In this document: piece by piece, positions 1-64,000 of the stretch
Numbering within the stretch: the stretch's first letter is position 1
How the letters are laid out: every line of letters begins with the position of its first letter
Assembly: GCA_965285935.1 (NCBI GenBank)
Contig: OZ260663.1
Location: forward strand, 20,646,001 to 20,710,000
Length of the DNA: 64,000 bases
Source of the DNA: Ophelia neglecta
Taxonomy: Eukaryota
Direction: 5' to 3'
Notes under the pieces: generated by a model
Seen by the model: only the letters and a program-made list of their open reading frames with translations
Told to the model about the DNA's origin: nothing
Databases searched by the model: none
Translations under genes and position numbers: made by a program

Positions 1-609
1 TAGGAACATTTTGTTTGCCTACATGCATCCTCTGCATATCTTGGCATTTTATACAAAAATGTTTCAGAATGTAGCATCCTTAATTATGTTGTTACTCAAA
101 TGCTTTACGATGCATCTGACTGTCTATCAGAAGTTTGTTATTAAGAAATTATAATAGTCTCGACGTCATTAAGTTAACAAACATGAACTACAAACGATTT
201 AGTGGCCGAAAGACGCGTTATGAGATCACCGGGCGCCTGCTAACATCTGTTTGAAACGCTCATTATCGATTAATAAGGAAGATATGTTGATGTGATATTT
301 GTAAAGATAAAACAGAAACATGTTCAGCATATGGCAAAGTGTATCCCATTATAGAATACAGGCCCATCAAAATCCATATTATTCGCAGATAAACACACAT
401 TGACAAGCATTAGAATTTTGAATTTTATCAGGGTCGGGGATGCGGCTACATCATAAGATGTTAATATACCAACTGTTCTTGACGATGCAGCCGGTTTGTC
501 AAAAGTCATAGAATTGTATAAGGTCTTATGCTTTGGTTATACCTTAATGTATTGTTTTAAATATATTGTGAGTTCGTCCATTTAAAGACACTTTAAAAAC
601 CAGCTTTAC

Positions 610-810
610 CTTGAGCCAGTCATAAAAGCTCTTGTTTATCGATCACACACATCACACAATGGCTCATCATTCAAAGGTGTAGACCATTACACAGCAGGAC
701 ACGCAGATTATGACACGACGTAAATTACTAACAAATCAACTTGAGTGCAAGCATGTGCTCATATATTTGCCTCTATTCGCAAATAAGTTCCGTCCGATTA
801 TGAAGGTAGA
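610..810 (-). promoter_or_regulatory. Conserved non-coding element, paralogous to 11875-12080; putative promoter/5' region of a further cluster paralog left of the window
   Basis: Colinear shared blocks with 11875-12080: tgagccagtcataaaag/tgagtcagtcattaaag, cacagcagg, gacgtaaatta, ttccgtccgattatga(a/t)ggtagat. Confidence 0.5.
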
Positions 811-2807
811 TATCTCATATAAACAGCTGATAGTTTAATGGAAGATACGAAATATCAGCAAATATTGGCTAAACGCTGTTTGATCATTTATATGCTAATA
901 TATGGATTTAACATTTGCCTTCAAACTGGGGTAATCGTACCCATACAATCACTGCAATAAAAATTAAAACAAAATAGCGAATATATCAAATCTTAAATCA
1001 ATATTAGTAAGCCAACTGCAAGCTATGAAGCGAATATCTATCGTACGATCGGAACACCATCTTACGGTCATCAAGTGTTGCTATCACAAGAAACAATTGA
1101 TGGAATCCAATAGTTGCATACCAATATTAGACTATCGTTTACTTGGAAATAGGTAAATGGCATAACAATTGACATACAGAATTAAAACCTACCGCTGCGT
1201 GGAAATGCCAGGATCAGGATCAGCCCATAGTTCAAACTATTCAAATCACTAAGTCCATGTTTAAAGCCTTATCAATTAAGTTTGTCCCATCTTGATCGAA
1301 ACATGCAAGCATTCTATCTATTTTTCGCTTGATGCGACTTAAACGCATCAGGCAACAAATTCCATTAAACAAATAGAAATATATATAAAGTAACAGAGGT
1401 TATATGTCATGTATGTACCTTAAACTCCACAAAAGTTCGGCAAATCGCAGTGCCGGAGGCACCTTTGGCAAATATGTCCCAGCACAGTATGTTGCCTGTA
1501 TTTGTAAGAACGAAAAATACAGGCAAAGTTACTTCAGCCGTGATGATTATTGTCATGATACTGTTAGTCCTACAGCAGTTGTACGCAATAGCTGCAACAA
1601 CATTTTCGTCTTCGGCGTCCTCCTCCAACACTGAATATGCGTTCTGCAATATTCTGTTTCGTAAATCCTACACGACTGCTTTGATGTGGGTATGCGCTTG
1701 CGCGATTGATGTGCTCACATGTTGGATTTGATTTTCGCACGCTTCCTTTAAAATCGATGACCTGGTTAAGAGGCTTTGAGGCCATTTTGGTATGGAAACA
1801 ATAGTAGAGCACGCGTTTAAAAACACATATAAGATATATCAGGACTGTTGGCTCGAAAAAGGAAATCGTTTGAATAAGATACATATATCTTCGGAGCAAG
1901 TTGACCCCTAATTATTCATACTTGACCATCAATGGCTGAACAGCATACTGCCATAGGAATTTTGGTAATTCGGAGACAAAAGAAAAAAAAGGAATTCCTG
2001 TTAATTCAGCTTAAACTTAACGATTGTGTTTTGCGCTAACGCCGACAAAATGAACACTAACGTGTTATCTCCAGATGGGTGATTGGATTTCATTTATTGG
2101 GTTTATTATAAGTTTATCGTGCCTCGGTGTCATTAACTCGCTACGTCTATATACATATTTAAACACCATGCGCTACATTTTCCGTAACCATGCGTATATC
2201 TGTGCGATACATTTCAGTAGGGGAGCAATTCAAATAAAGAAAAGAAAAGTGCTTTTAATCCAAACTATATGAATAATGTCACCTGTTTATATTTCAATTA
2301 TTTATAATCTTAGTGTTCTCGGTCCCTGGTGCATCCAGCCTCAAAGCCCTCGGTAATTTTACCTATTGATCTACGGAGAAGGTTATTCATGAAGACGGCA
2401 CGTTTAATTGATTGGCACTAAGCCAAAATCTATAAATTTAATATTCTAATGTGTCCGAGGTTTGTTCGTGATCATTGGATGATATAAAGATAAAATAGCA
2501 TTTGTTCTCTTCATTATATGTTTATTAATTCATATATACACTGAGCTGGAGTAGAACGATGGATAGAACCCTTTTTCGAAAGTACCTGGTACCGATCACT
2601 GTTCATCCTTTATTATAAACTACAGCTTAGCATACAATCTAAATTATGAATATCACTATAATCATAATAAAAAAAGTGCTCACTGTTTAAAAAATTCCAG
2701 GTGAAACTCTTTGCTTAATACAAGGATTATTTATTATATCAGATATAGATTAGAATATTCTCAAACAACTAATTCAATATGAAATTGCCTTACTAAACTT
2801 TGCTGAA

Positions 2808-2886
2808 AAAGTTGCGTCTGACGGAGCTCATAAAAACACATTGATGATGTAAAGTTGCGTCTGAGAGGGCACATAAAAACACATTT
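2808..2886. repeat. Two-copy ~43-bp tandem duplication
   Basis: aaagttgcgtctga...cataaaaacacatt occurs twice in tandem. Confidence 0.8.
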
Positions 2887-3029
2887 CTTAAAACAGAATA
2901 CTGTTTAATAAATGTAAGCAATAGAAAAGTTTTCTTTTCACACATTGAATGTCGAGTTTACCATACAAGGAGTGCAACCCAGTCTGTCGATCTACTTTAC
3001 TTCCTAATCGATAACATTTCAGTCCAGGT

Positions 3030-3340
3030 AAGTAGTGAGGTGTTTCGTCAACCTAGTGGTATTCCAATGGGAACCAGCTGCGCTTCTTTGGTTGCAGATC
3101 TGTATCTATTCACTTAGGAATACGATTGTATTACCAATTTGCTGAGTGGTGATAACTTGCACATAACCAGGAAAAAATCTTCTTTTAGTTAGATATATGA
3201 TTTGTTTTCTTTTTAAAACAAATACTTTAGGGAATATGCCAGTGAAATTTATCCCCCATTTTTAGGACTTTACGATACCACAGACAGCCTCAATGGTTGT
3301 TCATAATTGGATTTATTTTTCCTTTAAAGACCAAAATAAC
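3030..3340 (+). mobile_element. Degenerate Penelope-like retroelement RT fragment
   Basis: Translates as VFRQPSGIPMGTSCASLVADLYLFT*EYD, then remnants of RYIDD and IYPPEL..DTT..SCSYLDL. This matches the GIPMGTNCAPLLADLFLYSYE signature of Penelope-like RTs; stops and frameshifts are present. Confidence 0.7.
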
Positions 3341-6300
3341 CTTTGTAGTTCAAGTCTTCACGTGACAGTTAGAGTAATGGTAGGTTTTGTGCCTGAGATA
3401 CATTCAGGTAATTCTGCCTCTTCGGGCAATAGCCATAATCAAAAAAAAACAAAGAGTGCGTTTAATAATGTTATAGATATTCCCAATTGGCTAAGTGTTT
3501 TTTAGAAAACCGGAAGAGGCCGGAACAAAAAGTAATTTACTTGTTGTATGAAATGATAACATGTCCCGCCTTTTCCAACAATAAATGAGTCAGGTGGATA
3601 GCACTTTTAATATGGGAGAAGGGCTGTACACAGTCAAGCAAATTACAAATATAGTATCTGTGTGATAGGTAACAATTAACCGAGATTAATAGAGAACAAA
3701 AAGGAAAAACAAGAATATTCCAAAATGTAATTGTTTTTTTTAAAGTTATGTGCATTGTTAATATATATACTCCAGTGCAACTCGACTACGGTATCCTGCC
3801 ATTCTCTTTTGGATCAGACTACATCTTTCTGTGTGTGCCATCAATTGGTGGTTTCTGTGGGTGTACATTGAATGACTAGAAGATTCAATTAATTGATGAT
3901 ATATGTATATCATGTCCAACCATCATGCATAGAAAGTGCTTGCGAAAGTGCCCATAGTGATATTTAAGTGTACATTCGTGTAGGATTCGGCAAATTATGT
4001 TCGGTTTCCTTTTTTATGGGCAATTGGCTATTGGTTATAATTTTGTCTGCGATAGAAACAAACTATTGCTTCACCCAGTATCAATTATTTGCAGGTGCTC
4101 AAGCCGCGCAACCCATGTCATGTTATTGACAATGTGTTGTAGCACAGAGACTGCTGATGTGTATAGACGACATGTCGGGTAACAAGATGACATAACCCAC
4201 CATAAAACCGATACCAATCTAGATTTACGACAACATGTAATATTTAAATGGCGGATCAACTTGTGATGAGTGCGTTGCTAGGATAATATCCAGGCAGCCT
4301 GTATTTGTTCTAATTCACCGGACAAATTATCGCCTACATGTATATGGTTTGACTGATTAGGAGTGAAAGTGCGAATATCCATAAAACAAGGTCAGAGAAA
4401 CGCCAACCAAATAAAATAACATTCACTGGGCTTAGTTGTCTAAGTTGTCTTCTTACTGCAACAATCCTATTTCCCCAGCGTACTTCGAGAATTATTTTTC
4501 TTTGAAAGAGCATGTTCCTCCCTGTCTGACTTTTTCTGGAGACATATGACACTGGTGTCTGAACTACAAAGGTTCAGTCAGAATACAAATGGTCGCGTCC
4601 ATTACTATATTGTTTATATTTTATTTTGGCCAATTATTAACCTATCCGGACGTGTCAGCGAGTTACCGTTAGGATTAAACCCAGTAAACGTCTCTGTGGT
4701 GCTGGGTTGGCGGGTGGGTTATCCGCCATTGCTTATGATAAGTAAAAGTCAAATTTATTGACTAAATTAAAGTAATCACCAAAGCTCTAAACATGACAAC
4801 TCACACAAAACTTCGTTGGTTCAGACCAATGAAAGTAGCCTAGACATTGTCCTGGTTTGTTTCACATTGAATGTGCAAGGAACAACCCCAGCCAATCTCG
4901 AATTCAGGAGTATATTCTTACAAAGTTTGTAAAAACAGGTAGCCAGATATTTTATGATTTTGGGTACACAAATAATGCCGATTAGTTTGTCCTCTTCCAG
5001 CAAAGATAACCAATGTATTTAAACTATGCCGTTTAGTAAAAGTAAACATGCCGGAAACAATATTTGTATTTTTGTTTACCGGAAATGCTGGCATGGATAT
5101 GGATTTTCATACATGCGCGGATCGGCTAATTGTGCAATTAATTATGGTCTCACGTGAAGCAGCTTCCGAGAACGTCCCAGACTAGTATTGTTAAAGGTTG
5201 AAAAGGGACTGCTTTATGTTACATAAAACCAAGCCCTTGGTTATTTGGTAACATCCAATGGAACTATAGTGCATTGGTTACCTGAATAAAAAGAATAATA
5301 ATAGATTGATCAATGTGCTTATAAAACACTGCAACTTGATTCTATCGCTATTCTTTCCACCAAGGACGAAAGCATTTATTATACATGAATATACTAAAAA
5401 AAACACGAAAAAGCGCCGTTTGTTCGTGAAATTGGACGAGTAGGCCATGAATATATTATGCGTCTCCACGATAAATCGAATGGAAAGGAATATCTCAATC
5501 TTGAACATTGCCCCACTCTTTAACAAGAATGAATTTCTTGGGAGTTTATGTTACCCGAATACTATTTTGTTTTAACTATAGTTTGTGGCTTCTTGTTCTC
5601 CGTCATAAATCAAAATGTCGATGTAAATGCAAAAAAAAATGCCTCGATTCTATCCGTGATGCTATCACTGACATTGCCTTTGGGGCAGCCCAATCTTGCC
5701 AGAGCAGTCACAGTTTTATTACTGAGATAATTATAAGATAAAGTAAACCTATAGCGTCTGGGACGTGAAACCTATTTTGATAGCAATAAATTATGCTTCT
5801 GGTTGCTCACTAAGTATACTCTCATCGTTATGGATTTAACTCCAGGGGAATGCCAGTCTTTCCTTCTTTACTATCTCCCCTTTCTCATGTGTTTTTAAAT
5901 CGGCCTAGAGTGTTTATTTATATCGATGGATCAGGCATATCTGTGACCTCCGATCCCTTACAAATAACAATAACACTATACATTGGTAAAGAGACCCTCA
6001 TGTTCATATCAGATCATAAATCTCTAAACTGTCAAAACAGTGCCTCCATTTCTCATTAAAAATGAACACTTCATAATACACACTATCATTGAGTACAAAG
6101 CGTACAAAGTCGTAAACAAAAACAAGCTTTATATTCTATCAGATGCAAAACGGGACAAGGAAAGTAAATGGTAGATAATGAAAAAAAATAGCATGATATT
6201 GACGTGTATTGTAATTGCACGGCATCATGTTTTTTCTATATAAATATCTAATGACCTAATCTTAACAAAACTAAGACATGTGAAAGCCTTACACCTATAA

Positions 6301-8829
6301 AAAATTCATTGATTTCCCCTTTTTAGATGTGGAACTTCACATGTTTTGATGAGATAATCTACCAGAACACCAGATAATCTGAATCGATAGCCATGCTATT
6401 TGAACTGAAAAAGATTTAAAAGACATTTGTGCAAGAATCGAGCCTTGGCCTTCAGCCAAGTTAGCATGGTGGCCGTTTTAATACATTTATAGCTATAAAA
6501 ACTTGTCCATCGTATTCCCTCCAGTTATGAAGGCTATGCTAGGGAAAGATCGATTATATCTCAATGAAGCTCTTCTTTCCCGTTTTTTCCAACGTCTGTG
6601 TTTTCGGTATTATCAGCTACCATTATAATCTTCATATATCCGCTTGAATCCCCCTACCGACCAATTTTTCATTGCCCAGCAATCAATACAAGGAAAGCAC
6701 AGTTAGCTGTTATAAAACATGCACAGGATCTGAATTCAGCTAGTATAGTGACGCTATGTAAGACTTGCTACTTTTCTTTTGTAGTTGAAAGTGTGCTTTA
6801 ATGTAGGTACTGCATTACAAAGGCTTGTAACGGGTATTATATCTTCAAGCGGTGTTTCCTTTTGAATTTTTCATCCAGAAAATATCAAGCAATTCAAACA
6901 ACATCTAAGAGTCAGTAGGATTTGCTGGTAGTTGGGTTCACATGACATATGCTACCATAGGCTAGACGTGATTGAAGCTTAGATCAAGTGCTTTATGATG
7001 AGGAAGTGAATGGGTTTTAGGTCCAGTCGTCATTATTTGTTATTCATATGAGTTTGTTGAGTTTTTTAGACGTCCTTAGAATATTTGGTCAAGTTTTCCT
7101 ATCTTTTCCAGCTTTTAAGCCCGGCTCGAACCATGAACCTTTCGACACCGCGCTATCCTTAGAGCGACTGAAACTACCCTTTGATCTTGTACTGCTCATA
7201 AATTATCATGTAAATAAATAAAGGAATGGTTCTATTGTCAAGCTCGTTTGGGGAGAAACTATCCCTAAAACTAAGTGGATTGGAAAGTGCACGTTCAATG
7301 GCAGTTTATTTATATAATCATATTGAGTGATCATGTGATAAAAGTAGTTAAATAACTGATCACGTGACCCAAACGTTCCCTATCAAAGCTGTGGAACAAT
7401 CCACCTGGATAACGCAGTTCTAGCATAGTTAAAGATAAGTATGTAAGAAGACCACTGCCAGTGAGTTAAAGTTGGAAAACTTGTAAATAATTTTCAAATT
7501 ACGATTCTATAAATAATCAACACTATCAGGTAGTAAATTTCCAGTAGAAAGAAATTTCCATGAGACGAAAAGGATCTTATGACAAAACACATAATAAACG
7601 CATACGAAGGCGTGTGTCTGGTCGCGATTTACAGCCATCCGGGCGGCTGGGTTGTCCCGACAGTCTCCACCAGGCGTGCGCATGGCCTGGTCACTTGCTG
7701 GGTGAGGAGGAACGCCTAGAGGCTCTGTCCAATAACAGACGCGGCCATAAGGCGGCCTTGGAGCTTGAACAGTAGTGATGCAATGTAACTGATACAAACA
7801 AGGAAATTGGGATCCGAAAGCCCATAAAATTAAGGCTCGGAAAACACGCCATAAGTATTCATTTAAACTATACATGGACCAACTTTCCCTTTTCCTTGCG
7901 ATGAATAAATACACTTATTCAAATTCACGGATTTCTTTGTTTCGCAGCAAATGTTTAATACCCACAAGTGTGAATCCTTTATAGGTAGACTATTATGACG
8001 GCGGTCCCAATTAAAAACAATGTATGTCATATCCGAAACTTATGAAATAGATTTGTGTACACTGCCTCATTTTATTCTGCACAATTTTGACATTGAACAG
8101 TCAGGAACTTAGATAATGTTCTTATCGCATCATCACGAAACAATGTGTTGGCTAATTCCGTGTCTAGTTACTGAGTCATTCAAATGTTTTGCGTGATACG
8201 TAATTGTCTGTTGACACTGTGATAATAATGAGTGCTGGGAGTCAGCCATAACTCTGCAGTTTGTGCAATCGATCATAACTTTACATCATCGTGATAGTGT
8301 GTACGAGTTAAATAAGGATGCTTAGCTATTACAAATAACGCGGCGCCATCTTTCGTTCTCGATCGATCATTTAATTCTTCACACTGAGAAACCGCACTGC
8401 ATTAACTATCGCGTGCACAATGTGAACCAATAAAAAGCTATCATCATGCTATGTTTCACAATAGTGCAGGGAAAAAAAATTCCCAGAATAAAATACCGGT
8501 GGTGACAGCAACCCAATGGGTCTCTTACTGACTATATGACTCCACTAGAGTACACTTCTTTCACACGGCTGTCATGTGCACAATAACTTGGTTCCCTGAG
8601 GAGACAGAAACTGTTATGTTACAGACGAAGATACATCTCCTAAACAGGAAGCAGGAAGCCATTTCTGTGGGACGACTTGTTTCTCCAGACTTTTTGGGAA
8701 TCGTTGACTAATTTGACATTTAATACGTGGGTTCCGGTGGCGATTTCATTGCAAATGAGGCAACAGGTGTTTTGTAATCAACAACAATGTCGTCGTTCTT
8801 GCCTTCGATATCCTCATAAGTCTCAGATG

Positions 8830-9224
8830 AAATTTGGAGACTTTACGCTCTCGCAACTGCCCTTGTTTTTTTTCAAGGATTGTCCTAACATCCGTTCTTT
8901 GGCTAAGCTTTGTAGTTAGAATATCATTTTATTGACCCCAAAATAATTCGTCGCTCTGCAAGGGTCGTTTCGAAAGTTAGGAATTTTTTTAGAACGCCGC
9001 CTTTTCTTCAATCTCTTCCTTTTCACGTTTGAGGTACATGATAATGGCAACAAAAGTTCCTGTTTAATAAAACAGCAGCAATATCACGATGTAGAGAAGG
9101 GCATGTCAATCTTGATCAGCCAGATGTTCTAGTCTTGTCTTGACCGTGTCTTTAATCTTAATCAGTTTACGAATTATAACCATGGCTCTGCTCAAACAGG
9201 GAGGGACAATTTTGATTCAGACAT
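8830..9224 (-). pseudogene. Pseudogene of the KCNE-like single-pass membrane protein family (copy C)
   Basis: Minus strand reads LADQD*HALLYIVILLLFY*TGTFVAIIMYLKREKEEIEEKAAF*, then after a +1 slip in an A run NFRNDPCRATNYFGVNKMIF*LQSL. Clearly homologous to copies A and B. Stops at 9106-9108, 9064-9066 and 8989-8991. Confidence 0.9.
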
Positions 9225-11707
9225 TGTGAATAACGAGAAATATCGTGTTGAATATCAAGCAGCCCCTTTCTATAGCTGCCCAAATGCTATTGATTATCTA
9301 GGGGCAATTGTTGCAGTACATAACCAATGTTTAGTCTCTAGTCGGCGAGCTATTGGTTGATAAAGTGGTCATGTGGGTCCAGCAGTAGGTGCAAATGACC
9401 CATTAGCGGCTGGCTAAAGTGCTCTGCCATTTTGTTTATCACCGGATTTTCAGACTGCTGAAAACATTAAGTCAGCAAGTGTGCTTTATTGGGGTATAAA
9501 ATAATTCTGTGACAGCTGGGCGGGCTATTGACCAGGATGAAGGGACTGGCCTTCAATTCATCATATTGCAACAAACACAATTTCCCAATATAATGCATTC
9601 AATATCACACGACTCCGATAATATCGTAATGCAAATATAACAATAATTATGGATATATATTACAACAGAGGTCTGAAATCTTTTAACTCGAGATTAATTT
9701 CGTATGTGGAGCTAATTTCATGTGCATGTTTAGTGACCTACTGGCATCAGATTTGGCCACCTATGTTTCTAGCTGACTGGCACGAGGACACTACTGATGG
9801 TCCGACCTGAATAGCATGATCATAGTTCTTATTTGTTGCCAATTATCGTTCAATCACAGTGAATTATTTATTTTACAGAACTAAAGGCCTAATTTAACTT
9901 ATGCCAATGACCATGGCTACTGGTAAATGTGTATAAGCCACTGTATTAACTGTGGGTGTCGTATTTGCTTGTTATTCACGAGTTAAAGCATAATACACTT
10001 GTACCAAGAGAATTATCAATGCACGACAGACATACCTGGACCTCCCATCAAACTTAAACGCCCAACTATGAACACGAAAGTGAACAACAACGATTTGGCT
10101 TCCATGGTTTAATGCGTTGGATTGGACGAATCTCCATTTTATCATCCGATTTGAAAAATGATTCAGCCATGCGTCATCTCCTTAAAGCCCAATGAAACAA
10201 AAAACTTAACCTCAATGAGAAAGGCACATTATAAAAGATGAATTGCGCTAAGACATTTAGGAAAAGTACTCTCTGTATAAGATGTCGGTGATGACAGAGA
10301 CTAATACAATAACCCTACCCTAAATACATCATGGACGCTATTCCCTTGTTTTTTCTCATTAATCTAGTGTTTTAATCCAGTATTTTTTCACGCTGACATA
10401 TTGCTTAAACATACCAATGGAACAATCAGGAGAATGTCAACACTCTATACAAACAAACTGTAATCGGCGAGACGTAATATGTCTTCACACATCATGGCGA
10501 CAATAGTATCTATGTAATACCAATATAATATTAATCAAAATGACTTTAATTATTATACTCACTGCCATCTAACGGGTAATAGACTGTCATATGAATCAGA
10601 AGACAATGCACACAAAAGAGATACATATCAAATCAATGCTCATTAGGATGTTTTGTGTCAAATTCGGATGTTTTCTTTTTCACAAGAGATATGCCTAAAT
10701 TTGTATATATCTTCCGGACTTCGCTTCTGTAATCTCAACATCACACGGCCCTTAGCTGTTGTCGATTGATTTTCATTTGTCTGATGTTTTTTTTTTTCAA
10801 ATCTAGGGCTTAAAGTGATTAGCACATAATCTCTACTTATTAACTTCGGTAAATGAACATACCCATACTTAATTTGAAATCTTCTGGATTGCAAAATACG
10901 AAATGGTAACAGGGCGGCCACTTGCAGAGATTGACAGACACAGATACCTATTTAATTCATGCATGCCTCATGTATAGCCTTGACTGTATAAATCAATAAT
11001 CTACATTCAACAGTATGCGGTTCTTACGATCAATTTGTCCAACTCATTGGTATGTTTTTTCATTCATCTGTAGTGGTCATCCACTCAGATTTTATTGCCA
11101 GAGCCATTATGAACAGAGAGTAAGTGAAGTGTTAGCATGTATATTAACTTATCGAGAACAAAATGAAAAGATCGATGCTGAGAGCCATATTATATGTTCA
11201 TTGCCATGCAGATTACCTAGGTTATAGGAACGAGCTAGGCCGCGACTGTCGGTAGCTTAATACAAGCACATGATTTCCAGTCAGAGGCTCATTATTTAGC
11301 CTTTTCAGACATAGAGTAAAATAAAATAACAAGAATTCTACATTATCTTGACTTCCTTCACTAACTTTAAAAAAATGAAAAAAAAATGATTACGGAGGTA
11401 TTTCCTATCTCCATACTTAATTGCATACGAGTGCCTAGCACGATCTGATTTAGAGCAGCAGACGATAAGGTACCTAATCCTCACGTGATCTGATTTCTTA
11501 TGACTTCCTAAAGGATGCAAGTTTAGAAACTTCGAAAACTACACAAAAATATCGATCAGACCCACCTTTCATTTGCTCTACATGCCACTTTTCAAACCAA
11601 ATAGTGTCACTACCGGATTCGTTGAGCTTTATGCTAAAATATCATTCCTAATAATATTATACTAAACTACCCTTCGTAATAGTATTGTGTACACAGTGAA
11701 TGAATTT

Positions 11708-12080
11708 ACTCACCAACTGTGAGACCGTCCATTCCGATTTTCTAAAAGTATCACCGTCTGAAATCAATATGTGAGATTTCCTTTTAATGTATCGTTATGG
11801 AAATATACGTGTATGCTTATGGGCATGTTCATTCCAATGAAAACATTGCAGCAACAATACAGAGAGACAAATGATGAGTCAGTCATTAAAGGTTGGTGCA
11901 TATCGATTTCACAGCTATTCAAGACACAGTTTAATTCAATAGTATTGATCGTTCCACAGCAGGGCAGACATGCGGTTGTGACGTAAATTATCAAAGTGAC
12001 CGGCTTGTTCCATTAGAGCACGTGCGAATGAGTGGCTGAGTTAACAATCCAATTCCGTCCGATTATGATGGTAGATTGCA
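11708..12080 (-). promoter_or_regulatory. Putative non-coding upstream exon (donor G|GTGAGT at 11713) and promoter-like conserved element of pseudogene C
   Basis: tactcaccaactg...gtccatt resembles the donor region upstream of copy A (tactcaccagttgtccatt, 15793). 11875-12080 is paralogous to 610-810. Confidence 0.45.
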
Positions 12081-14621
12081 CATATATGCACGAAACAAAT
12101 TATCTCGAACAATACATGTATTCACCTACAAAAGAGGACTGCAATATGTGTACTATAATATACTCTTCGAACAAGTCCGTATAACAATGGCGGGATTTTA
12201 ATGAGCATTGGATAATAATAATTATGGTCAATAGTATAACAATGATTCACCTTCAGAAGGATGGGACCTTCCCTTGTGTCATGCGGTTAAAACCTTTTCA
12301 GTACATCAATAGAATTGTACATCAACCCTTAACATTCCCAACCACACACACACGCTCTAAAAATGTTTCAGACTCAAAAAACTGGAAAGTACTTGAGATG
12401 GTGAGATCAGTAAGTTCCTTTGGATCGCATTTTATTCGGCATTGCCATGGTGACTATACATATATTACTATTCAAATAAAAGTTAAGCAGTGTTCATGCA
12501 AAGCCTATATCGTTACATCCCAGTTATTTTACTCCTGTAGCGCTGGTAAGTTTAGCGCTATTTTTATAACAGTGTTGTTGTCACCATTTTACTGTGAATA
12601 AAAAAGTAAAGGCCACTAGGTTGCAATGCCAGGATTATTCGTGGTAAGTTTTTCCCATCTTACGATGTCTCTAGCACCAAAACCAACGATCAGGACTGGT
12701 GGAATTCCATTCTCAGTATCATATACTACTTAACCCCAACGAATGTACTTTGTTATTCAATCCAGGATGGTTCAAGTCTGAAAAAGAAGAGTATGTGACA
12801 GGATCCAAGTGTTAACATAATTACCAAAAGAATATTTACGGCTTATTTACAGGTAGCGAGCTGATGGTGGTTTATGTGCTTGTGGATGACTATGTAATCA
12901 CAGCAACGCTCTCTTTACCTTTGCATTGCCTTCATCATAATTGCGCTCTTCATATTCAACCTGATAAAACAAATTCCTACTTAATAAAACGGCAATGCAG
13001 CTTAAACAATCAATATCATTATTAACAGGAGCGCCTCTTTGTCCTTTATTTCACAATCTCGTCAACACAGCTTTTGATAGCACAATGCGCTATTAAATTG
13101 TCTGCTTGATTGGGTACTCTGAAAGGAGGACAATTACAAGTTATACATTCGAACCTGAATCACCTATTTATCTCACAAAATATCTGAAGATCAATGACTG
13201 TGAGTTTGAATAGTCAGTGAATCAACTAGTTAGTTTCCTAGACAATAGAAAAAAGTCATCAAATAAAGAGAGCCGTGGAATGTGCTAGAATAAAACTGGG
13301 GGATGGGTGGGTGAAAGAACATGGTGTTATTGGAAAGAACAGAGTGTTATTGGAAAGGTTTTTTAGGGTGGGGGATTAAAGATTTGATGTAACGGGGTTC
13401 AATTGTCTCTCGGTGCATATCTTTTCCTGAATAATAAGTACTTACAATTGCTTTTCTTTAGAGCATAAATTTATCTTTAAGGAACAGATTACTATGGATA
13501 TTGTGAATTTCCCCAGGGAATGAAGAAGATGAAAGTTACCAGTTTAAAAGTAACTGGGGCAAAAACTAAGAATAAATAATAACCTGGAAGTGAAAATAAG
13601 TAATTGTCTACAGGACCATCACATGTTATCTTTTAAAACCAATTTCTCTCAGCTAGCAACATAAAACTAAAATAAAAAGATTGTTGTTATCGTTGATGAT
13701 TAATGATGTGTACACAACCAATTGTCCACCAGCTGTATCCTTGCAAGTGGACCACCTATTGGTTTGAATGCCTCGGGCGTACAGCGCTGCTGTAAAATTT
13801 ACTACCAACTCGGGACTGACAAGTCAACGCCAAGCTGATCCTGCTGCAATTTTCGATTACAATATAACATAAAAATTGTTCCGCATTGGGGAAAAGGTGG
13901 TGAGAAAGCGCCAACGATGTAAGCAAAAGTTCTGTAGCAAACGTGAGTTTCGACAACCGCTCCCTCCTAATTGATGACCAAAACCCACTCTCCCTTGAGT
14001 TTGATGCTGGTTTGAGTAATATATCTGGCGTGATGTTTAGAATTACGCAATAAGCTATCGGAGAGAGCACGGAAGTCGATATCCAGAAGACAAACCAAAT
14101 AGTAAATCGATACAATTCTATCAAACCAAGCATGAATTGTCAGCAACCTTGGCTGCAGACTCACAAACATAACACCCACATCTCACAGTTTAAATTATAG
14201 TGTAATGAAATCCAGGCATACAACCAAGAATACCAAGAAGTAAATGGTTATTTATTGTCGAATTGTATCCAATACAACTCCTGGGATCTTCAAGATTATT
14301 CCGTGACACGATTAACCTTTTTGAATCTTACATGTTTTGTTTGCAAGAGGGGATCGTTCTGTCATTCACAGTTAGCTACTCAGAGTAGAAATAAGAGTGG
14401 AACTAAAATCAGTATTCCTTTAACAATGAATGTCACTCACCATTAAGACAATTTCGTTTATTGAGGACGATTACCTTTTTTAAAGTGCTCGGTACAAACC
14501 ATCTCCATAACGGACTCTTGAACAATAGAAATTAGTAATCCAGTAGAAACGTGCCGTGTGTTTTTAAATGTTTGCTCTAAGGCCACGAGGTAATGTATGT
14601 ATTGATTTTAAAGGTGTAATT

Positions 14622-15349
14622 CTACAATTTACACGTTGCAGGAATTTGCACGACTACCTCATCGCCTGCCGAGCTATCGGTGTGATCGTTAGCCTCGAGT
14701 GATTTCGAACTAGTGGAATGTTGAGACGGAAGCAGTTTAGGGGCAGACGACACTATGTCCCGTTGCTGGGGAGCAATGTTTGCTTCCGGGAGCGGTGTTG
14801 TTGGCACGGACTTACTCAGTGTTTGTAACGCTATTCGCTACTGCGTCTGGTATGTTTTATCATTAATGACTCAGAAATGGTTTTAAATTTCATAGATATT
14901 CTTCCTTTCCTGCATTCGACCTTTTCACCAGTCTCCGAAAGCAACCCGACACTTTCCGGTGGCGCCACTGTGGGCCTATTTTTTGCTGACTCTTCAGCTT
15001 TCAATTTTTGTTCCAAAGTCTGTAGATGTAATACCATCTTTTGGACCCGGAAGCGATGGGCTGCTCCTTCCGGGTTGTTTCGAAAGTTCAAATAATTTTC
15101 GTATGCTGCCTCTTCTTCAATTTCTTCCTTTTCACGCTTAAGGTACATGACAATAGCCACAATAACTCCTATAGAATAAAACAGCAACACCACCACGATG
15201 TAGAGAAGGGCGTGTCGGTCGCGATCGGCCAGCTGCGACAGGCCTGCCTCCGATGTTCCATTGGCCGTCTTCTTCGTCAGCTGACCCAAACCGACATTAG
15301 TCACCATGGTGATGTTATGGCAGACGGCTGTCAGATCTACGTTTGGCAT
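14622..15349 (-). CDS. KCNE-like single-pass membrane protein, copy A. ORF 14831-15349 (172 aa); the ancestral C-terminal tail continues in another frame to 14622
   Basis: No signal peptide, sequons N12 (NIT) and N30 (NGT), one TM at aa 47-70 (ALLYIVVVLLFYSIGVIVAIVMYL), then KREKEEIEEEAAYENY. Highly similar to copy B. 14622-14835 (RIALQTLSKSVPTTPLPE...KLL...KSL...EVVVQIPA) aligns to the copy B C-terminus after a 1-nt frameshift near 14836. Confidence 0.8.
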
Positions 15350-15507
15350 TTAAGTATTATCCTTTATTGAATAGTTTATCACTGGATCATGTTAAGACAG
15401 CCTTCACGGCAATCATATCTACCGTTGTTTTTGTGTGGCACTCAATCCCAGGATGCATTGCGCCTCGTAAGAATATGGCTCATAGTCTGTCTGGCTCAAT
15501 GGAAAAT

Positions 15508-15799
15508 CTGAAATGGGAAAAACAACATGTATCAGATTCAAAGATATTACATGTAAAGCACAAAGTAATTCTGAGATAGAGAGAAAGGCAATAAATAGCG
15601 GGAGTGAACACCCGGCAGACAAAACCGAATCATCAATCTAGAATAGTCCATTATACGGTCCGAAATCATCAGAAAACTGAAGGCACAGGGCCCACACATC
15701 AATCGATCTCTCTCCAGCTCCTAAATAGTAAATAAAATTGTAACGTAAATAATAAAATATGCAAACATAAACATATGATTTACTATGAAAAGTACTCAC
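15508..15799 (-). other. Putative 5'-UTR intron of copy A
   Basis: Minus-strand donor CTG|GTGAGTAC at 15799 and acceptor TTTTTCCCATTTCAG| at 15508. The coding region lies within one exon. Confidence 0.55.
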
Positions 15800-18162
15800 C
15801 AGTTGTCCATTATGTTGTTCAGAATACAAAATAACAAACGAGCATAAAAAGTTCCAGATATGAAATATATAGAGTTAACTAACTAGTAAAATATAAAGTA
15901 CTGGACCCTATTTGCATGTGTGTATCCAATTACGTTCATCCTGACGATGACAGGTGGAGTGGATGAGGCCTATAAGCGAATGTTGATAGAGGCATTTAGC
16001 CACCTGTGACGTTAGCCATAAGAACTATAGATTGTATGGCAGTGTGTGTGATAAGGGTTTTGGACGGCAATGCGGTTAATCAAAGACTTGAGGATGTCAA
16101 TTAGCAAATGGCATAACCATTGATAACTATTTAGTACTAGGCCAGACACTCATGTCCTGTTGAAACTGTGTTGCTAAGAAGCAATCTTTAATTTCCCGCT
16201 GCGGCTTGTTTCATTATTAAAGAGCGCAAGCAAAGGGTGATGATTCAATATTAAGAGCGTGAGGTCATTCTAAGCCAGGTCCCACACCATATGAAGTGTA
16301 TAGGATTGCCTATATATTCGCGCACATGCATCAAAAAGTTTCCCAAAAGAAAAATCAACTATTCATCCACTTATTGTTGTTTTTTTGTACAATCGTTGAG
16401 TTTGATTGTACAAAAAGATATCGATTTATAAAATGTTGAGGAAATAGAAAATATGAAGTCCAATATAACCATGCCCTCAACTATTTACTGGCATTAGTTT
16501 GAGCCAACATCGCAGAGCGAGGATTGTGGCGCAGACTTCATGGTATGGGCGATCCATGAGCTATTGATTAATTAAGTGGCCATGTAGATCTAATAGGAAA
16601 AGGCAATGAATCGTTTCCGGCTGGCTGAAACGATTCCCACGTCGACGGCATGGACACGATTTAGATTATTAAACCCATTTACCCTGGATATGGGCCCCAG
16701 TTGAGTATTTATGGACTTGACAATGACATTCTGAGCCCATTGATCCTGAACAAACAGCGCTAATTTTGAAGGATTGCAAACACAACTTTCAGCCAGCCTC
16801 ACGCCAAATAAAAACCAACCGACAGAAAACTTCATTGCTGTTTAGGAATGGTCGCATAGAAACTAATAATAATCGTTATTATTCATAGATCTTAAACAAT
16901 CGGATTTTGAGTTGAACCTGTTCAATATCATGTTTGAAATAATAAAAGTGAGTTTGTACAACCATATTAAGGCCCCATAAATACATAAGAATCCCCTTCA
17001 ATTAAATTTTTTAACAAGAGATGTATGTAAAAATAAAACTAATCAATAAATATTTGGTGGAATAAATCTAATCAAATAAATTCGACAATGGTGACCAAAT
17101 TTCCACAATAGTAACATCTACAGGAAACTGAATATGCCCATAATATTCGAAGATAACACCTCCCCAATGTATGTGGACATTCGATCTTTAAAATGGCGGT
17201 AGTATTGTTCATAACGCTCTTTTTTTCAAACTTTGTCCAGTTACTTGAAAATCCACTTGAACCACCATGGCTAGGTGATTTAAAAACTGAAGTTATTACC
17301 CGTTTATGATTAATCTCTTAGAAAAAGTACACCATGCGTGGCACAAAGATTAAACTTTGGACTGCTTATGATCACACGAAGGACGTATGCATATATCCCT
17401 AACATCTAGCCATGTTATTGTAAATAGAATCAAGGACATAAATCCGTGGGGTATTTTCTATCCTTAGGACTTGATTACCATATTCCGCATACCTAGCACA
17501 CCTGCTAATTCATTGAAAGATCAAAGACTAAACTTCTCCGACCCTAAGATTGCAATTGATATCTGAACTCAACTGTTCAAGACTGGTATGCAATAGTTGC
17601 CATATATGCTTTGGACAGGTCTGGTTAAATGGGGAATGGATCAGCTGGACCAATTTGTTATTGATAATTTATATGGTGGTGACATTGTGAATGATAAGGC
17701 CAAAAAGCTAACTGGGTCAATGAATGTAAGAGCTAATGACTGGTGTTTAAATTAGATAGCTCTGCTGTAATACTAATGAGCCTGTGGTCAAAGGAGCTAG
17801 ATCGACTTGTGACATCGGCACTTGTAGTGAAGGCTTTGCATGTCAGCCTTACCACAGCCCATGTACTATTTTCTCATCCAATATATGATTCCATTGATAA
17901 CATCTACTTTTTTCATTAAGGAAATCGTTAATACAACTGCTGAAATCAAAGGCTTAGTTTATGCAGATATAACATTATGTTTCATTCCTTTCATTCGGTA
18001 TAATCTATAAGACAATGGCGCATAGATACGTCTAGGTGTGAAGGCAACTCGACGTGTCCATAGTCTGTTGTGTAATTTGTTATATCATAAAAAAGCTCAT
18101 GATATATCCGTTTTTTAATTGTTTCCTGTTGTTCCTATGTCACTGTAAATGTCTTAACTTAA

Positions 18163-19208
18163 AGGCCGGTTCACACTGCCCAAAAGTCGCGTAAACGCAT
18201 GAATCACGCATAAAAATTTGGTTGTGCGTGCTTGTCCGTCGAGAATTTGATCATTTTCGCCGATGTACGCGATGAAATATCACCGATGAATGGCGCAAGA
18301 ACTACGGAAAGATCACGCACAAATCACTAACAAACCACGCACGTCAGCGCATAGACACGCAAAGGCCCCAAACAAAGAGAGTACGTGGTTGTACGCGACG
18401 TAAGCTCAACGGAAAACCACGCATAATCTGCGCACTATCACTACTGAACTATACGTATGAATTGCGCATGAATCACGCATGATTCGCGCATGAACTGCAT
18501 CGCACTCAGTTGCGTCCGTTCCGTGCATATATAAATGATGCGATCGCAGCCTCTTGGCATTCCCGTTCAAGTCGCAAGCAGCACTTTTATCCAGGATTTC
18601 TTCTTCATCCGATTCATACTTATAACCCTGACCATGCCTCCCAAGAAAGGCCGTCAGCCGACCAGGACCAATCCAAAGAAGGTCGGTGGGAAAAAAAAGA
18701 GGAAGGTCCCAACTGCTCCTCCTATAGAACATGTGCCTGGTGATGCTGTGTCTCCAGGGGATGCCTCTGCGAATGACGAGGTCGCCAGGTCCCCGAGGTC
18801 CCCGAGCCCTCCCCCACCTGTTACATACGCCATTTATTTTTTTGTTCAGTGATTTTCAGTGATACGTAGGGGTTACAAGCGCTAAACATGCACTAAACAT
18901 GCGTAATATATCTGCTAATCATCAGTGGAAAGTCGTCGATGAACGCGATTGCGGCAACAGTTTCGCGAACGATCACTGATATTCCACGCATATTTTACAC
19001 ATTGTCCGCGCAAGAGCCACGCAAACTACGCAAAAATAACGTAAAACAGCGCAATACTGCGTAAACTCTTACGTGAAAACGAGTTTTGAGCTGTTCAAAA
19101 CTTGGAAAACGCGCAAATCACGGATGTATCGCGGAGGTATCGCGTAAGACTCGAAATTTGTGCGTGATTCATGCGTTTACGCGACTTTTGGGCAGTGTGA
19201 ACCGGCCT
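18163..19208. mobile_element. Non-autonomous PIF/Harbinger-type DNA transposon (~1046 bp, internal deletion derivative)
   Basis: Perfect 48-bp TIR AGGCCGGTTCACACTGCCCAAAAGTCGCGTAAACGCATGAATCACGCA and TAA target duplication (18160-18162, 19209-19211). Subterminal (C/T)ACGCA repeats. Internal ORF start MPPKKGRQ..KKKRK at 18634. Confidence 0.9.
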
Positions 19209-21059
19209 TAATTAAGTAGCAACCTAAATCATATTTAACCAAACATCCTGACAATAAGAATGAGTGTGATCAGAGAATTAGTCTTATTAATAAATTATGT
19301 CGCTTGTAAACGAAAAATAGCCAGCAAAATTCTTTCAGTTTGGCGCAGTACTTAGCGTGGTGTAAATTTATGGGTTACGCATAGGCATTTTGACAACTGT
19401 CTGGTACTTTGAGAGCCGTCCAAAAGTCAATAAATCACTCAAGGATGTTTGCATTCAAGCAAGGGTGATAGTTTATCACATAAATGTCTTATTATACAGC
19501 TGAGCAATTGTTTGTATGGACAATTCAAACATTTATGTATCAGTTACTTTTTTATTGCTTTAATTATAGTCCTTCTGTCTCTCCTTAAATCATGTATAAG
19601 CTACGCAATACAATTCAACCCCCACCCCTTCCCCCGCCTATGGCTTGGTTAATCAAGCCATAATCATTCTTTAGATTACTAAGCGTAGTTCAAAGCCATC
19701 ACACCAACAAGCTGCACTTATATATGTCTACTTAGCATTGAACTAATGTCTAACTAATCACAATCGGAATGTAACTTGAATACTCTAACAAACATTACAA
19801 TGTCGCAGTCTCTAAGTGCTCAGTACACACTCAATGTTTGAATTACGGCCATGTTATTCAGTAACAACATTTCAAAAGGACCACCAATTAGAGTTAGTTA
19901 CAAAACTGTTAGTGATATGTCGTAATTAATCATGGTGATGCCCTTCACTCGCTGTCAAACATGCATCTCTCAAAGATAAAATACACGTTTTCGCCAGTTA
20001 ATACAATAAATACCAAACGAGATTAGTGAATGCAGCAACAGTTCTTGTAAGGCTTGAACGAACTAGTCCAAATAGTCATGTGTCTGTCCTGCATAGTTAG
20101 TAAAAGTACGGCTCATCATTGTCTATTAGATTTCTAGAGAACTTATAATATCTGCGGTTACAAGTCGAATTAAATCACAGGACACATCTGTATAGGCATG
20201 TAAGCTTGTGTCAATCTGTAGTAGAAAATAAATCAAATAGACAATGTGCGTTGTCCACGATTTACTCGCTGACTAAGGCCCCCCATCAATCTACAATTGT
20301 CTATATGCATAGTTGCAGCTGATATGTTCTTTATTTGTTTTGATCAATCTAGTCACTAACCATAGACCGCACATCTATATATTCCATGTTGGGCGAAGCT
20401 ACTTGAACTAAAATTTCTATTGCTTTTTAATATAGTCTTCACTGCTGTCTGTGGCCAGATCAATACAGATATGTGTAGACAGCTGGTGTTGACACTTGTC
20501 CATCCATATTTACATTGATGTATATGTGGAAGCAGTTCACACAGAGCAGACCTGCGTTATTGTGCAGTAAATTTGTTTCAATTGTACTTATATGTTATTG
20601 GCAGAACGAGAATTGACTCCACGACACTCAAAAATGGTATATTAATAAAAAATCCTAAGTTATGATTCAATTTAAATAATCAATTTAGATTAATTGATTA
20701 ACAGTACAGAACCATCATAGGGAGGCGATCAATCACCCGATATCAATATTCATTTAAACCTCCTGTTATGAAATTAAAACTGGAAATTCTAACAAGCCAA
20801 TATCAATCCACTACATAAGGCCCTGCTTGTGAAACAAATGATGTTGCTAAATGTCGAGGGCAATACGAATGAAGACGTTCTTGAACACAAACGACCTGAG
20901 TATCATGCCATAACATCGGGGCCTAGCAATAGCTGGAATATGATATAAGATGCCATATTAATATGCGATTCATATATATTTGTGGTGATTTCATGATGAC
21001 CTGAATGAAGGCAAAGTTTTGAAATAGTTTCCACCACATGTGCGATCCTTTTGTGTGTC

Positions 21060-21690
21060 ATATTATTATTACTAATATTATTTTTTTTATTATTACACAT
21101 TTATATAGCGCTACATACACGATGCTCTATATCGCTTTACCACACTGCAACATTAATGAAAAACATACATTTTAATAAAGTATACAAAGAAGAACACCAT
21201 TAAAATACAAAATATAAACACTAAATGGATGTAAGGTAAAAAAAGAGGTTGAATTAAGAACTTGTCAAAACAAAATTAATAATATTGCCTCAGTTGAATC
21301 TAAAGAACTCATCAAAGTGCCTCTCACAGTGGGTTTTCAAGGAAGTTTTTAAAAACTTCACTGATATATTCAGCTTAGAGTGCAATGGTGGCGAATCCAA
21401 GAGTTCTGGGGACATCACAGAAAACTGGCGTTCACAATATTTTTGTGTCCTATGAGTGGGTACAATCATGGTGTGAGTAGAGCTATACCGTTTCTGTTTT
21501 GTCAAGACATGTATGCTGGGGCAAGATATTGTAGCGCATTGAAAGTCAGTAGATACACCTTGAATCTGAAGCACTGACTGACAGTCAGTTGATGTTAATC
21601 TTTGAGTACAGGTGTAGTGTAGTTAGACTTTCTGATTCCAGTGACTAGTGTCGCTACACTGTCCTAAACCCGTTGCAGCCTATTCACCAT
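21060..21690 (-). mobile_element. L2-clade LINE 3' fragment
   Basis: Remnants NRLQRV..LVTG.RK, TPVLK, FSVMSPELLDSP and LKTSLKTH, corresponding to AFSVAAPRLWNSLP..LKTHLF. 3' end GTAAAGCG...GCGCTATATAAAT followed by a (TAA)n tail at ~21060-21140. Confidence 0.7.
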
Positions 21691-22950
21691 GTAAAACCTG
21701 CTGATTGCGTACCGCATTGTGTTAACTCGGCCTTACTAGGCGGTAATGTCGAGTTATCGTCTAGACAGCATTACCAACTTCAATTAATGCTGTGTGTCAT
21801 GACAGACAGCATTACCTGAAGTTGGTAATGCTGTCCGATAGACACACAAAATTTCCCAGCGTTTACATGGCTTTACCCCATAAACGTTTAATTTTGTTCT
21901 CAGTCTTCACTGCATATCTGGAAGAGAAGCGATAGATAAATCATACAGAATAGGTTTCATTTTTAATCTGTTTGAACCAAGGATTTTTTTCTATTAAATG
22001 GTTCTTGCTTAATATACTGTTTAATAATAAATCTGATGCCATGTGTCCGAGTGCACACAAGACAGCTTTAATGAAACTAGATATGTTTATAAGTGTAGTC
22101 TCAAAGAAATTTAATCAGGAGGCTTACTTTTTAGTTGATAAATCTTTCAACTCTTCCTCGCTGACCATGGCAAAACGCTGTTCTGCAAGCTGCTTTTCTA
22201 CTTCTTGGGAAGCGTATATCAATTGTTGGTCGCTTATCTCATTTGCTTCATCAGTAAACAAAGTTTCTTCTTCTATTTTCTGCGTAGCTAGCAGCAAACT
22301 TTCATCACTGTCACTGTCATTCAGGAGCCCCAGATCAAAGTTGCCGACATCTATCTGGTGTGCCATGGTGATCTTGTGCCAAGAGATCTTGCAAATGTGT
22401 TGTTTATATGGCTTCGGAACGTTCCAATTATTGAACCATGTCTGCCTTCTAGTAAGGTAGGCATGCATGGCCGTTGGCTTCTCTATTGCGTCATTCAGTC
22501 CCGACTCGCAGCAGGTTTTACATATGTCAATACCCTCAGAAGTCGGCCTTACGGGGAAAACGAACTGCTTCGGCTGACGCCTCAGCAGTTCTTATTTCCC
22601 CGTAAGGCCGACTTCTTCGGGCATTAACCTATACGTAAAATCTGCTCGTTATGCAATGCATTGTGTTTACGTGGCATGACCCGGCAGTAATGTCGAGGTA
22701 TCGTCGAGACAGCATTGCGAACTTCTGGTAATGCTGTCTGTCATGCGTGACCAATGGTAATAACAAGTGTCAACTATGTGCTGCTGTGGTTCCTACATCC
22801 AAACCAAGCGTGGCCACTAGGCACCAGTTGATATAGTAGATTTTACGAAGCAACGGTCATGCATGGCTTGCTCCTACTAGCAGCAGATTTTACATATGTC
22901 AATACCCGAAGAAGTGAGCATTACGGGGAAAACGGACTGCTGAGGCGTTA
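21690..22950 (-). mobile_element. Internally deleted Crypton-like (tyrosine-recombinase, DUF3504-type) transposon
   Basis: Exon 1 22366-22128 (MAHQIDVGNFDLGL...QRFAMVSEEELKDLSTK), GT-AG intron 22127-21918, exon 2 start KYAVKTENKIK, resembling Crypton/ZMYM/QRICH1-type N-termini. ~60-bp-arm hairpin at 22510-22646, with related repeats at 21700-21840, 22650-22745 and 22880-22950. No terminal TIR or TSD found. Confidence 0.6.
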
Positions 22951-23334
22951 TTGGTGTTAACATGACAATAAACATGGCAGCAAAACCGCATATGCATTTA
23001 TACAGTAAGGAAAAAATGCTATTCATATAACTGCCGGTGCCCATATGAAATTCAGCAGCACATCAGGAAATAAAGAAACACAGGGCCCTTATTTAACATA
23101 TTTACGAATGTTCTTGGTGATCTCTGTGAGTAGATATATACCTGTACTAGAAGAGACATTAATTTTGTCCAAGACCCGACACAGTGGTGAACTATTATTG
23201 TTTCAGTGGGGTCGTAAAATCAGCTGTTATTATCCGTCGGTTTTATATATATGTGGTAAGCACATTAAAGCCTTGGCCAAAAGGAGTCGTTGTTCGAAGC
23301 AGATGCCTTATTTTTAGTTGTCACATAGCACCAG

Positions 23335-23580
23335 CTTGGTTGGGTTGGTTGGGCTTAACTGGCTTTCAACACTTATACGGTCATATCGCCACTGTGCCTA
23401 CTCGTGATAGTGGCCTCAATGCGCTCTTTAGAGTGCTGCCTCACTGGAGTAACTGCCGTAGACAGCAGACAGGGAACCCCACTCAGTCACATTACACTGA
23501 CAACGGGTTGATCAGTCGCCAGCTTGGTTGGGTGATCAAGCAATGTCTCTTGCAGAGTCCCCTCAACATATCGCCATGCC
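23335..23580 (-). mobile_element. SINE fragment with a Meta/MESC-like core, as known from molluscan SINEs
   Basis: gtgctgcctcactggagtaactgccgtagaca...cccactcagtcacattacactgacaacgggttgatcagtc matches the recalled core GACTGGTCGGCCCGGTGTCAGTATAATGTGACTGGGTGGG on the minus strand. Tail ttaagcccaaccaacc. Confidence 0.6.
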
Positions 23581-26500
23581 AGGCATAGGTTTCTCGTTGG
23601 CCAAACCAGTTTATACGATAAACTGCCTATATATTTTCTTTTGTAGGAAAAGCTACAGTTTTAATTGTAGAAAGTCATTGCTGGTATATTATCGCATGTC
23701 CCCCAGCCCAAAAAGAAACAAATAAAGGCCTATTTAAAAAAATATATATAAAGTTATGGCAGCGCAGTATAAAAGGACATGACGTTAACTGCCATCGATA
23801 CATGCGGGTCCACAGAATCCAGGTTATGACATTGCCATTTCAGATGATCCGAACTCTTCAGAATGTCCTCACTTTCATGTGGATGAAAGGCTATTTCTTT
23901 TATTACTCAAGGTTTTGATAATATATCTCCCGAGACAATTGCCAGAACTCAAGACGTTTAGCTAAGATCGGGCTTGTATGGTCCAAAGACCTTTCGGCGA
24001 GTAGCGAGATAAAAAAGCGAGTGGCAAGTTTCAAGAAAGCAAGTTATGTTATTAAGAGGGGGGCACAAAGTGTATATGAATGAGCACTTCGGGAGAGAGG
24101 GGATTAATGTGTGGAGGGAGGGGGGATGTAACTGGGGGACTCTTGAAGATGTGACAATGCCATCCACTAGTAGCTGTAAATGAAATAGGGAGGTTTAAGG
24201 CAGAAACATGGGGGCTCGGAGTATGTTCCGAGGTAGTGTGTCCCGGGGTGGGCGGGGTTGGGGGTGGGTTGTGGGGGATGGGAGGGAGTTTATATGAGCT
24301 TGGGGTCATTAGGATGCAACATTGACTTGTATAATTAGATAAAAACCTGGATAGGTTGGGAAAACGAGGATGGCGGGAATATGGGTTGGAGAACACAGAA
24401 ACAGGGGGACTTATATATAGGCGTACCGTAGGTATTACTGGCACAGCCACGTCCTCCTCCCCCACGTGGGCACACTTTCAAGGTCGCCTTAACCCCACCA
24501 CCTCCACCAACCCAACCCCTGCCCGTTTTCTCAAACAATGGCTCCCGGCACTCGGCGCTACTTAATCCCCTCGATACTGCAGTAAGATGTAAACTAATTA
24601 TGAACCAGTCACGCTTTTATTTCGACCAAACACGTGCAATATATAGGAAATGGTACACTTCGTGTCACTCTGATTCAGAAAAGTGACCCAAAAGTAACAC
24701 TTAACACATCAATTTTTGATGGTTCTCACCTTCGGTAGCTGGATAGTAACTAAATAGACACACGTATAGGTGAATAAGCTGACTACGAAGGTTATAAAGG
24801 GTTTTCATGTTGCACATGTCAAACGCTTTCAAATGGGGAAGATATTATATTTCTACACATGTATGCAATATTGATTGTATTATCATTTACGCAACCTTGT
24901 ATTGAAGTACATCCTAGAAGGTCGGTGAGCTTAGCAGCAGGATATCCTTGGCATGCAATAAACAAGATATGACAAATAAAAACGGTGCGTTTCATATGAC
25001 AAAGTGCAAGGTATATTCTAAATGTCATTACTAGAGATCAAACTAACATGTTAAAGCGTCCATGAATATGTATGATGTCAGTTGAGACTGTATAAATCGG
25101 AGATTGCTAAGATAAAACTGGAGCCAAAGTCAACAGCTGTCGCAATGAATCTCCAGTATCGGCATATACACGAAATATCTATGTTTATATAAATATATCA
25201 ATAATCGGTTGAAGTTTGCAGACGGAACATGCAATTTTTTGGCATTCGATTTCAAAAAGCAATTCAATTGGTAAGAGCATTTAAAGAAAGAAAATACGAG
25301 ACGTTTAAGCATATACAAGTAGCAAGAATAACTTAATAGAATAACGCTGAAAAACATATATGTTGGTCTCAATAAAATACATGTTTAGTGGGCATATACA
25401 AAGGCTGGCATAAGTGTCGGATGTCCAGGCTTGTGTCGTGGACAAAAACTTAAATCATAAACGTGTCCTTTCAGTTCAGGGTTTGATGTTTAAATCTAAC
25501 TGTGTATAGGCGTAAGCGTTCTAACTGTTTTACTCAACTATCTAAGCTGTCTTAAATAGTTTTCCACATGCCCTAATGGGAACTGCATTGGGAAATGTAG
25601 ATTCCTTAGTGATTTCAATGTAATGTTCAACGCGACTAGCGTTAGAACGGAACAGTGGTTTTTCAAGTATGTTCTGAATTCTTGGGCATGCCAAAATAGA
25701 TATGCGCCTGCCAACGAAGTTGTTTAAGCACTAAATAATTGTGCTTTAAACCATGTTCAAAGAAGCAAATAATTCACCAAAACAATCACTACCATCAATT
25801 CTATGCGAAAACGAACGTTTACCAAGGTCGAAGATAGATATATCCTCCGTTTCACTAAGTTAAACACATGCCTTGAAGTTTTGTGGAGTCTTATTAAGCA
25901 TTCCATCAGGTCTTAATCGAGTCAATCACGTAGAGTCGATTGCTCCTTTTTCGACAGTCCGTTCTAAGGCTCTAGTCGCTAATAAAATTATTCTTGACCA
26001 TTGGGGAAGTGCTGTAGGAAATAAACTTTTGGCATCTTGATAATATATATAATCCATTATACAATGTGGCCTTTGCGCCCATTTGCTACCAGTGCCCCAA
26101 CTCAAACTTCGAAAATGCAGCTGTAATTGTAAAAACACGCCGAACACAGAGAGCCGCTGTGCCTTGATGACACTAAGGCAACATCAATAAAAATGAAACA
26201 CTGCAATAGAAAAAAATTGTAGTCAAAGAAACGTGCAGAGTATCGCTTTTTCTTACCTGGCATGTACATGGTATCTACGACTTTAACGTAGACGCTTATC
26301 AGCATGTGGTAGTCTGGTAGACTTCATTTACTCAAATCGTTAGCAATATTTCACTGGACATACCCAATCCCACTATGCCGACTCTATGACTGGTTAAACA
26401 AACTCGTTAGATCTTGATATATAAAGTCATCAATAACACTGGTACATATGCATGTGATGGGGCTTATCATTCTAACATGCATGGACATGTATAAACAGCA

Positions 26501-26689
26501 GGTAGGCCTTTACCTATGATGCTGTCATAAAAGCCATTTGGAATGCAAACGCGTTGAATATACAGATGTGAGGATGCTTATTGCAATTATCACGGGTCAT
26601 CAACGATTTTATACACGTTTATTGCACTGGCGTCATTTAAGATTGAACTAAAAACTTTATTTTATATGTATAAGAATTTAATCAAGTTG

Positions 26690-26975
26690 TTTTCTTCCCA
26701 TTTATGCTTAAATATTTCATTGTCCAACAAATCGCTTGGTAAGTAATGCCGGCAGAGTCCGAACTGGTACCCTTAAGCATAAAAGATTTCATACATGTAA
26801 ATTGCACCGTTCGGCGTCCTTTTAGGACAAACTGAATAGTGTATTTTATATTTATTAGACATAAATCAAGTTTATTTCTTCCCATTTTTGCTTTAATATT
26901 TTATTGGCCAACAAATCGCTTAATTGGTATGTAATATACCGGCAATGAGTCCATGCTGGTGCCTTTTAAAGACTG
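26690..26975. repeat. Diverged direct duplication of ~90 bp, period ~185 bp
   Basis: tttcttcccattt(a/t)tgctt..atattt..ttg.ccaacaaatcgct..tggta.gtaat..ccggca..gagtcc..ctggt.cc at ~26690 and ~26875. Confidence 0.7.
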
Positions 26976-28651
26976 AGCTTATATTTTTTTTATCAATGGG
27001 AGCAATGCAAGCCGTATGGTTGAGTGGTATATGCACGCGTTCCGGAAGCCAGAAGACACAACCGCAAATAAACAGCAATCGATGACTGATTACCGCAAAA
27101 GTACCTGGATACAGGAATGTTCTTACCTTGTTATGTACCAGGCAGAATAGTGTATCTTATTCCACAAACAGCAGGTAACGCACGTATAGTATCAATACTT
27201 AATACATAGTAGACCAGCTGCATTCACTTTTATTATTAAATTCTTTATGGAAACAAAGTATCTGTTTTATCAAGTGGATGTCTTAGCAAATAAGTACATG
27301 TGCCTTATAGCAGAAAAATACTAATTATATTATCGGTCTAAATGTCACTGCAAGCAGTTTATTATCCCATAATTAGTTGTTGTTTAGAACAATCAAATGT
27401 TATAAAACCCGAAAATGTGTTCAAGTGATTATCGCGATGAAGAATTAAGTGGGCTGCAAGACCGTCGTGAAAGTGTAACGAAGGCTACCCGTACCATTAG
27501 ATACTACAGGGTGGCGAAGGGAAATGTACGTACTGCTTATCAAAAATCCCCCCACTTAATATTTAACGTTCCCAAATTTCTGAGGTGTTATGCAATCAAA
27601 TGTTTACTTCAAAATATTCACAAAGAAAATGCAAAAAGTCCATTTATACTCCCATAAACGCAAGATACAATGTACCGCTAAACTAGCCATATTTATCAAC
27701 CTATCCACATTTTATCAGCAAAGTATACAGGTGAATGAAAAGAAAAGGCATTATATCTTCCGATATAATGATAAAATAAGGAATAATGATGTACCATTTC
27801 ATTTCTAACGAGCTGAATATTCTATTTCTTCAAACATATCAAGGATATGGATACATTCACGGGTCCTGGTGATGCCAGTATGATAAAGTGGAATACTCCT
27901 GATGAACAATTTCGGTTGGTTTTATTGGTATACACTAAGGACCGTTACTTTAAAAGGTTCTCTCTTTTCGTTCATAAACTGAAGGAATTCCAAATCTCAT
28001 AGGCAATAAACCATAATTCGAGCTCTTCAGCTTAAATCACTTGCTAGGATCAATTACGGGAAGAAATGGCCTTTTGAAGTAAAACATGCCTGAAGGAGTA
28101 GACTCAAATTGTGTTCGTATGCACAGGAGGGCAAAGAAACGCCGGAGATGACATGGTTTGGATCTTAATCACAGGTTAACGGTAATAGAAGAAATAAGCA
28201 TAGTGTGGAGGAAAATTCAAGCAATCACCGACTAATCATGCCAGGCCTTCTGGGAAATAAGAAAGGTAGTTCCGTATAATAGCCATGGACCGAATCTGCC
28301 CTCGTATGTCAAAAACACCACATCCGGATTGCGAATAACAGCACATATTGCACCGAATTGCCGCCGCATTCCCAAACGACCGAACCCAATCTTTAATGTT
28401 ATTCTCACTCAGCGCACAAAATGAATGACATATAACATAATTTGCACGTAAATTTAAACAGTTGGCGCTGTAATCTATTAATCTTTGATAGAAACGAACT
28501 CCGGTCTGTCTATGGGAAATGAATCTTGGGTTAGCAATATAACACAATTGCCATAGAATGAAATGCAGCTGTTTTTATTATAGCTCAGAGTTTTTTTCCA
28601 CCCATTACATCCTTTGAGATAACGCACTCATCCGTGGCTTGTAATACCCAG

Positions 28652-28888
28652 GGGCCGGTTTCTGGAAGGGGTCTTACGTTTTGGGATTAGATTAGCCTAA
28701 GACCGATTTGCTGAGGCCATGTTCAGCAGTGTTTCCACTGACCAGGATGAAGTTTAAGACCAAAATGGCTTGGTTTAAGACCTAATCCAGCTTCCAGAAA
28801 CCTCGATTAGTGAGTTAAGACCGATTAAGCAATTTAATCCTGATTTTAATCCGAGTTTAGAGTTAAGACCGCTTCCAGAAACCGGGCC
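28652..28888. mobile_element. Harbinger-type MITE (~237 bp)
   Basis: TIRs GGGCCGGTTTCTGGAAGGGGTCTTA and TTAAGACCGCTTCCAGAAACCGGGCC, with CAG on both flanks (CWG-type TSD). Internal reiterated taagacc motifs. Confidence 0.75.
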
Positions 28889-29178
28889 CAGGATGTGCCC
28901 TAGTTACAATAATGCCCTTCAGAAGATAAATTGTTCGAAAGAACATCTCTATGTTATGAAGACACAGTATATCAGTCAGTATAACTGGCACTTTTTATAT
29001 CCCGGGAAACTGTCTGCGCCCAAGTCCAAATGTACTTAGAAAATAAAGAGTTGCCTGCTGCTGGAAGAAACCACACAATGCGTCTTGGTTCGGCAGTAAG
29101 TATCACGAGAGTTTTCATCAGCTTAATCCCGTGCAGGTAAAACTGTAGTCAATGCAATGTAATCCGCTCCGTCTGTAA

Positions 29179-29582
29179 TGATTTGGTGTAGTTCATTATG
29201 TACTGGTCTGCGGGTGTCAGTATCATTTACCTTATGTATAAAGTATCCAAAACAGTTATTCACATTAGCTACGATTTGGTTGTTTTTACAAGACGGATAG
29301 GCAAAGACACACGAGTCAGGTCATTGTGCCTTCGTTCTCATCCAAAACCTCCTATGTTTATTTCATGTAGGTCTTAGTTGATTTGGTGTAGTTCATTATG
29401 TATTGGTCTGCGGGTGTCAGTATCATTTACCTTATGTATAAAGTATCCAAAACAGTTATTCACATTAGCTACGATTTGGTTGTTTTTACAAGACGGATAG
29501 GCAAAGACACACGAGTCAGGTCATTGTGCCTTCGTTCTCATCCAAAACCTCCTATGTTTATTTCATGTAGGTCTTAGTTGAT
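29179..29582. repeat. Near-perfect 200-bp tandem duplication
   Basis: 29179-29378 is repeated at 29379-29578, with one visible mismatch (tac/tat). Confidence 0.95.
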
Positions 29583-29739
29583 ATGGAATATGAAACTTGT
29601 TATTGAACAGTTGTCGTTGATAAAAAACACAAAATATCAACATTGATTGTTTTGTCATAACAAAGAAGAAATATAACTTTAAGCTGTACTTGCAGCCCAG
29701 CTTGGTACAACATATTGCAAAGGAACCATTTAATACGCA

Positions 29740-29846
29740 GCACATTTAATGCTCAACCAGAAATGACTGTACAGCGCTTTTGAACAGTCTCCACTGAAAA
29801 AAAGCGATATAACAAGTTCAATAAATAATAAATAATAATAATAAAT
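29740..29846 (+). mobile_element. L2-type LINE/SINE 3' end
   Basis: tgtacagcgcttttgaacag...aaaagcgatataacaagttc followed by an (aataa/taa)n tail. Confidence 0.5.
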
Positions 29847-30499
29847 GCATTTCTTCGAATTACCATTCTTTGCAAAGCAGAGGAGGCACAAATGATATTC
29901 CGAATTCTAAAACACTATTGATAATGTTCGCATATTTATATACTTTAATTGATTTCTTCTGCTTTTGAATACAAATGCTAATAGGACCATAGAGTAGACA
30001 TAAGATATCATAAATTGTATCTCCATTGGACTGTTATAATCTGTACCGGGCTCGCCGAGTTTTAAACATTATTATATATTCTTTTCAGTTCCCCGTCCCC
30101 TCGAAGAGTGGAACGGGAGACTATCAGTTTAGGGGCTGTCCGGCAAACTAGCCTGATGGAGTTAACAAAAGCCGTTTCATATCTGGTTGTCAAACTTGAA
30201 GTGCCTCTTAAAGGTGCCAACAGCTTGAACTGTATGGTATTTCTGCTAAATCCGAAAAACAAGATGGCTGTCATGACGCAATCAGCGCATTCTGTGTTCA
30301 ACCGCTTGCACCGAGTGTCTTGCGGATTTACCAAAAACCGTTTGAGAGATGGTTATCATGTTAAATTTTAAATACATTTCATGATATTTGATACCCAGTT
30401 GAAGAAAATCTGTTTTAGTATTGACCTTGTGACTGGTGTTCAATATGTTTTGAATCTATCAAAGAACAAAACCTTTGACAGCTACATTAGACGAACATT

Positions 30500-32400
30500 T
30501 AACTTTGAGGATCATATCATTTCCTTCAAAGTGAAAATATCGCGGATCAAAAGAACGGCAGTAGTTCGAATCACAAGTGATATCCGGTAGAATATATCCT
30601 TACTCGCTTAATAATTTCATGAATTTCATATCCATTTGGAGATTAGCCAATCACTCTAAAACAAGGTTTGTTGGGAAAAACAGCAGAAGCGTAATTTGAA
30701 GAGCCATGCTGTTTTCCGAAGTAGAACTAAAAATCCAACATGGACTTGCCGATAACTAATCTACAAAATTGCAAATGGTCATGCCTTTGAGAAAAAAGTA
30801 ATCGTTTTTCAAACGGGCCCCGGGAACAATAACTTAGACTACTCTCACTATAGTCGTTATACTGGTTGATGAATAGCTTCAGCCTCGAGGCAAAGATGTA
30901 ATCCCCAAATGTCACATGTTTGTTACAAAACAATAGTCTGAATGCTTAGCAGATTTGTAATAATTTAGAATTTTAAATATTAATCTTCTCCAAATTAGAA
31001 ACATTAATGCCATATCATCGCCAGAACAATAAAAAAACCTGAGGATGGGAAAAACATGCAGAACAATGTCATCTTTGCCTTGAATTTGGTTTTATATTGT
31101 CGTTAATTCTTTGCTCTTTTCTAAAGAAATTAACTTCGTAATGATTCACAAAGCTGGATAACAGAAATCATTTGTCAATGAATGATGCTTTTTTCCACAG
31201 GAAAATCCTAATATTTATTTTCTTAAGCTCCCAAAACTTTGGTCAGCTGGACCGAAGATACAAGGATTATTTGCTTACTTGAATATCGAGATGACCTCCT
31301 GTCATCAGAAGTCGGAGAGGACCCTATAATACATACATAGGTTCTGTGCTGGGTATCTACCGTCTTTCTTTTTACGATAACACGCCTGGCTTGATTTGAA
31401 AAGACATTACCCAAACCTCATGAAGTTCTGGTAGCATAACCTCATAATGCTATGGTAACCCAACTCTCAAGATGAAATGGTAAGAAACAATCGCAACCTC
31501 GTGATAAGGAAGAAGCACCATCTTAATTGTACAACAGTGAAAGCGACAACGGAGATTTCTGTAACTAAGCTTAAGATTAAAGCCGTCTCAAGCTAGGACG
31601 GCGGTGATTATGACCGATTCCAGCGTTGTAGCATCTGGAAAGCATGTACCATGTCCACCAGACCACCGAAGTTGTAACTCCAGCATAGGCTGGAATCACT
31701 TGGAAATTAGGTAGACTAAGTTTAAGCACTTTGCTTAGGTGTAGAGCACATTGCCTAAGTAGCGCGGTGAAACTCCCGATATTCTGGCCGCGGTACAAGC
31801 AACTTAATAACCGAGCCAACTGGCTCAATTTTTAACAGATTAGTATATGTTCAAATTAGAATAGCTACTCAAAGATCCATTTGATACATCCACTTTGGAC
31901 CTGGAAAAAGAACTCCTTGCTGCTCCATAGCCCCACTTTAAATAAACGATAGACAATAGGAGAGAGATCCACTTTGCGATTTGCATATCAAATACTCGCG
32001 GCCGCTCAACGTTTGTTAATGGATGATACCTTTGACTGGGGAGGAAATAGACGATAATGTGGGATTCGTCTTGAAGTGAAGATATACATTGGCTCCAACC
32101 ATCCTATTGCATGATTATAATGGAATAGCCTGCCCAAACATCCGCAAGTTTTTTCCATTTAGAGTCGGATAGCGACTAAGAGATAAGTCGAAGGACTAAC
32201 AAAAAGTACGGGCTCACTTGGAAATGTCTTGGGCAACCAAGCTTGGTAATACCTATGGGTATTCCTCTAGGTTTCAAAGGAAACTGACTGTGTTTGTAGT
32301 TCTTTGACATTTTGATGTGTAATACAAGTCCGATTTATTATTCGTTCGTGTTTGCTTAATTTATCTTTTTTATGTTCATAATTTACAGTTTATGATGTAG
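30500..32400 (+). mobile_element. Possible highly degraded CR1/L2 LINE ORF2
   Basis: Only scattered motif remnants: GSVLG at ~31340 and KKYGL..LG..LWN-like at ~32200. No intact frame. Confidence 0.3.
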
Positions 32401-35400
32401 AATATTTATATTCGACGATAGCCTGGACGGAGCTGACTATTACCAACAGTTTCGACTCAGCAGAAACCGCAGACAGTTACGAAAAAAACTTCCAGACTAT
32501 TTCTTGCGCAATTGATCCTTCTCTATCAGTCTGCTATGTAATCATACACTTTCTCACCGAAAACATCCGTCCGTAAGATTAAAAAAATGTTGCAGACGAA
32601 ATATACTATAGCATTGAGTTACGTATACACGACGTTTGTCGTATATTTTGTATATAAAGTGTATTTTATTTACTAGAAACCTACACAGATAAGGACTTCA
32701 TGGGAAACAACAAACACACATCTATTAAAGAATGCACAATTTTCAAAGGCATGATCATGACATAAAAGTGCGAGTTTCTTTACAGATATGTTTGTATAAA
32801 AGTGGAAAATCTTTTTTGAATGTTAGGTTCTGCATTCTAAGTATTAAGTAGATTTCGGGGCCCTCGCCCGTTATTAAATCCATTCGTATTAATATACGTT
32901 AAAAAAGTGCGACATCACGTCTATCCCCCCGATGACACTTGCAGAATATGTCATATAATTGTGGAAATGTTTTAAAGTTGTGGTAAGGTAGACGAAGCCA
33001 TACTAGTTTAAAGTGTGTATCGACGGAGTCAGATCAGAAGCCTTGCCCATATAATGTGTGTGTCAAGGGATTCACGACACTTATTATGTTATTCATCATT
33101 ATTCTATATATTTCTATGTATGCTCAACTCCCCTTTACCCATATTTCCATGAAATGTTCTCTCCAGAAAGTGCAGGAAAAACAAGCAAAAAAAAAAAAGA
33201 ATTCTGCTTGATTTGTTAAAATATGCGAAGGTATTACCAAAGTTTTTCAAGAGCGCTAATAGTGTATAATAATATTAACTTGGCATAATGACATCTTTAT
33301 TTACAATGCCACTATTGGCTTACTGTACTTCTAACAGTATATAGATGCCACACCTCTGTGTAAATGAAATAAGCCATTTTGGGAATTGGTGGCGTTTACT
33401 CTATCTGCACCATAAAAAAGGGTGGAAATTTGATAATAAGTTCTTGAGGCAAATGCACATCATATTCCTACACTATAAAAAAAACTTGGAAACCTGCGAA
33501 ATGTGATCAACTTCCATTTTTTAATAATATTAAATGTATCATAAGATACCACACTCATTTGAACAAGGATCTTTAACATGCTGTATAAATCATACGTGTA
33601 TACGGAAATAATTCATCTCTTGTCTGACACTTACTAGAAAATTTAATCCGTCATACAATCCAGATATCCTTGGGCATAGTTCATCTTAGTCCAACGTTAT
33701 CCCCTGGCTCGCATGTTGTGGCATGCCTCGAACTACGGAATACGAGGGACCACTTCTCACTGCAAGTGACAGCAAATTATATGTATCCATTCACCTTAAT
33801 TTCATGACAACCACACCTTTATGGCACTAAGATTTGATATTTTTTTGCCTGCAGCTCACGGTTCTTGATAGTTTTGGACCAACTTAATGGGAAATGCTTG
33901 ATCAATTATTGCTCTGACACATTGATAATGAAGAATGTCCCTGCATTTACCAGAATAAAGTGGTGGGTTATTATCTTTACTGAATTCTTGGCTAGTTATG
34001 CTCTTCAGCAGTTTATTTCAAAGTGGCATCCATGGAACTCGAACCAATTATAGTAGAAGTACAGCATACAAAAATGACAAGATAAATTCCCCAAAATCGA
34101 TCTTGCCAGGATTTTCCGCTAGGACCATTGACTTCGTTGCCCTTGCTAACAGTGGATCAGAGCTGCAGTCTCCCATCTAAGTATAGAACTATGGGAAACC
34201 CCGTGGTGATATAAAACATTCTAGATACTAGAAACTGTATTGTGACAGTGCCTGTGTTTGTTCGGTCTGATAGAGGTCGACTGACAAGATGGCGACTGCT
34301 GATAGTGGGATGGACGTAATGTTCAGAAAAGTAATCGAATGGTATATATAATTATTTTATCAATGAGAAGGAAAGGCATGTCCTAAGTACAATGTGTATC
34401 ACAGAGCTAGCAGATTTTGCAAATATTGACAACCTGTGTTGTAAATTCATACGGTGGGAGGATGGAATATTGCCTGATATTAACATACAACATATGGTTT
34501 AGTTTAAAAGAGGGGCTACCATTTTCATTACTAGCAACTGGGATGTACTGCACGCCGTCGCAGAATACTCAACAGACATAAGACTGAAGCAATACTGACG
34601 GTAGTGTTTCCCTGCTCCACAAGTCGGGTACAATGATTTATCTCTTTAGAACTACGTTACCTTGTGTGACGTACCTCACCGTATTGAACGACATTTTCGT
34701 ATTGACTATTGACTCAGCAGGTATCGGACGATGACGTTTGCTGGTGTGTTCTACCAATGACGGCTCGACACGTCACTAGCAAGTATGTTATAACGGCAAT
34801 TGAACTAGGTTTCTCCTATAATTTTAGGTTGGTTGTAAGATGATAGAAGTTGTACATACTCCACCAAATTTTGTATATGCTGTGCTGGTAACGGGGTATG
34901 GTATTGATCGTTGCCGTCAGTCGTGTTAACAAGAGTGGAGCGCTTGTTGCTAGGGCACACAGCGTGTCTTATTATCTTCATAGATGTCTAGTGACTAACA
35001 CAGACACTAAAATTTAAATTATTACCGCTTATATCTATTTTTTTTGGGCACGTTTATAATCCATTCAGTAGAGTTTTCTGTGCTACTATAATTCAATTTG
35101 TAGTGTGTGTTTCCAAAGCCAGATGCTAGATTACCCGTCCGTCTTGAGCCCGGGTGGTGGGAGTGGTGGGTGGTCGATATACTGAGCGTTTATCTATAGA
35201 ATGAGCATTGCTTCTGGCACATTATTGAATGTTGTTGTCCTTATCTTCTGATAGGCACATCATCCTGTATGACAACGGAATTGTATCATTTATAAATATC
35301 AATTTAATTGTAGCCTGGTTAATCAACCTACTCAGTTACCTGTTTCATTTGAATAGGCATGGGATACTGCAGTAGATCGCAGCACAGCTGCCTCATAATG

Positions 35401-36377
35401 GACATTCAGCACTTTGATTATTGTCGGTTCCCGTTGGGAAACCGCTGTTTAGACTAATTACTAATTAATCCAGGGGGAACAATTCACAGGAAAGGTTTAT
35501 ATAAAAAGTTTTTATTCAATTGAAAACGGTTAACATAATAACAATAATGAGATAAAAAGTGGAATATGTCCATTGAAATGTGAGATTGAGCAAACATAAT
35601 GTCGAGTCATTATAGGTGCATGACTGATTAAGAGAGCATCCAAGCTCTGAATTGCGAGAGGCGTATATGCACTTGGCGTTCCTTTGAATAGCCGTTACGG
35701 CAAATTCATTAACAAATGAAGGGAGCACTTCTTTAAAATACATTTCATTCTCTTAAACGAGTGGAAGGTGTTGAAGCCTAAGTGTGATAATATCAGCCAA
35801 ATACCCTTCTTAAAATCCTAATTCCCTTGATACATATTTCTAGATATTAATTTCCTTGGTTTGTCTGCCGGGTATCAACTCGGTAGTAGTCTCTAGGACA
35901 GACAGGTGAGCAAAATCGTCCAATTTTTCGTTAAGCTTCTCAAAACCAATCATTTGGTATTAATGCCAACTAGTTGACTAGAATACTGTGAAAAAGGCCG
36001 ATCGTCATATAAAAATAACCTATATAATAACTAGGTCGGTGGCCATGTTTTGTTCTTCTCGACATTGAAACATTTTTTACTAGTGATCAACATTGTGTAC
36101 TTTGGTATAAAGTAGTGGAAACACATAATATACATTAGAGGATTTGTATTTCTTAAACTTTGTCAACTAAAACGGATCACCAAATTAAATGAGGTATCCA
36201 TTAATTTGAACAATGCCAAATCAATCGTGTAAAACTGTTTCAGATTCTTGAGCCGTATGTTAGTATTCGTGATACGATTACTTATCGGTCCTATCGTTAA
36301 AACGGTAGACATAGCGAAAACGTGCACCCTGTAGTATGCAGATTCCTGAAACAACATGATCACTCATGATTAAAGAG

Positions 36378-36840
36378 TGCTATTGAACATGTAGTCTTGG
36401 GTTTCGAGGCAAATATACCAGTTTTGAGTATCGAGAATGAACATTCGAGTATCCAGTTTGACATTTCGATTTTAAGGAGGGAAAGAACGACTGCCGAGTA
36501 TGAAAGTCCGGACACCGACTATGAGATTTGGTTTCAGCGCAATTGAAATCCCGAGTTTCTGTTATGAATAACGAGTGTCGTTATTTTATATATTCAGGCA
36601 TTCTAAAATACTATTATACAGGATTAAGAAGTGTTTATTGAATTTAAATTATGTCGTACATCACGTGTTCCTCACATGTTACTCGAGTATTCATACTCGA
36701 TACACGAACTTTCATATTCGATACTCAAACATTTATCTCAAAATACGAGAATTCATGCTCGATAATCAAATGTTCACATTTGAGACTCGAACTACTATAA
36801 ATGAAGAATTATTGGCTCGAAACTCGATGTTCAGTAATAT
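36378..36840. mobile_element. Degenerate foldback/MITE-like element
   Basis: Imperfect inverted ends (tattgaacat..gtttcgag / ctcgaaac..atgttcagta). CGAGT motifs in the left half and ACTCG motifs in the right half. Confidence 0.4.
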
Positions 36841-37219
36841 TCATGATTAACCGAGTTGATAATTATTGAAAAATTACTTTCAAGTTTCTTGTGCCCACTT
36901 CGGTCGACCACAATTATTTTGAACACCAGGAAAATCTGGTTGCATTACTAACTAGGGATTATGCCTTCTCGTTACATTCCTTGATAAACTGCAGCTCATT
37001 CCAGGAACATTTTTCAGTACACCGATCACGCCATTTCTCACAGTCATTTTGAATGTATGGGCACTATTAGTCTTGTATCTTTCTTAGACAATATTTGTTG
37101 CTCAAAACCATGCCCATAATTTACTTTTTACTTTGATAAACATAGAGAAACGCATTGTGCGATATCCACATAGACTCAGAAGCAAGTCTATTTTGCATAG
37201 AGTTCTACTCGGTCAACTT

Positions 37220-38047
37220 TCATTTCGCAGACAAGTGGACAACAACCTCCTGGTCTGGCGACTTATTTGTCGGACTGTCTTCCCCTAGAGACTTTAAAAT
37301 GATTTCACTTGGAGCCAAAAGCAATTTCTGAGCCGTCGCCGATACGCCTTCTTTACATGGAAGCTTGTCTTCTTCTGGGCGTGGACTTGTTGATCTTGAT
37401 CTACTTAGCGTCCGTGAAGCCCCCCGTTTCTTACTGGTGTGCCCCTGTGATCTTATTGACAATGAAGGCGTTTTGAATTTAACAGATGCTCTACTTCTCT
37501 TGCCAACCGGCTCTACACCAGACTCGGAAAGCAAAGTAATGCTTTCAGGTCGCCCAATTGTGTCCGTTTTCTCTGCCAATTCCTCCACCCTTCCTTCTAT
37601 TTCTAAATTATGTAAAGTTTCTAAATTCTGTAGATGCTTAATCATCCTTTGGACCCTGAAGCGATGGGCTGCTCCTTCCGGGTTGTTTCGAAAGTTCACG
37701 TAATTTTCATATGCCGCGTCTTCTTCAATCTCTTCCTTTTCACGCTTTAAGTACATTATCATTGCCACAATAATTCCTATTGAATAAAACAGCAACACCA
37801 CAACGATGTAAAGAAGGGCGTGTCGATCGTGATCGGCCAGCTTCGATGGGCCTAATTCTAGTGTCCCATTGGCTGTCTCCTCGGTCAGACGATCGGACAC
37901 GTCACTAGTCACCATGGTGACATTACGGCAAAACGCCGTCAGACCGACGCTAGGCATGCAGAGGCCCGCCCACGAACATCCACGGGGTCGTTGTGCTGGA
38001 GGGTTATCCAATGAGATACTATGACGTTGTATGTTTGTGCTAGTCAT
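37220..38047 (-). CDS. KCNE-like single-pass membrane protein, copy B (275 aa; start conserved with copy A is Met31 at 37957, giving 245 aa)
   Basis: Intact single-exon ORF with sequons NVT and NGT, TM ALLYIVVVLLFYSIGIIVAMIMYL, juxtamembrane KREKEEIEEDAAYENYVNF and a Ser/Arg-rich disordered tail. Upstream acceptor TTTTTATTTCAG| at 38180. Confidence 0.85.
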   Translation of the reverse strand: MTSTNIQRHSISLDNPPAQRPRGCSWAGLCMPSVGLTAFCRNVTMVTSDVSDRLTEETANGTLELGPSKLADHDRHALLYIVVVLLFYSIGIIVAMIMYLKREKEEIEEDAAYENYVNFRNNPEGAAHRFRVQRMIKHLQNLETLHNLEIEGRVEELAEKTDTIGRPESITLLSESGVEPVGKRSRASVKFKTPSLSIRSQGHTSKKRGASRTLSRSRSTSPRPEEDKLPCKEGVSATAQKLLLAPSEIILKSLGEDSPTNKSPDQEVVVHLSAK

Positions 38048-38979
38048 CCATTTTCTGTAAGACGTAGAGACAATCTGATCACCGTCTTTCCATTGGCCTC
38101 ACGAACTCGCCCAGTAGTCATAGCGAGTCGTAGGAGTATGGTATAACGTCCAATGAACCAGTCTTACTCATTGGGTTATCTGAAATAAAAACCATATCAT
38201 GTATCACAGGATATATTTAACAGATGTGCCTCCGTTGCTCGAGAGCAATGAATGCGAACATAAATAATCACAGTCGAACATTTAGTTCCACATGTCAAGA
38301 ATAAACATTACCGTGGATTCTGGTTAGGCTGGATACTTTCATCACTATATTGACCATGGCAGATATATATGCCTCCTGCAAACAAACCTGCGGATCCGTT
38401 ACAGCATATGACGGGACTGTGGACTTTGGAAACAAACATAGCTGACAAGAGCTAAAAGCTACCATATTCAACGGAACCTGGCTAAGTGGTAATTGAGGGG
38501 ATGGGGTTGTGGGAAGGGTGGCGTGGGGACGGTGCAAACATTAAGATAACTTTAGAATAAAATAGCTAATGGGGTGGGCGTGTGGGTCTACTTTAAAAGA
38601 AAATAAGCAAACGCTGTGATCTCGGTTAACATTGAAATGGGTTCTGCACAGTCGTTTGAGGAACGGCAATAACAGTTAGGTAGATGCCAAGCAGGACTCA
38701 TAAAATGGCCGAGGAAAACTTTCCGAGGCCATAAACATGATATCTATTTCCATTATTTGCGAAGGCGCGGCTCGATAAAGAGCAGATCGGTCTTAAAACC
38801 AGGCGCTGCTTTAGGCAGGCAATGAATCCCTGATATTTTCTTTAAGCTAATCCTAGTCCCATTACCAATCACAAAACTGCAATGCAAAGTTTCTCGACAT
38901 GGCTAAAACAAACCTGGTAAGCGAACATGTATGGAGCCACTGTTTTGCCAAGATAACCTGTAGAGTTTGATAGTACAAT

Positions 38980-39340
38980 TTCAGGATTGATTGTTGAAAG
39001 CAAAAACTACGGAACACCAGGCGTCTGCTGTTGCCAGATAGAGCAGGGCCTTTTGCACGCCATGCAAATGTGTCTGGGAGCTGGTGAGGTAATGTTGTAC
39101 ATGTTGCATGCAGATCCAGCGGAAAGTGGAAAATGAGCCATTTCCGTTGGGTGGACGTATCCCATTAACAGTACAATCCATCGAGTTCAAAATGATAGGG
39201 AAAGTGATACAACCGTTGTGAGCTTGACACCCATTCTAATACCAATAGGAGTACATTTGGCATTTCGCCAGACGCACCATTTAGAATTCATCTAAAAAAC
39301 GATTATCTTGTCCTCTTGTCCACGCCAGTCCTGAACGCCT
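38980..39340 (-). mobile_element. Possible degraded RTE-type RT fragment
   Basis: Remnants resembling KAF, GV(K/R)QGC..P.IL..MD.TV and a decayed YADDI region; many frameshifts. Confidence 0.35.
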
Positions 39341-39859
39341 TCCCTGTAAGGAGCCTACACTGACTCAGCAACGTTTATGTTCTCAAAATGAACATGTTTT
39401 TTTTCGACCTACATTCCGAAGAACTGTTAACTATTTAATATTGATGGTTATAGCCGATTAAGATCGTTTTATTCCTTTCTGTTATTTCTCACTGCCCAGT
39501 TATTTCCAAACATATCATGGGGAATTAAACTCTTTTACTTCGACCGCCAAATTCGGATCGAATTAGTTGACTTTGATGCACAGCTATTTGGCTAAAAGCT
39601 GGACTAATTACCTCAATGGTGTCAAGAGGGTAAATGTCTGTAGACCAGAGGCTTGACCCATTATATTCCATGTGGATATAAAACGAAGTCTGGATTTCTC
39701 TCAAATTTGTACTCATAGAGTGATTCATTCGTGAAAAAATTGAGATTGTAAACACTTATATTTACTGCATAAAGAAATATATATACAGTTGTATGCAATA
39801 TTTATTATGAATAATTTTAGAATTTCAGATGAGCTTGTGATTCTATTACTTGGAGCCTA

Positions 39860-40500
39860 ACTCTGTGAGCTCTTTTTGATTATTTTGAGCCAGGTTGTTC
39901 TTTTTGCCTCCTTTTCATGTTGGTTTATGGCCGTAAAGCTTCCTCAAGTGCAACTCTAGCTGGCGTTTCCCTGTGAAGGCGTGGCATGGCCTAACCATCG
40001 GAGCCGTCTTGTTCGGATATGTTCACTCCATGTTCTTTGCTCTTGTTGTTTGGTATAGCAATACATTGATAGTTTGTAGGGTCATTTAACACTTAGCCTA
40101 AACGTATTGCATTTCACAACATGCGTCTGTTATATGAGTTGATCTGGTATTCTGTTGTTTTTGCTCATTATCCAGAGTTCCGAGTAATACACAAATACAC
40201 TTTCCAGACAGCCACGGAATACTCTGATCTTACATTGTTAAATGAGTTTATTGTCCTTAAACACAAAATTTCAGTTTATTATAGGCATTGTTGGTTAGTT
40301 GGTTCCTCCCCGTTATGTCCTCCAGCAGGCTGCCTAAGAGGAGTCCGAATTTTAAGATTCCTTTACTATGAGTACTCGTGCAGTCTGTTTTTGTTGTTTC
40401 TCCCTTGTCGATGTCAATTTTATGTATGCAGTTGGCTGACCCACCTAATGTTATCTGCCCATTTCGCCTATATCAGTAGTCAGTTAAGCCAAGGGGTTAG
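39860..40500 (-). mobile_element. Fossil RTE-clade LINE ORF2 (RT catalytic motif to C-terminus)
   Basis: LLI*AKWADNIRWVS (decayed YADD, 40461-40450), LGSLL, KIRVFRGCLESVFVYYSELW, WSEHIRTRRLRWLGHA (~40030-39983), ETPARVALEEALRP and RTTWLKIIKKEL. Confidence 0.8.
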
Positions 40501-40539
40501 GCTTACTAAATGTAGTCCATAATCTGCGAGACTACTGCA

Positions 40540-43390
40540 AAATACCCGGTATGACTAGTAGGTGTCTTGACTGCTGCCCGATACCCGGTATGACTAGCAG
40601 GTGTCTTGACTGCCGCCTGATACCCGGTATGACTAGTAGGTGTCTTGACTGCAGCCTGATACCTGGTATGACTAGCAGGTGTCTTGAATGCTGCCAGATA
40701 CCCGGTATGACTAGCAGGTGTCTTGATTGCCGCCTGATACCCGGTATGACTAGCAGTTGTCTTGGCTGCCGCCTGATACCCGGTATGACTAGTAGGTGTC
40801 TTGACTGCCGCCTGATACCCGGTATGACTAGCAGGTGTCTTGATTGCTGTCAGATACCCGGTATGACTAGCAGGTGTCTTGACATCCGCCAGATACCCGG
40901 TATGACTAGCAGGTGTCTTGACATCCGCCAGATACCCGGTATGACTAGCAGGTGTCTTGACTGCCGCCTGATACCCTGTATGACTAGCAGGTGTCTTGGC
41001 TGCGGCCAGATACCTGGTATGACTAGCAGGTGTCTTGACATCCGCCAGATACCCGGTTTGACTAGCAGGTGTCTTGACATCCGCCAGATACCCGGTATGA
41101 CTAGCAGGTGTCTTGGCTGCGGCCAGATACCTGGTATGACTAGCAGGTGTCTTGACATCCGCCAGATACCCGGTATGACTAGCAGGTGTCTTGGCTGCGG
41201 CCAGATACCTGGTATGACTAGCAGGTGTCTTGACTGCCGCCAGATACCCGGTATGACTAGCAGGTGTCTTGACATCCGCCAGATACCCGGTATGACTAGC
41301 AGGTGTCTTGACTGCCGCCTGATACCCGGTATGACTAGCAGGTGTCTTGATTGCCGCCTGATACCTGGTATGACTAGCAGGAGTCTTGACTGCTGTCAGA
41401 TACCCGGTATGACTAGCAGGTGTCTTGACATCTGCCAGATACCCGGTATGACTAGCAGGTGGTTTGACTGCCGCCTGATACCCGGTATGACTAGCAGGTG
41501 TCTTGATTGCCGCCTGATACCTGGTATGACTAGCAGGAGTCTTGATTGCTGTCAGATACCTGGTATGACTAGCAGGTGTCTTGACATCCGCCAGATACCC
41601 GGTATGACTAGTAGGTGTCTTGACTGCTGTCAGATACCCGGTATGACTAGCAGGTGGTTTGACTGCCGCCTGATACCCGGTATGACTAGCAGGTGTCTTG
41701 ATTGCCGCTTGATACCCGGTATGACTAGCAGTTGTCTTGGCTGCCGCCTGATACCCGGTATGACTAGCAGGTGTCTTGACATCCGCCAGATACCCGGTAT
41801 GACTAGCAGGTGTCTTGACTGACGCCTGATACCCGGTATGACTAGCAGGTGTCTTGATTGCCGCCTGATACCTGGTATGACTAGCAGGAGTCTTGACTGC
41901 TGTCAGATACCCGGTATGACTAGCAGGTGTCTTGACATCCGCCAGATACCCGGTATGACTAGCAGGTGTCTTGACATCCGCCAGATACCCGGTATGACTA
42001 GTAGGTGTCTTGATTGCCGCCTGATACCTGGTATGACTAGCGGGTGTCTTGATTGCTGCCACATACCCGGTATGACTAGCAGGTGTCTTGACATCCGCCC
42101 GATACCCGGTATGACTAGTAGGTGTCTTGACTGCCGCCAGATACCTGGTATGACTAGCAGGTGCCTTGATTGCTGTCAGATACCCGGTATGACAAGCAGG
42201 TGTCTTGACATCCGCCAGATACCCGGTATGACTAGTAGGTGTCTTGACTGCCGCCTGATACCCGGTATGACTAGTAGGTGTCTTGACTGCCGCCTGATAC
42301 CTGGTATGACTAGTAGGTGACTTGACTGCCGCCTGATACCTGGTATGACTAGTAGGTGTCTTGACTGCAGCCCGATACCCGGTATGACTAGCAGGTGTCT
42401 TGATTGCCGCCTGATACCCGGTATGACTAGTAGGTGTCTTGATTGCCGCCTGATATCTGGTATGACTAGCAGGTGACTTGACTTCCGCCAGATACCCGGT
42501 ATGACCAGCAGGTGTCTTGACTACTGCCATATACCCGGTATGACTAGTAGGTGTCTTGATGGCTGTCAGATACCCGGTATGACTAGCAGGAGTCTTGATT
42601 GTTGTCAGATACCCGGTATGACTAGCAGGTGTCTTGACATCCGCCAGATACCCGGTATGACTAGCAGGTGACTTGATTGCTGCCACATACCCAGAATGAC
42701 TAGTAGGTGTCTTGGCTGCGGCCAGATACCCGGTATGACTAGCAGGTGTCTTGACATCCGCCAGATACCCGGTATGACTAGCAGGTGTCTTGACTCCCGC
42801 CAGATACCCGGTATGACTAGCGGGTGTCTTGACTCCCGCCACTTACCCGGTATGACTAGCAGGTGTCTTGACTGCTTCCACATACCCGGTATGACTAGTA
42901 GGTGTCTTGGCTGCGGCCAGATACCTGGTATGACTAGCAGGTGTCTTGACATCCGCCAGATACCCGGTATGACTAGTAGGTGTCTTGACTGCCGCCTGAT
43001 ACCTGGTATGACTAGTAGGTGTCTTGATTGCCGCCTGATACCTGGTATGACTAGTAGGTGTCTTGATTGCCGCCTGATACCCGGTATGACTAGCGGGTGT
43101 CTTGATTGCTGCCACATACCCAGTATGACTAGTAGGTGTCTTGGCTGCCGCCTGATACCCGGTATGACTAGCAGGTGTCTCCATATCCGCCAGATACCCG
43201 GTATGACTAGCGGGTGTCTCGATATCCGCCAGATACCCGGTATGACTAGCGGGTGTCTTGACTACTGCCACATACCCGGTATGACTAGCAGGTGTCTTGA
43301 TTGCTGTCAGATACCCGGTATGACTAGCAGGTGGTTTGACTGCTGCCAGATTACCGGGATGCCTAGCAGAGTCTTAACTGCTGCTTGATA
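40540..43390. repeat. 39-bp minisatellite, ~73 copies; consensus ATACCCGGTATGACTAGCAGGTGTCTTGACTGCCGCC(A/T)G
   Basis: Direct reading. The unit is 13 codons, giving the long ORFs (KTPASHTGYLAAV)n on minus and (IPGMTSRCLDCRL)n on plus. Confidence 0.98.
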
Positions 43391-43519
43391 TGCCAGCCTG
43401 TGACATTTTCTCTATTCTTTCTTGTATCTGTGTGTTCTGTTGATTCTCAGCAGTGAATTAGATAAAATAAATAATTCTCCATTAAAGGCTAAGTGAGACA
43501 TCAACTTTGCTCAATCATA

Positions 43520-44950
43520 TGAAAGCCTTCACTAAATATTCAATTGCTGAATGTCTCACTGCGTAAGTTTGTAATTTCCGTTCTGAGATTGCATTCTCGT
43601 GTCCAATCATACCAGATTCGAGCTAAATAGGAAATGGTTCATTTTCTCATCGTTTTATCTGAATTGCAATGCCCCGTGTAGCTTCAGGTGACCTTAGTTT
43701 TAGTTACCTTCCATTAAGAGTGCGCAGACTCGTGATTAATGCATCTTTATTTTGGCTTATCGATTTGACAGCATTTCAACCAAAACTCTTATTGACATTT
43801 CACAGCAGATAATGGGGATTAACGTGAGATATCTATAATGTCGACCTGTTGGAAAACGCACGTGTTAATTTGTGTGCTTCTGTTAACATGACATTACGCC
43901 CGTCCTATAATGCAGGTGGCCTATTTCTACATGTATAGTCTCGTGGTTTATTTAATGGGACTTACTAAATATCAGTTTATATTAGATAACCATAATATAA
44001 GTAAAACACTTAATTCTATACAGTAGTTCCATATGCAAAAAATATTGCCACATTAAGATATGTTCTTATATTATGCCCGCTTGGCAATTGTAGAGTTTTT
44101 TTTTTCTTTTAACCAGCCTGGTCAGCAGTTGCCAGATGGCTTAATGCTAATTGGTTTGATAAAATTCAAAGCCAGAGTGCGCTGGATATTTAATAAATTT
44201 GGAAATTTTAATAAACTGGGAAGTTCCTATGCCGGGGGATCTAATATATACTTTACAAATCAGAAATGTCTAGGCTGAATAAGCCACGTCAATGCATATT
44301 CTCTCCCCCCCCCCCCCTCCCTCCCTTCCGTCGTCCCGAACATTTAAGCTTAACTGATCTGTTGATCAAAGCCAAATAGCCAAAGGAATTTCATGGATAC
44401 TGTATAGTAAATTATCAATAATGTTTGCTGGCACTTATTTATTTCCACGTGTAATTGATATCAAAACCGTCAAAGATGATTGTCTACCATCATTTTGCAC
44501 ATGAGCAAGCAAAGTATACACGCTGAATTAGAACTGCTGCTTTATTCTACTAAATGAGAGGAACTGTAATACAATCATAAAAAGTATAATATTACAGTAT
44601 CAACTTAATCATATAAATGCTGGACATTGTTGACATTTAACCTCGCCATGAAGCTTTTCTGCAAAAATGAGGTAAAGAGACAAAACAAAGATTGCTTTAT
44701 CATTTCTCTATTGCAGGTTTAATCTCAAATATATCCTCTCTATTTTATCATATTCTTTGTCTGAATCATACCTAGTCCTTTCCTTTTGTTCAAATTATTC
44801 ATAACGTTCGACGCCTAAAGAGAAAACCGTTCAGAGTGAGAGCCCTTAGGGAAATTAAACTGATGGATAGTGCACTGTTAGTTCTTATTTCTTCATTAAG
44901 CTTATTGACTAAAACTACGAAATGTCAATAAAGGCTTTAACAACTCTAAT
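43520..44950 (+). repeat. Segmental duplication block 1, copy 1 (paralog 60563-62375)
   Basis: Shared colinear blocks such as gaatgtctcactgcgtaa.tttgtaatttccgttctgagattgca, ttgacatttcacagc.gat.atgggga, atgttcttatattatgccc and agtgagagcccttagggaaatt.aact. Confidence 0.85.
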
Positions 44951-45769
44951 TATAAATTATTCGCTGAGTGTCAAATCAGATTAATCTAATATTTAGGCGA
45001 GGTTTCGCAGAAGTCCATAATTCATAACCATGTGAATCAATAATGAGCTTTATAGCCGATCTGGGCGCTTTTAGCGATATATATCCATTTATAATGGTCT
45101 ACCAAGTCACGATGACTGTGTACCTGTGGTAATTACCAATCTAAATGCGAAACTAATTCAATAATCTACTCAGTTGCCGCAATAATTCTAAAAAATCTGC
45201 GAACATCTCCAAAGAAGACTGAATATATACCGTGAAAGGTCAACTAGCATAAAAACTACATGAATTGAGTAAGGATGATATCACAGGTGTATAAACTCAC
45301 TGCTATAAGTGATCATAGCTGATAATATTTTAACAAGCCATGTTTAAGAACCTGGAGGAGCAACTACACTTCATTTGCATATGCCCAGCATATAATTCAT
45401 TGCGTGCCAAATTATTTCACTCTGTAGAGGAAGCCGATCCACTGTTCCGTGGTCTGTATCTCTTGGACATACCTATACACCTATATAGCTAAGTAGACGG
45501 GAATTGTTGTGTTAATTAATAAAACCTGACGCATGGCCAATTTGTTCGTCCATTGGCCAACTACCTCCATTATATAATTTAAAAGTCAATAGCATAAAGT
45601 TTATATGTACTATATTATCTCAAGTTCGTCGCTATTTCTTGGCAAAGGGCCATTTTAAATTTGTTTATGTCTGATTTTGATATTCGATTGAAATCAAGCA
45701 CTAGTCAGAGCTTTTTCCCAGCGTCGCCCTCAAGAACATTTGAGTATTTGATATGCTGTTGGATGCAGG

Positions 45770-46063
45770 TTGTTCATTCCGGCATCCCACGTGTCTAAAG
45801 CCCTGGACGATGATTTCTGGCCGACCGACATCTCATGTAGAAGGTGGGAGATCAACAGATTCGGCACGACATCGAAATATACAGACAATCCCCGCCTAGT
45901 TGACAGTACCTCCTCGTGCCGAGACAACAGACAAGATCAGGGTTTTCATCCCACTTCAAGGAGTTACCGCCAGAGACGCCCCCAACCCAGAAGCGAACAT
46001 TTCGACCATAGTGACAACCCGTATCTTCATGATCAATATTTTTATAATAATAATGGTTACTAA
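45770..46063 (+). CDS. Truncated LINE ORF1 C-terminus
   Basis: DDDFWPTDISCRRW matches GFWPGKTYIRPW at the end of the other LINE's ORF1. Its stop overlaps the ORF2 ATG. Confidence 0.65.
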   Translation: MFIPASHVSKALDDDFWPTDISCRRWEINRFGTTSKYTDNPRLVDSTSSCRDNRQDQGFHPTSRSYRQRRPQPRSEHFDHSDNPYLHDQYFYNNNGY

Positions 46064-49000
46064 TGATAATGACATTTCTCGCCTGAATAAACAAGAGTTA
46101 CGTGTGGGACAATGGAATTGCAGGTGTTTTAGTAGCTCAAAAAATTACATATGCTCACTACTAAATTCTTGTGACATCCTGGGTATAAACGAACATTTCT
46201 TGTACCCGCACGAACACCAAAGACTTACTGGTTTACACCCTAATTTTCACGGTATAGCCAAATCTAGTAAAACACTTCACGTAGAAAACTATGGCAGCGT
46301 AATTGGTTGCGGGGGTGTCGCCATATACTGGGCAAAATATATTGATAATGTTCAAGTTGTAAATATTGACTCTGATCGTATCTGTGGCATACAGTTAGTT
46401 AATGCTGATGGTACTACCTTGTCTATTATGTGTGTATATATGCCACAGCAGCAATGTAAGAATGAAACATACTCTGATATATTAGATGTACTTTATGAAC
46501 ATGTAACGAGTCTAAGCGAGACAGGGTCTGTCATAATCATTGGTGATTTGAATGCCAACCTCGACAAAAGTCATGGTAAACGTGGCCCAAATAAGCCAAT
46601 ACTAACGACTAACGGTGAGTTACTGAATGAGTTTACCGTATCTAACTGTTTAAAAGCAATTGACTTGTCGGATAAATGCATTGGACCACTTTATACTTAC
46701 ATAGGATACGACGGGTCCAGGTCATATATAGATCACTGTCTTGCTTCTGATGCTCTTGTACCTAACGTAAAAAGTTGTAAAATAATCGATGACAATTTGC
46801 ATATCACGTCTGATCACCTTCCCATTATTACCACCTTCGCTCGGGAAAACATATGCAAATTGGTCCACATCAACCCAGTCTCCCACCAGAGACTAAACTG
46901 GAGCAGGCTAACACAGGAGGAAATCTCATCGGGGTACACCAGAGCCCTGACACATGTCTTGACCAGTGACCCGAGGTTAAAGGAAAAGCCATCGACATGT
47001 GAAGATATCGACAACTACGTGAAACTACTTACAGCGGCTCTGACCTACACTGCTAAGGCTACCATACCATGTAAGCAGTATCGTAAATGGGTAAAACCAT
47101 ATTGGAGTCCTGACATCAATACCACAAAAAAAGAACACCTAAGAAATTATAACGAATGGAATAATGCAGGTAGACCACGTAGTCATGAAAACGTTTTATT
47201 CGTAAGGTATAAAGAGTCAAAGAGACAGTATAGAAAAGAGAGACGCGCAGCAGAACATCGGGAGGCCGAACGAGAACAGAACGAGATTATTCAGACTGGA
47301 GGAATTGACCAGAAATATTACTGGCGACTGGTCAACAGCAAGAGACAAAAAGGAGTGCGAGTCAATTTAATAGAAGGCGAAAATGGTCGCCTCTTGACAG
47401 AAATGGAGGAAATTGGCGAGGATTGGCGACTGTATTTCTCAAACCTGGTCAAACCGAACAATGATCCCACATACAAGAGTAAGTTTAAAAACCTCGTGGA
47501 GGAGAGCGCTAAAGAGTACTGCGACTCGCCACAGCTTATGCCTGACGATATTTCCTGCCTACCAATTACTGATAATGAGGTAATGGCTATGGTGAAAAAG
47601 GCAAAATCAGACAAAGCTGGAGGTTTTGACGGCTTAACTGCAGAGCACCTGAAACACGGAGGGGGCCAATTAATCTCTACAATCACGAATTTATACAACG
47701 CAATCTTGGAGATGGAATACGTCCCAAGTGACTTCAAGCGTGCCATAGAAGTGCCCTTATTCAAAGGAGGGGGCAAGAATCCGAGACTCAAAGACAACTA
47801 TAGAAAAATAAGCTTACTTCCTAGCCTAGGGAAGATCTTGGAAGGTATATACCATCGGAGGATACAGAGCTGGTCTCGAAATCAGAATCTCGTCAACCCA
47901 CTACAAGGGGCGGCCTTAGATAAGTGCTCTAGTCGACACTCTACTATCTTATTAAGGCAGACAATACACGAACACAAAGAAAGAGGCGACGATGTATATG
48001 TAACGTTGCTGGACTGCAGAAAGGCGTTCGACACCATATGGATAGATGGGCTTTTCTACAAACTCTACCACTATGGTATTAGAGGAAAGACCTATAGGAT
48101 ACTCCGCCAATGGTATAGTAATTTTCTGAGTTCTGTTCGTGTGGGGAACGAGCTGTCTGACTGGTTTGATGTCTCACAAGGCTTGCACCAAGGAGGGATG
48201 CTATCCATGCAACTCTTCGTCCTATATTACAATGACATGCTCCAACAAATATCAGAACGGAATCTCGGATGTCATATATTGGGGATAGATTCAAGTTGCC
48301 CAGGATTTGCCGACGATATAACCTTGGTGACATCCAGCCGTAAATCCATGTTAGCACTCCTTGACATTGCCCATGCTTATAGCAAAAAGTGGCGCCTGGA
48401 CTATAATGTGTCTAAATGCGAGATGCTTAAGTTTGGCCATCTCAAAACAAACAGAGACGAGAGAGTCCATCTTGGCCCAGGATTGATCCCAATTTCTGAA
48501 AAATCCGTCCATCTCGGTGTCCCCCTTGTGACAACCAGGAAGGCAATGACCGAGAGTGTCCGCGACCGAGTTAAGTCTGCACGAAGGAAGATGAACTCAC
48601 TCCTTGGCGTAGGGACAAGCTATGGGCGATACAACACTAGAACGTTATCTAAACTGTACTGGTCCATTGTCATCCCCAGCTTCTTGTATGGCCTGGACTT
48701 GGTAAGGCTTACTTTGACCCAGCTAGACCTGCTCGAAGTAGAGCATCGCAATACGGCAAGAAGGATTCAAAACCTCTCACCAGCAGCCAGTAATGCAGCC
48801 GTCCTAGTGTCCTTGGGATGGCCCACAGTGGAAGCTTACCTGGATGTACAGCGATTAAAGACATTACGCGACCTACTTGACTTACCGACATCCTGCATCT
48901 ATCGGACGCTCACTATAAGAACACTCACTGTGAAAGAATTGCGTGGAAGGGTCCCACCTGAAAGCCCTATAGGATTAATGGTGTCTACTTATCTGAAGTA

Positions 49001-49550
49001 CGGACTGTATAACACCCTTACAACATGGTTGGAGAAGGGAAAGGTACCTACCAAGACCGCCTGGAAACGACACGCTAAAGAAGTCTCTCGGCAGTACCTA
49101 CAGCGTCACTGGAGGATACAATGTCTCACCTTCTCAAGCCTCTCTCTTTTCTCATCAGTCATGACAGAGTACCGCCCTATGGAGTGGTGGAATTCTGCTA
49201 CGACAATGACGACTACTAGAGGAGCCCAGGTTGTATTAAAATTGCTCACAGGTACGTCCGCCATATATTCCCACTCCGGTAGACATGTCAACCGAATGGG
49301 GCGCAACATATGCCCCCTATGTGACACAGTAGGAGACAATTTGGAGCATATCTTATACATGTGCCCCGGTTTGTGTGTGGAACGAGCGAAGGTGCTTGCT
49401 TGCATCAGACGTGATATATCACCAGATATTGATAAGTGTCAAAAGATACTCGATTGGAGGTCATATTGCATTGAGGACCGACTAAAGGTACTTGCAGGTA
49501 TAAGCTCCATGTACGGCAAACGTATACATCACGGTTTGAGTAATGCTTAA
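46053..49550 (+). CDS. LINE ORF2: AP endonuclease, reverse transcriptase and C-terminal CCHC finger
   Basis: APE motifs QWNCR, INEH, IIIGDLNA, YIDHCL, SDHLP. RT motifs NYRKISLL, LDCRKAFD, QGLHQGGMLS, FADDI. C-terminal CPLC..LEHILYMC. The frame is open from 45900; the ATG at 46053 overlaps the ORF1 stop. Confidence 0.92.
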   Translation: MVTNDNDISRLNKQELRVGQWNCRCFSSSKNYICSLLNSCDILGINEHFLYPHEHQRLTGLHPNFHGIAKSSKTLHVENYGSVIGCGGVAIYWAKYIDNVQVVNIDSDRICGIQLVNADGTTLSIMCVYMPQQQCKNETYSDILDVLYEHVTSLSETGSVIIIGDLNANLDKSHGKRGPNKPILTTNGELLNEFTVSNCLKAIDLSDKCIGPLYTYIGYDGSRSYIDHCLASDALVPNVKSCKIIDDNLHITSDHLPIITTFARENICKLVHINPVSHQRLNWSRLTQEEISSGYTRALTHVLTSDPRLKEKPSTCEDIDNYVKLLTAALTYTAKATIPCKQYRKWVKPYWSPDINTTKKEHLRNYNEWNNAGRPRSHENVLFVRYKESKRQYRKERRAAEHREAEREQNEIIQTGGIDQKYYWRLVNSKRQKGVRVNLIEGENGRLLTEMEEIGEDWRLYFSNLVKPNNDPTYKSKFKNLVEESAKEYCDSPQLMPDDISCLPITDNEVMAMVKKAKSDKAGGFDGLTAEHLKHGGGQLISTITNLYNAILEMEYVPSDFKRAIEVPLFKGGGKNPRLKDNYRKISLLPSLGKILEGIYHRRIQSWSRNQNLVNPLQGAALDKCSSRHSTILLRQTIHEHKERGDDVYVTLLDCRKAFDTIWIDGLFYKLYHYGIRGKTYRILRQWYSNFLSSVRVGNELSDWFDVSQGLHQGGMLSMQLFVLYYNDMLQQISERNLGCHILGIDSSCPGFADDITLVTSSRKSMLALLDIAHAYSKKWRLDYNVSKCEMLKFGHLKTNRDERVHLGPGLIPISEKSVHLGVPLVTTRKAMTESVRDRVKSARRKMNSLLGVGTSYGRYNTRTLSKLYWSIVIPSFLYGLDLVRLTLTQLDLLEVEHRNTARRIQNLSPAASNAAVLVSLGWPTVEAYLDVQRLKTLRDLLDLPTSCIYRTLTIRTLTVKELRGRVPPESPIGLMVSTYLKYGLYNTLTTWLEKGKVPTKTAWKRHAKEVSRQYLQRHWRIQCLTFSSLSLFSSVMTEYRPMEWWNSATTMTTTRGAQVVLKLLTGTSAIYSHSGRHVNRMGRNICPLCDTVGDNLEHILYMCPGLCVERAKVLACIRRDISPDIDKCQKILDWRSYCIEDRLKVLAGISSMYGKRIHHGLSNA

Positions 49551-50899
49551 TCAATCCTGACCATGTAGTAGTGGTATACGTACATAAATGTGTTCTAGCA
49601 GGGTATTCCTTATCATCTCTATAGTACATCATCTTAGTATGGAGACTGTATATATGTTTTGTTTATTTTCGGTAATTACTTGTCGCAAATTTGCCTGTTG
49701 TTTATTTATATCACATCTTTAATGTACATGTAACTCTCCAGAAAGTGGAGGCCAAATAAAACTATATATATATATGGTATGGTATGGTATGATATGTTAT
49801 GTTATGTTATGGTATGGTATAACTGAAATTAAAGGAATACAAAATTATAGACTGATATATATATTTGCGCAACATTGCAATTGGATAGTGGCGTTTTGGG
49901 GTCCGAGTTTATCCGGTTGCCGTATGATAAATCAAGATAACTTTCAATGGAACAAAAACACCACGCCATCATATATCAACCAACTACATATCTCAGAAAG
50001 ATAATATCCGGAAGAAATCAGCGGTTATTCCTAGTGCAAACATTCTATATAAAACACAAATTTTGGTCGAACATGTGAAATAAATGAATTAGCGCATAGA
50101 AATTCAATTTCGCCCATTAGATAAACCTAGTCATATCTTTTCAATACCAGTGCTAGGAAGTGCGATTAACCTTTTCAATATTCTTTCCAGTGCTGGAACT
50201 GAACTGTAAAGACCATTTATACTCAATTATCAACCTTAGAAAAGTTGAGTTTTTTTCGGCTAACCTTGCTAAAGCTACAATGTCAACGGTCGAATATCAC
50301 TTATTTTCAACACTTTTTGGAAAATTTACTTCATACAATAATACAGGGAAATAAAATGCATTTAGATTTTACTTGATATTCTCTTCTTTTTTATTGCAGA
50401 GCTTTTGTAACCACCGCTACCGACAAAACGACAAACATGCTAAGATGTAATTAATCAGAAGTAGCATGCATTATGTTGCATATTTCCAACCTTGCCAATA
50501 TATAAATCAAGAATATTTTTTTCTGGATTATGATGACATTTTAATCAGTAAGTTGCCTCTGAATTATATGCGTTCGATATTGATTAATCATCTATATCTA
50601 ATCCATCGGCCAGCCCTACGGGTTAACCCTGCCCAACCAAATTGATGACGTTAATGCATTTAGGGAACAAAATTGCTTTTGTTGCGTTTCGGTCCCACAT
50701 GTAAACTTTTAGGTCATAAGGTTTTCTTAGACATAACTTCTCTTTAACTGCACAATATCACAAATTTGTTCTCATATGTCCCTCTCCATGCTGAATAATT
50801 TGAATATTCATGTGGCTCTTTCTCATCTAATAATATGAAAGAACTAATAGTAGTTTTATTGTAGGGATTTACAAGTGGAAATAATAAGGGCTTTCCCGA

Positions 50900-51560
50900 T
50901 GAAGGTGTATGTTGACGCTTGACAGAAAAAAGTTCTGAATGGCTCATAAGATATAACCCATCCCAACCCACCAACACGGGGATACCAGTAGGACTAGTAT
51001 TGGTTTGTGTGTTTGTGTTATACTCGACAGGAATGTTTATGCACACATAAATATTCCCAAGAATACGATTATTGGTCTGCTTATTGTATATACCAGACGA
51101 CCACATGCGGAGCAGACTCCTGAACCGTTAAAACTGATCTTAGAAACGAAAGTTTCATCTGATGAAACCTAGGTTATTGATTGCCAATAATTACTACGGA
51201 AATTGTACAGAGACACAATTTATATGACGCGTCATCCCAGGTATAGAAACGTGTTATGCAGTGCTTGGAAGCTTAAAGCAGCACCAGTCCAGTGAAAAAT
51301 GTTCAAAAGTGTTTCTCTGCGTAGATTGACATTTTATCGGTCAAAAGGTGATTGTTGATGAGTTGATCACAGTCTTATTGCATCGTAAAGATTAGTCGTC
51401 CCAGCTATTGGGAGAACGTTCAGAAGCTTTTACTTTATTGGAATGTCTTATATGTAATGTAAAATAATGTGAAAGTCTTTTCTTGCAGCATTTAACAGTT
51501 ATATATTGACGATGTAGAAACATTTCTAGGAATTGCAGAATCTTTATGATATATAATTAG
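50900..51560 (+). repeat. Segmental duplication block 2, copy 1 (paralog ~63050-63800)
   Basis: acccaccaac.cggggata, gtgttatact.g.caggaat, cgattattg.tct, tataga.acgtg..atgcagtgc and ttctaggaatt are shared in order. Confidence 0.75.
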
Positions 51561-54500
51561 TCACCGAATCAACTTCAGTGATGGAATAGGCATTTCACCA
51601 TAGCAAGTTAATTTATGTGCATAACATTTCCTATTAATGGTAGATTGATGTAATTGAACACTAGTGTGTTCTGAGGGGTGTTCTATTTGGTTTCCTGCTT
51701 GCATATATTCTTATTATATAAACATACACACACACACACATATTTGGAAGCCACAAATAAGTAAACAGAGTAACGAGTAATCCGCGTCATTGGGCAAAAT
51801 TAGACCTATTAAACCTGTCCAAAACCCTTTACCTCGGCCTAGAATTAACACTCAGCCGTTACCCTGGCATATTTTGTTTCGTTCGTCTGACAAATACACA
51901 TAACCTCCGAATCCGCATAGCCTCCGCACCTCCACGTAAAATCGAAAGCCCAAGTACAACGTACACTATTGTTTACTCCGGAGCCCGCAGACCGATAAGA
52001 TGACATAAAAATAAATAACAATATGTTTTTTAAACCCAGTTTTTGTTATTTTCAATACGCGAATGATCACTTCAACCTTATATAATCGGAAAAGATGAAG
52101 GAATGGCTTCAGGGGGAAATATGATCTCTTTCTGCCAAAAAATGGCTGCAACGGCAACCCCGATACATCTGACTTAATAGAAATAAATGCAGGTGCGTCC
52201 GCACTTGTCTTTTCATCAAAAAGAAACCCAATACTAGACACTATTTGGCATGTCCGCAGTAATTGGAATCAGGAGGGTACCCTTGAGTTTTCGCACCTAT
52301 GCAAACAAGCTGTTCCTAGCAAGTATAAGATATATGTCAGATATGTAGGTATTTCGGTTGATGGTCTCTACGACATCGTTGGTACTCACCTTAAGTTTGA
52401 CTCATTCAAACAAATGCGGACAAAAGAGTCGTTGGTCTAGCATTCTTTGTGTCGGAGCGCATTTTAAACAATCTGATCGGTTTATCCATCAGGACGAGCC
52501 AAGGACAGATCACTGGAATTGCTTTCGGGTTGAAACCATCCATACCATCAACTCAAACCATTGTTCAGTCAATCGTTTCTAGGAAATGTTTGCCACAGTC
52601 AATGCATTATTCACTGACAAAGCCTTTTGTGTGTCAGGATATCAACATAGGGAGCCCTGTGCTAGCGTCAGTAGAACAAGGGCGCTGTTAGTACACAAGT
52701 ATATGAAGTAGTTCTTAAACTTATATTTTTGTTCGTTATGTTCAATCTGGCGGCAAGTACTTAATGTTGTACTGTGCCGAATATTTTTGCCACTGGGTTT
52801 TTGGAGCTTCCTGATGAAGACTTGATTCAATGTTTTTCTTTTTTTTTATGTAGCTTTAAAAACATTTCTGGGGCACATTTCCACGTGTTGCATGTTAGAA
52901 GCAGGTTTACCTTACCAACCTTTGCTGCCATTTGCCAGTTTCATAGAAGGTAAACCTGAACCACACACGGCATTTGTGTTCGTCACTAAACTATGTGCAA
53001 CAGCCATTTTGCGTACGGGTAGCGCTCGTTACCAACAGTCGGTAAATCACTGTGAGAGAGACACCGATTCGAAATCAAGCGAAAAAAGGCTTCAAAAATT
53101 ATCTGTCATTTGAAATTCATGCAGCATAAGGAGAGACGAATCATGTATGCCCTTCACTCACACAGCTACACATTCACATATGTATCAACTCAGAAATTTA
53201 GAAGAAAGATGATATGGAGACTTCCAACTGTTTGGAATATATAATGCATAAGCAGAGGGCAATTGTAAAGGCCATCCACTCCAATGAACACACAACGCGA
53301 AGCCTTTTTACTCCATCATTCACACACTTCCGTCAATTGTTTCATGATACACCGCTTAGGACAGCGTGTCTCCTCAAGCGCGGGGGAATCCTGTATTGGA
53401 GACGTGTGTTATTTAGATAGATTTGCAAATATTTATCCGTCAATTTGAAAAATTCCGGTATCTATTTGAAAATTTCGTATTCTTTAGTCAATATTTAAGA
53501 TACCAGGTCCCCGAGTCTCCTATTAAAATCAGGCAGGAAAGCACAAACTCGTACAAATGACATAAGGATCGAAGTAAACACCAAATGCTGAGCCAATAGG
53601 AATATAACTATCATTGAATTGTTTATTGACTATTAAAACATCTGTTTTGTTATACAGACGTGAACTTTAGAGTCTGCTAAAATAGTGGATGAATTTCACT
53701 AACATGAATGTCTCTTCAATGGGCATGTTAGCAGAAGGAATAAAAGAAAATGTCACACGGTCGTTCAAACATCTTCATAAACGTGTACACAGCAAAGCGG
53801 ACCCCCAACGCTATCTTTTTCTTGCTGAAATCACACCGAAAAAAAGGTACGCTCTTACAAGGTCACTCGTATCAAATTAACAAAGCAAGTTTTTGATATG
53901 TTGAATCATGTAAGAACACACAATGTTACTCCGGTAACTGGTCCCGGCAACGCAATTATTCATTTCCGAAATGGAAGCTCCATTAGGTTTCTCTGCGAGC
54001 TGACAAACGCACCATCTGTTCAAGGAATTGTTGTACATCGCGCATCGTGATAAATGATGTCATCTTAATCCGTCCATTGGCGCAGGAGATTGACTATTCA
54101 CGAATATCAGAAAAAGTCAAATCATATATATGTCAGTGTCGCCATCGTAGATGTTGTTCTCACTGCGCGTGAGGGACCACTTTTATGGTCATGCGTACCC
54201 CGGGCACTTTCAACCAACGCTGGACGAATATATTTACTACAACACCTAAACAGCATTATGAGAAGTCAAACATTATCTGTATAATAAATTGAAACTAAAT
54301 ACCAAGATGAAAATGCTAAGGAAACAAGAGCAGACAAGGTGCCCGGAAAAGAATAAGAGTTTTATTAAATCGGTTTTCCTAGCTTGGAATTCCAAATAAT
54401 TGGCCGCTGCTTAAATGAATCACATGTGTCCTTGTTTTGTACCCCCAATTTAGGATATAGGAGATAGAAGTATTTCAATTTGACGATGAAATTCTCGTAA

Positions 54501-55007
54501 GCAAAGTCGAGTGTTTTTAATTTTACTTGACACCAAAAAGTGTTACTTAAAAGCGTCTCGTTAAACACCAGTTTGGCAAAGCCACAATTATGATGACGAA
54601 AAGTGACTTGCCTGTTATCTCATTACGGGCATCTTACTCTAAGAATTAAGAAAAATCTTGTTCATTGAAATTATAAGAACAAGGATATGATAAAATCATG
54701 TTACAATTCCTTAAAAATATCTTAAACTGACATTATTTTCTAAATTCTTATGCTAAACCTGTACGGTGGAAAAAATGCTTTTCAATATATATATATTCTT
54801 TATTGCCTCCATATTTGGAGATCAGTACAAGGTTACAAAACTAAAACTAGGTTTACACAGTTACATTTTAAGGGTATTTCAAGTTACAATATGAATGAAC
54901 AAGGCCTGTCACATTGAATATTAATATTCATACAATGTGCATAATAATAATAATTATCACAGCCCGACTAAAGTACTTGATATTGTATTGACATGTTATG
55001 TCACCTG

Positions 55008-58000
55008 CTAATCAAAGAATATGGTACGCTTGCACGCTGCACAGTTGTTTATATGGAGCGAAATGGAACAAAATGATTTTGCACAATGGATAAAAAAGTC
55101 ATCACTATCAAATGTTTCATAACAGGGTAAGGCTGGGTTCATGCCCAATACAATTTTAATAAACTCACTGTCCTCAGCCTGACAAAGGTCTACTTCAAGC
55201 TGAATAGGGAATTGACTTAAGCCAATCCAAAAGTGTTCTCTATGCGTGTTGTATCTCGGGCAATAACAAAGATAATGTACGCGAATGTCCTTAAAGAGAG
55301 CTTCGCAATGATGGCACTTCCCGGACCTAGCGCTGGGGATGGACACCAGCCATGCAAGACTGGTTAGGACTCTGGCATGAACGTGGGCCCTCCGCATAAT
55401 CTGCCACAACATCAAAGGTTCTATATCTCTGGATTCTTCTTTTGAGACAGAGTTCCACAATTCACAACCATAAAGGGCGCTGCTGACAACAACCGACTTA
55501 CATAATGCGACATTAGTTATTGGTCCAGCACCCAGTTTACAAAGAGCTGCTTGTTTGCTCCTCATTTTCACACATGCCTCTTTTGTTCGGCTTTTAGAAC
55601 ATGCGAAAGCGTTAAGAGTCACTCCTACATGTTTAACCTCGTCCACAACGGGCAGTGGCACGTCACAGAGTTTCCACTCACCGGTTATAGTAATACGTTT
55701 ATTTCTCCTGAACACAACCACATTAGATTTCATTGGGTTAAAATAAAAACGCCATTTACGAGAGTACGCTTCACATATGTCGATCATTGTTTGTAGGCCG
55801 TAATGAGACAGAGATAGTAGCACGATATCATCTGCTTGGGTGGGGCACCCACAGAATACACCATCGACCTCGGCTCCTGCCCCACACTGCTGTAGTTGCC
55901 ACAATAAAGCGTCGTAAAATGCCATGAACATTTGTGGGCCCCACACAGATCCTTGTCTCACCGACTGTCTAACTTGTATTAGGTCAGACTTCCTTCCATT
56001 TAGAATTACCCGATTTTCCATGTTAGTGTAGAAGTTAATTAGAAGCCTCCAGAAGTCCCCATGTATGCCAAGCTGGTGGAGTTTAACGAAGAGGCCTTTG
56101 TGCCACACCGCATCAAATGCGGTCGATGAGTCGAGAAAGCACGCATATACTTTCGAATTCCTTTCAAGGTGGTAGGAGACGCATTCCTGCACTGAAAATG
56201 AAGTCATTAGACTTGAAATTCCAGGTTGGTAGGCAAATTGTAAGGGATGAGGAAACCGTAAGTGTTGATTGTGTGCCCATAGCTTGAATCTAGACAAGGT
56301 AACCCTCTCAAAAACTTTGTATATAGCCGACAGAAGAGTTATTCCTCGGTGATTTTTCCTGTCGTCGTTGTATTTTCTGGATCCTTTATATATTACAATT
56401 ATTTGTCCGTATTTCAGATGATCTGGAATATGGACAAGACTGCACATTAGGTTGTAGAGTAGAGTCAGACACAATATAACAGCTCTCCCTCCATGCTTTA
56501 GGTGCTCGTGAGTAATGCCATCACCACCTGGCGCTTTCGCGGGCTTTAAGTCTCTTATCACTTTTGCCACTTCCCTCGAGCTGATTGGCGTTTTCATAAT
56601 GAGATCTACCTCATTTTTACACCCGAGTAGAAGTTTTTCGTATTCGTCCTCTATTCCATTTTTATGACTGTCATTAAAATATACATCTTCAAATTGGGAA
56701 TACATTAAAATGGCTGTGCCAAGCGGCTAGCATTTCTCCTGTCTCTCTATAGACTTTATCACCAACTCGCAGCTCGTGCACCTTCCTTCCTATCGAAGCC
56801 TGACTCCTTTTCACCAAGCTGTACAGCAGTTTTTGGTCAGCCTCTGCTGCATCCTCAATCTCTTTGAAAACCGCTGTTTCTAATTGTTTTTGGTGACGTC
56901 TCATTATACACCTGAATCTCCTTTTACACGATTTATACGCTTGCCGACTTTCAAGTTCTGACTCACATGAGGCGTTTTTGTAAATGTCTCTAGCTTCCCT
57001 CATTTTTGCGTGCAATTCTGGTAAGTCACTTCCCTTCCAGAATGGTCTAATATGGGGCTTATATTGAGACACCGGGATCGTCACCTGCGAGCTATATAAC
57101 AAGTGTTCGACAAGATCGCCATAAAAAGTATATATTTCTTTGGTGGATGAGCATGAGGCATACTCATTTAATAGGGGATATAGTTTACCGGATGCCACTC
57201 TACCGTATGAAGCTTTAATTTCATCACTTGTCATCTTTCTCCAGTTATGAAATGTTCCTAGTGAAGACGTCTGCTCTGATGCAAGGGAATCTAACATCAA
57301 TGTGGCTATAACTGGTAGATGGTCGCTAACATTTGCAGGATCGTCTGAGACCACCTCTGAATGCATCACCAAGTCAACTAATGAAGCCGGGATTAAGATA
57401 TGCTTCGAAGAGTATCTGTCTGCCGAAATGTGTAAGACGGGCCTATGCACCCGCTCTGTGCAGTAAGGGACACCAGATCATTACTAGAGATAAGTTCCTC
57501 CATTATTTGCACCCTCTTTGTCTTATTGACTACAACATGTCTAGATCCACCAATAGGTGTATTGAGGTCTCCAATTATTGTCACTTGACTATATTCACTG
57601 AACTGCCCGTGTAATGTTCTAAGGAGGTCTACGTTTTGTTCATATAGTGCATTGTTGGTGTTAGACGAAGGCAGGTAGACCCCAAGTATAGTGAAATATT
57701 GGCCTTTGGCAAATCTTACTTGAAGAGCTGCTATTCGATCGGATTCGAGGTAAAATGTCCTTATGTCACTTGATAGTGTTTTCCTCCAAATAAAAGCCAC
57801 GCCCCCTTTACCGCGTCTATATGGATCTAGACAATCCAGTTCTGAATCTGCCAGACCCCAACTTGCGTAGTCGTTTTGAATAGTGTTGAGAAATGTCAAA
57901 CTATTTGGGAACAGCCAATGTTCTGTGACCACTAGCACATCTATCCGCCATTTTGACAATAGGTGATTAATATATAGACAATTTCTCATTGCTCCTTGGC

Positions 58001-58121
58001 AATTAAACGTTGCAATATTTATTGTTTTATCAATGTCGTTTTTCTGGGAGGATATAGTGTCATTGGCTGCCAGGCAATGACCTGTTAGGCATATATTTTG
58101 GACTGAGCTTAGGTCCTCCAT
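55008..58121 (-). pseudogene. LINE ORF2 (APE-RT-zinc finger) broken by two frameshifts (~57420, ~56700) and a probable in-frame C-terminal deletion
   Basis: TFNCQG, VTEHWL, GKGGVAFIW, IIGDLN, SDHLPV, NHRGITLLS, FLDSSTAFDAVW, VRQGSVWGP, TQADDIV and CHHC..RVHYLCYC. Confidence 0.88.
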
Positions 58122-59680
58122 GGTCTAATATAGGTCTTTCCAGGCCAAAAGCCTACGGCGGACATTTTTTCCCAGTATTTAGCATCCGTAACAAGAAAGG
58201 CGGCAAATCCCCCAGTCTTCTTACACCTCATCACTGAAACTTTTATCGATTTGATGTCGCGCCACTGCAGATATTGTTCTATGGTAAACTGGCTGACATC
58301 TTCGAATATATTCCCAATGTAATACTGACCCACACGAGTTCTGGAATAGTACACATTTCTGTTGTTCCCTGGGCTGTTTTTTTCATAAACTCTGTTGTTA
58401 CTTATAATATTCCTTCCACTTTTGCCAACACACACTGGTATGTTGTCTGCCTCTTTTTCTGTCGTACTATGATTGCGCCTGACATGGATGTTAGCCGTAG
58501 TTAACATAGGCTTCCTAGGATTTGAGGCCGCCTTGGCACTGTATCTATTCGAAACCACCACAGGTATTGACTGTTTTTTGTCCGCCTCTAACCTATCAGG
58601 GATGACACTCGTCGTGGTTGCTGCTGGGAACGAAGCCCCATCTGCACCTTTTTCACTCGATGTTGTTGGATTCTGCACAAACACATAATTTTTTGCCTTG
58701 TCATGTTTTTCTTTAACTTCTTTCAGCTGCTCTTGTGTTATTTGCATCACTCTTTGAGTTTCTGTGATGGTATATCTTTGCACGCCTAGCATATCTTCTG
58801 TATTTCTCACACTAAACTTTATGCCCATGTAGTTTCCTTTAATTTTTGCTATATCAGCAGCTTGACACATTTCCACTTTTTTCGCCTGAGTCTTTGAATC
58901 TATATTTGACTGCTTAAGTCTCTTTATTTCATCCTGTAATTCCTTAATGAGTTTTCTGTCTTTTTCAAGTGCGTCAATAAGTAATTTGACTGCAACAAAT
59001 TCACTTTTAAGCTCCATGCACGTTTTACAAGTGTCTGTTGGACTAGTTGGTTGATTGATTTTTTCTTTTATGAGTAGAATTTCGGATTTTAAGTGAACTA
59101 TGTCGTCGGTTTGGCTGGAAGCGTTCGAGGGTAAGTTACATTGCCTTATAGGCTGGCTATTACTTAAGCTAAGTTTCCCATGTTTACGCTTCGTGAGGAC
59201 GTCATGGTCTGGGATTGGTTCGCCTCTTGTGGCCATCAGCAGACAATAACAGTCATTTGCTAGTTTTTCGTCTTTTCGGCGTCTCATCAAAGTGCGTGTT
59301 CCTATCGCATTTGGACTTTTTTCCACGAGGACATTAAACACCTTAAGTCTGAGACATTCCAGTACATCTGTTTTGAGGTTTAACAGTTCAGTGACGATTT
59401 CTTGCTTTGATTTCCTGTCTACCTGGCTTATGTCATCGTATAGGAGCTGGATGTTAGCAGCTGATGACTGATCTGAGATGCAAGTGTTTTCCATATTTTG
59501 GCTCCCTATCGGCAATGAGATGTCGAAGGACCCTTCCTCATTAGTCCCAAAACAAGCGTTACTATCACGCATAGCACGTTGGGCGCAAGTCAGCACATCA
59601 TTCAGATCACTGTTTTCTTCACTGTCCAGGTGCTGTAGCGTTCGAAGAGCGTCTCCAATTACCTCCGCAGTCAATGACAT
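58109..59680 (-). CDS. LINE ORF1 (523 aa; coiled coil and C-terminal RRM-like region)
   Basis: Heptad-rich middle region; C-terminal YYIGNI...GFWPGKTYIRPW. Its stop overlaps the ORF2 ATG by 13 nt. Confidence 0.8.
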   Translation of the reverse strand: MSLTAEVIGDALRTLQHLDSEENSDLNDVLTCAQRAMRDSNACFGTNEEGSFDISLPIGSQNMENTCISDQSSAANIQLLYDDISQVDRKSKQEIVTELLNLKTDVLECLRLKVFNVLVEKSPNAIGTRTLMRRRKDEKLANDCYCLLMATRGEPIPDHDVLTKRKHGKLSLSNSQPIRQCNLPSNASSQTDDIVHLKSEILLIKEKINQPTSPTDTCKTCMELKSEFVAVKLLIDALEKDRKLIKELQDEIKRLKQSNIDSKTQAKKVEMCQAADIAKIKGNYMGIKFSVRNTEDMLGVQRYTITETQRVMQITQEQLKEVKEKHDKAKNYVFVQNPTTSSEKGADGASFPAATTTSVIPDRLEADKKQSIPVVVSNRYSAKAASNPRKPMLTTANIHVRRNHSTTEKEADNIPVCVGKSGRNIISNNRVYEKNSPGNNRNVYYSRTRVGQYYIGNIFEDVSQFTIEQYLQWRDIKSIKVSVMRCKKTGGFAAFLVTDAKYWEKMSAVGFWPGKTYIRPWRT

Positions 59681-60562
59681 ATTAAATCTATGTTCAGCCG
59701 CGGTAATATTTGGATTAGTTAAGTTTCATAGTTTTATTTATTAAAACTTTGCTGTTGTAATCTCTTTATTTTATCTTTTAGTGCTCTATTGTCAGGCCCA
59801 CAGAGCACGGCCTCACAGATGTTAAATCAGCCCTCTGTGAACGGCTTAATCTGACACGCTGTAGCTGAATCGGTTGGCTTTCACACCTTTTTGGCAGTGC
59901 TGACATGGGTTGTTTAACAGCTTGATTTTGCTGGTACTTTGAAATTTACATGGGCCCTGGGCGATATTATAGCTACCATAGATGTTCATGGTAGAAAAGG
60001 GTTATAAAACTCAAAATCTGGCCTTACTTTCAATCACACTTAGTTCCGTATCTGCCTTAGACATTAGCACACCAGTTCTAATAGTGTTCCATCCTTTCGG
60101 TGATATATAACTGTCCGAAAAAAACAACATTTTCGAGAGAATACACGAAGACCACCCATCTTGCGCTAATCAAACGTCATGTTTGCGTGAGTAGCGTACT
60201 ACAGAAAATTATGAAATTAAATAGTTGTCTGCAAAGTGTGACTGAAGCAAATGTAAAATGATAACTCTGTAATCATTGTAAGGTTTTTATGATAGGTTTG
60301 TTTTTTCCTTTTCCCAATATGTGGGTATCTAAAAACAATATTCTATTAGCATAGTTTGCCCAATCATAAGCACTTTATGTGTAAAAATAGATGCATGAAG
60401 TTACTAATTAGGCCACATTTGGTGCTTTTGTTTTGATATCAATTAAATTTAAAATACAAGCGGCCTCCATGGTACATAACAGAAAGCAATGGAATCGAAA
60501 ACCGGCACAGATGTTGTTTTTGGATGCTAGGCCTAATCATTAAGAAATACGAACAGTACAAG

Positions 60563-63500
60563 TAGCCTTTACTAAAGGTGCAATTGCCGAATGTCTCACT
60601 GCGTAACTTTGTAATTTCCGTTCTGAGATTGCAATCTCATGTCCTATCAGGCCCGCTTCGAGCAAAACAGGAAACTGATCATTTTCTCGTCATTTTATCT
60701 GCATTGCAATGCCCACTTGTAGTTTCAGGTGACCCTTTATTTCTACTGACATTTCATCAACAGTTTGCAGACGCTTGATTAAACCACTACTGTTTTGATT
60801 TATCAATTTGACAGTATTCCGCCCAAAACGGTTCATTCGATATTATTGACATTTCACAGCGGATGATGGGGACTATAACGCTGGTCCTATTATGCAGGTG
60901 GCTTCATGTTGTTCTGCATATAAACTCTTGGTACTTTGAAAGGGAGGGACTAACTCAATGACAGTAGATATGAGATAAAGGCTTATTGGCTAAAAATAAG
61001 TAATGAAATTATTTCTATACAGTAGGTCTAAACTATCGTCCTGTTTAGAAACGCACGAGCTCATATGTGTGGTTCTGTTAATATAACCATTGACGCCGGT
61101 CCTATAAAGCTGGTCGCTTCATAATTCTACACACGGGTATAATATCGTGGTTCATTTAATGGGACTTACAAACTGGTACTTTATATTAGATAAACCTAAA
61201 ATAAGTAACACACCTATTACTATACTGTAGCAAGAAATTTTGTCACATTTAGAAATGTTCTTATATTATGCCCTCATGGCAATTTTAAAATATGGTTTTC
61301 TCTTTAAACTACGAGGGGTAATGTCCCAATTATACATTGTCAGCAGTGCCAGATTGGTACATAATTTCTGCGTCGATCGAATGCAAGGCTACATGATGTT
61401 AGGTATTGAAAACCATTTATAAACTTCGAATAATTGCCACATTCAATTGCACAACGGTATAATTTATATATCGGATGATCTTATGTATACTTTCAAATTA
61501 GAAATATCTACGCCATGTCACTACATTAGCATATATCTTTTTCAAAAGCATGTATATATTCATTCTTAGACTGTTATCCAATTGGCGATGCTGTTTTAAT
61601 CATTAAGCTTGCAAAGGAAACCTATCATGCTCATCTTACAACTAATATGCCTTCGGGGTGTACACTGAAGAAAAAGCCATGGTTAGATATAACCGTATCA
61701 CCGTGTAGTTATCTTTGCTAAATCGTATGTACTGGTTTGTCGGAATAGGGCTGAATGGGTGTTGTATGCCGGCTTGAAGCTGAAAGATCCTGGCCAGTAC
61801 GGACTGATTTAATAGACTAGTAATGATTAATGATTATGTTTTGTACACCGCATCCACTTCCCTTTAGTTATGACAGTAGTCATTATTATTCATGACCAGA
61901 TTATGTCTCTAAAATGAAAACTTGCCATTTAGCACTATCAAAATGTTGTATTTTCACCTCATCAAAGATGATTTTCTTTTTAAATTAAATGAATAAAGAT
62001 CAAACAGAAAAAAACATGGGAATATAATTAGTAAACACTACTTTAAAATACTTCAAACAAAGCGGACCCATTAAATTCTTGTCACGATGAACAAATATAT
62101 TATTTCTGATACATTTTGCAATTAGATCTAGTCACCAGTTATTTCCCTGATCGATTGTACATGAAAGTTCCCACGCTTTCCTCTCAATACAAGCTCTGAA
62201 TTAAGTATGTGAATCCTTTGATTATGTATTATGCTCGGCTTCCACTGAGAAAACCTTTTATAGTGAGAGCCCTTAGGGAAATTTAACTAATGGATGGCGT
62301 ACTGTAAGTTCTTTTTTCGTCATTAAGGCGACCTACGAATGGTCAGTACTGTCCTTAACAATGTTAATTATCAAACACTATGGCAAAACAACTACGGAAA
62401 CAAGAGAACATGAATATTTTGAGACCGGGGGAAGGAATCAAGCAGGAAGTCGAGGTCAGATCCCTAATAGACAAAACATTTTGGACGTGAGAGGGGGGAG
62501 GGGGCTTGGAATACCAGTGTTGTAAGACCGAGGGACTGGATAGGTATGTAAAACGAGTTCCAAACAGTTCTGGCCTAAGATGACATTATAAAGAAAGTTC
62601 CCTCTAACACAGAGATCGAATCTGATTTTGACTAATTGTCCGCCGTATGGCAGCACTCTGCCTAAAAACAGAGATGGTGTTTGTACATTCTGCATAACAA
62701 AGGAAATACCTTGTAAACATTAACATCATAAAGTTTGCTCAGATGTATCGACTTTTAATCCCTATAATAGCACATTAAAAGAAAAGGGGTAATCGTCATA
62801 TTTTTATCGAACATCCAGGCATCACAAATTGTGCTCGTGACAGTTAGGAAGATTAGCGTTTTGTCGTAAGTTGTTACAAATGTGCGGTGCATGTAATAGC
62901 AGGCGATGGTGTTTTACATGTCGATCGACATGCTATAATTACTTTGAATATTCATAAGGCTCTTTTGCTCATCATATTATACAAACAGCTAATAGTATTT
63001 TCCCCGCTGGGCTTTATGCGTTGGTTTTCAGAGAAGGAGATTTGCAAATGAACTCACATATGTTAAGACTGGCCAATAACAGATGCACATGGATTGTTAA
63101 ATAAAATATTACCTGACCCACCAACCCGGGGATAACACCAGTACCAGTATTGCTTCGTGTGTTATACTTGGCAGGAATCTCCACGCGTACACAAAAATTC
63201 CGAAGATCCCGATTATTGATCTTATCGTGGAGAATCCGGAAAGGTTAAAAACTGAACTTTGAATCCATAGTTTTATATGATGATACATGGTGATATAACC
63301 TGGGTTATTGATAGCCTATATTAGCTACGGTAATATATTTTGTATACAAAGCATTATATCAGTTATAGAGACGTGGCATGCAGTGCCTAGCTGTATTGGT
63401 TGGCAGGTTCAAGCATGACCAGTCAATGTGAGTACACACTCAATTCAATTCCCTTATGACATAAATTAAGTAACCCTTTTTTAAATCAATAGACATTTTT

Positions 63501-63800
63501 TGCTACCTGTACTACCTTATAATCAAGAGCTTTCAGAATATCAAAATCTTCCCGAACATTCCTGTTATTTGCTCCATATATATGTCTAGTTGTGAATGAT
63601 GGTTTAAATGGTTTCTTTTCCTAGATTGGTATTTTAGCAGTGTAAGGATTTGCGGTTTCAAGTATTGGGAGAGTACAATCTTTCTGTAGCTTTAACTTAA
63701 TTGGAGAAAATTTATCTGCATGATGTTAACTCTCGCAGCATATAAAAGTTATGTAAAAATGATTTGGAATCACTTCTAGGAATTTCCGAAGCGTTATGTG
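60563..63800 (+). repeat. Segmental duplication copy 2 (paralogous to 43520-44950 plus 50900-51560), with an internal duplication ~60875-61025 versus ~61090-61230
   Basis: Same colinear blocks as copy 1, and it lacks the 45.8-49.8 kb LINE. Confidence 0.8.
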
Positions 63801-64000
63801 CAAACATAAACTAATGCATCACACCAGAAAAACATATTGCATTGTTCCTAAAATTGGGTCATGTAGGACTATATTTAATGAAGCGCAAGAAAAATACCCA
63901 TATACACAATGAGCATAACTTGGTAAATTATTAAACAATGGCAACAGATTACTTGACAAATAAAATGCGGAATAAGCTTTGACCACGATGGTGTTGTCCA

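Follow-up and report, generated by a model that had tools for sequence, protein, structure and literature searches.

A tandem cluster of single-helix membrane protein genes in Ophelia neglecta belongs to a protostome-wide family with probable distant kinship to KCNE

Do the small membrane protein genes clustered at one locus of Ophelia neglecta belong with the KCNE (MinK/MiRP) subunits? The literature reports kcne genes as absent from invertebrates and protostomes (PMC11659587; PMC13516689). The window that we analyzed, a stretch of 64,000 nucleotides of contig OZ260663.1 (positions 20,646,001 to 20,710,000 of the forward strand, assembly GCA_965285935.1), contains small single-exon genes arranged in tandem, which encode a membrane protein with one helix, all copies being co-oriented on the minus strand. 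An earlier note, made from the letters alone, had likened these genes to KCNE. On balance, we lean toward reading the cluster, on sequence comparison, as the product of lineage-specific tandem duplication within a single-exon family that is spread across protostomes and whose members are distant KCNE homologues.

The window contains three paralogues: an intact copy A, a copy B whose core is preserved but whose tail is frame-shifted, and a dead remnant of ∼190 nt (Table 1). The earlier note had proposed three co-oriented paralogues; all three are present on one strand, but the span given for copy B (14622-15349) is not one open frame, and the pseudogene is shorter than the ∼8830-9224 suggested. 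The pseudogene matches at the DNA level over 8962-9126 with 79% identity and at the protein level over 8962-9150, with one TGA and three TAA. The open frame of copy A extends upstream of a conserved internal ATG at 37957; because the DNA similarity to copy B sets in exactly there and the homologues begin there too, the likely protein is the 245-aa form (37220-37957). Its tail ends ...VVVHLSAK, in which the terminal hydrophobic residue of a PDZ ligand is replaced. In copy B, roughly one base has been lost around the SLMIK codons and the old tail goes on in another frame, where the relic ...GDEVVVQIPATCKL aligns with ...DQEVVVHLSAK of copy A. A fourth copy lies outside the window, ∼5 kb to its left (chromosome positions 20640742-20641239), and has no ATG at the conserved start. 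The whole conserved protein falls within uninterrupted open frames, consistent with the single coding exon proposed earlier. Three sequencing runs from one sample were considered as RNA evidence and rejected; they cover genes and spacers evenly and contain no joints, which marks them as DNA.

Table 1. Positions of the KCNE-like gene copies and associated features in the window
Feature	Position	Strand	Description
Copy A ORF	37220-38047	-	275 aa; open frame extends upstream of conserved ATG to 38047
Copy A likely coding sequence	37220..37957	-	245 aa from conserved ATG; core intact
Copy A transmembrane helix	37751..37819	-	residues 47-69, ALLYIVVVLLFYSIGIIVAMIMY; family-invariant columns; helix in copy B model
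Copy B ORF	14831..15349	-	172 aa; N-terminus, transmembrane helix and juxtamembrane core intact; early stop after tail frame shift
Copy B transmembrane helix	15143..15211	-	residues 47-69; sequence and AlphaFold model
Copy B relic of original C-terminal tail	14622..14807	-	out-of-frame ORF; still alignable to copy A tail
Pseudogene fragment	8925..9150	-	core only (transmembrane helix and juxtamembrane part), 4 stop codons
Splice-acceptor-like pyrimidine tract and cag upstream of copy A	38180..38195	-	from sequence; AG at 38181-38180; putative 5'-UTR intron end
Splice-acceptor-like pyrimidine tract and cag upstream of copy B	15508..15522	-	from sequence; AG at 15509-15508; putative

Read from their sequences, the window copies have decayed to different extents: A is intact but for its last residue, B retains its core and lacks its tail, and the third is dead. 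One could go further and suppose that all of them are decaying and nonfunctional, with the functional gene or genes elsewhere, for example a subfamily-4 gene at 34.08 Mb of the same chromosome. The dead copy, the shifted frame of copy B, the replaced terminal residue of copy A and the absent start codon of the left-hand copy fit such a reading. We nevertheless consider it very improbable: over a 70-codon core, copies A and B and the left-hand copy give dN/dS values of 0.10-0.19 at dS 0.37-1.03, and open frames persist over 172-275 codons. The cores of these three copies are clearly under purifying selection despite a synonymous divergence of 0.4-1.0. Copy A shares 63% identity with copy B over 168 aa (E 9e-63), rising to ∼87% over a 71-aa core, in agreement with the near-invariant transmembrane and juxtamembrane core noted earlier. 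In a phylogenetic tree the three local copies group together as a clade (100/93); with one copy dead and one truncated, this bears out the birth-and-death evolution that had been suggested.

The proteins themselves are simple. No N-terminal hydrophobic signal sequence is seen in the translations of copies A and B, and in both a pair of N-x-T sequons (at N12 and N30 of copy B) precedes a single hydrophobic stretch that spans residues 47-69 in each. The earlier note had named all three features (no signal peptide, two N-terminal sequons, one transmembrane helix). Across the family, the sequons are conserved on the N-terminal side of the helix, and in the helix Y, I, V, L, F, Y, S and G vary little or not at all. 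AlphaFold models copy B as one continuous helix from residue 37 to 91 (pLDDT 90-97), a break at the proline of NNPEG, and a second helix from 93 to 123. C-terminal endings of the form S/T-x-V or S/T-x-L (TSV, TNV, TFV, TDV) are common, giving most family members a PDZ-binding motif; as a C-terminal PDZ ligand in the relatives requires that side to be cytosolic, it fixes the orientation. By sequence and model, the window proteins are predicted N-out single-pass glycoproteins without a cleavable signal peptide.

The family is large. At E ≤ 0.001 it comprises at least 329 clusters at 50% identity, 128 of them at E ≤ 1e-10, from annelids, molluscs, a nemertean, chelicerates, a myriapod and crustaceans; the last three groups do away with the lophotrochozoan-only distribution put forward in the earlier note. 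Its members are always annotated as "hypothetical protein", cluster look-ups returned no names for the closest relatives, and the contigs of two relatives that were looked up (P0003, P0008) held no informative neighbor genes. Insects were not represented among the named proteins that came up, which would explain the family having been missed. The window subfamily and its sister, subfamily 4, which has a gene in this genome too, are readily aligned to one another (hhalign probability 99.5%, E 1.5e-22). The same genome also contains two KCNQ loci, each split into exons, and more divergent paralogues (L017-L021) with a basic RKNK after the helix; the latter were tried as a bridge to KCNE and discarded, having no ISK_Channel signal at all.

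The Pfam profile for KCNE is PF02060 (ISK_Channel), with a curated gathering cutoff of 22.1 bits. It is the top Pfam family for both window copies, but at 15.9 bits for A and 15.5 bits for B (E 0.011 and 0.014) neither passes the cutoff, so the anticipated Pfam check of membership upholds ISK_Channel as the nearest family and leaves the copies themselves under the line. The left-hand copy (12.4 bits) and the same-genome subfamily-4 gene (13.6 bits) also fall below it. Among the relatives, ISK_Channel is the commonest family (26 of 134 at E ≤ 0.01; the runner-up has 7). Eight members of subfamilies 4 and 3 exceed the cutoff with 23.5-28.7 bits, several subfamily-4 arthropods among them, and six subfamily-4 members carry a precomputed PF02060 match. 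A genome-wide scan with the ISK_Channel model yielded no canonical KCNE exon; its hits, at three unrelated places, were low-complexity junk. These scores must be read with care, as the bacterial CrgA family, obviously spurious here, reaches 20.6 bits on these proteins, and helix-only noise therefore lies just 3-8 bits under the best ISK_Channel scores. A second account has to be weighed, in which this is a genuine, conserved family with no kinship to KCNE, the likeness is that of short N-out one-helix glycoproteins in general, and the PDZ ligand and invariant helix would act on some other partner, such as a receptor, a transporter or a non-Kv channel. We regard this account as rather unlikely, though with enough weight to be taken seriously: all direct tests on the window subfamily stay below significance, helix-driven false matches come to ∼20 bits, and L017-L021 give no ISK_Channel signal, yet several members do exceed the curated cutoff.

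Profile searches against 177,635 distinct PDB sequences bear on the same choice. With a subfamily-4 profile built from 60 sequences, nine matches were returned at E ≤ 10, and all nine are KCNE: KCNE2 at E 0.0021, KCNE3 at 0.0032-0.036 and KCNE1 at 0.04-1.4. Such a result, with KCNE alone recovered and three paralogues at E 0.002-0.04, speaks against an unrelated family, as does the reach of the alignments well past the helix; that with KCNE2 starts at the N-terminal sequon, spans the helix and reaches the Y..YI motif. The window-subfamily profile returned no KCNE from the PDB at E ≤ 10, and none was found with the mollusc subfamily-3 profile. A whole-family core profile placed KCNE2 and KCNE3 at the top, but at E ∼1, level with the CD28 helix. 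PDB matches from single-sequence and full-length-profile searches (FAP106, poly-Q proteins) were dismissed as noise, attributable to the low-complexity tails. A Foldseek comparison of the AlphaFold model with the PDB found nothing (best E 4.2), as expected for two long helices.

Language-model features lead to KCNE as well. Among the nearest ESM Atlas clusters, 15 of 30 for one query and 16 of 30 for another contain ISK_Channel, the latter including KCNE1 and SMIM34 clusters, and this recurrence of KCNE clusters in two independent queries is a further point against the unrelated-family account. The chordate SMIM34/SMIM34A clusters, in which 13-31% of members have ISK_Channel, are the nearest named clusters to the same-genome subfamily-4 gene (scores 0.94 and 0.93), a proximity in feature space that comes with no alignment or E-value. 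An unnamed nematode cluster also occurs among the language-model neighbors. By Pfam, PDB-sequence profiles and language-model features, KCNE/ISK_Channel is the nearest known family at the sequence level. We conclude that the window proteins are probably homologous to KCNE, by a link that is transitive via subfamily 4.

The motif comparison adds both likenesses and differences. The order foreseen in the earlier note (sequon, transmembrane helix, Tyr with basic residues, then Y..Y(I/L)) is the one found. The same note had the acidic run replacing the basic cluster of KCNE; instead, a K-R-x-K directly after the membrane Tyr is retained, the family Y-L-K-R-E-K aligning with Y-I-R-S-K-K of KCNE1, and the acidic run, absent from KCNE, comes next, so that EEIEEE stands where KCNE1 has LEHSND. 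The supposed match to DP(F/Y)xxYI holds in its Y..Y(L/V/M) part (AAYENYL) and fails in the Asp-Pro, the first proline coming later, in NNPEG. With vertebrate KCNE1-6 and lamprey KCNE0 the window family otherwise shares a length of ∼100-300 aa, a single coding exon, the lack of a signal peptide, N-terminal sequons, a single transmembrane helix that closes with Tyr and leads into basic residues, a Y..Y(I/L) ∼12 residues on, a helix-break-helix cytoplasmic part, and tandem paralogues with pseudogenes. Unlike KCNE, the window family is found in protostomes, has a far more conserved helix, lacks DP(F/Y), and in most members ends in a PDZ ligand. Two features not seen in the KCNE sequences aligned, the acidic run next to the membrane and the C-terminal PDZ ligand, count in favor of an unrelated family. 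The single-pass MPS-1 to MPS-4 of C. elegans have been described as Kv auxiliary subunits of a KCNE-like (MiRP) kind (PMC13516689; PMC4210162) and as nematode-specific.

If the KCNE kinship holds, a mode of action can be proposed by analogy, and from it we infer that the family may serve as auxiliary subunits of Kv channels. The KCNE3 helix packs in a cleft of KCNQ1. The invariant transmembrane helix would likewise fit into such a cleft, in KCNQ or another voltage-gated K+ channel; beneath the membrane, near the cytoplasmic parts of the channel, would lie the long juxtamembrane helix with its K-R-x-K and subsequent acidic run; and the S/T-x-V ligand at the C-terminus of most members could tie the channel complex to a scaffold.

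These findings raise the prospect, which we put forward tentatively and at somewhat less than even confidence, that auxiliary subunits of the KCNE type did not originate with vertebrates and that the protostome family represents the invertebrate side of an old KCNE superfamily shared by bilaterians; its members, PDZ-anchored and with an acidic juxtamembrane helix, would tune Kv channels in the excitable cells of invertebrates. With a family that is widespread among protostomes, is strongly constrained and has KCNE as its sole look-alike in the PDB-sequence and Pfam searches, the question of where Kv auxiliary subunits come from becomes directly testable. Were Kv modulation by these proteins not borne out, there would still be a large, unnamed and very conserved one-helix family with a PDZ ligand, in need of a partner. 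Were it borne out, the helix, the Tyr with its basic anchor and the Y..Y would be ancestral KCNE features, DP(F/Y) and the loss of the PDZ ligand would be derived, and invertebrate neurophysiology would gain a missing class of channel regulators.

The cluster comprises three copies that can still be read as proteins, copies A and B in the window and a left-hand copy outside it, together with a third copy reduced to a fragment of the core. The proteins of copies A and B share 63% identity over 168 residues (E 9e-63), and their DNA is 82% similar over 341 nt. Because this DNA similarity begins precisely with the ATG of copy B and with an internal ATG of copy A (37957), which is also the position at which homologues in other species begin, the true copy A protein is most likely 245 aa. 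The earlier note gave copy B the range 14622-15349, which is not open throughout: the tail is short by roughly one base, and the frame therefore ends after 172 codons. The left-hand copy retains a complete tail, ending HMSAV with an intact PDZ ligand. An ATG is lacking where the conserved start should be, and translation from the next one in frame would drop the first sequon, so that this copy may start in an upstream exon or may be defective. Maximum-likelihood analysis groups the three readable copies in a single clade (support 100/93); the cluster is therefore a local expansion with decay, as first proposed.

Features in the window and related loci on the same chromosome (G000:C5)
Feature	Position	Strand	Remarks
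Copy A ORF	37220-38047	minus	275 aa open frame
Copy B ORF	14831-15349	minus	172 aa open frame
Relic of copy B tail	14622-14807	minus	ORF, out of frame; alignable to copy A tail
Third copy, core only	8962-9126	minus	DNA match, 79% identity; four stop codons
Left-hand copy	G000:C5:20640742-20641239 (1288-2097 of its own stretch, L006)	minus	~5 kb left of window
Acceptor-like pyrimidine tract + cag, upstream of copy A	AG 38181-38180	minus	sequence only
Acceptor-like pyrimidine tract + cag, upstream of copy B	AG 15509-15508	minus	sequence only
1216-aa uninterrupted ORF	45900-49550	plus	endonuclease/exonuclease/phosphatase domain + reverse transcriptase
Second LINE-like element	55008-59680	minus	four consecutive ORFs; broken
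Its reverse transcriptase	55008-56705	minus	
Its endonuclease fragment	57393-58121	minus	
Overlapping long ORFs	40450-43400	both	778, 423, 230, 170 aa
Divergent paralogues L017-L019	G000:C5 64.10-64.14 Mb		match to family core profile
Divergent paralogues L020-L021	G000:C5 45.15-45.19 Mb		match to family core profile

The locus is evenly covered by independent DNA reads from the same organism. Nei-Gojobori estimates among the three copies give dN/dS of 0.10-0.19 in the 70-codon core (dS 0.37-1.03), 0.33-0.39 over the whole gene (dS 0.65-0.87) and about 0.5-0.6 in the tails (dS 0.79-0.99); the core is under strong constraint. A putative 5'-UTR intron is proposed before copies A and B. Elsewhere in the window, the 1216-aa ORF resembles a full-length non-LTR (LINE) retrotransposon. 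The overlapping ORFs at 40450-43400 look like a repeat and not a gene; their Pfam matches are weak only, below cut-off or marginal, and over the stretch to which reads were mapped (up to 41400) the depth is 5- to 25-fold higher.

The copy B protein has no N-terminal signal sequence. It carries two sequons, N12 and N30, the first directly preceded by a conserved Cys, and a hydrophobic stretch at residues 47-69, followed by Y-L-K-R-E-K, an acidic run, a Y..Y motif, the proline of NNPEG and another conserved segment, RFRVQ(K/R)M. AlphaFold with the family alignment models a continuous helix over residues 37-91 (pLDDT 90-97), then a break, a second helix (93-123) and a disordered remainder. In most relatives the C-terminus is a class-I PDZ ligand (TSV, TNV, TFV, TDV or SDV), and this ligand and the conserved sequons together set the orientation as N-out, C-in. 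Copy A ends SAK, copy B has lost its tail and the left-hand copy keeps SAV. Contrary to what had been suggested, the acidic run does not replace the KCNE basic cluster: K-R-x-K is kept behind the membrane Tyr, parallel to R-S-K-K of KCNE1, and it is LEHSND of KCNE1 that aligns with the acidic run. From the DP(F/Y)xxYI motif, Y..Y(L/V/M) is retained but the DP(F/Y) part is missing.

A word-indexed search returned 27 unnamed relatives, and when all 1.84 billion representatives were scanned with an HMM, at least 329 clusters matched at E ≤ 0.001, 128 of them at E ≤ 1e-10, with a nearly invariant helix throughout. Every named member is "hypothetical" or "uncharacterized". We label four groups: subfamily 1, the window's own (named: Capitella teleta); subfamily 2 (Sinanodonta, Elysia); subfamily 3, mollusc-only and ending LLVTDV (Dreissena, Mya, Lottia, Patella, Biomphalaria and others); and subfamily 4, of about 110-160 aa and ending GKVTFV, found in horseshoe crabs, spiders, ticks, a scorpion and a sea spider as well as in the centipede Strigamia, crabs, lobsters, annelids and a nemertean. 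The tree separates subfamilies 1 and 2 from 3 and 4 (100/96) and places an Ophelia neglecta gene at 34.08 Mb, on the chromosome of the cluster, within subfamily 4 (97/91). The family is protostome-wide and not confined to lophotrochozoans, to which the earlier note had assigned it. Among the named matches listed in family-wide alignments there are no insect or vertebrate proteins, although chelicerates and crustaceans, with a myriapod, are present in good number; this may reflect a loss in insects. Five divergent single-exon, one-helix paralogues (L017-L021; 270-560 aa) score E 7e-8 to 8e-3 against the core profile, have basic R-K-N-K behind the helix and long disordered tails, and were assigned no Pfam family; some end S/T-x-V or S/T-x-L. 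The family genes detected in this genome all sit on one chromosome.

For the window proteins themselves, direct tests of a KCNE relationship give weak results. ISK_Channel (PF02060) is the top Pfam family for copies A and B, but at 15.9 and 15.5 bits both fall under the 22.1-bit cut-off, and spurious one-helix matches to bacterial CrgA, at up to 20.6 bits, set the noise level for such scores. The window-subfamily profile alone finds no KCNE at E ≤ 10 among PDB sequences. The indirect tests are much stronger. ISK_Channel is matched at E ≤ 0.01 by 26 of 134 family members (best 6.9e-7; next family, 7) and, at E < 0.1 in the same register, by all ten subfamily-4 proteins first tested. Six arthropod members exceed the cut-off (24.8-28.7 bits) and already have a precomputed PF02060 match; two more, one each from subfamilies 3 and 4, also exceed it by score (24.1 and 23.5 bits). 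Against 177,635 distinct PDB sequences, a 19-sequence subfamily-4 profile is led by seven KCNE chains (KCNE2, E 0.0052), and with 60 sequences all nine matches at E ≤ 10 are KCNE (KCNE2 0.0021; KCNE3 0.0032-0.036; KCNE1 0.04-1.4). The KCNE2 alignment spans residues 5-95, taking in the N-terminal sequon, helix, Tyr with basic anchor and Y..YI. The whole-family core profile places KCNE2 and KCNE3 first at E about 1 only, and the subfamily-3 profile finds no KCNE. The window subfamily aligns to subfamily 4 with hhalign (probability 99.5%, E 1.5e-22). By language model, ISK_Channel occurs in 15 of the 30 clusters nearest to copy B (KCNE4 included) and in 16 of 30 for the Ophelia neglecta subfamily-4 gene (KCNE1 and SMIM34 included). 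Taken together, these tests leave KCNE as the sole credible known relative, and we consider true homology to KCNE reasonably probable; our chief reservation is that a short hydrophobic region supplies the signal, which extends to the window proteins only transitively.

A 2026 paper on lamprey KCNE0 states that canonical KCNE genes are unidentified in invertebrates (PMC13516689), and our searches of full-text articles uncovered no description of a KCNE-like family in protostomes beyond the nematode MPS proteins. As some arthropod members already carry automatic Pfam matches, the link is latent in databases but, as far as we could see, undescribed. By analogy with KCNE, the family may partner a Kv channel. 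The Ophelia neglecta genome has two KCNQ loci, each divided into exons. The helix would sit in a cleft between voltage sensor and pore, and the near-total conservation of its positions fits burial against several helices of the partner. The basic anchor and acidic helix would be positioned at the inner face of the membrane, and the PDZ ligand may join the complex to a Dlg/PSD-95-type scaffold.
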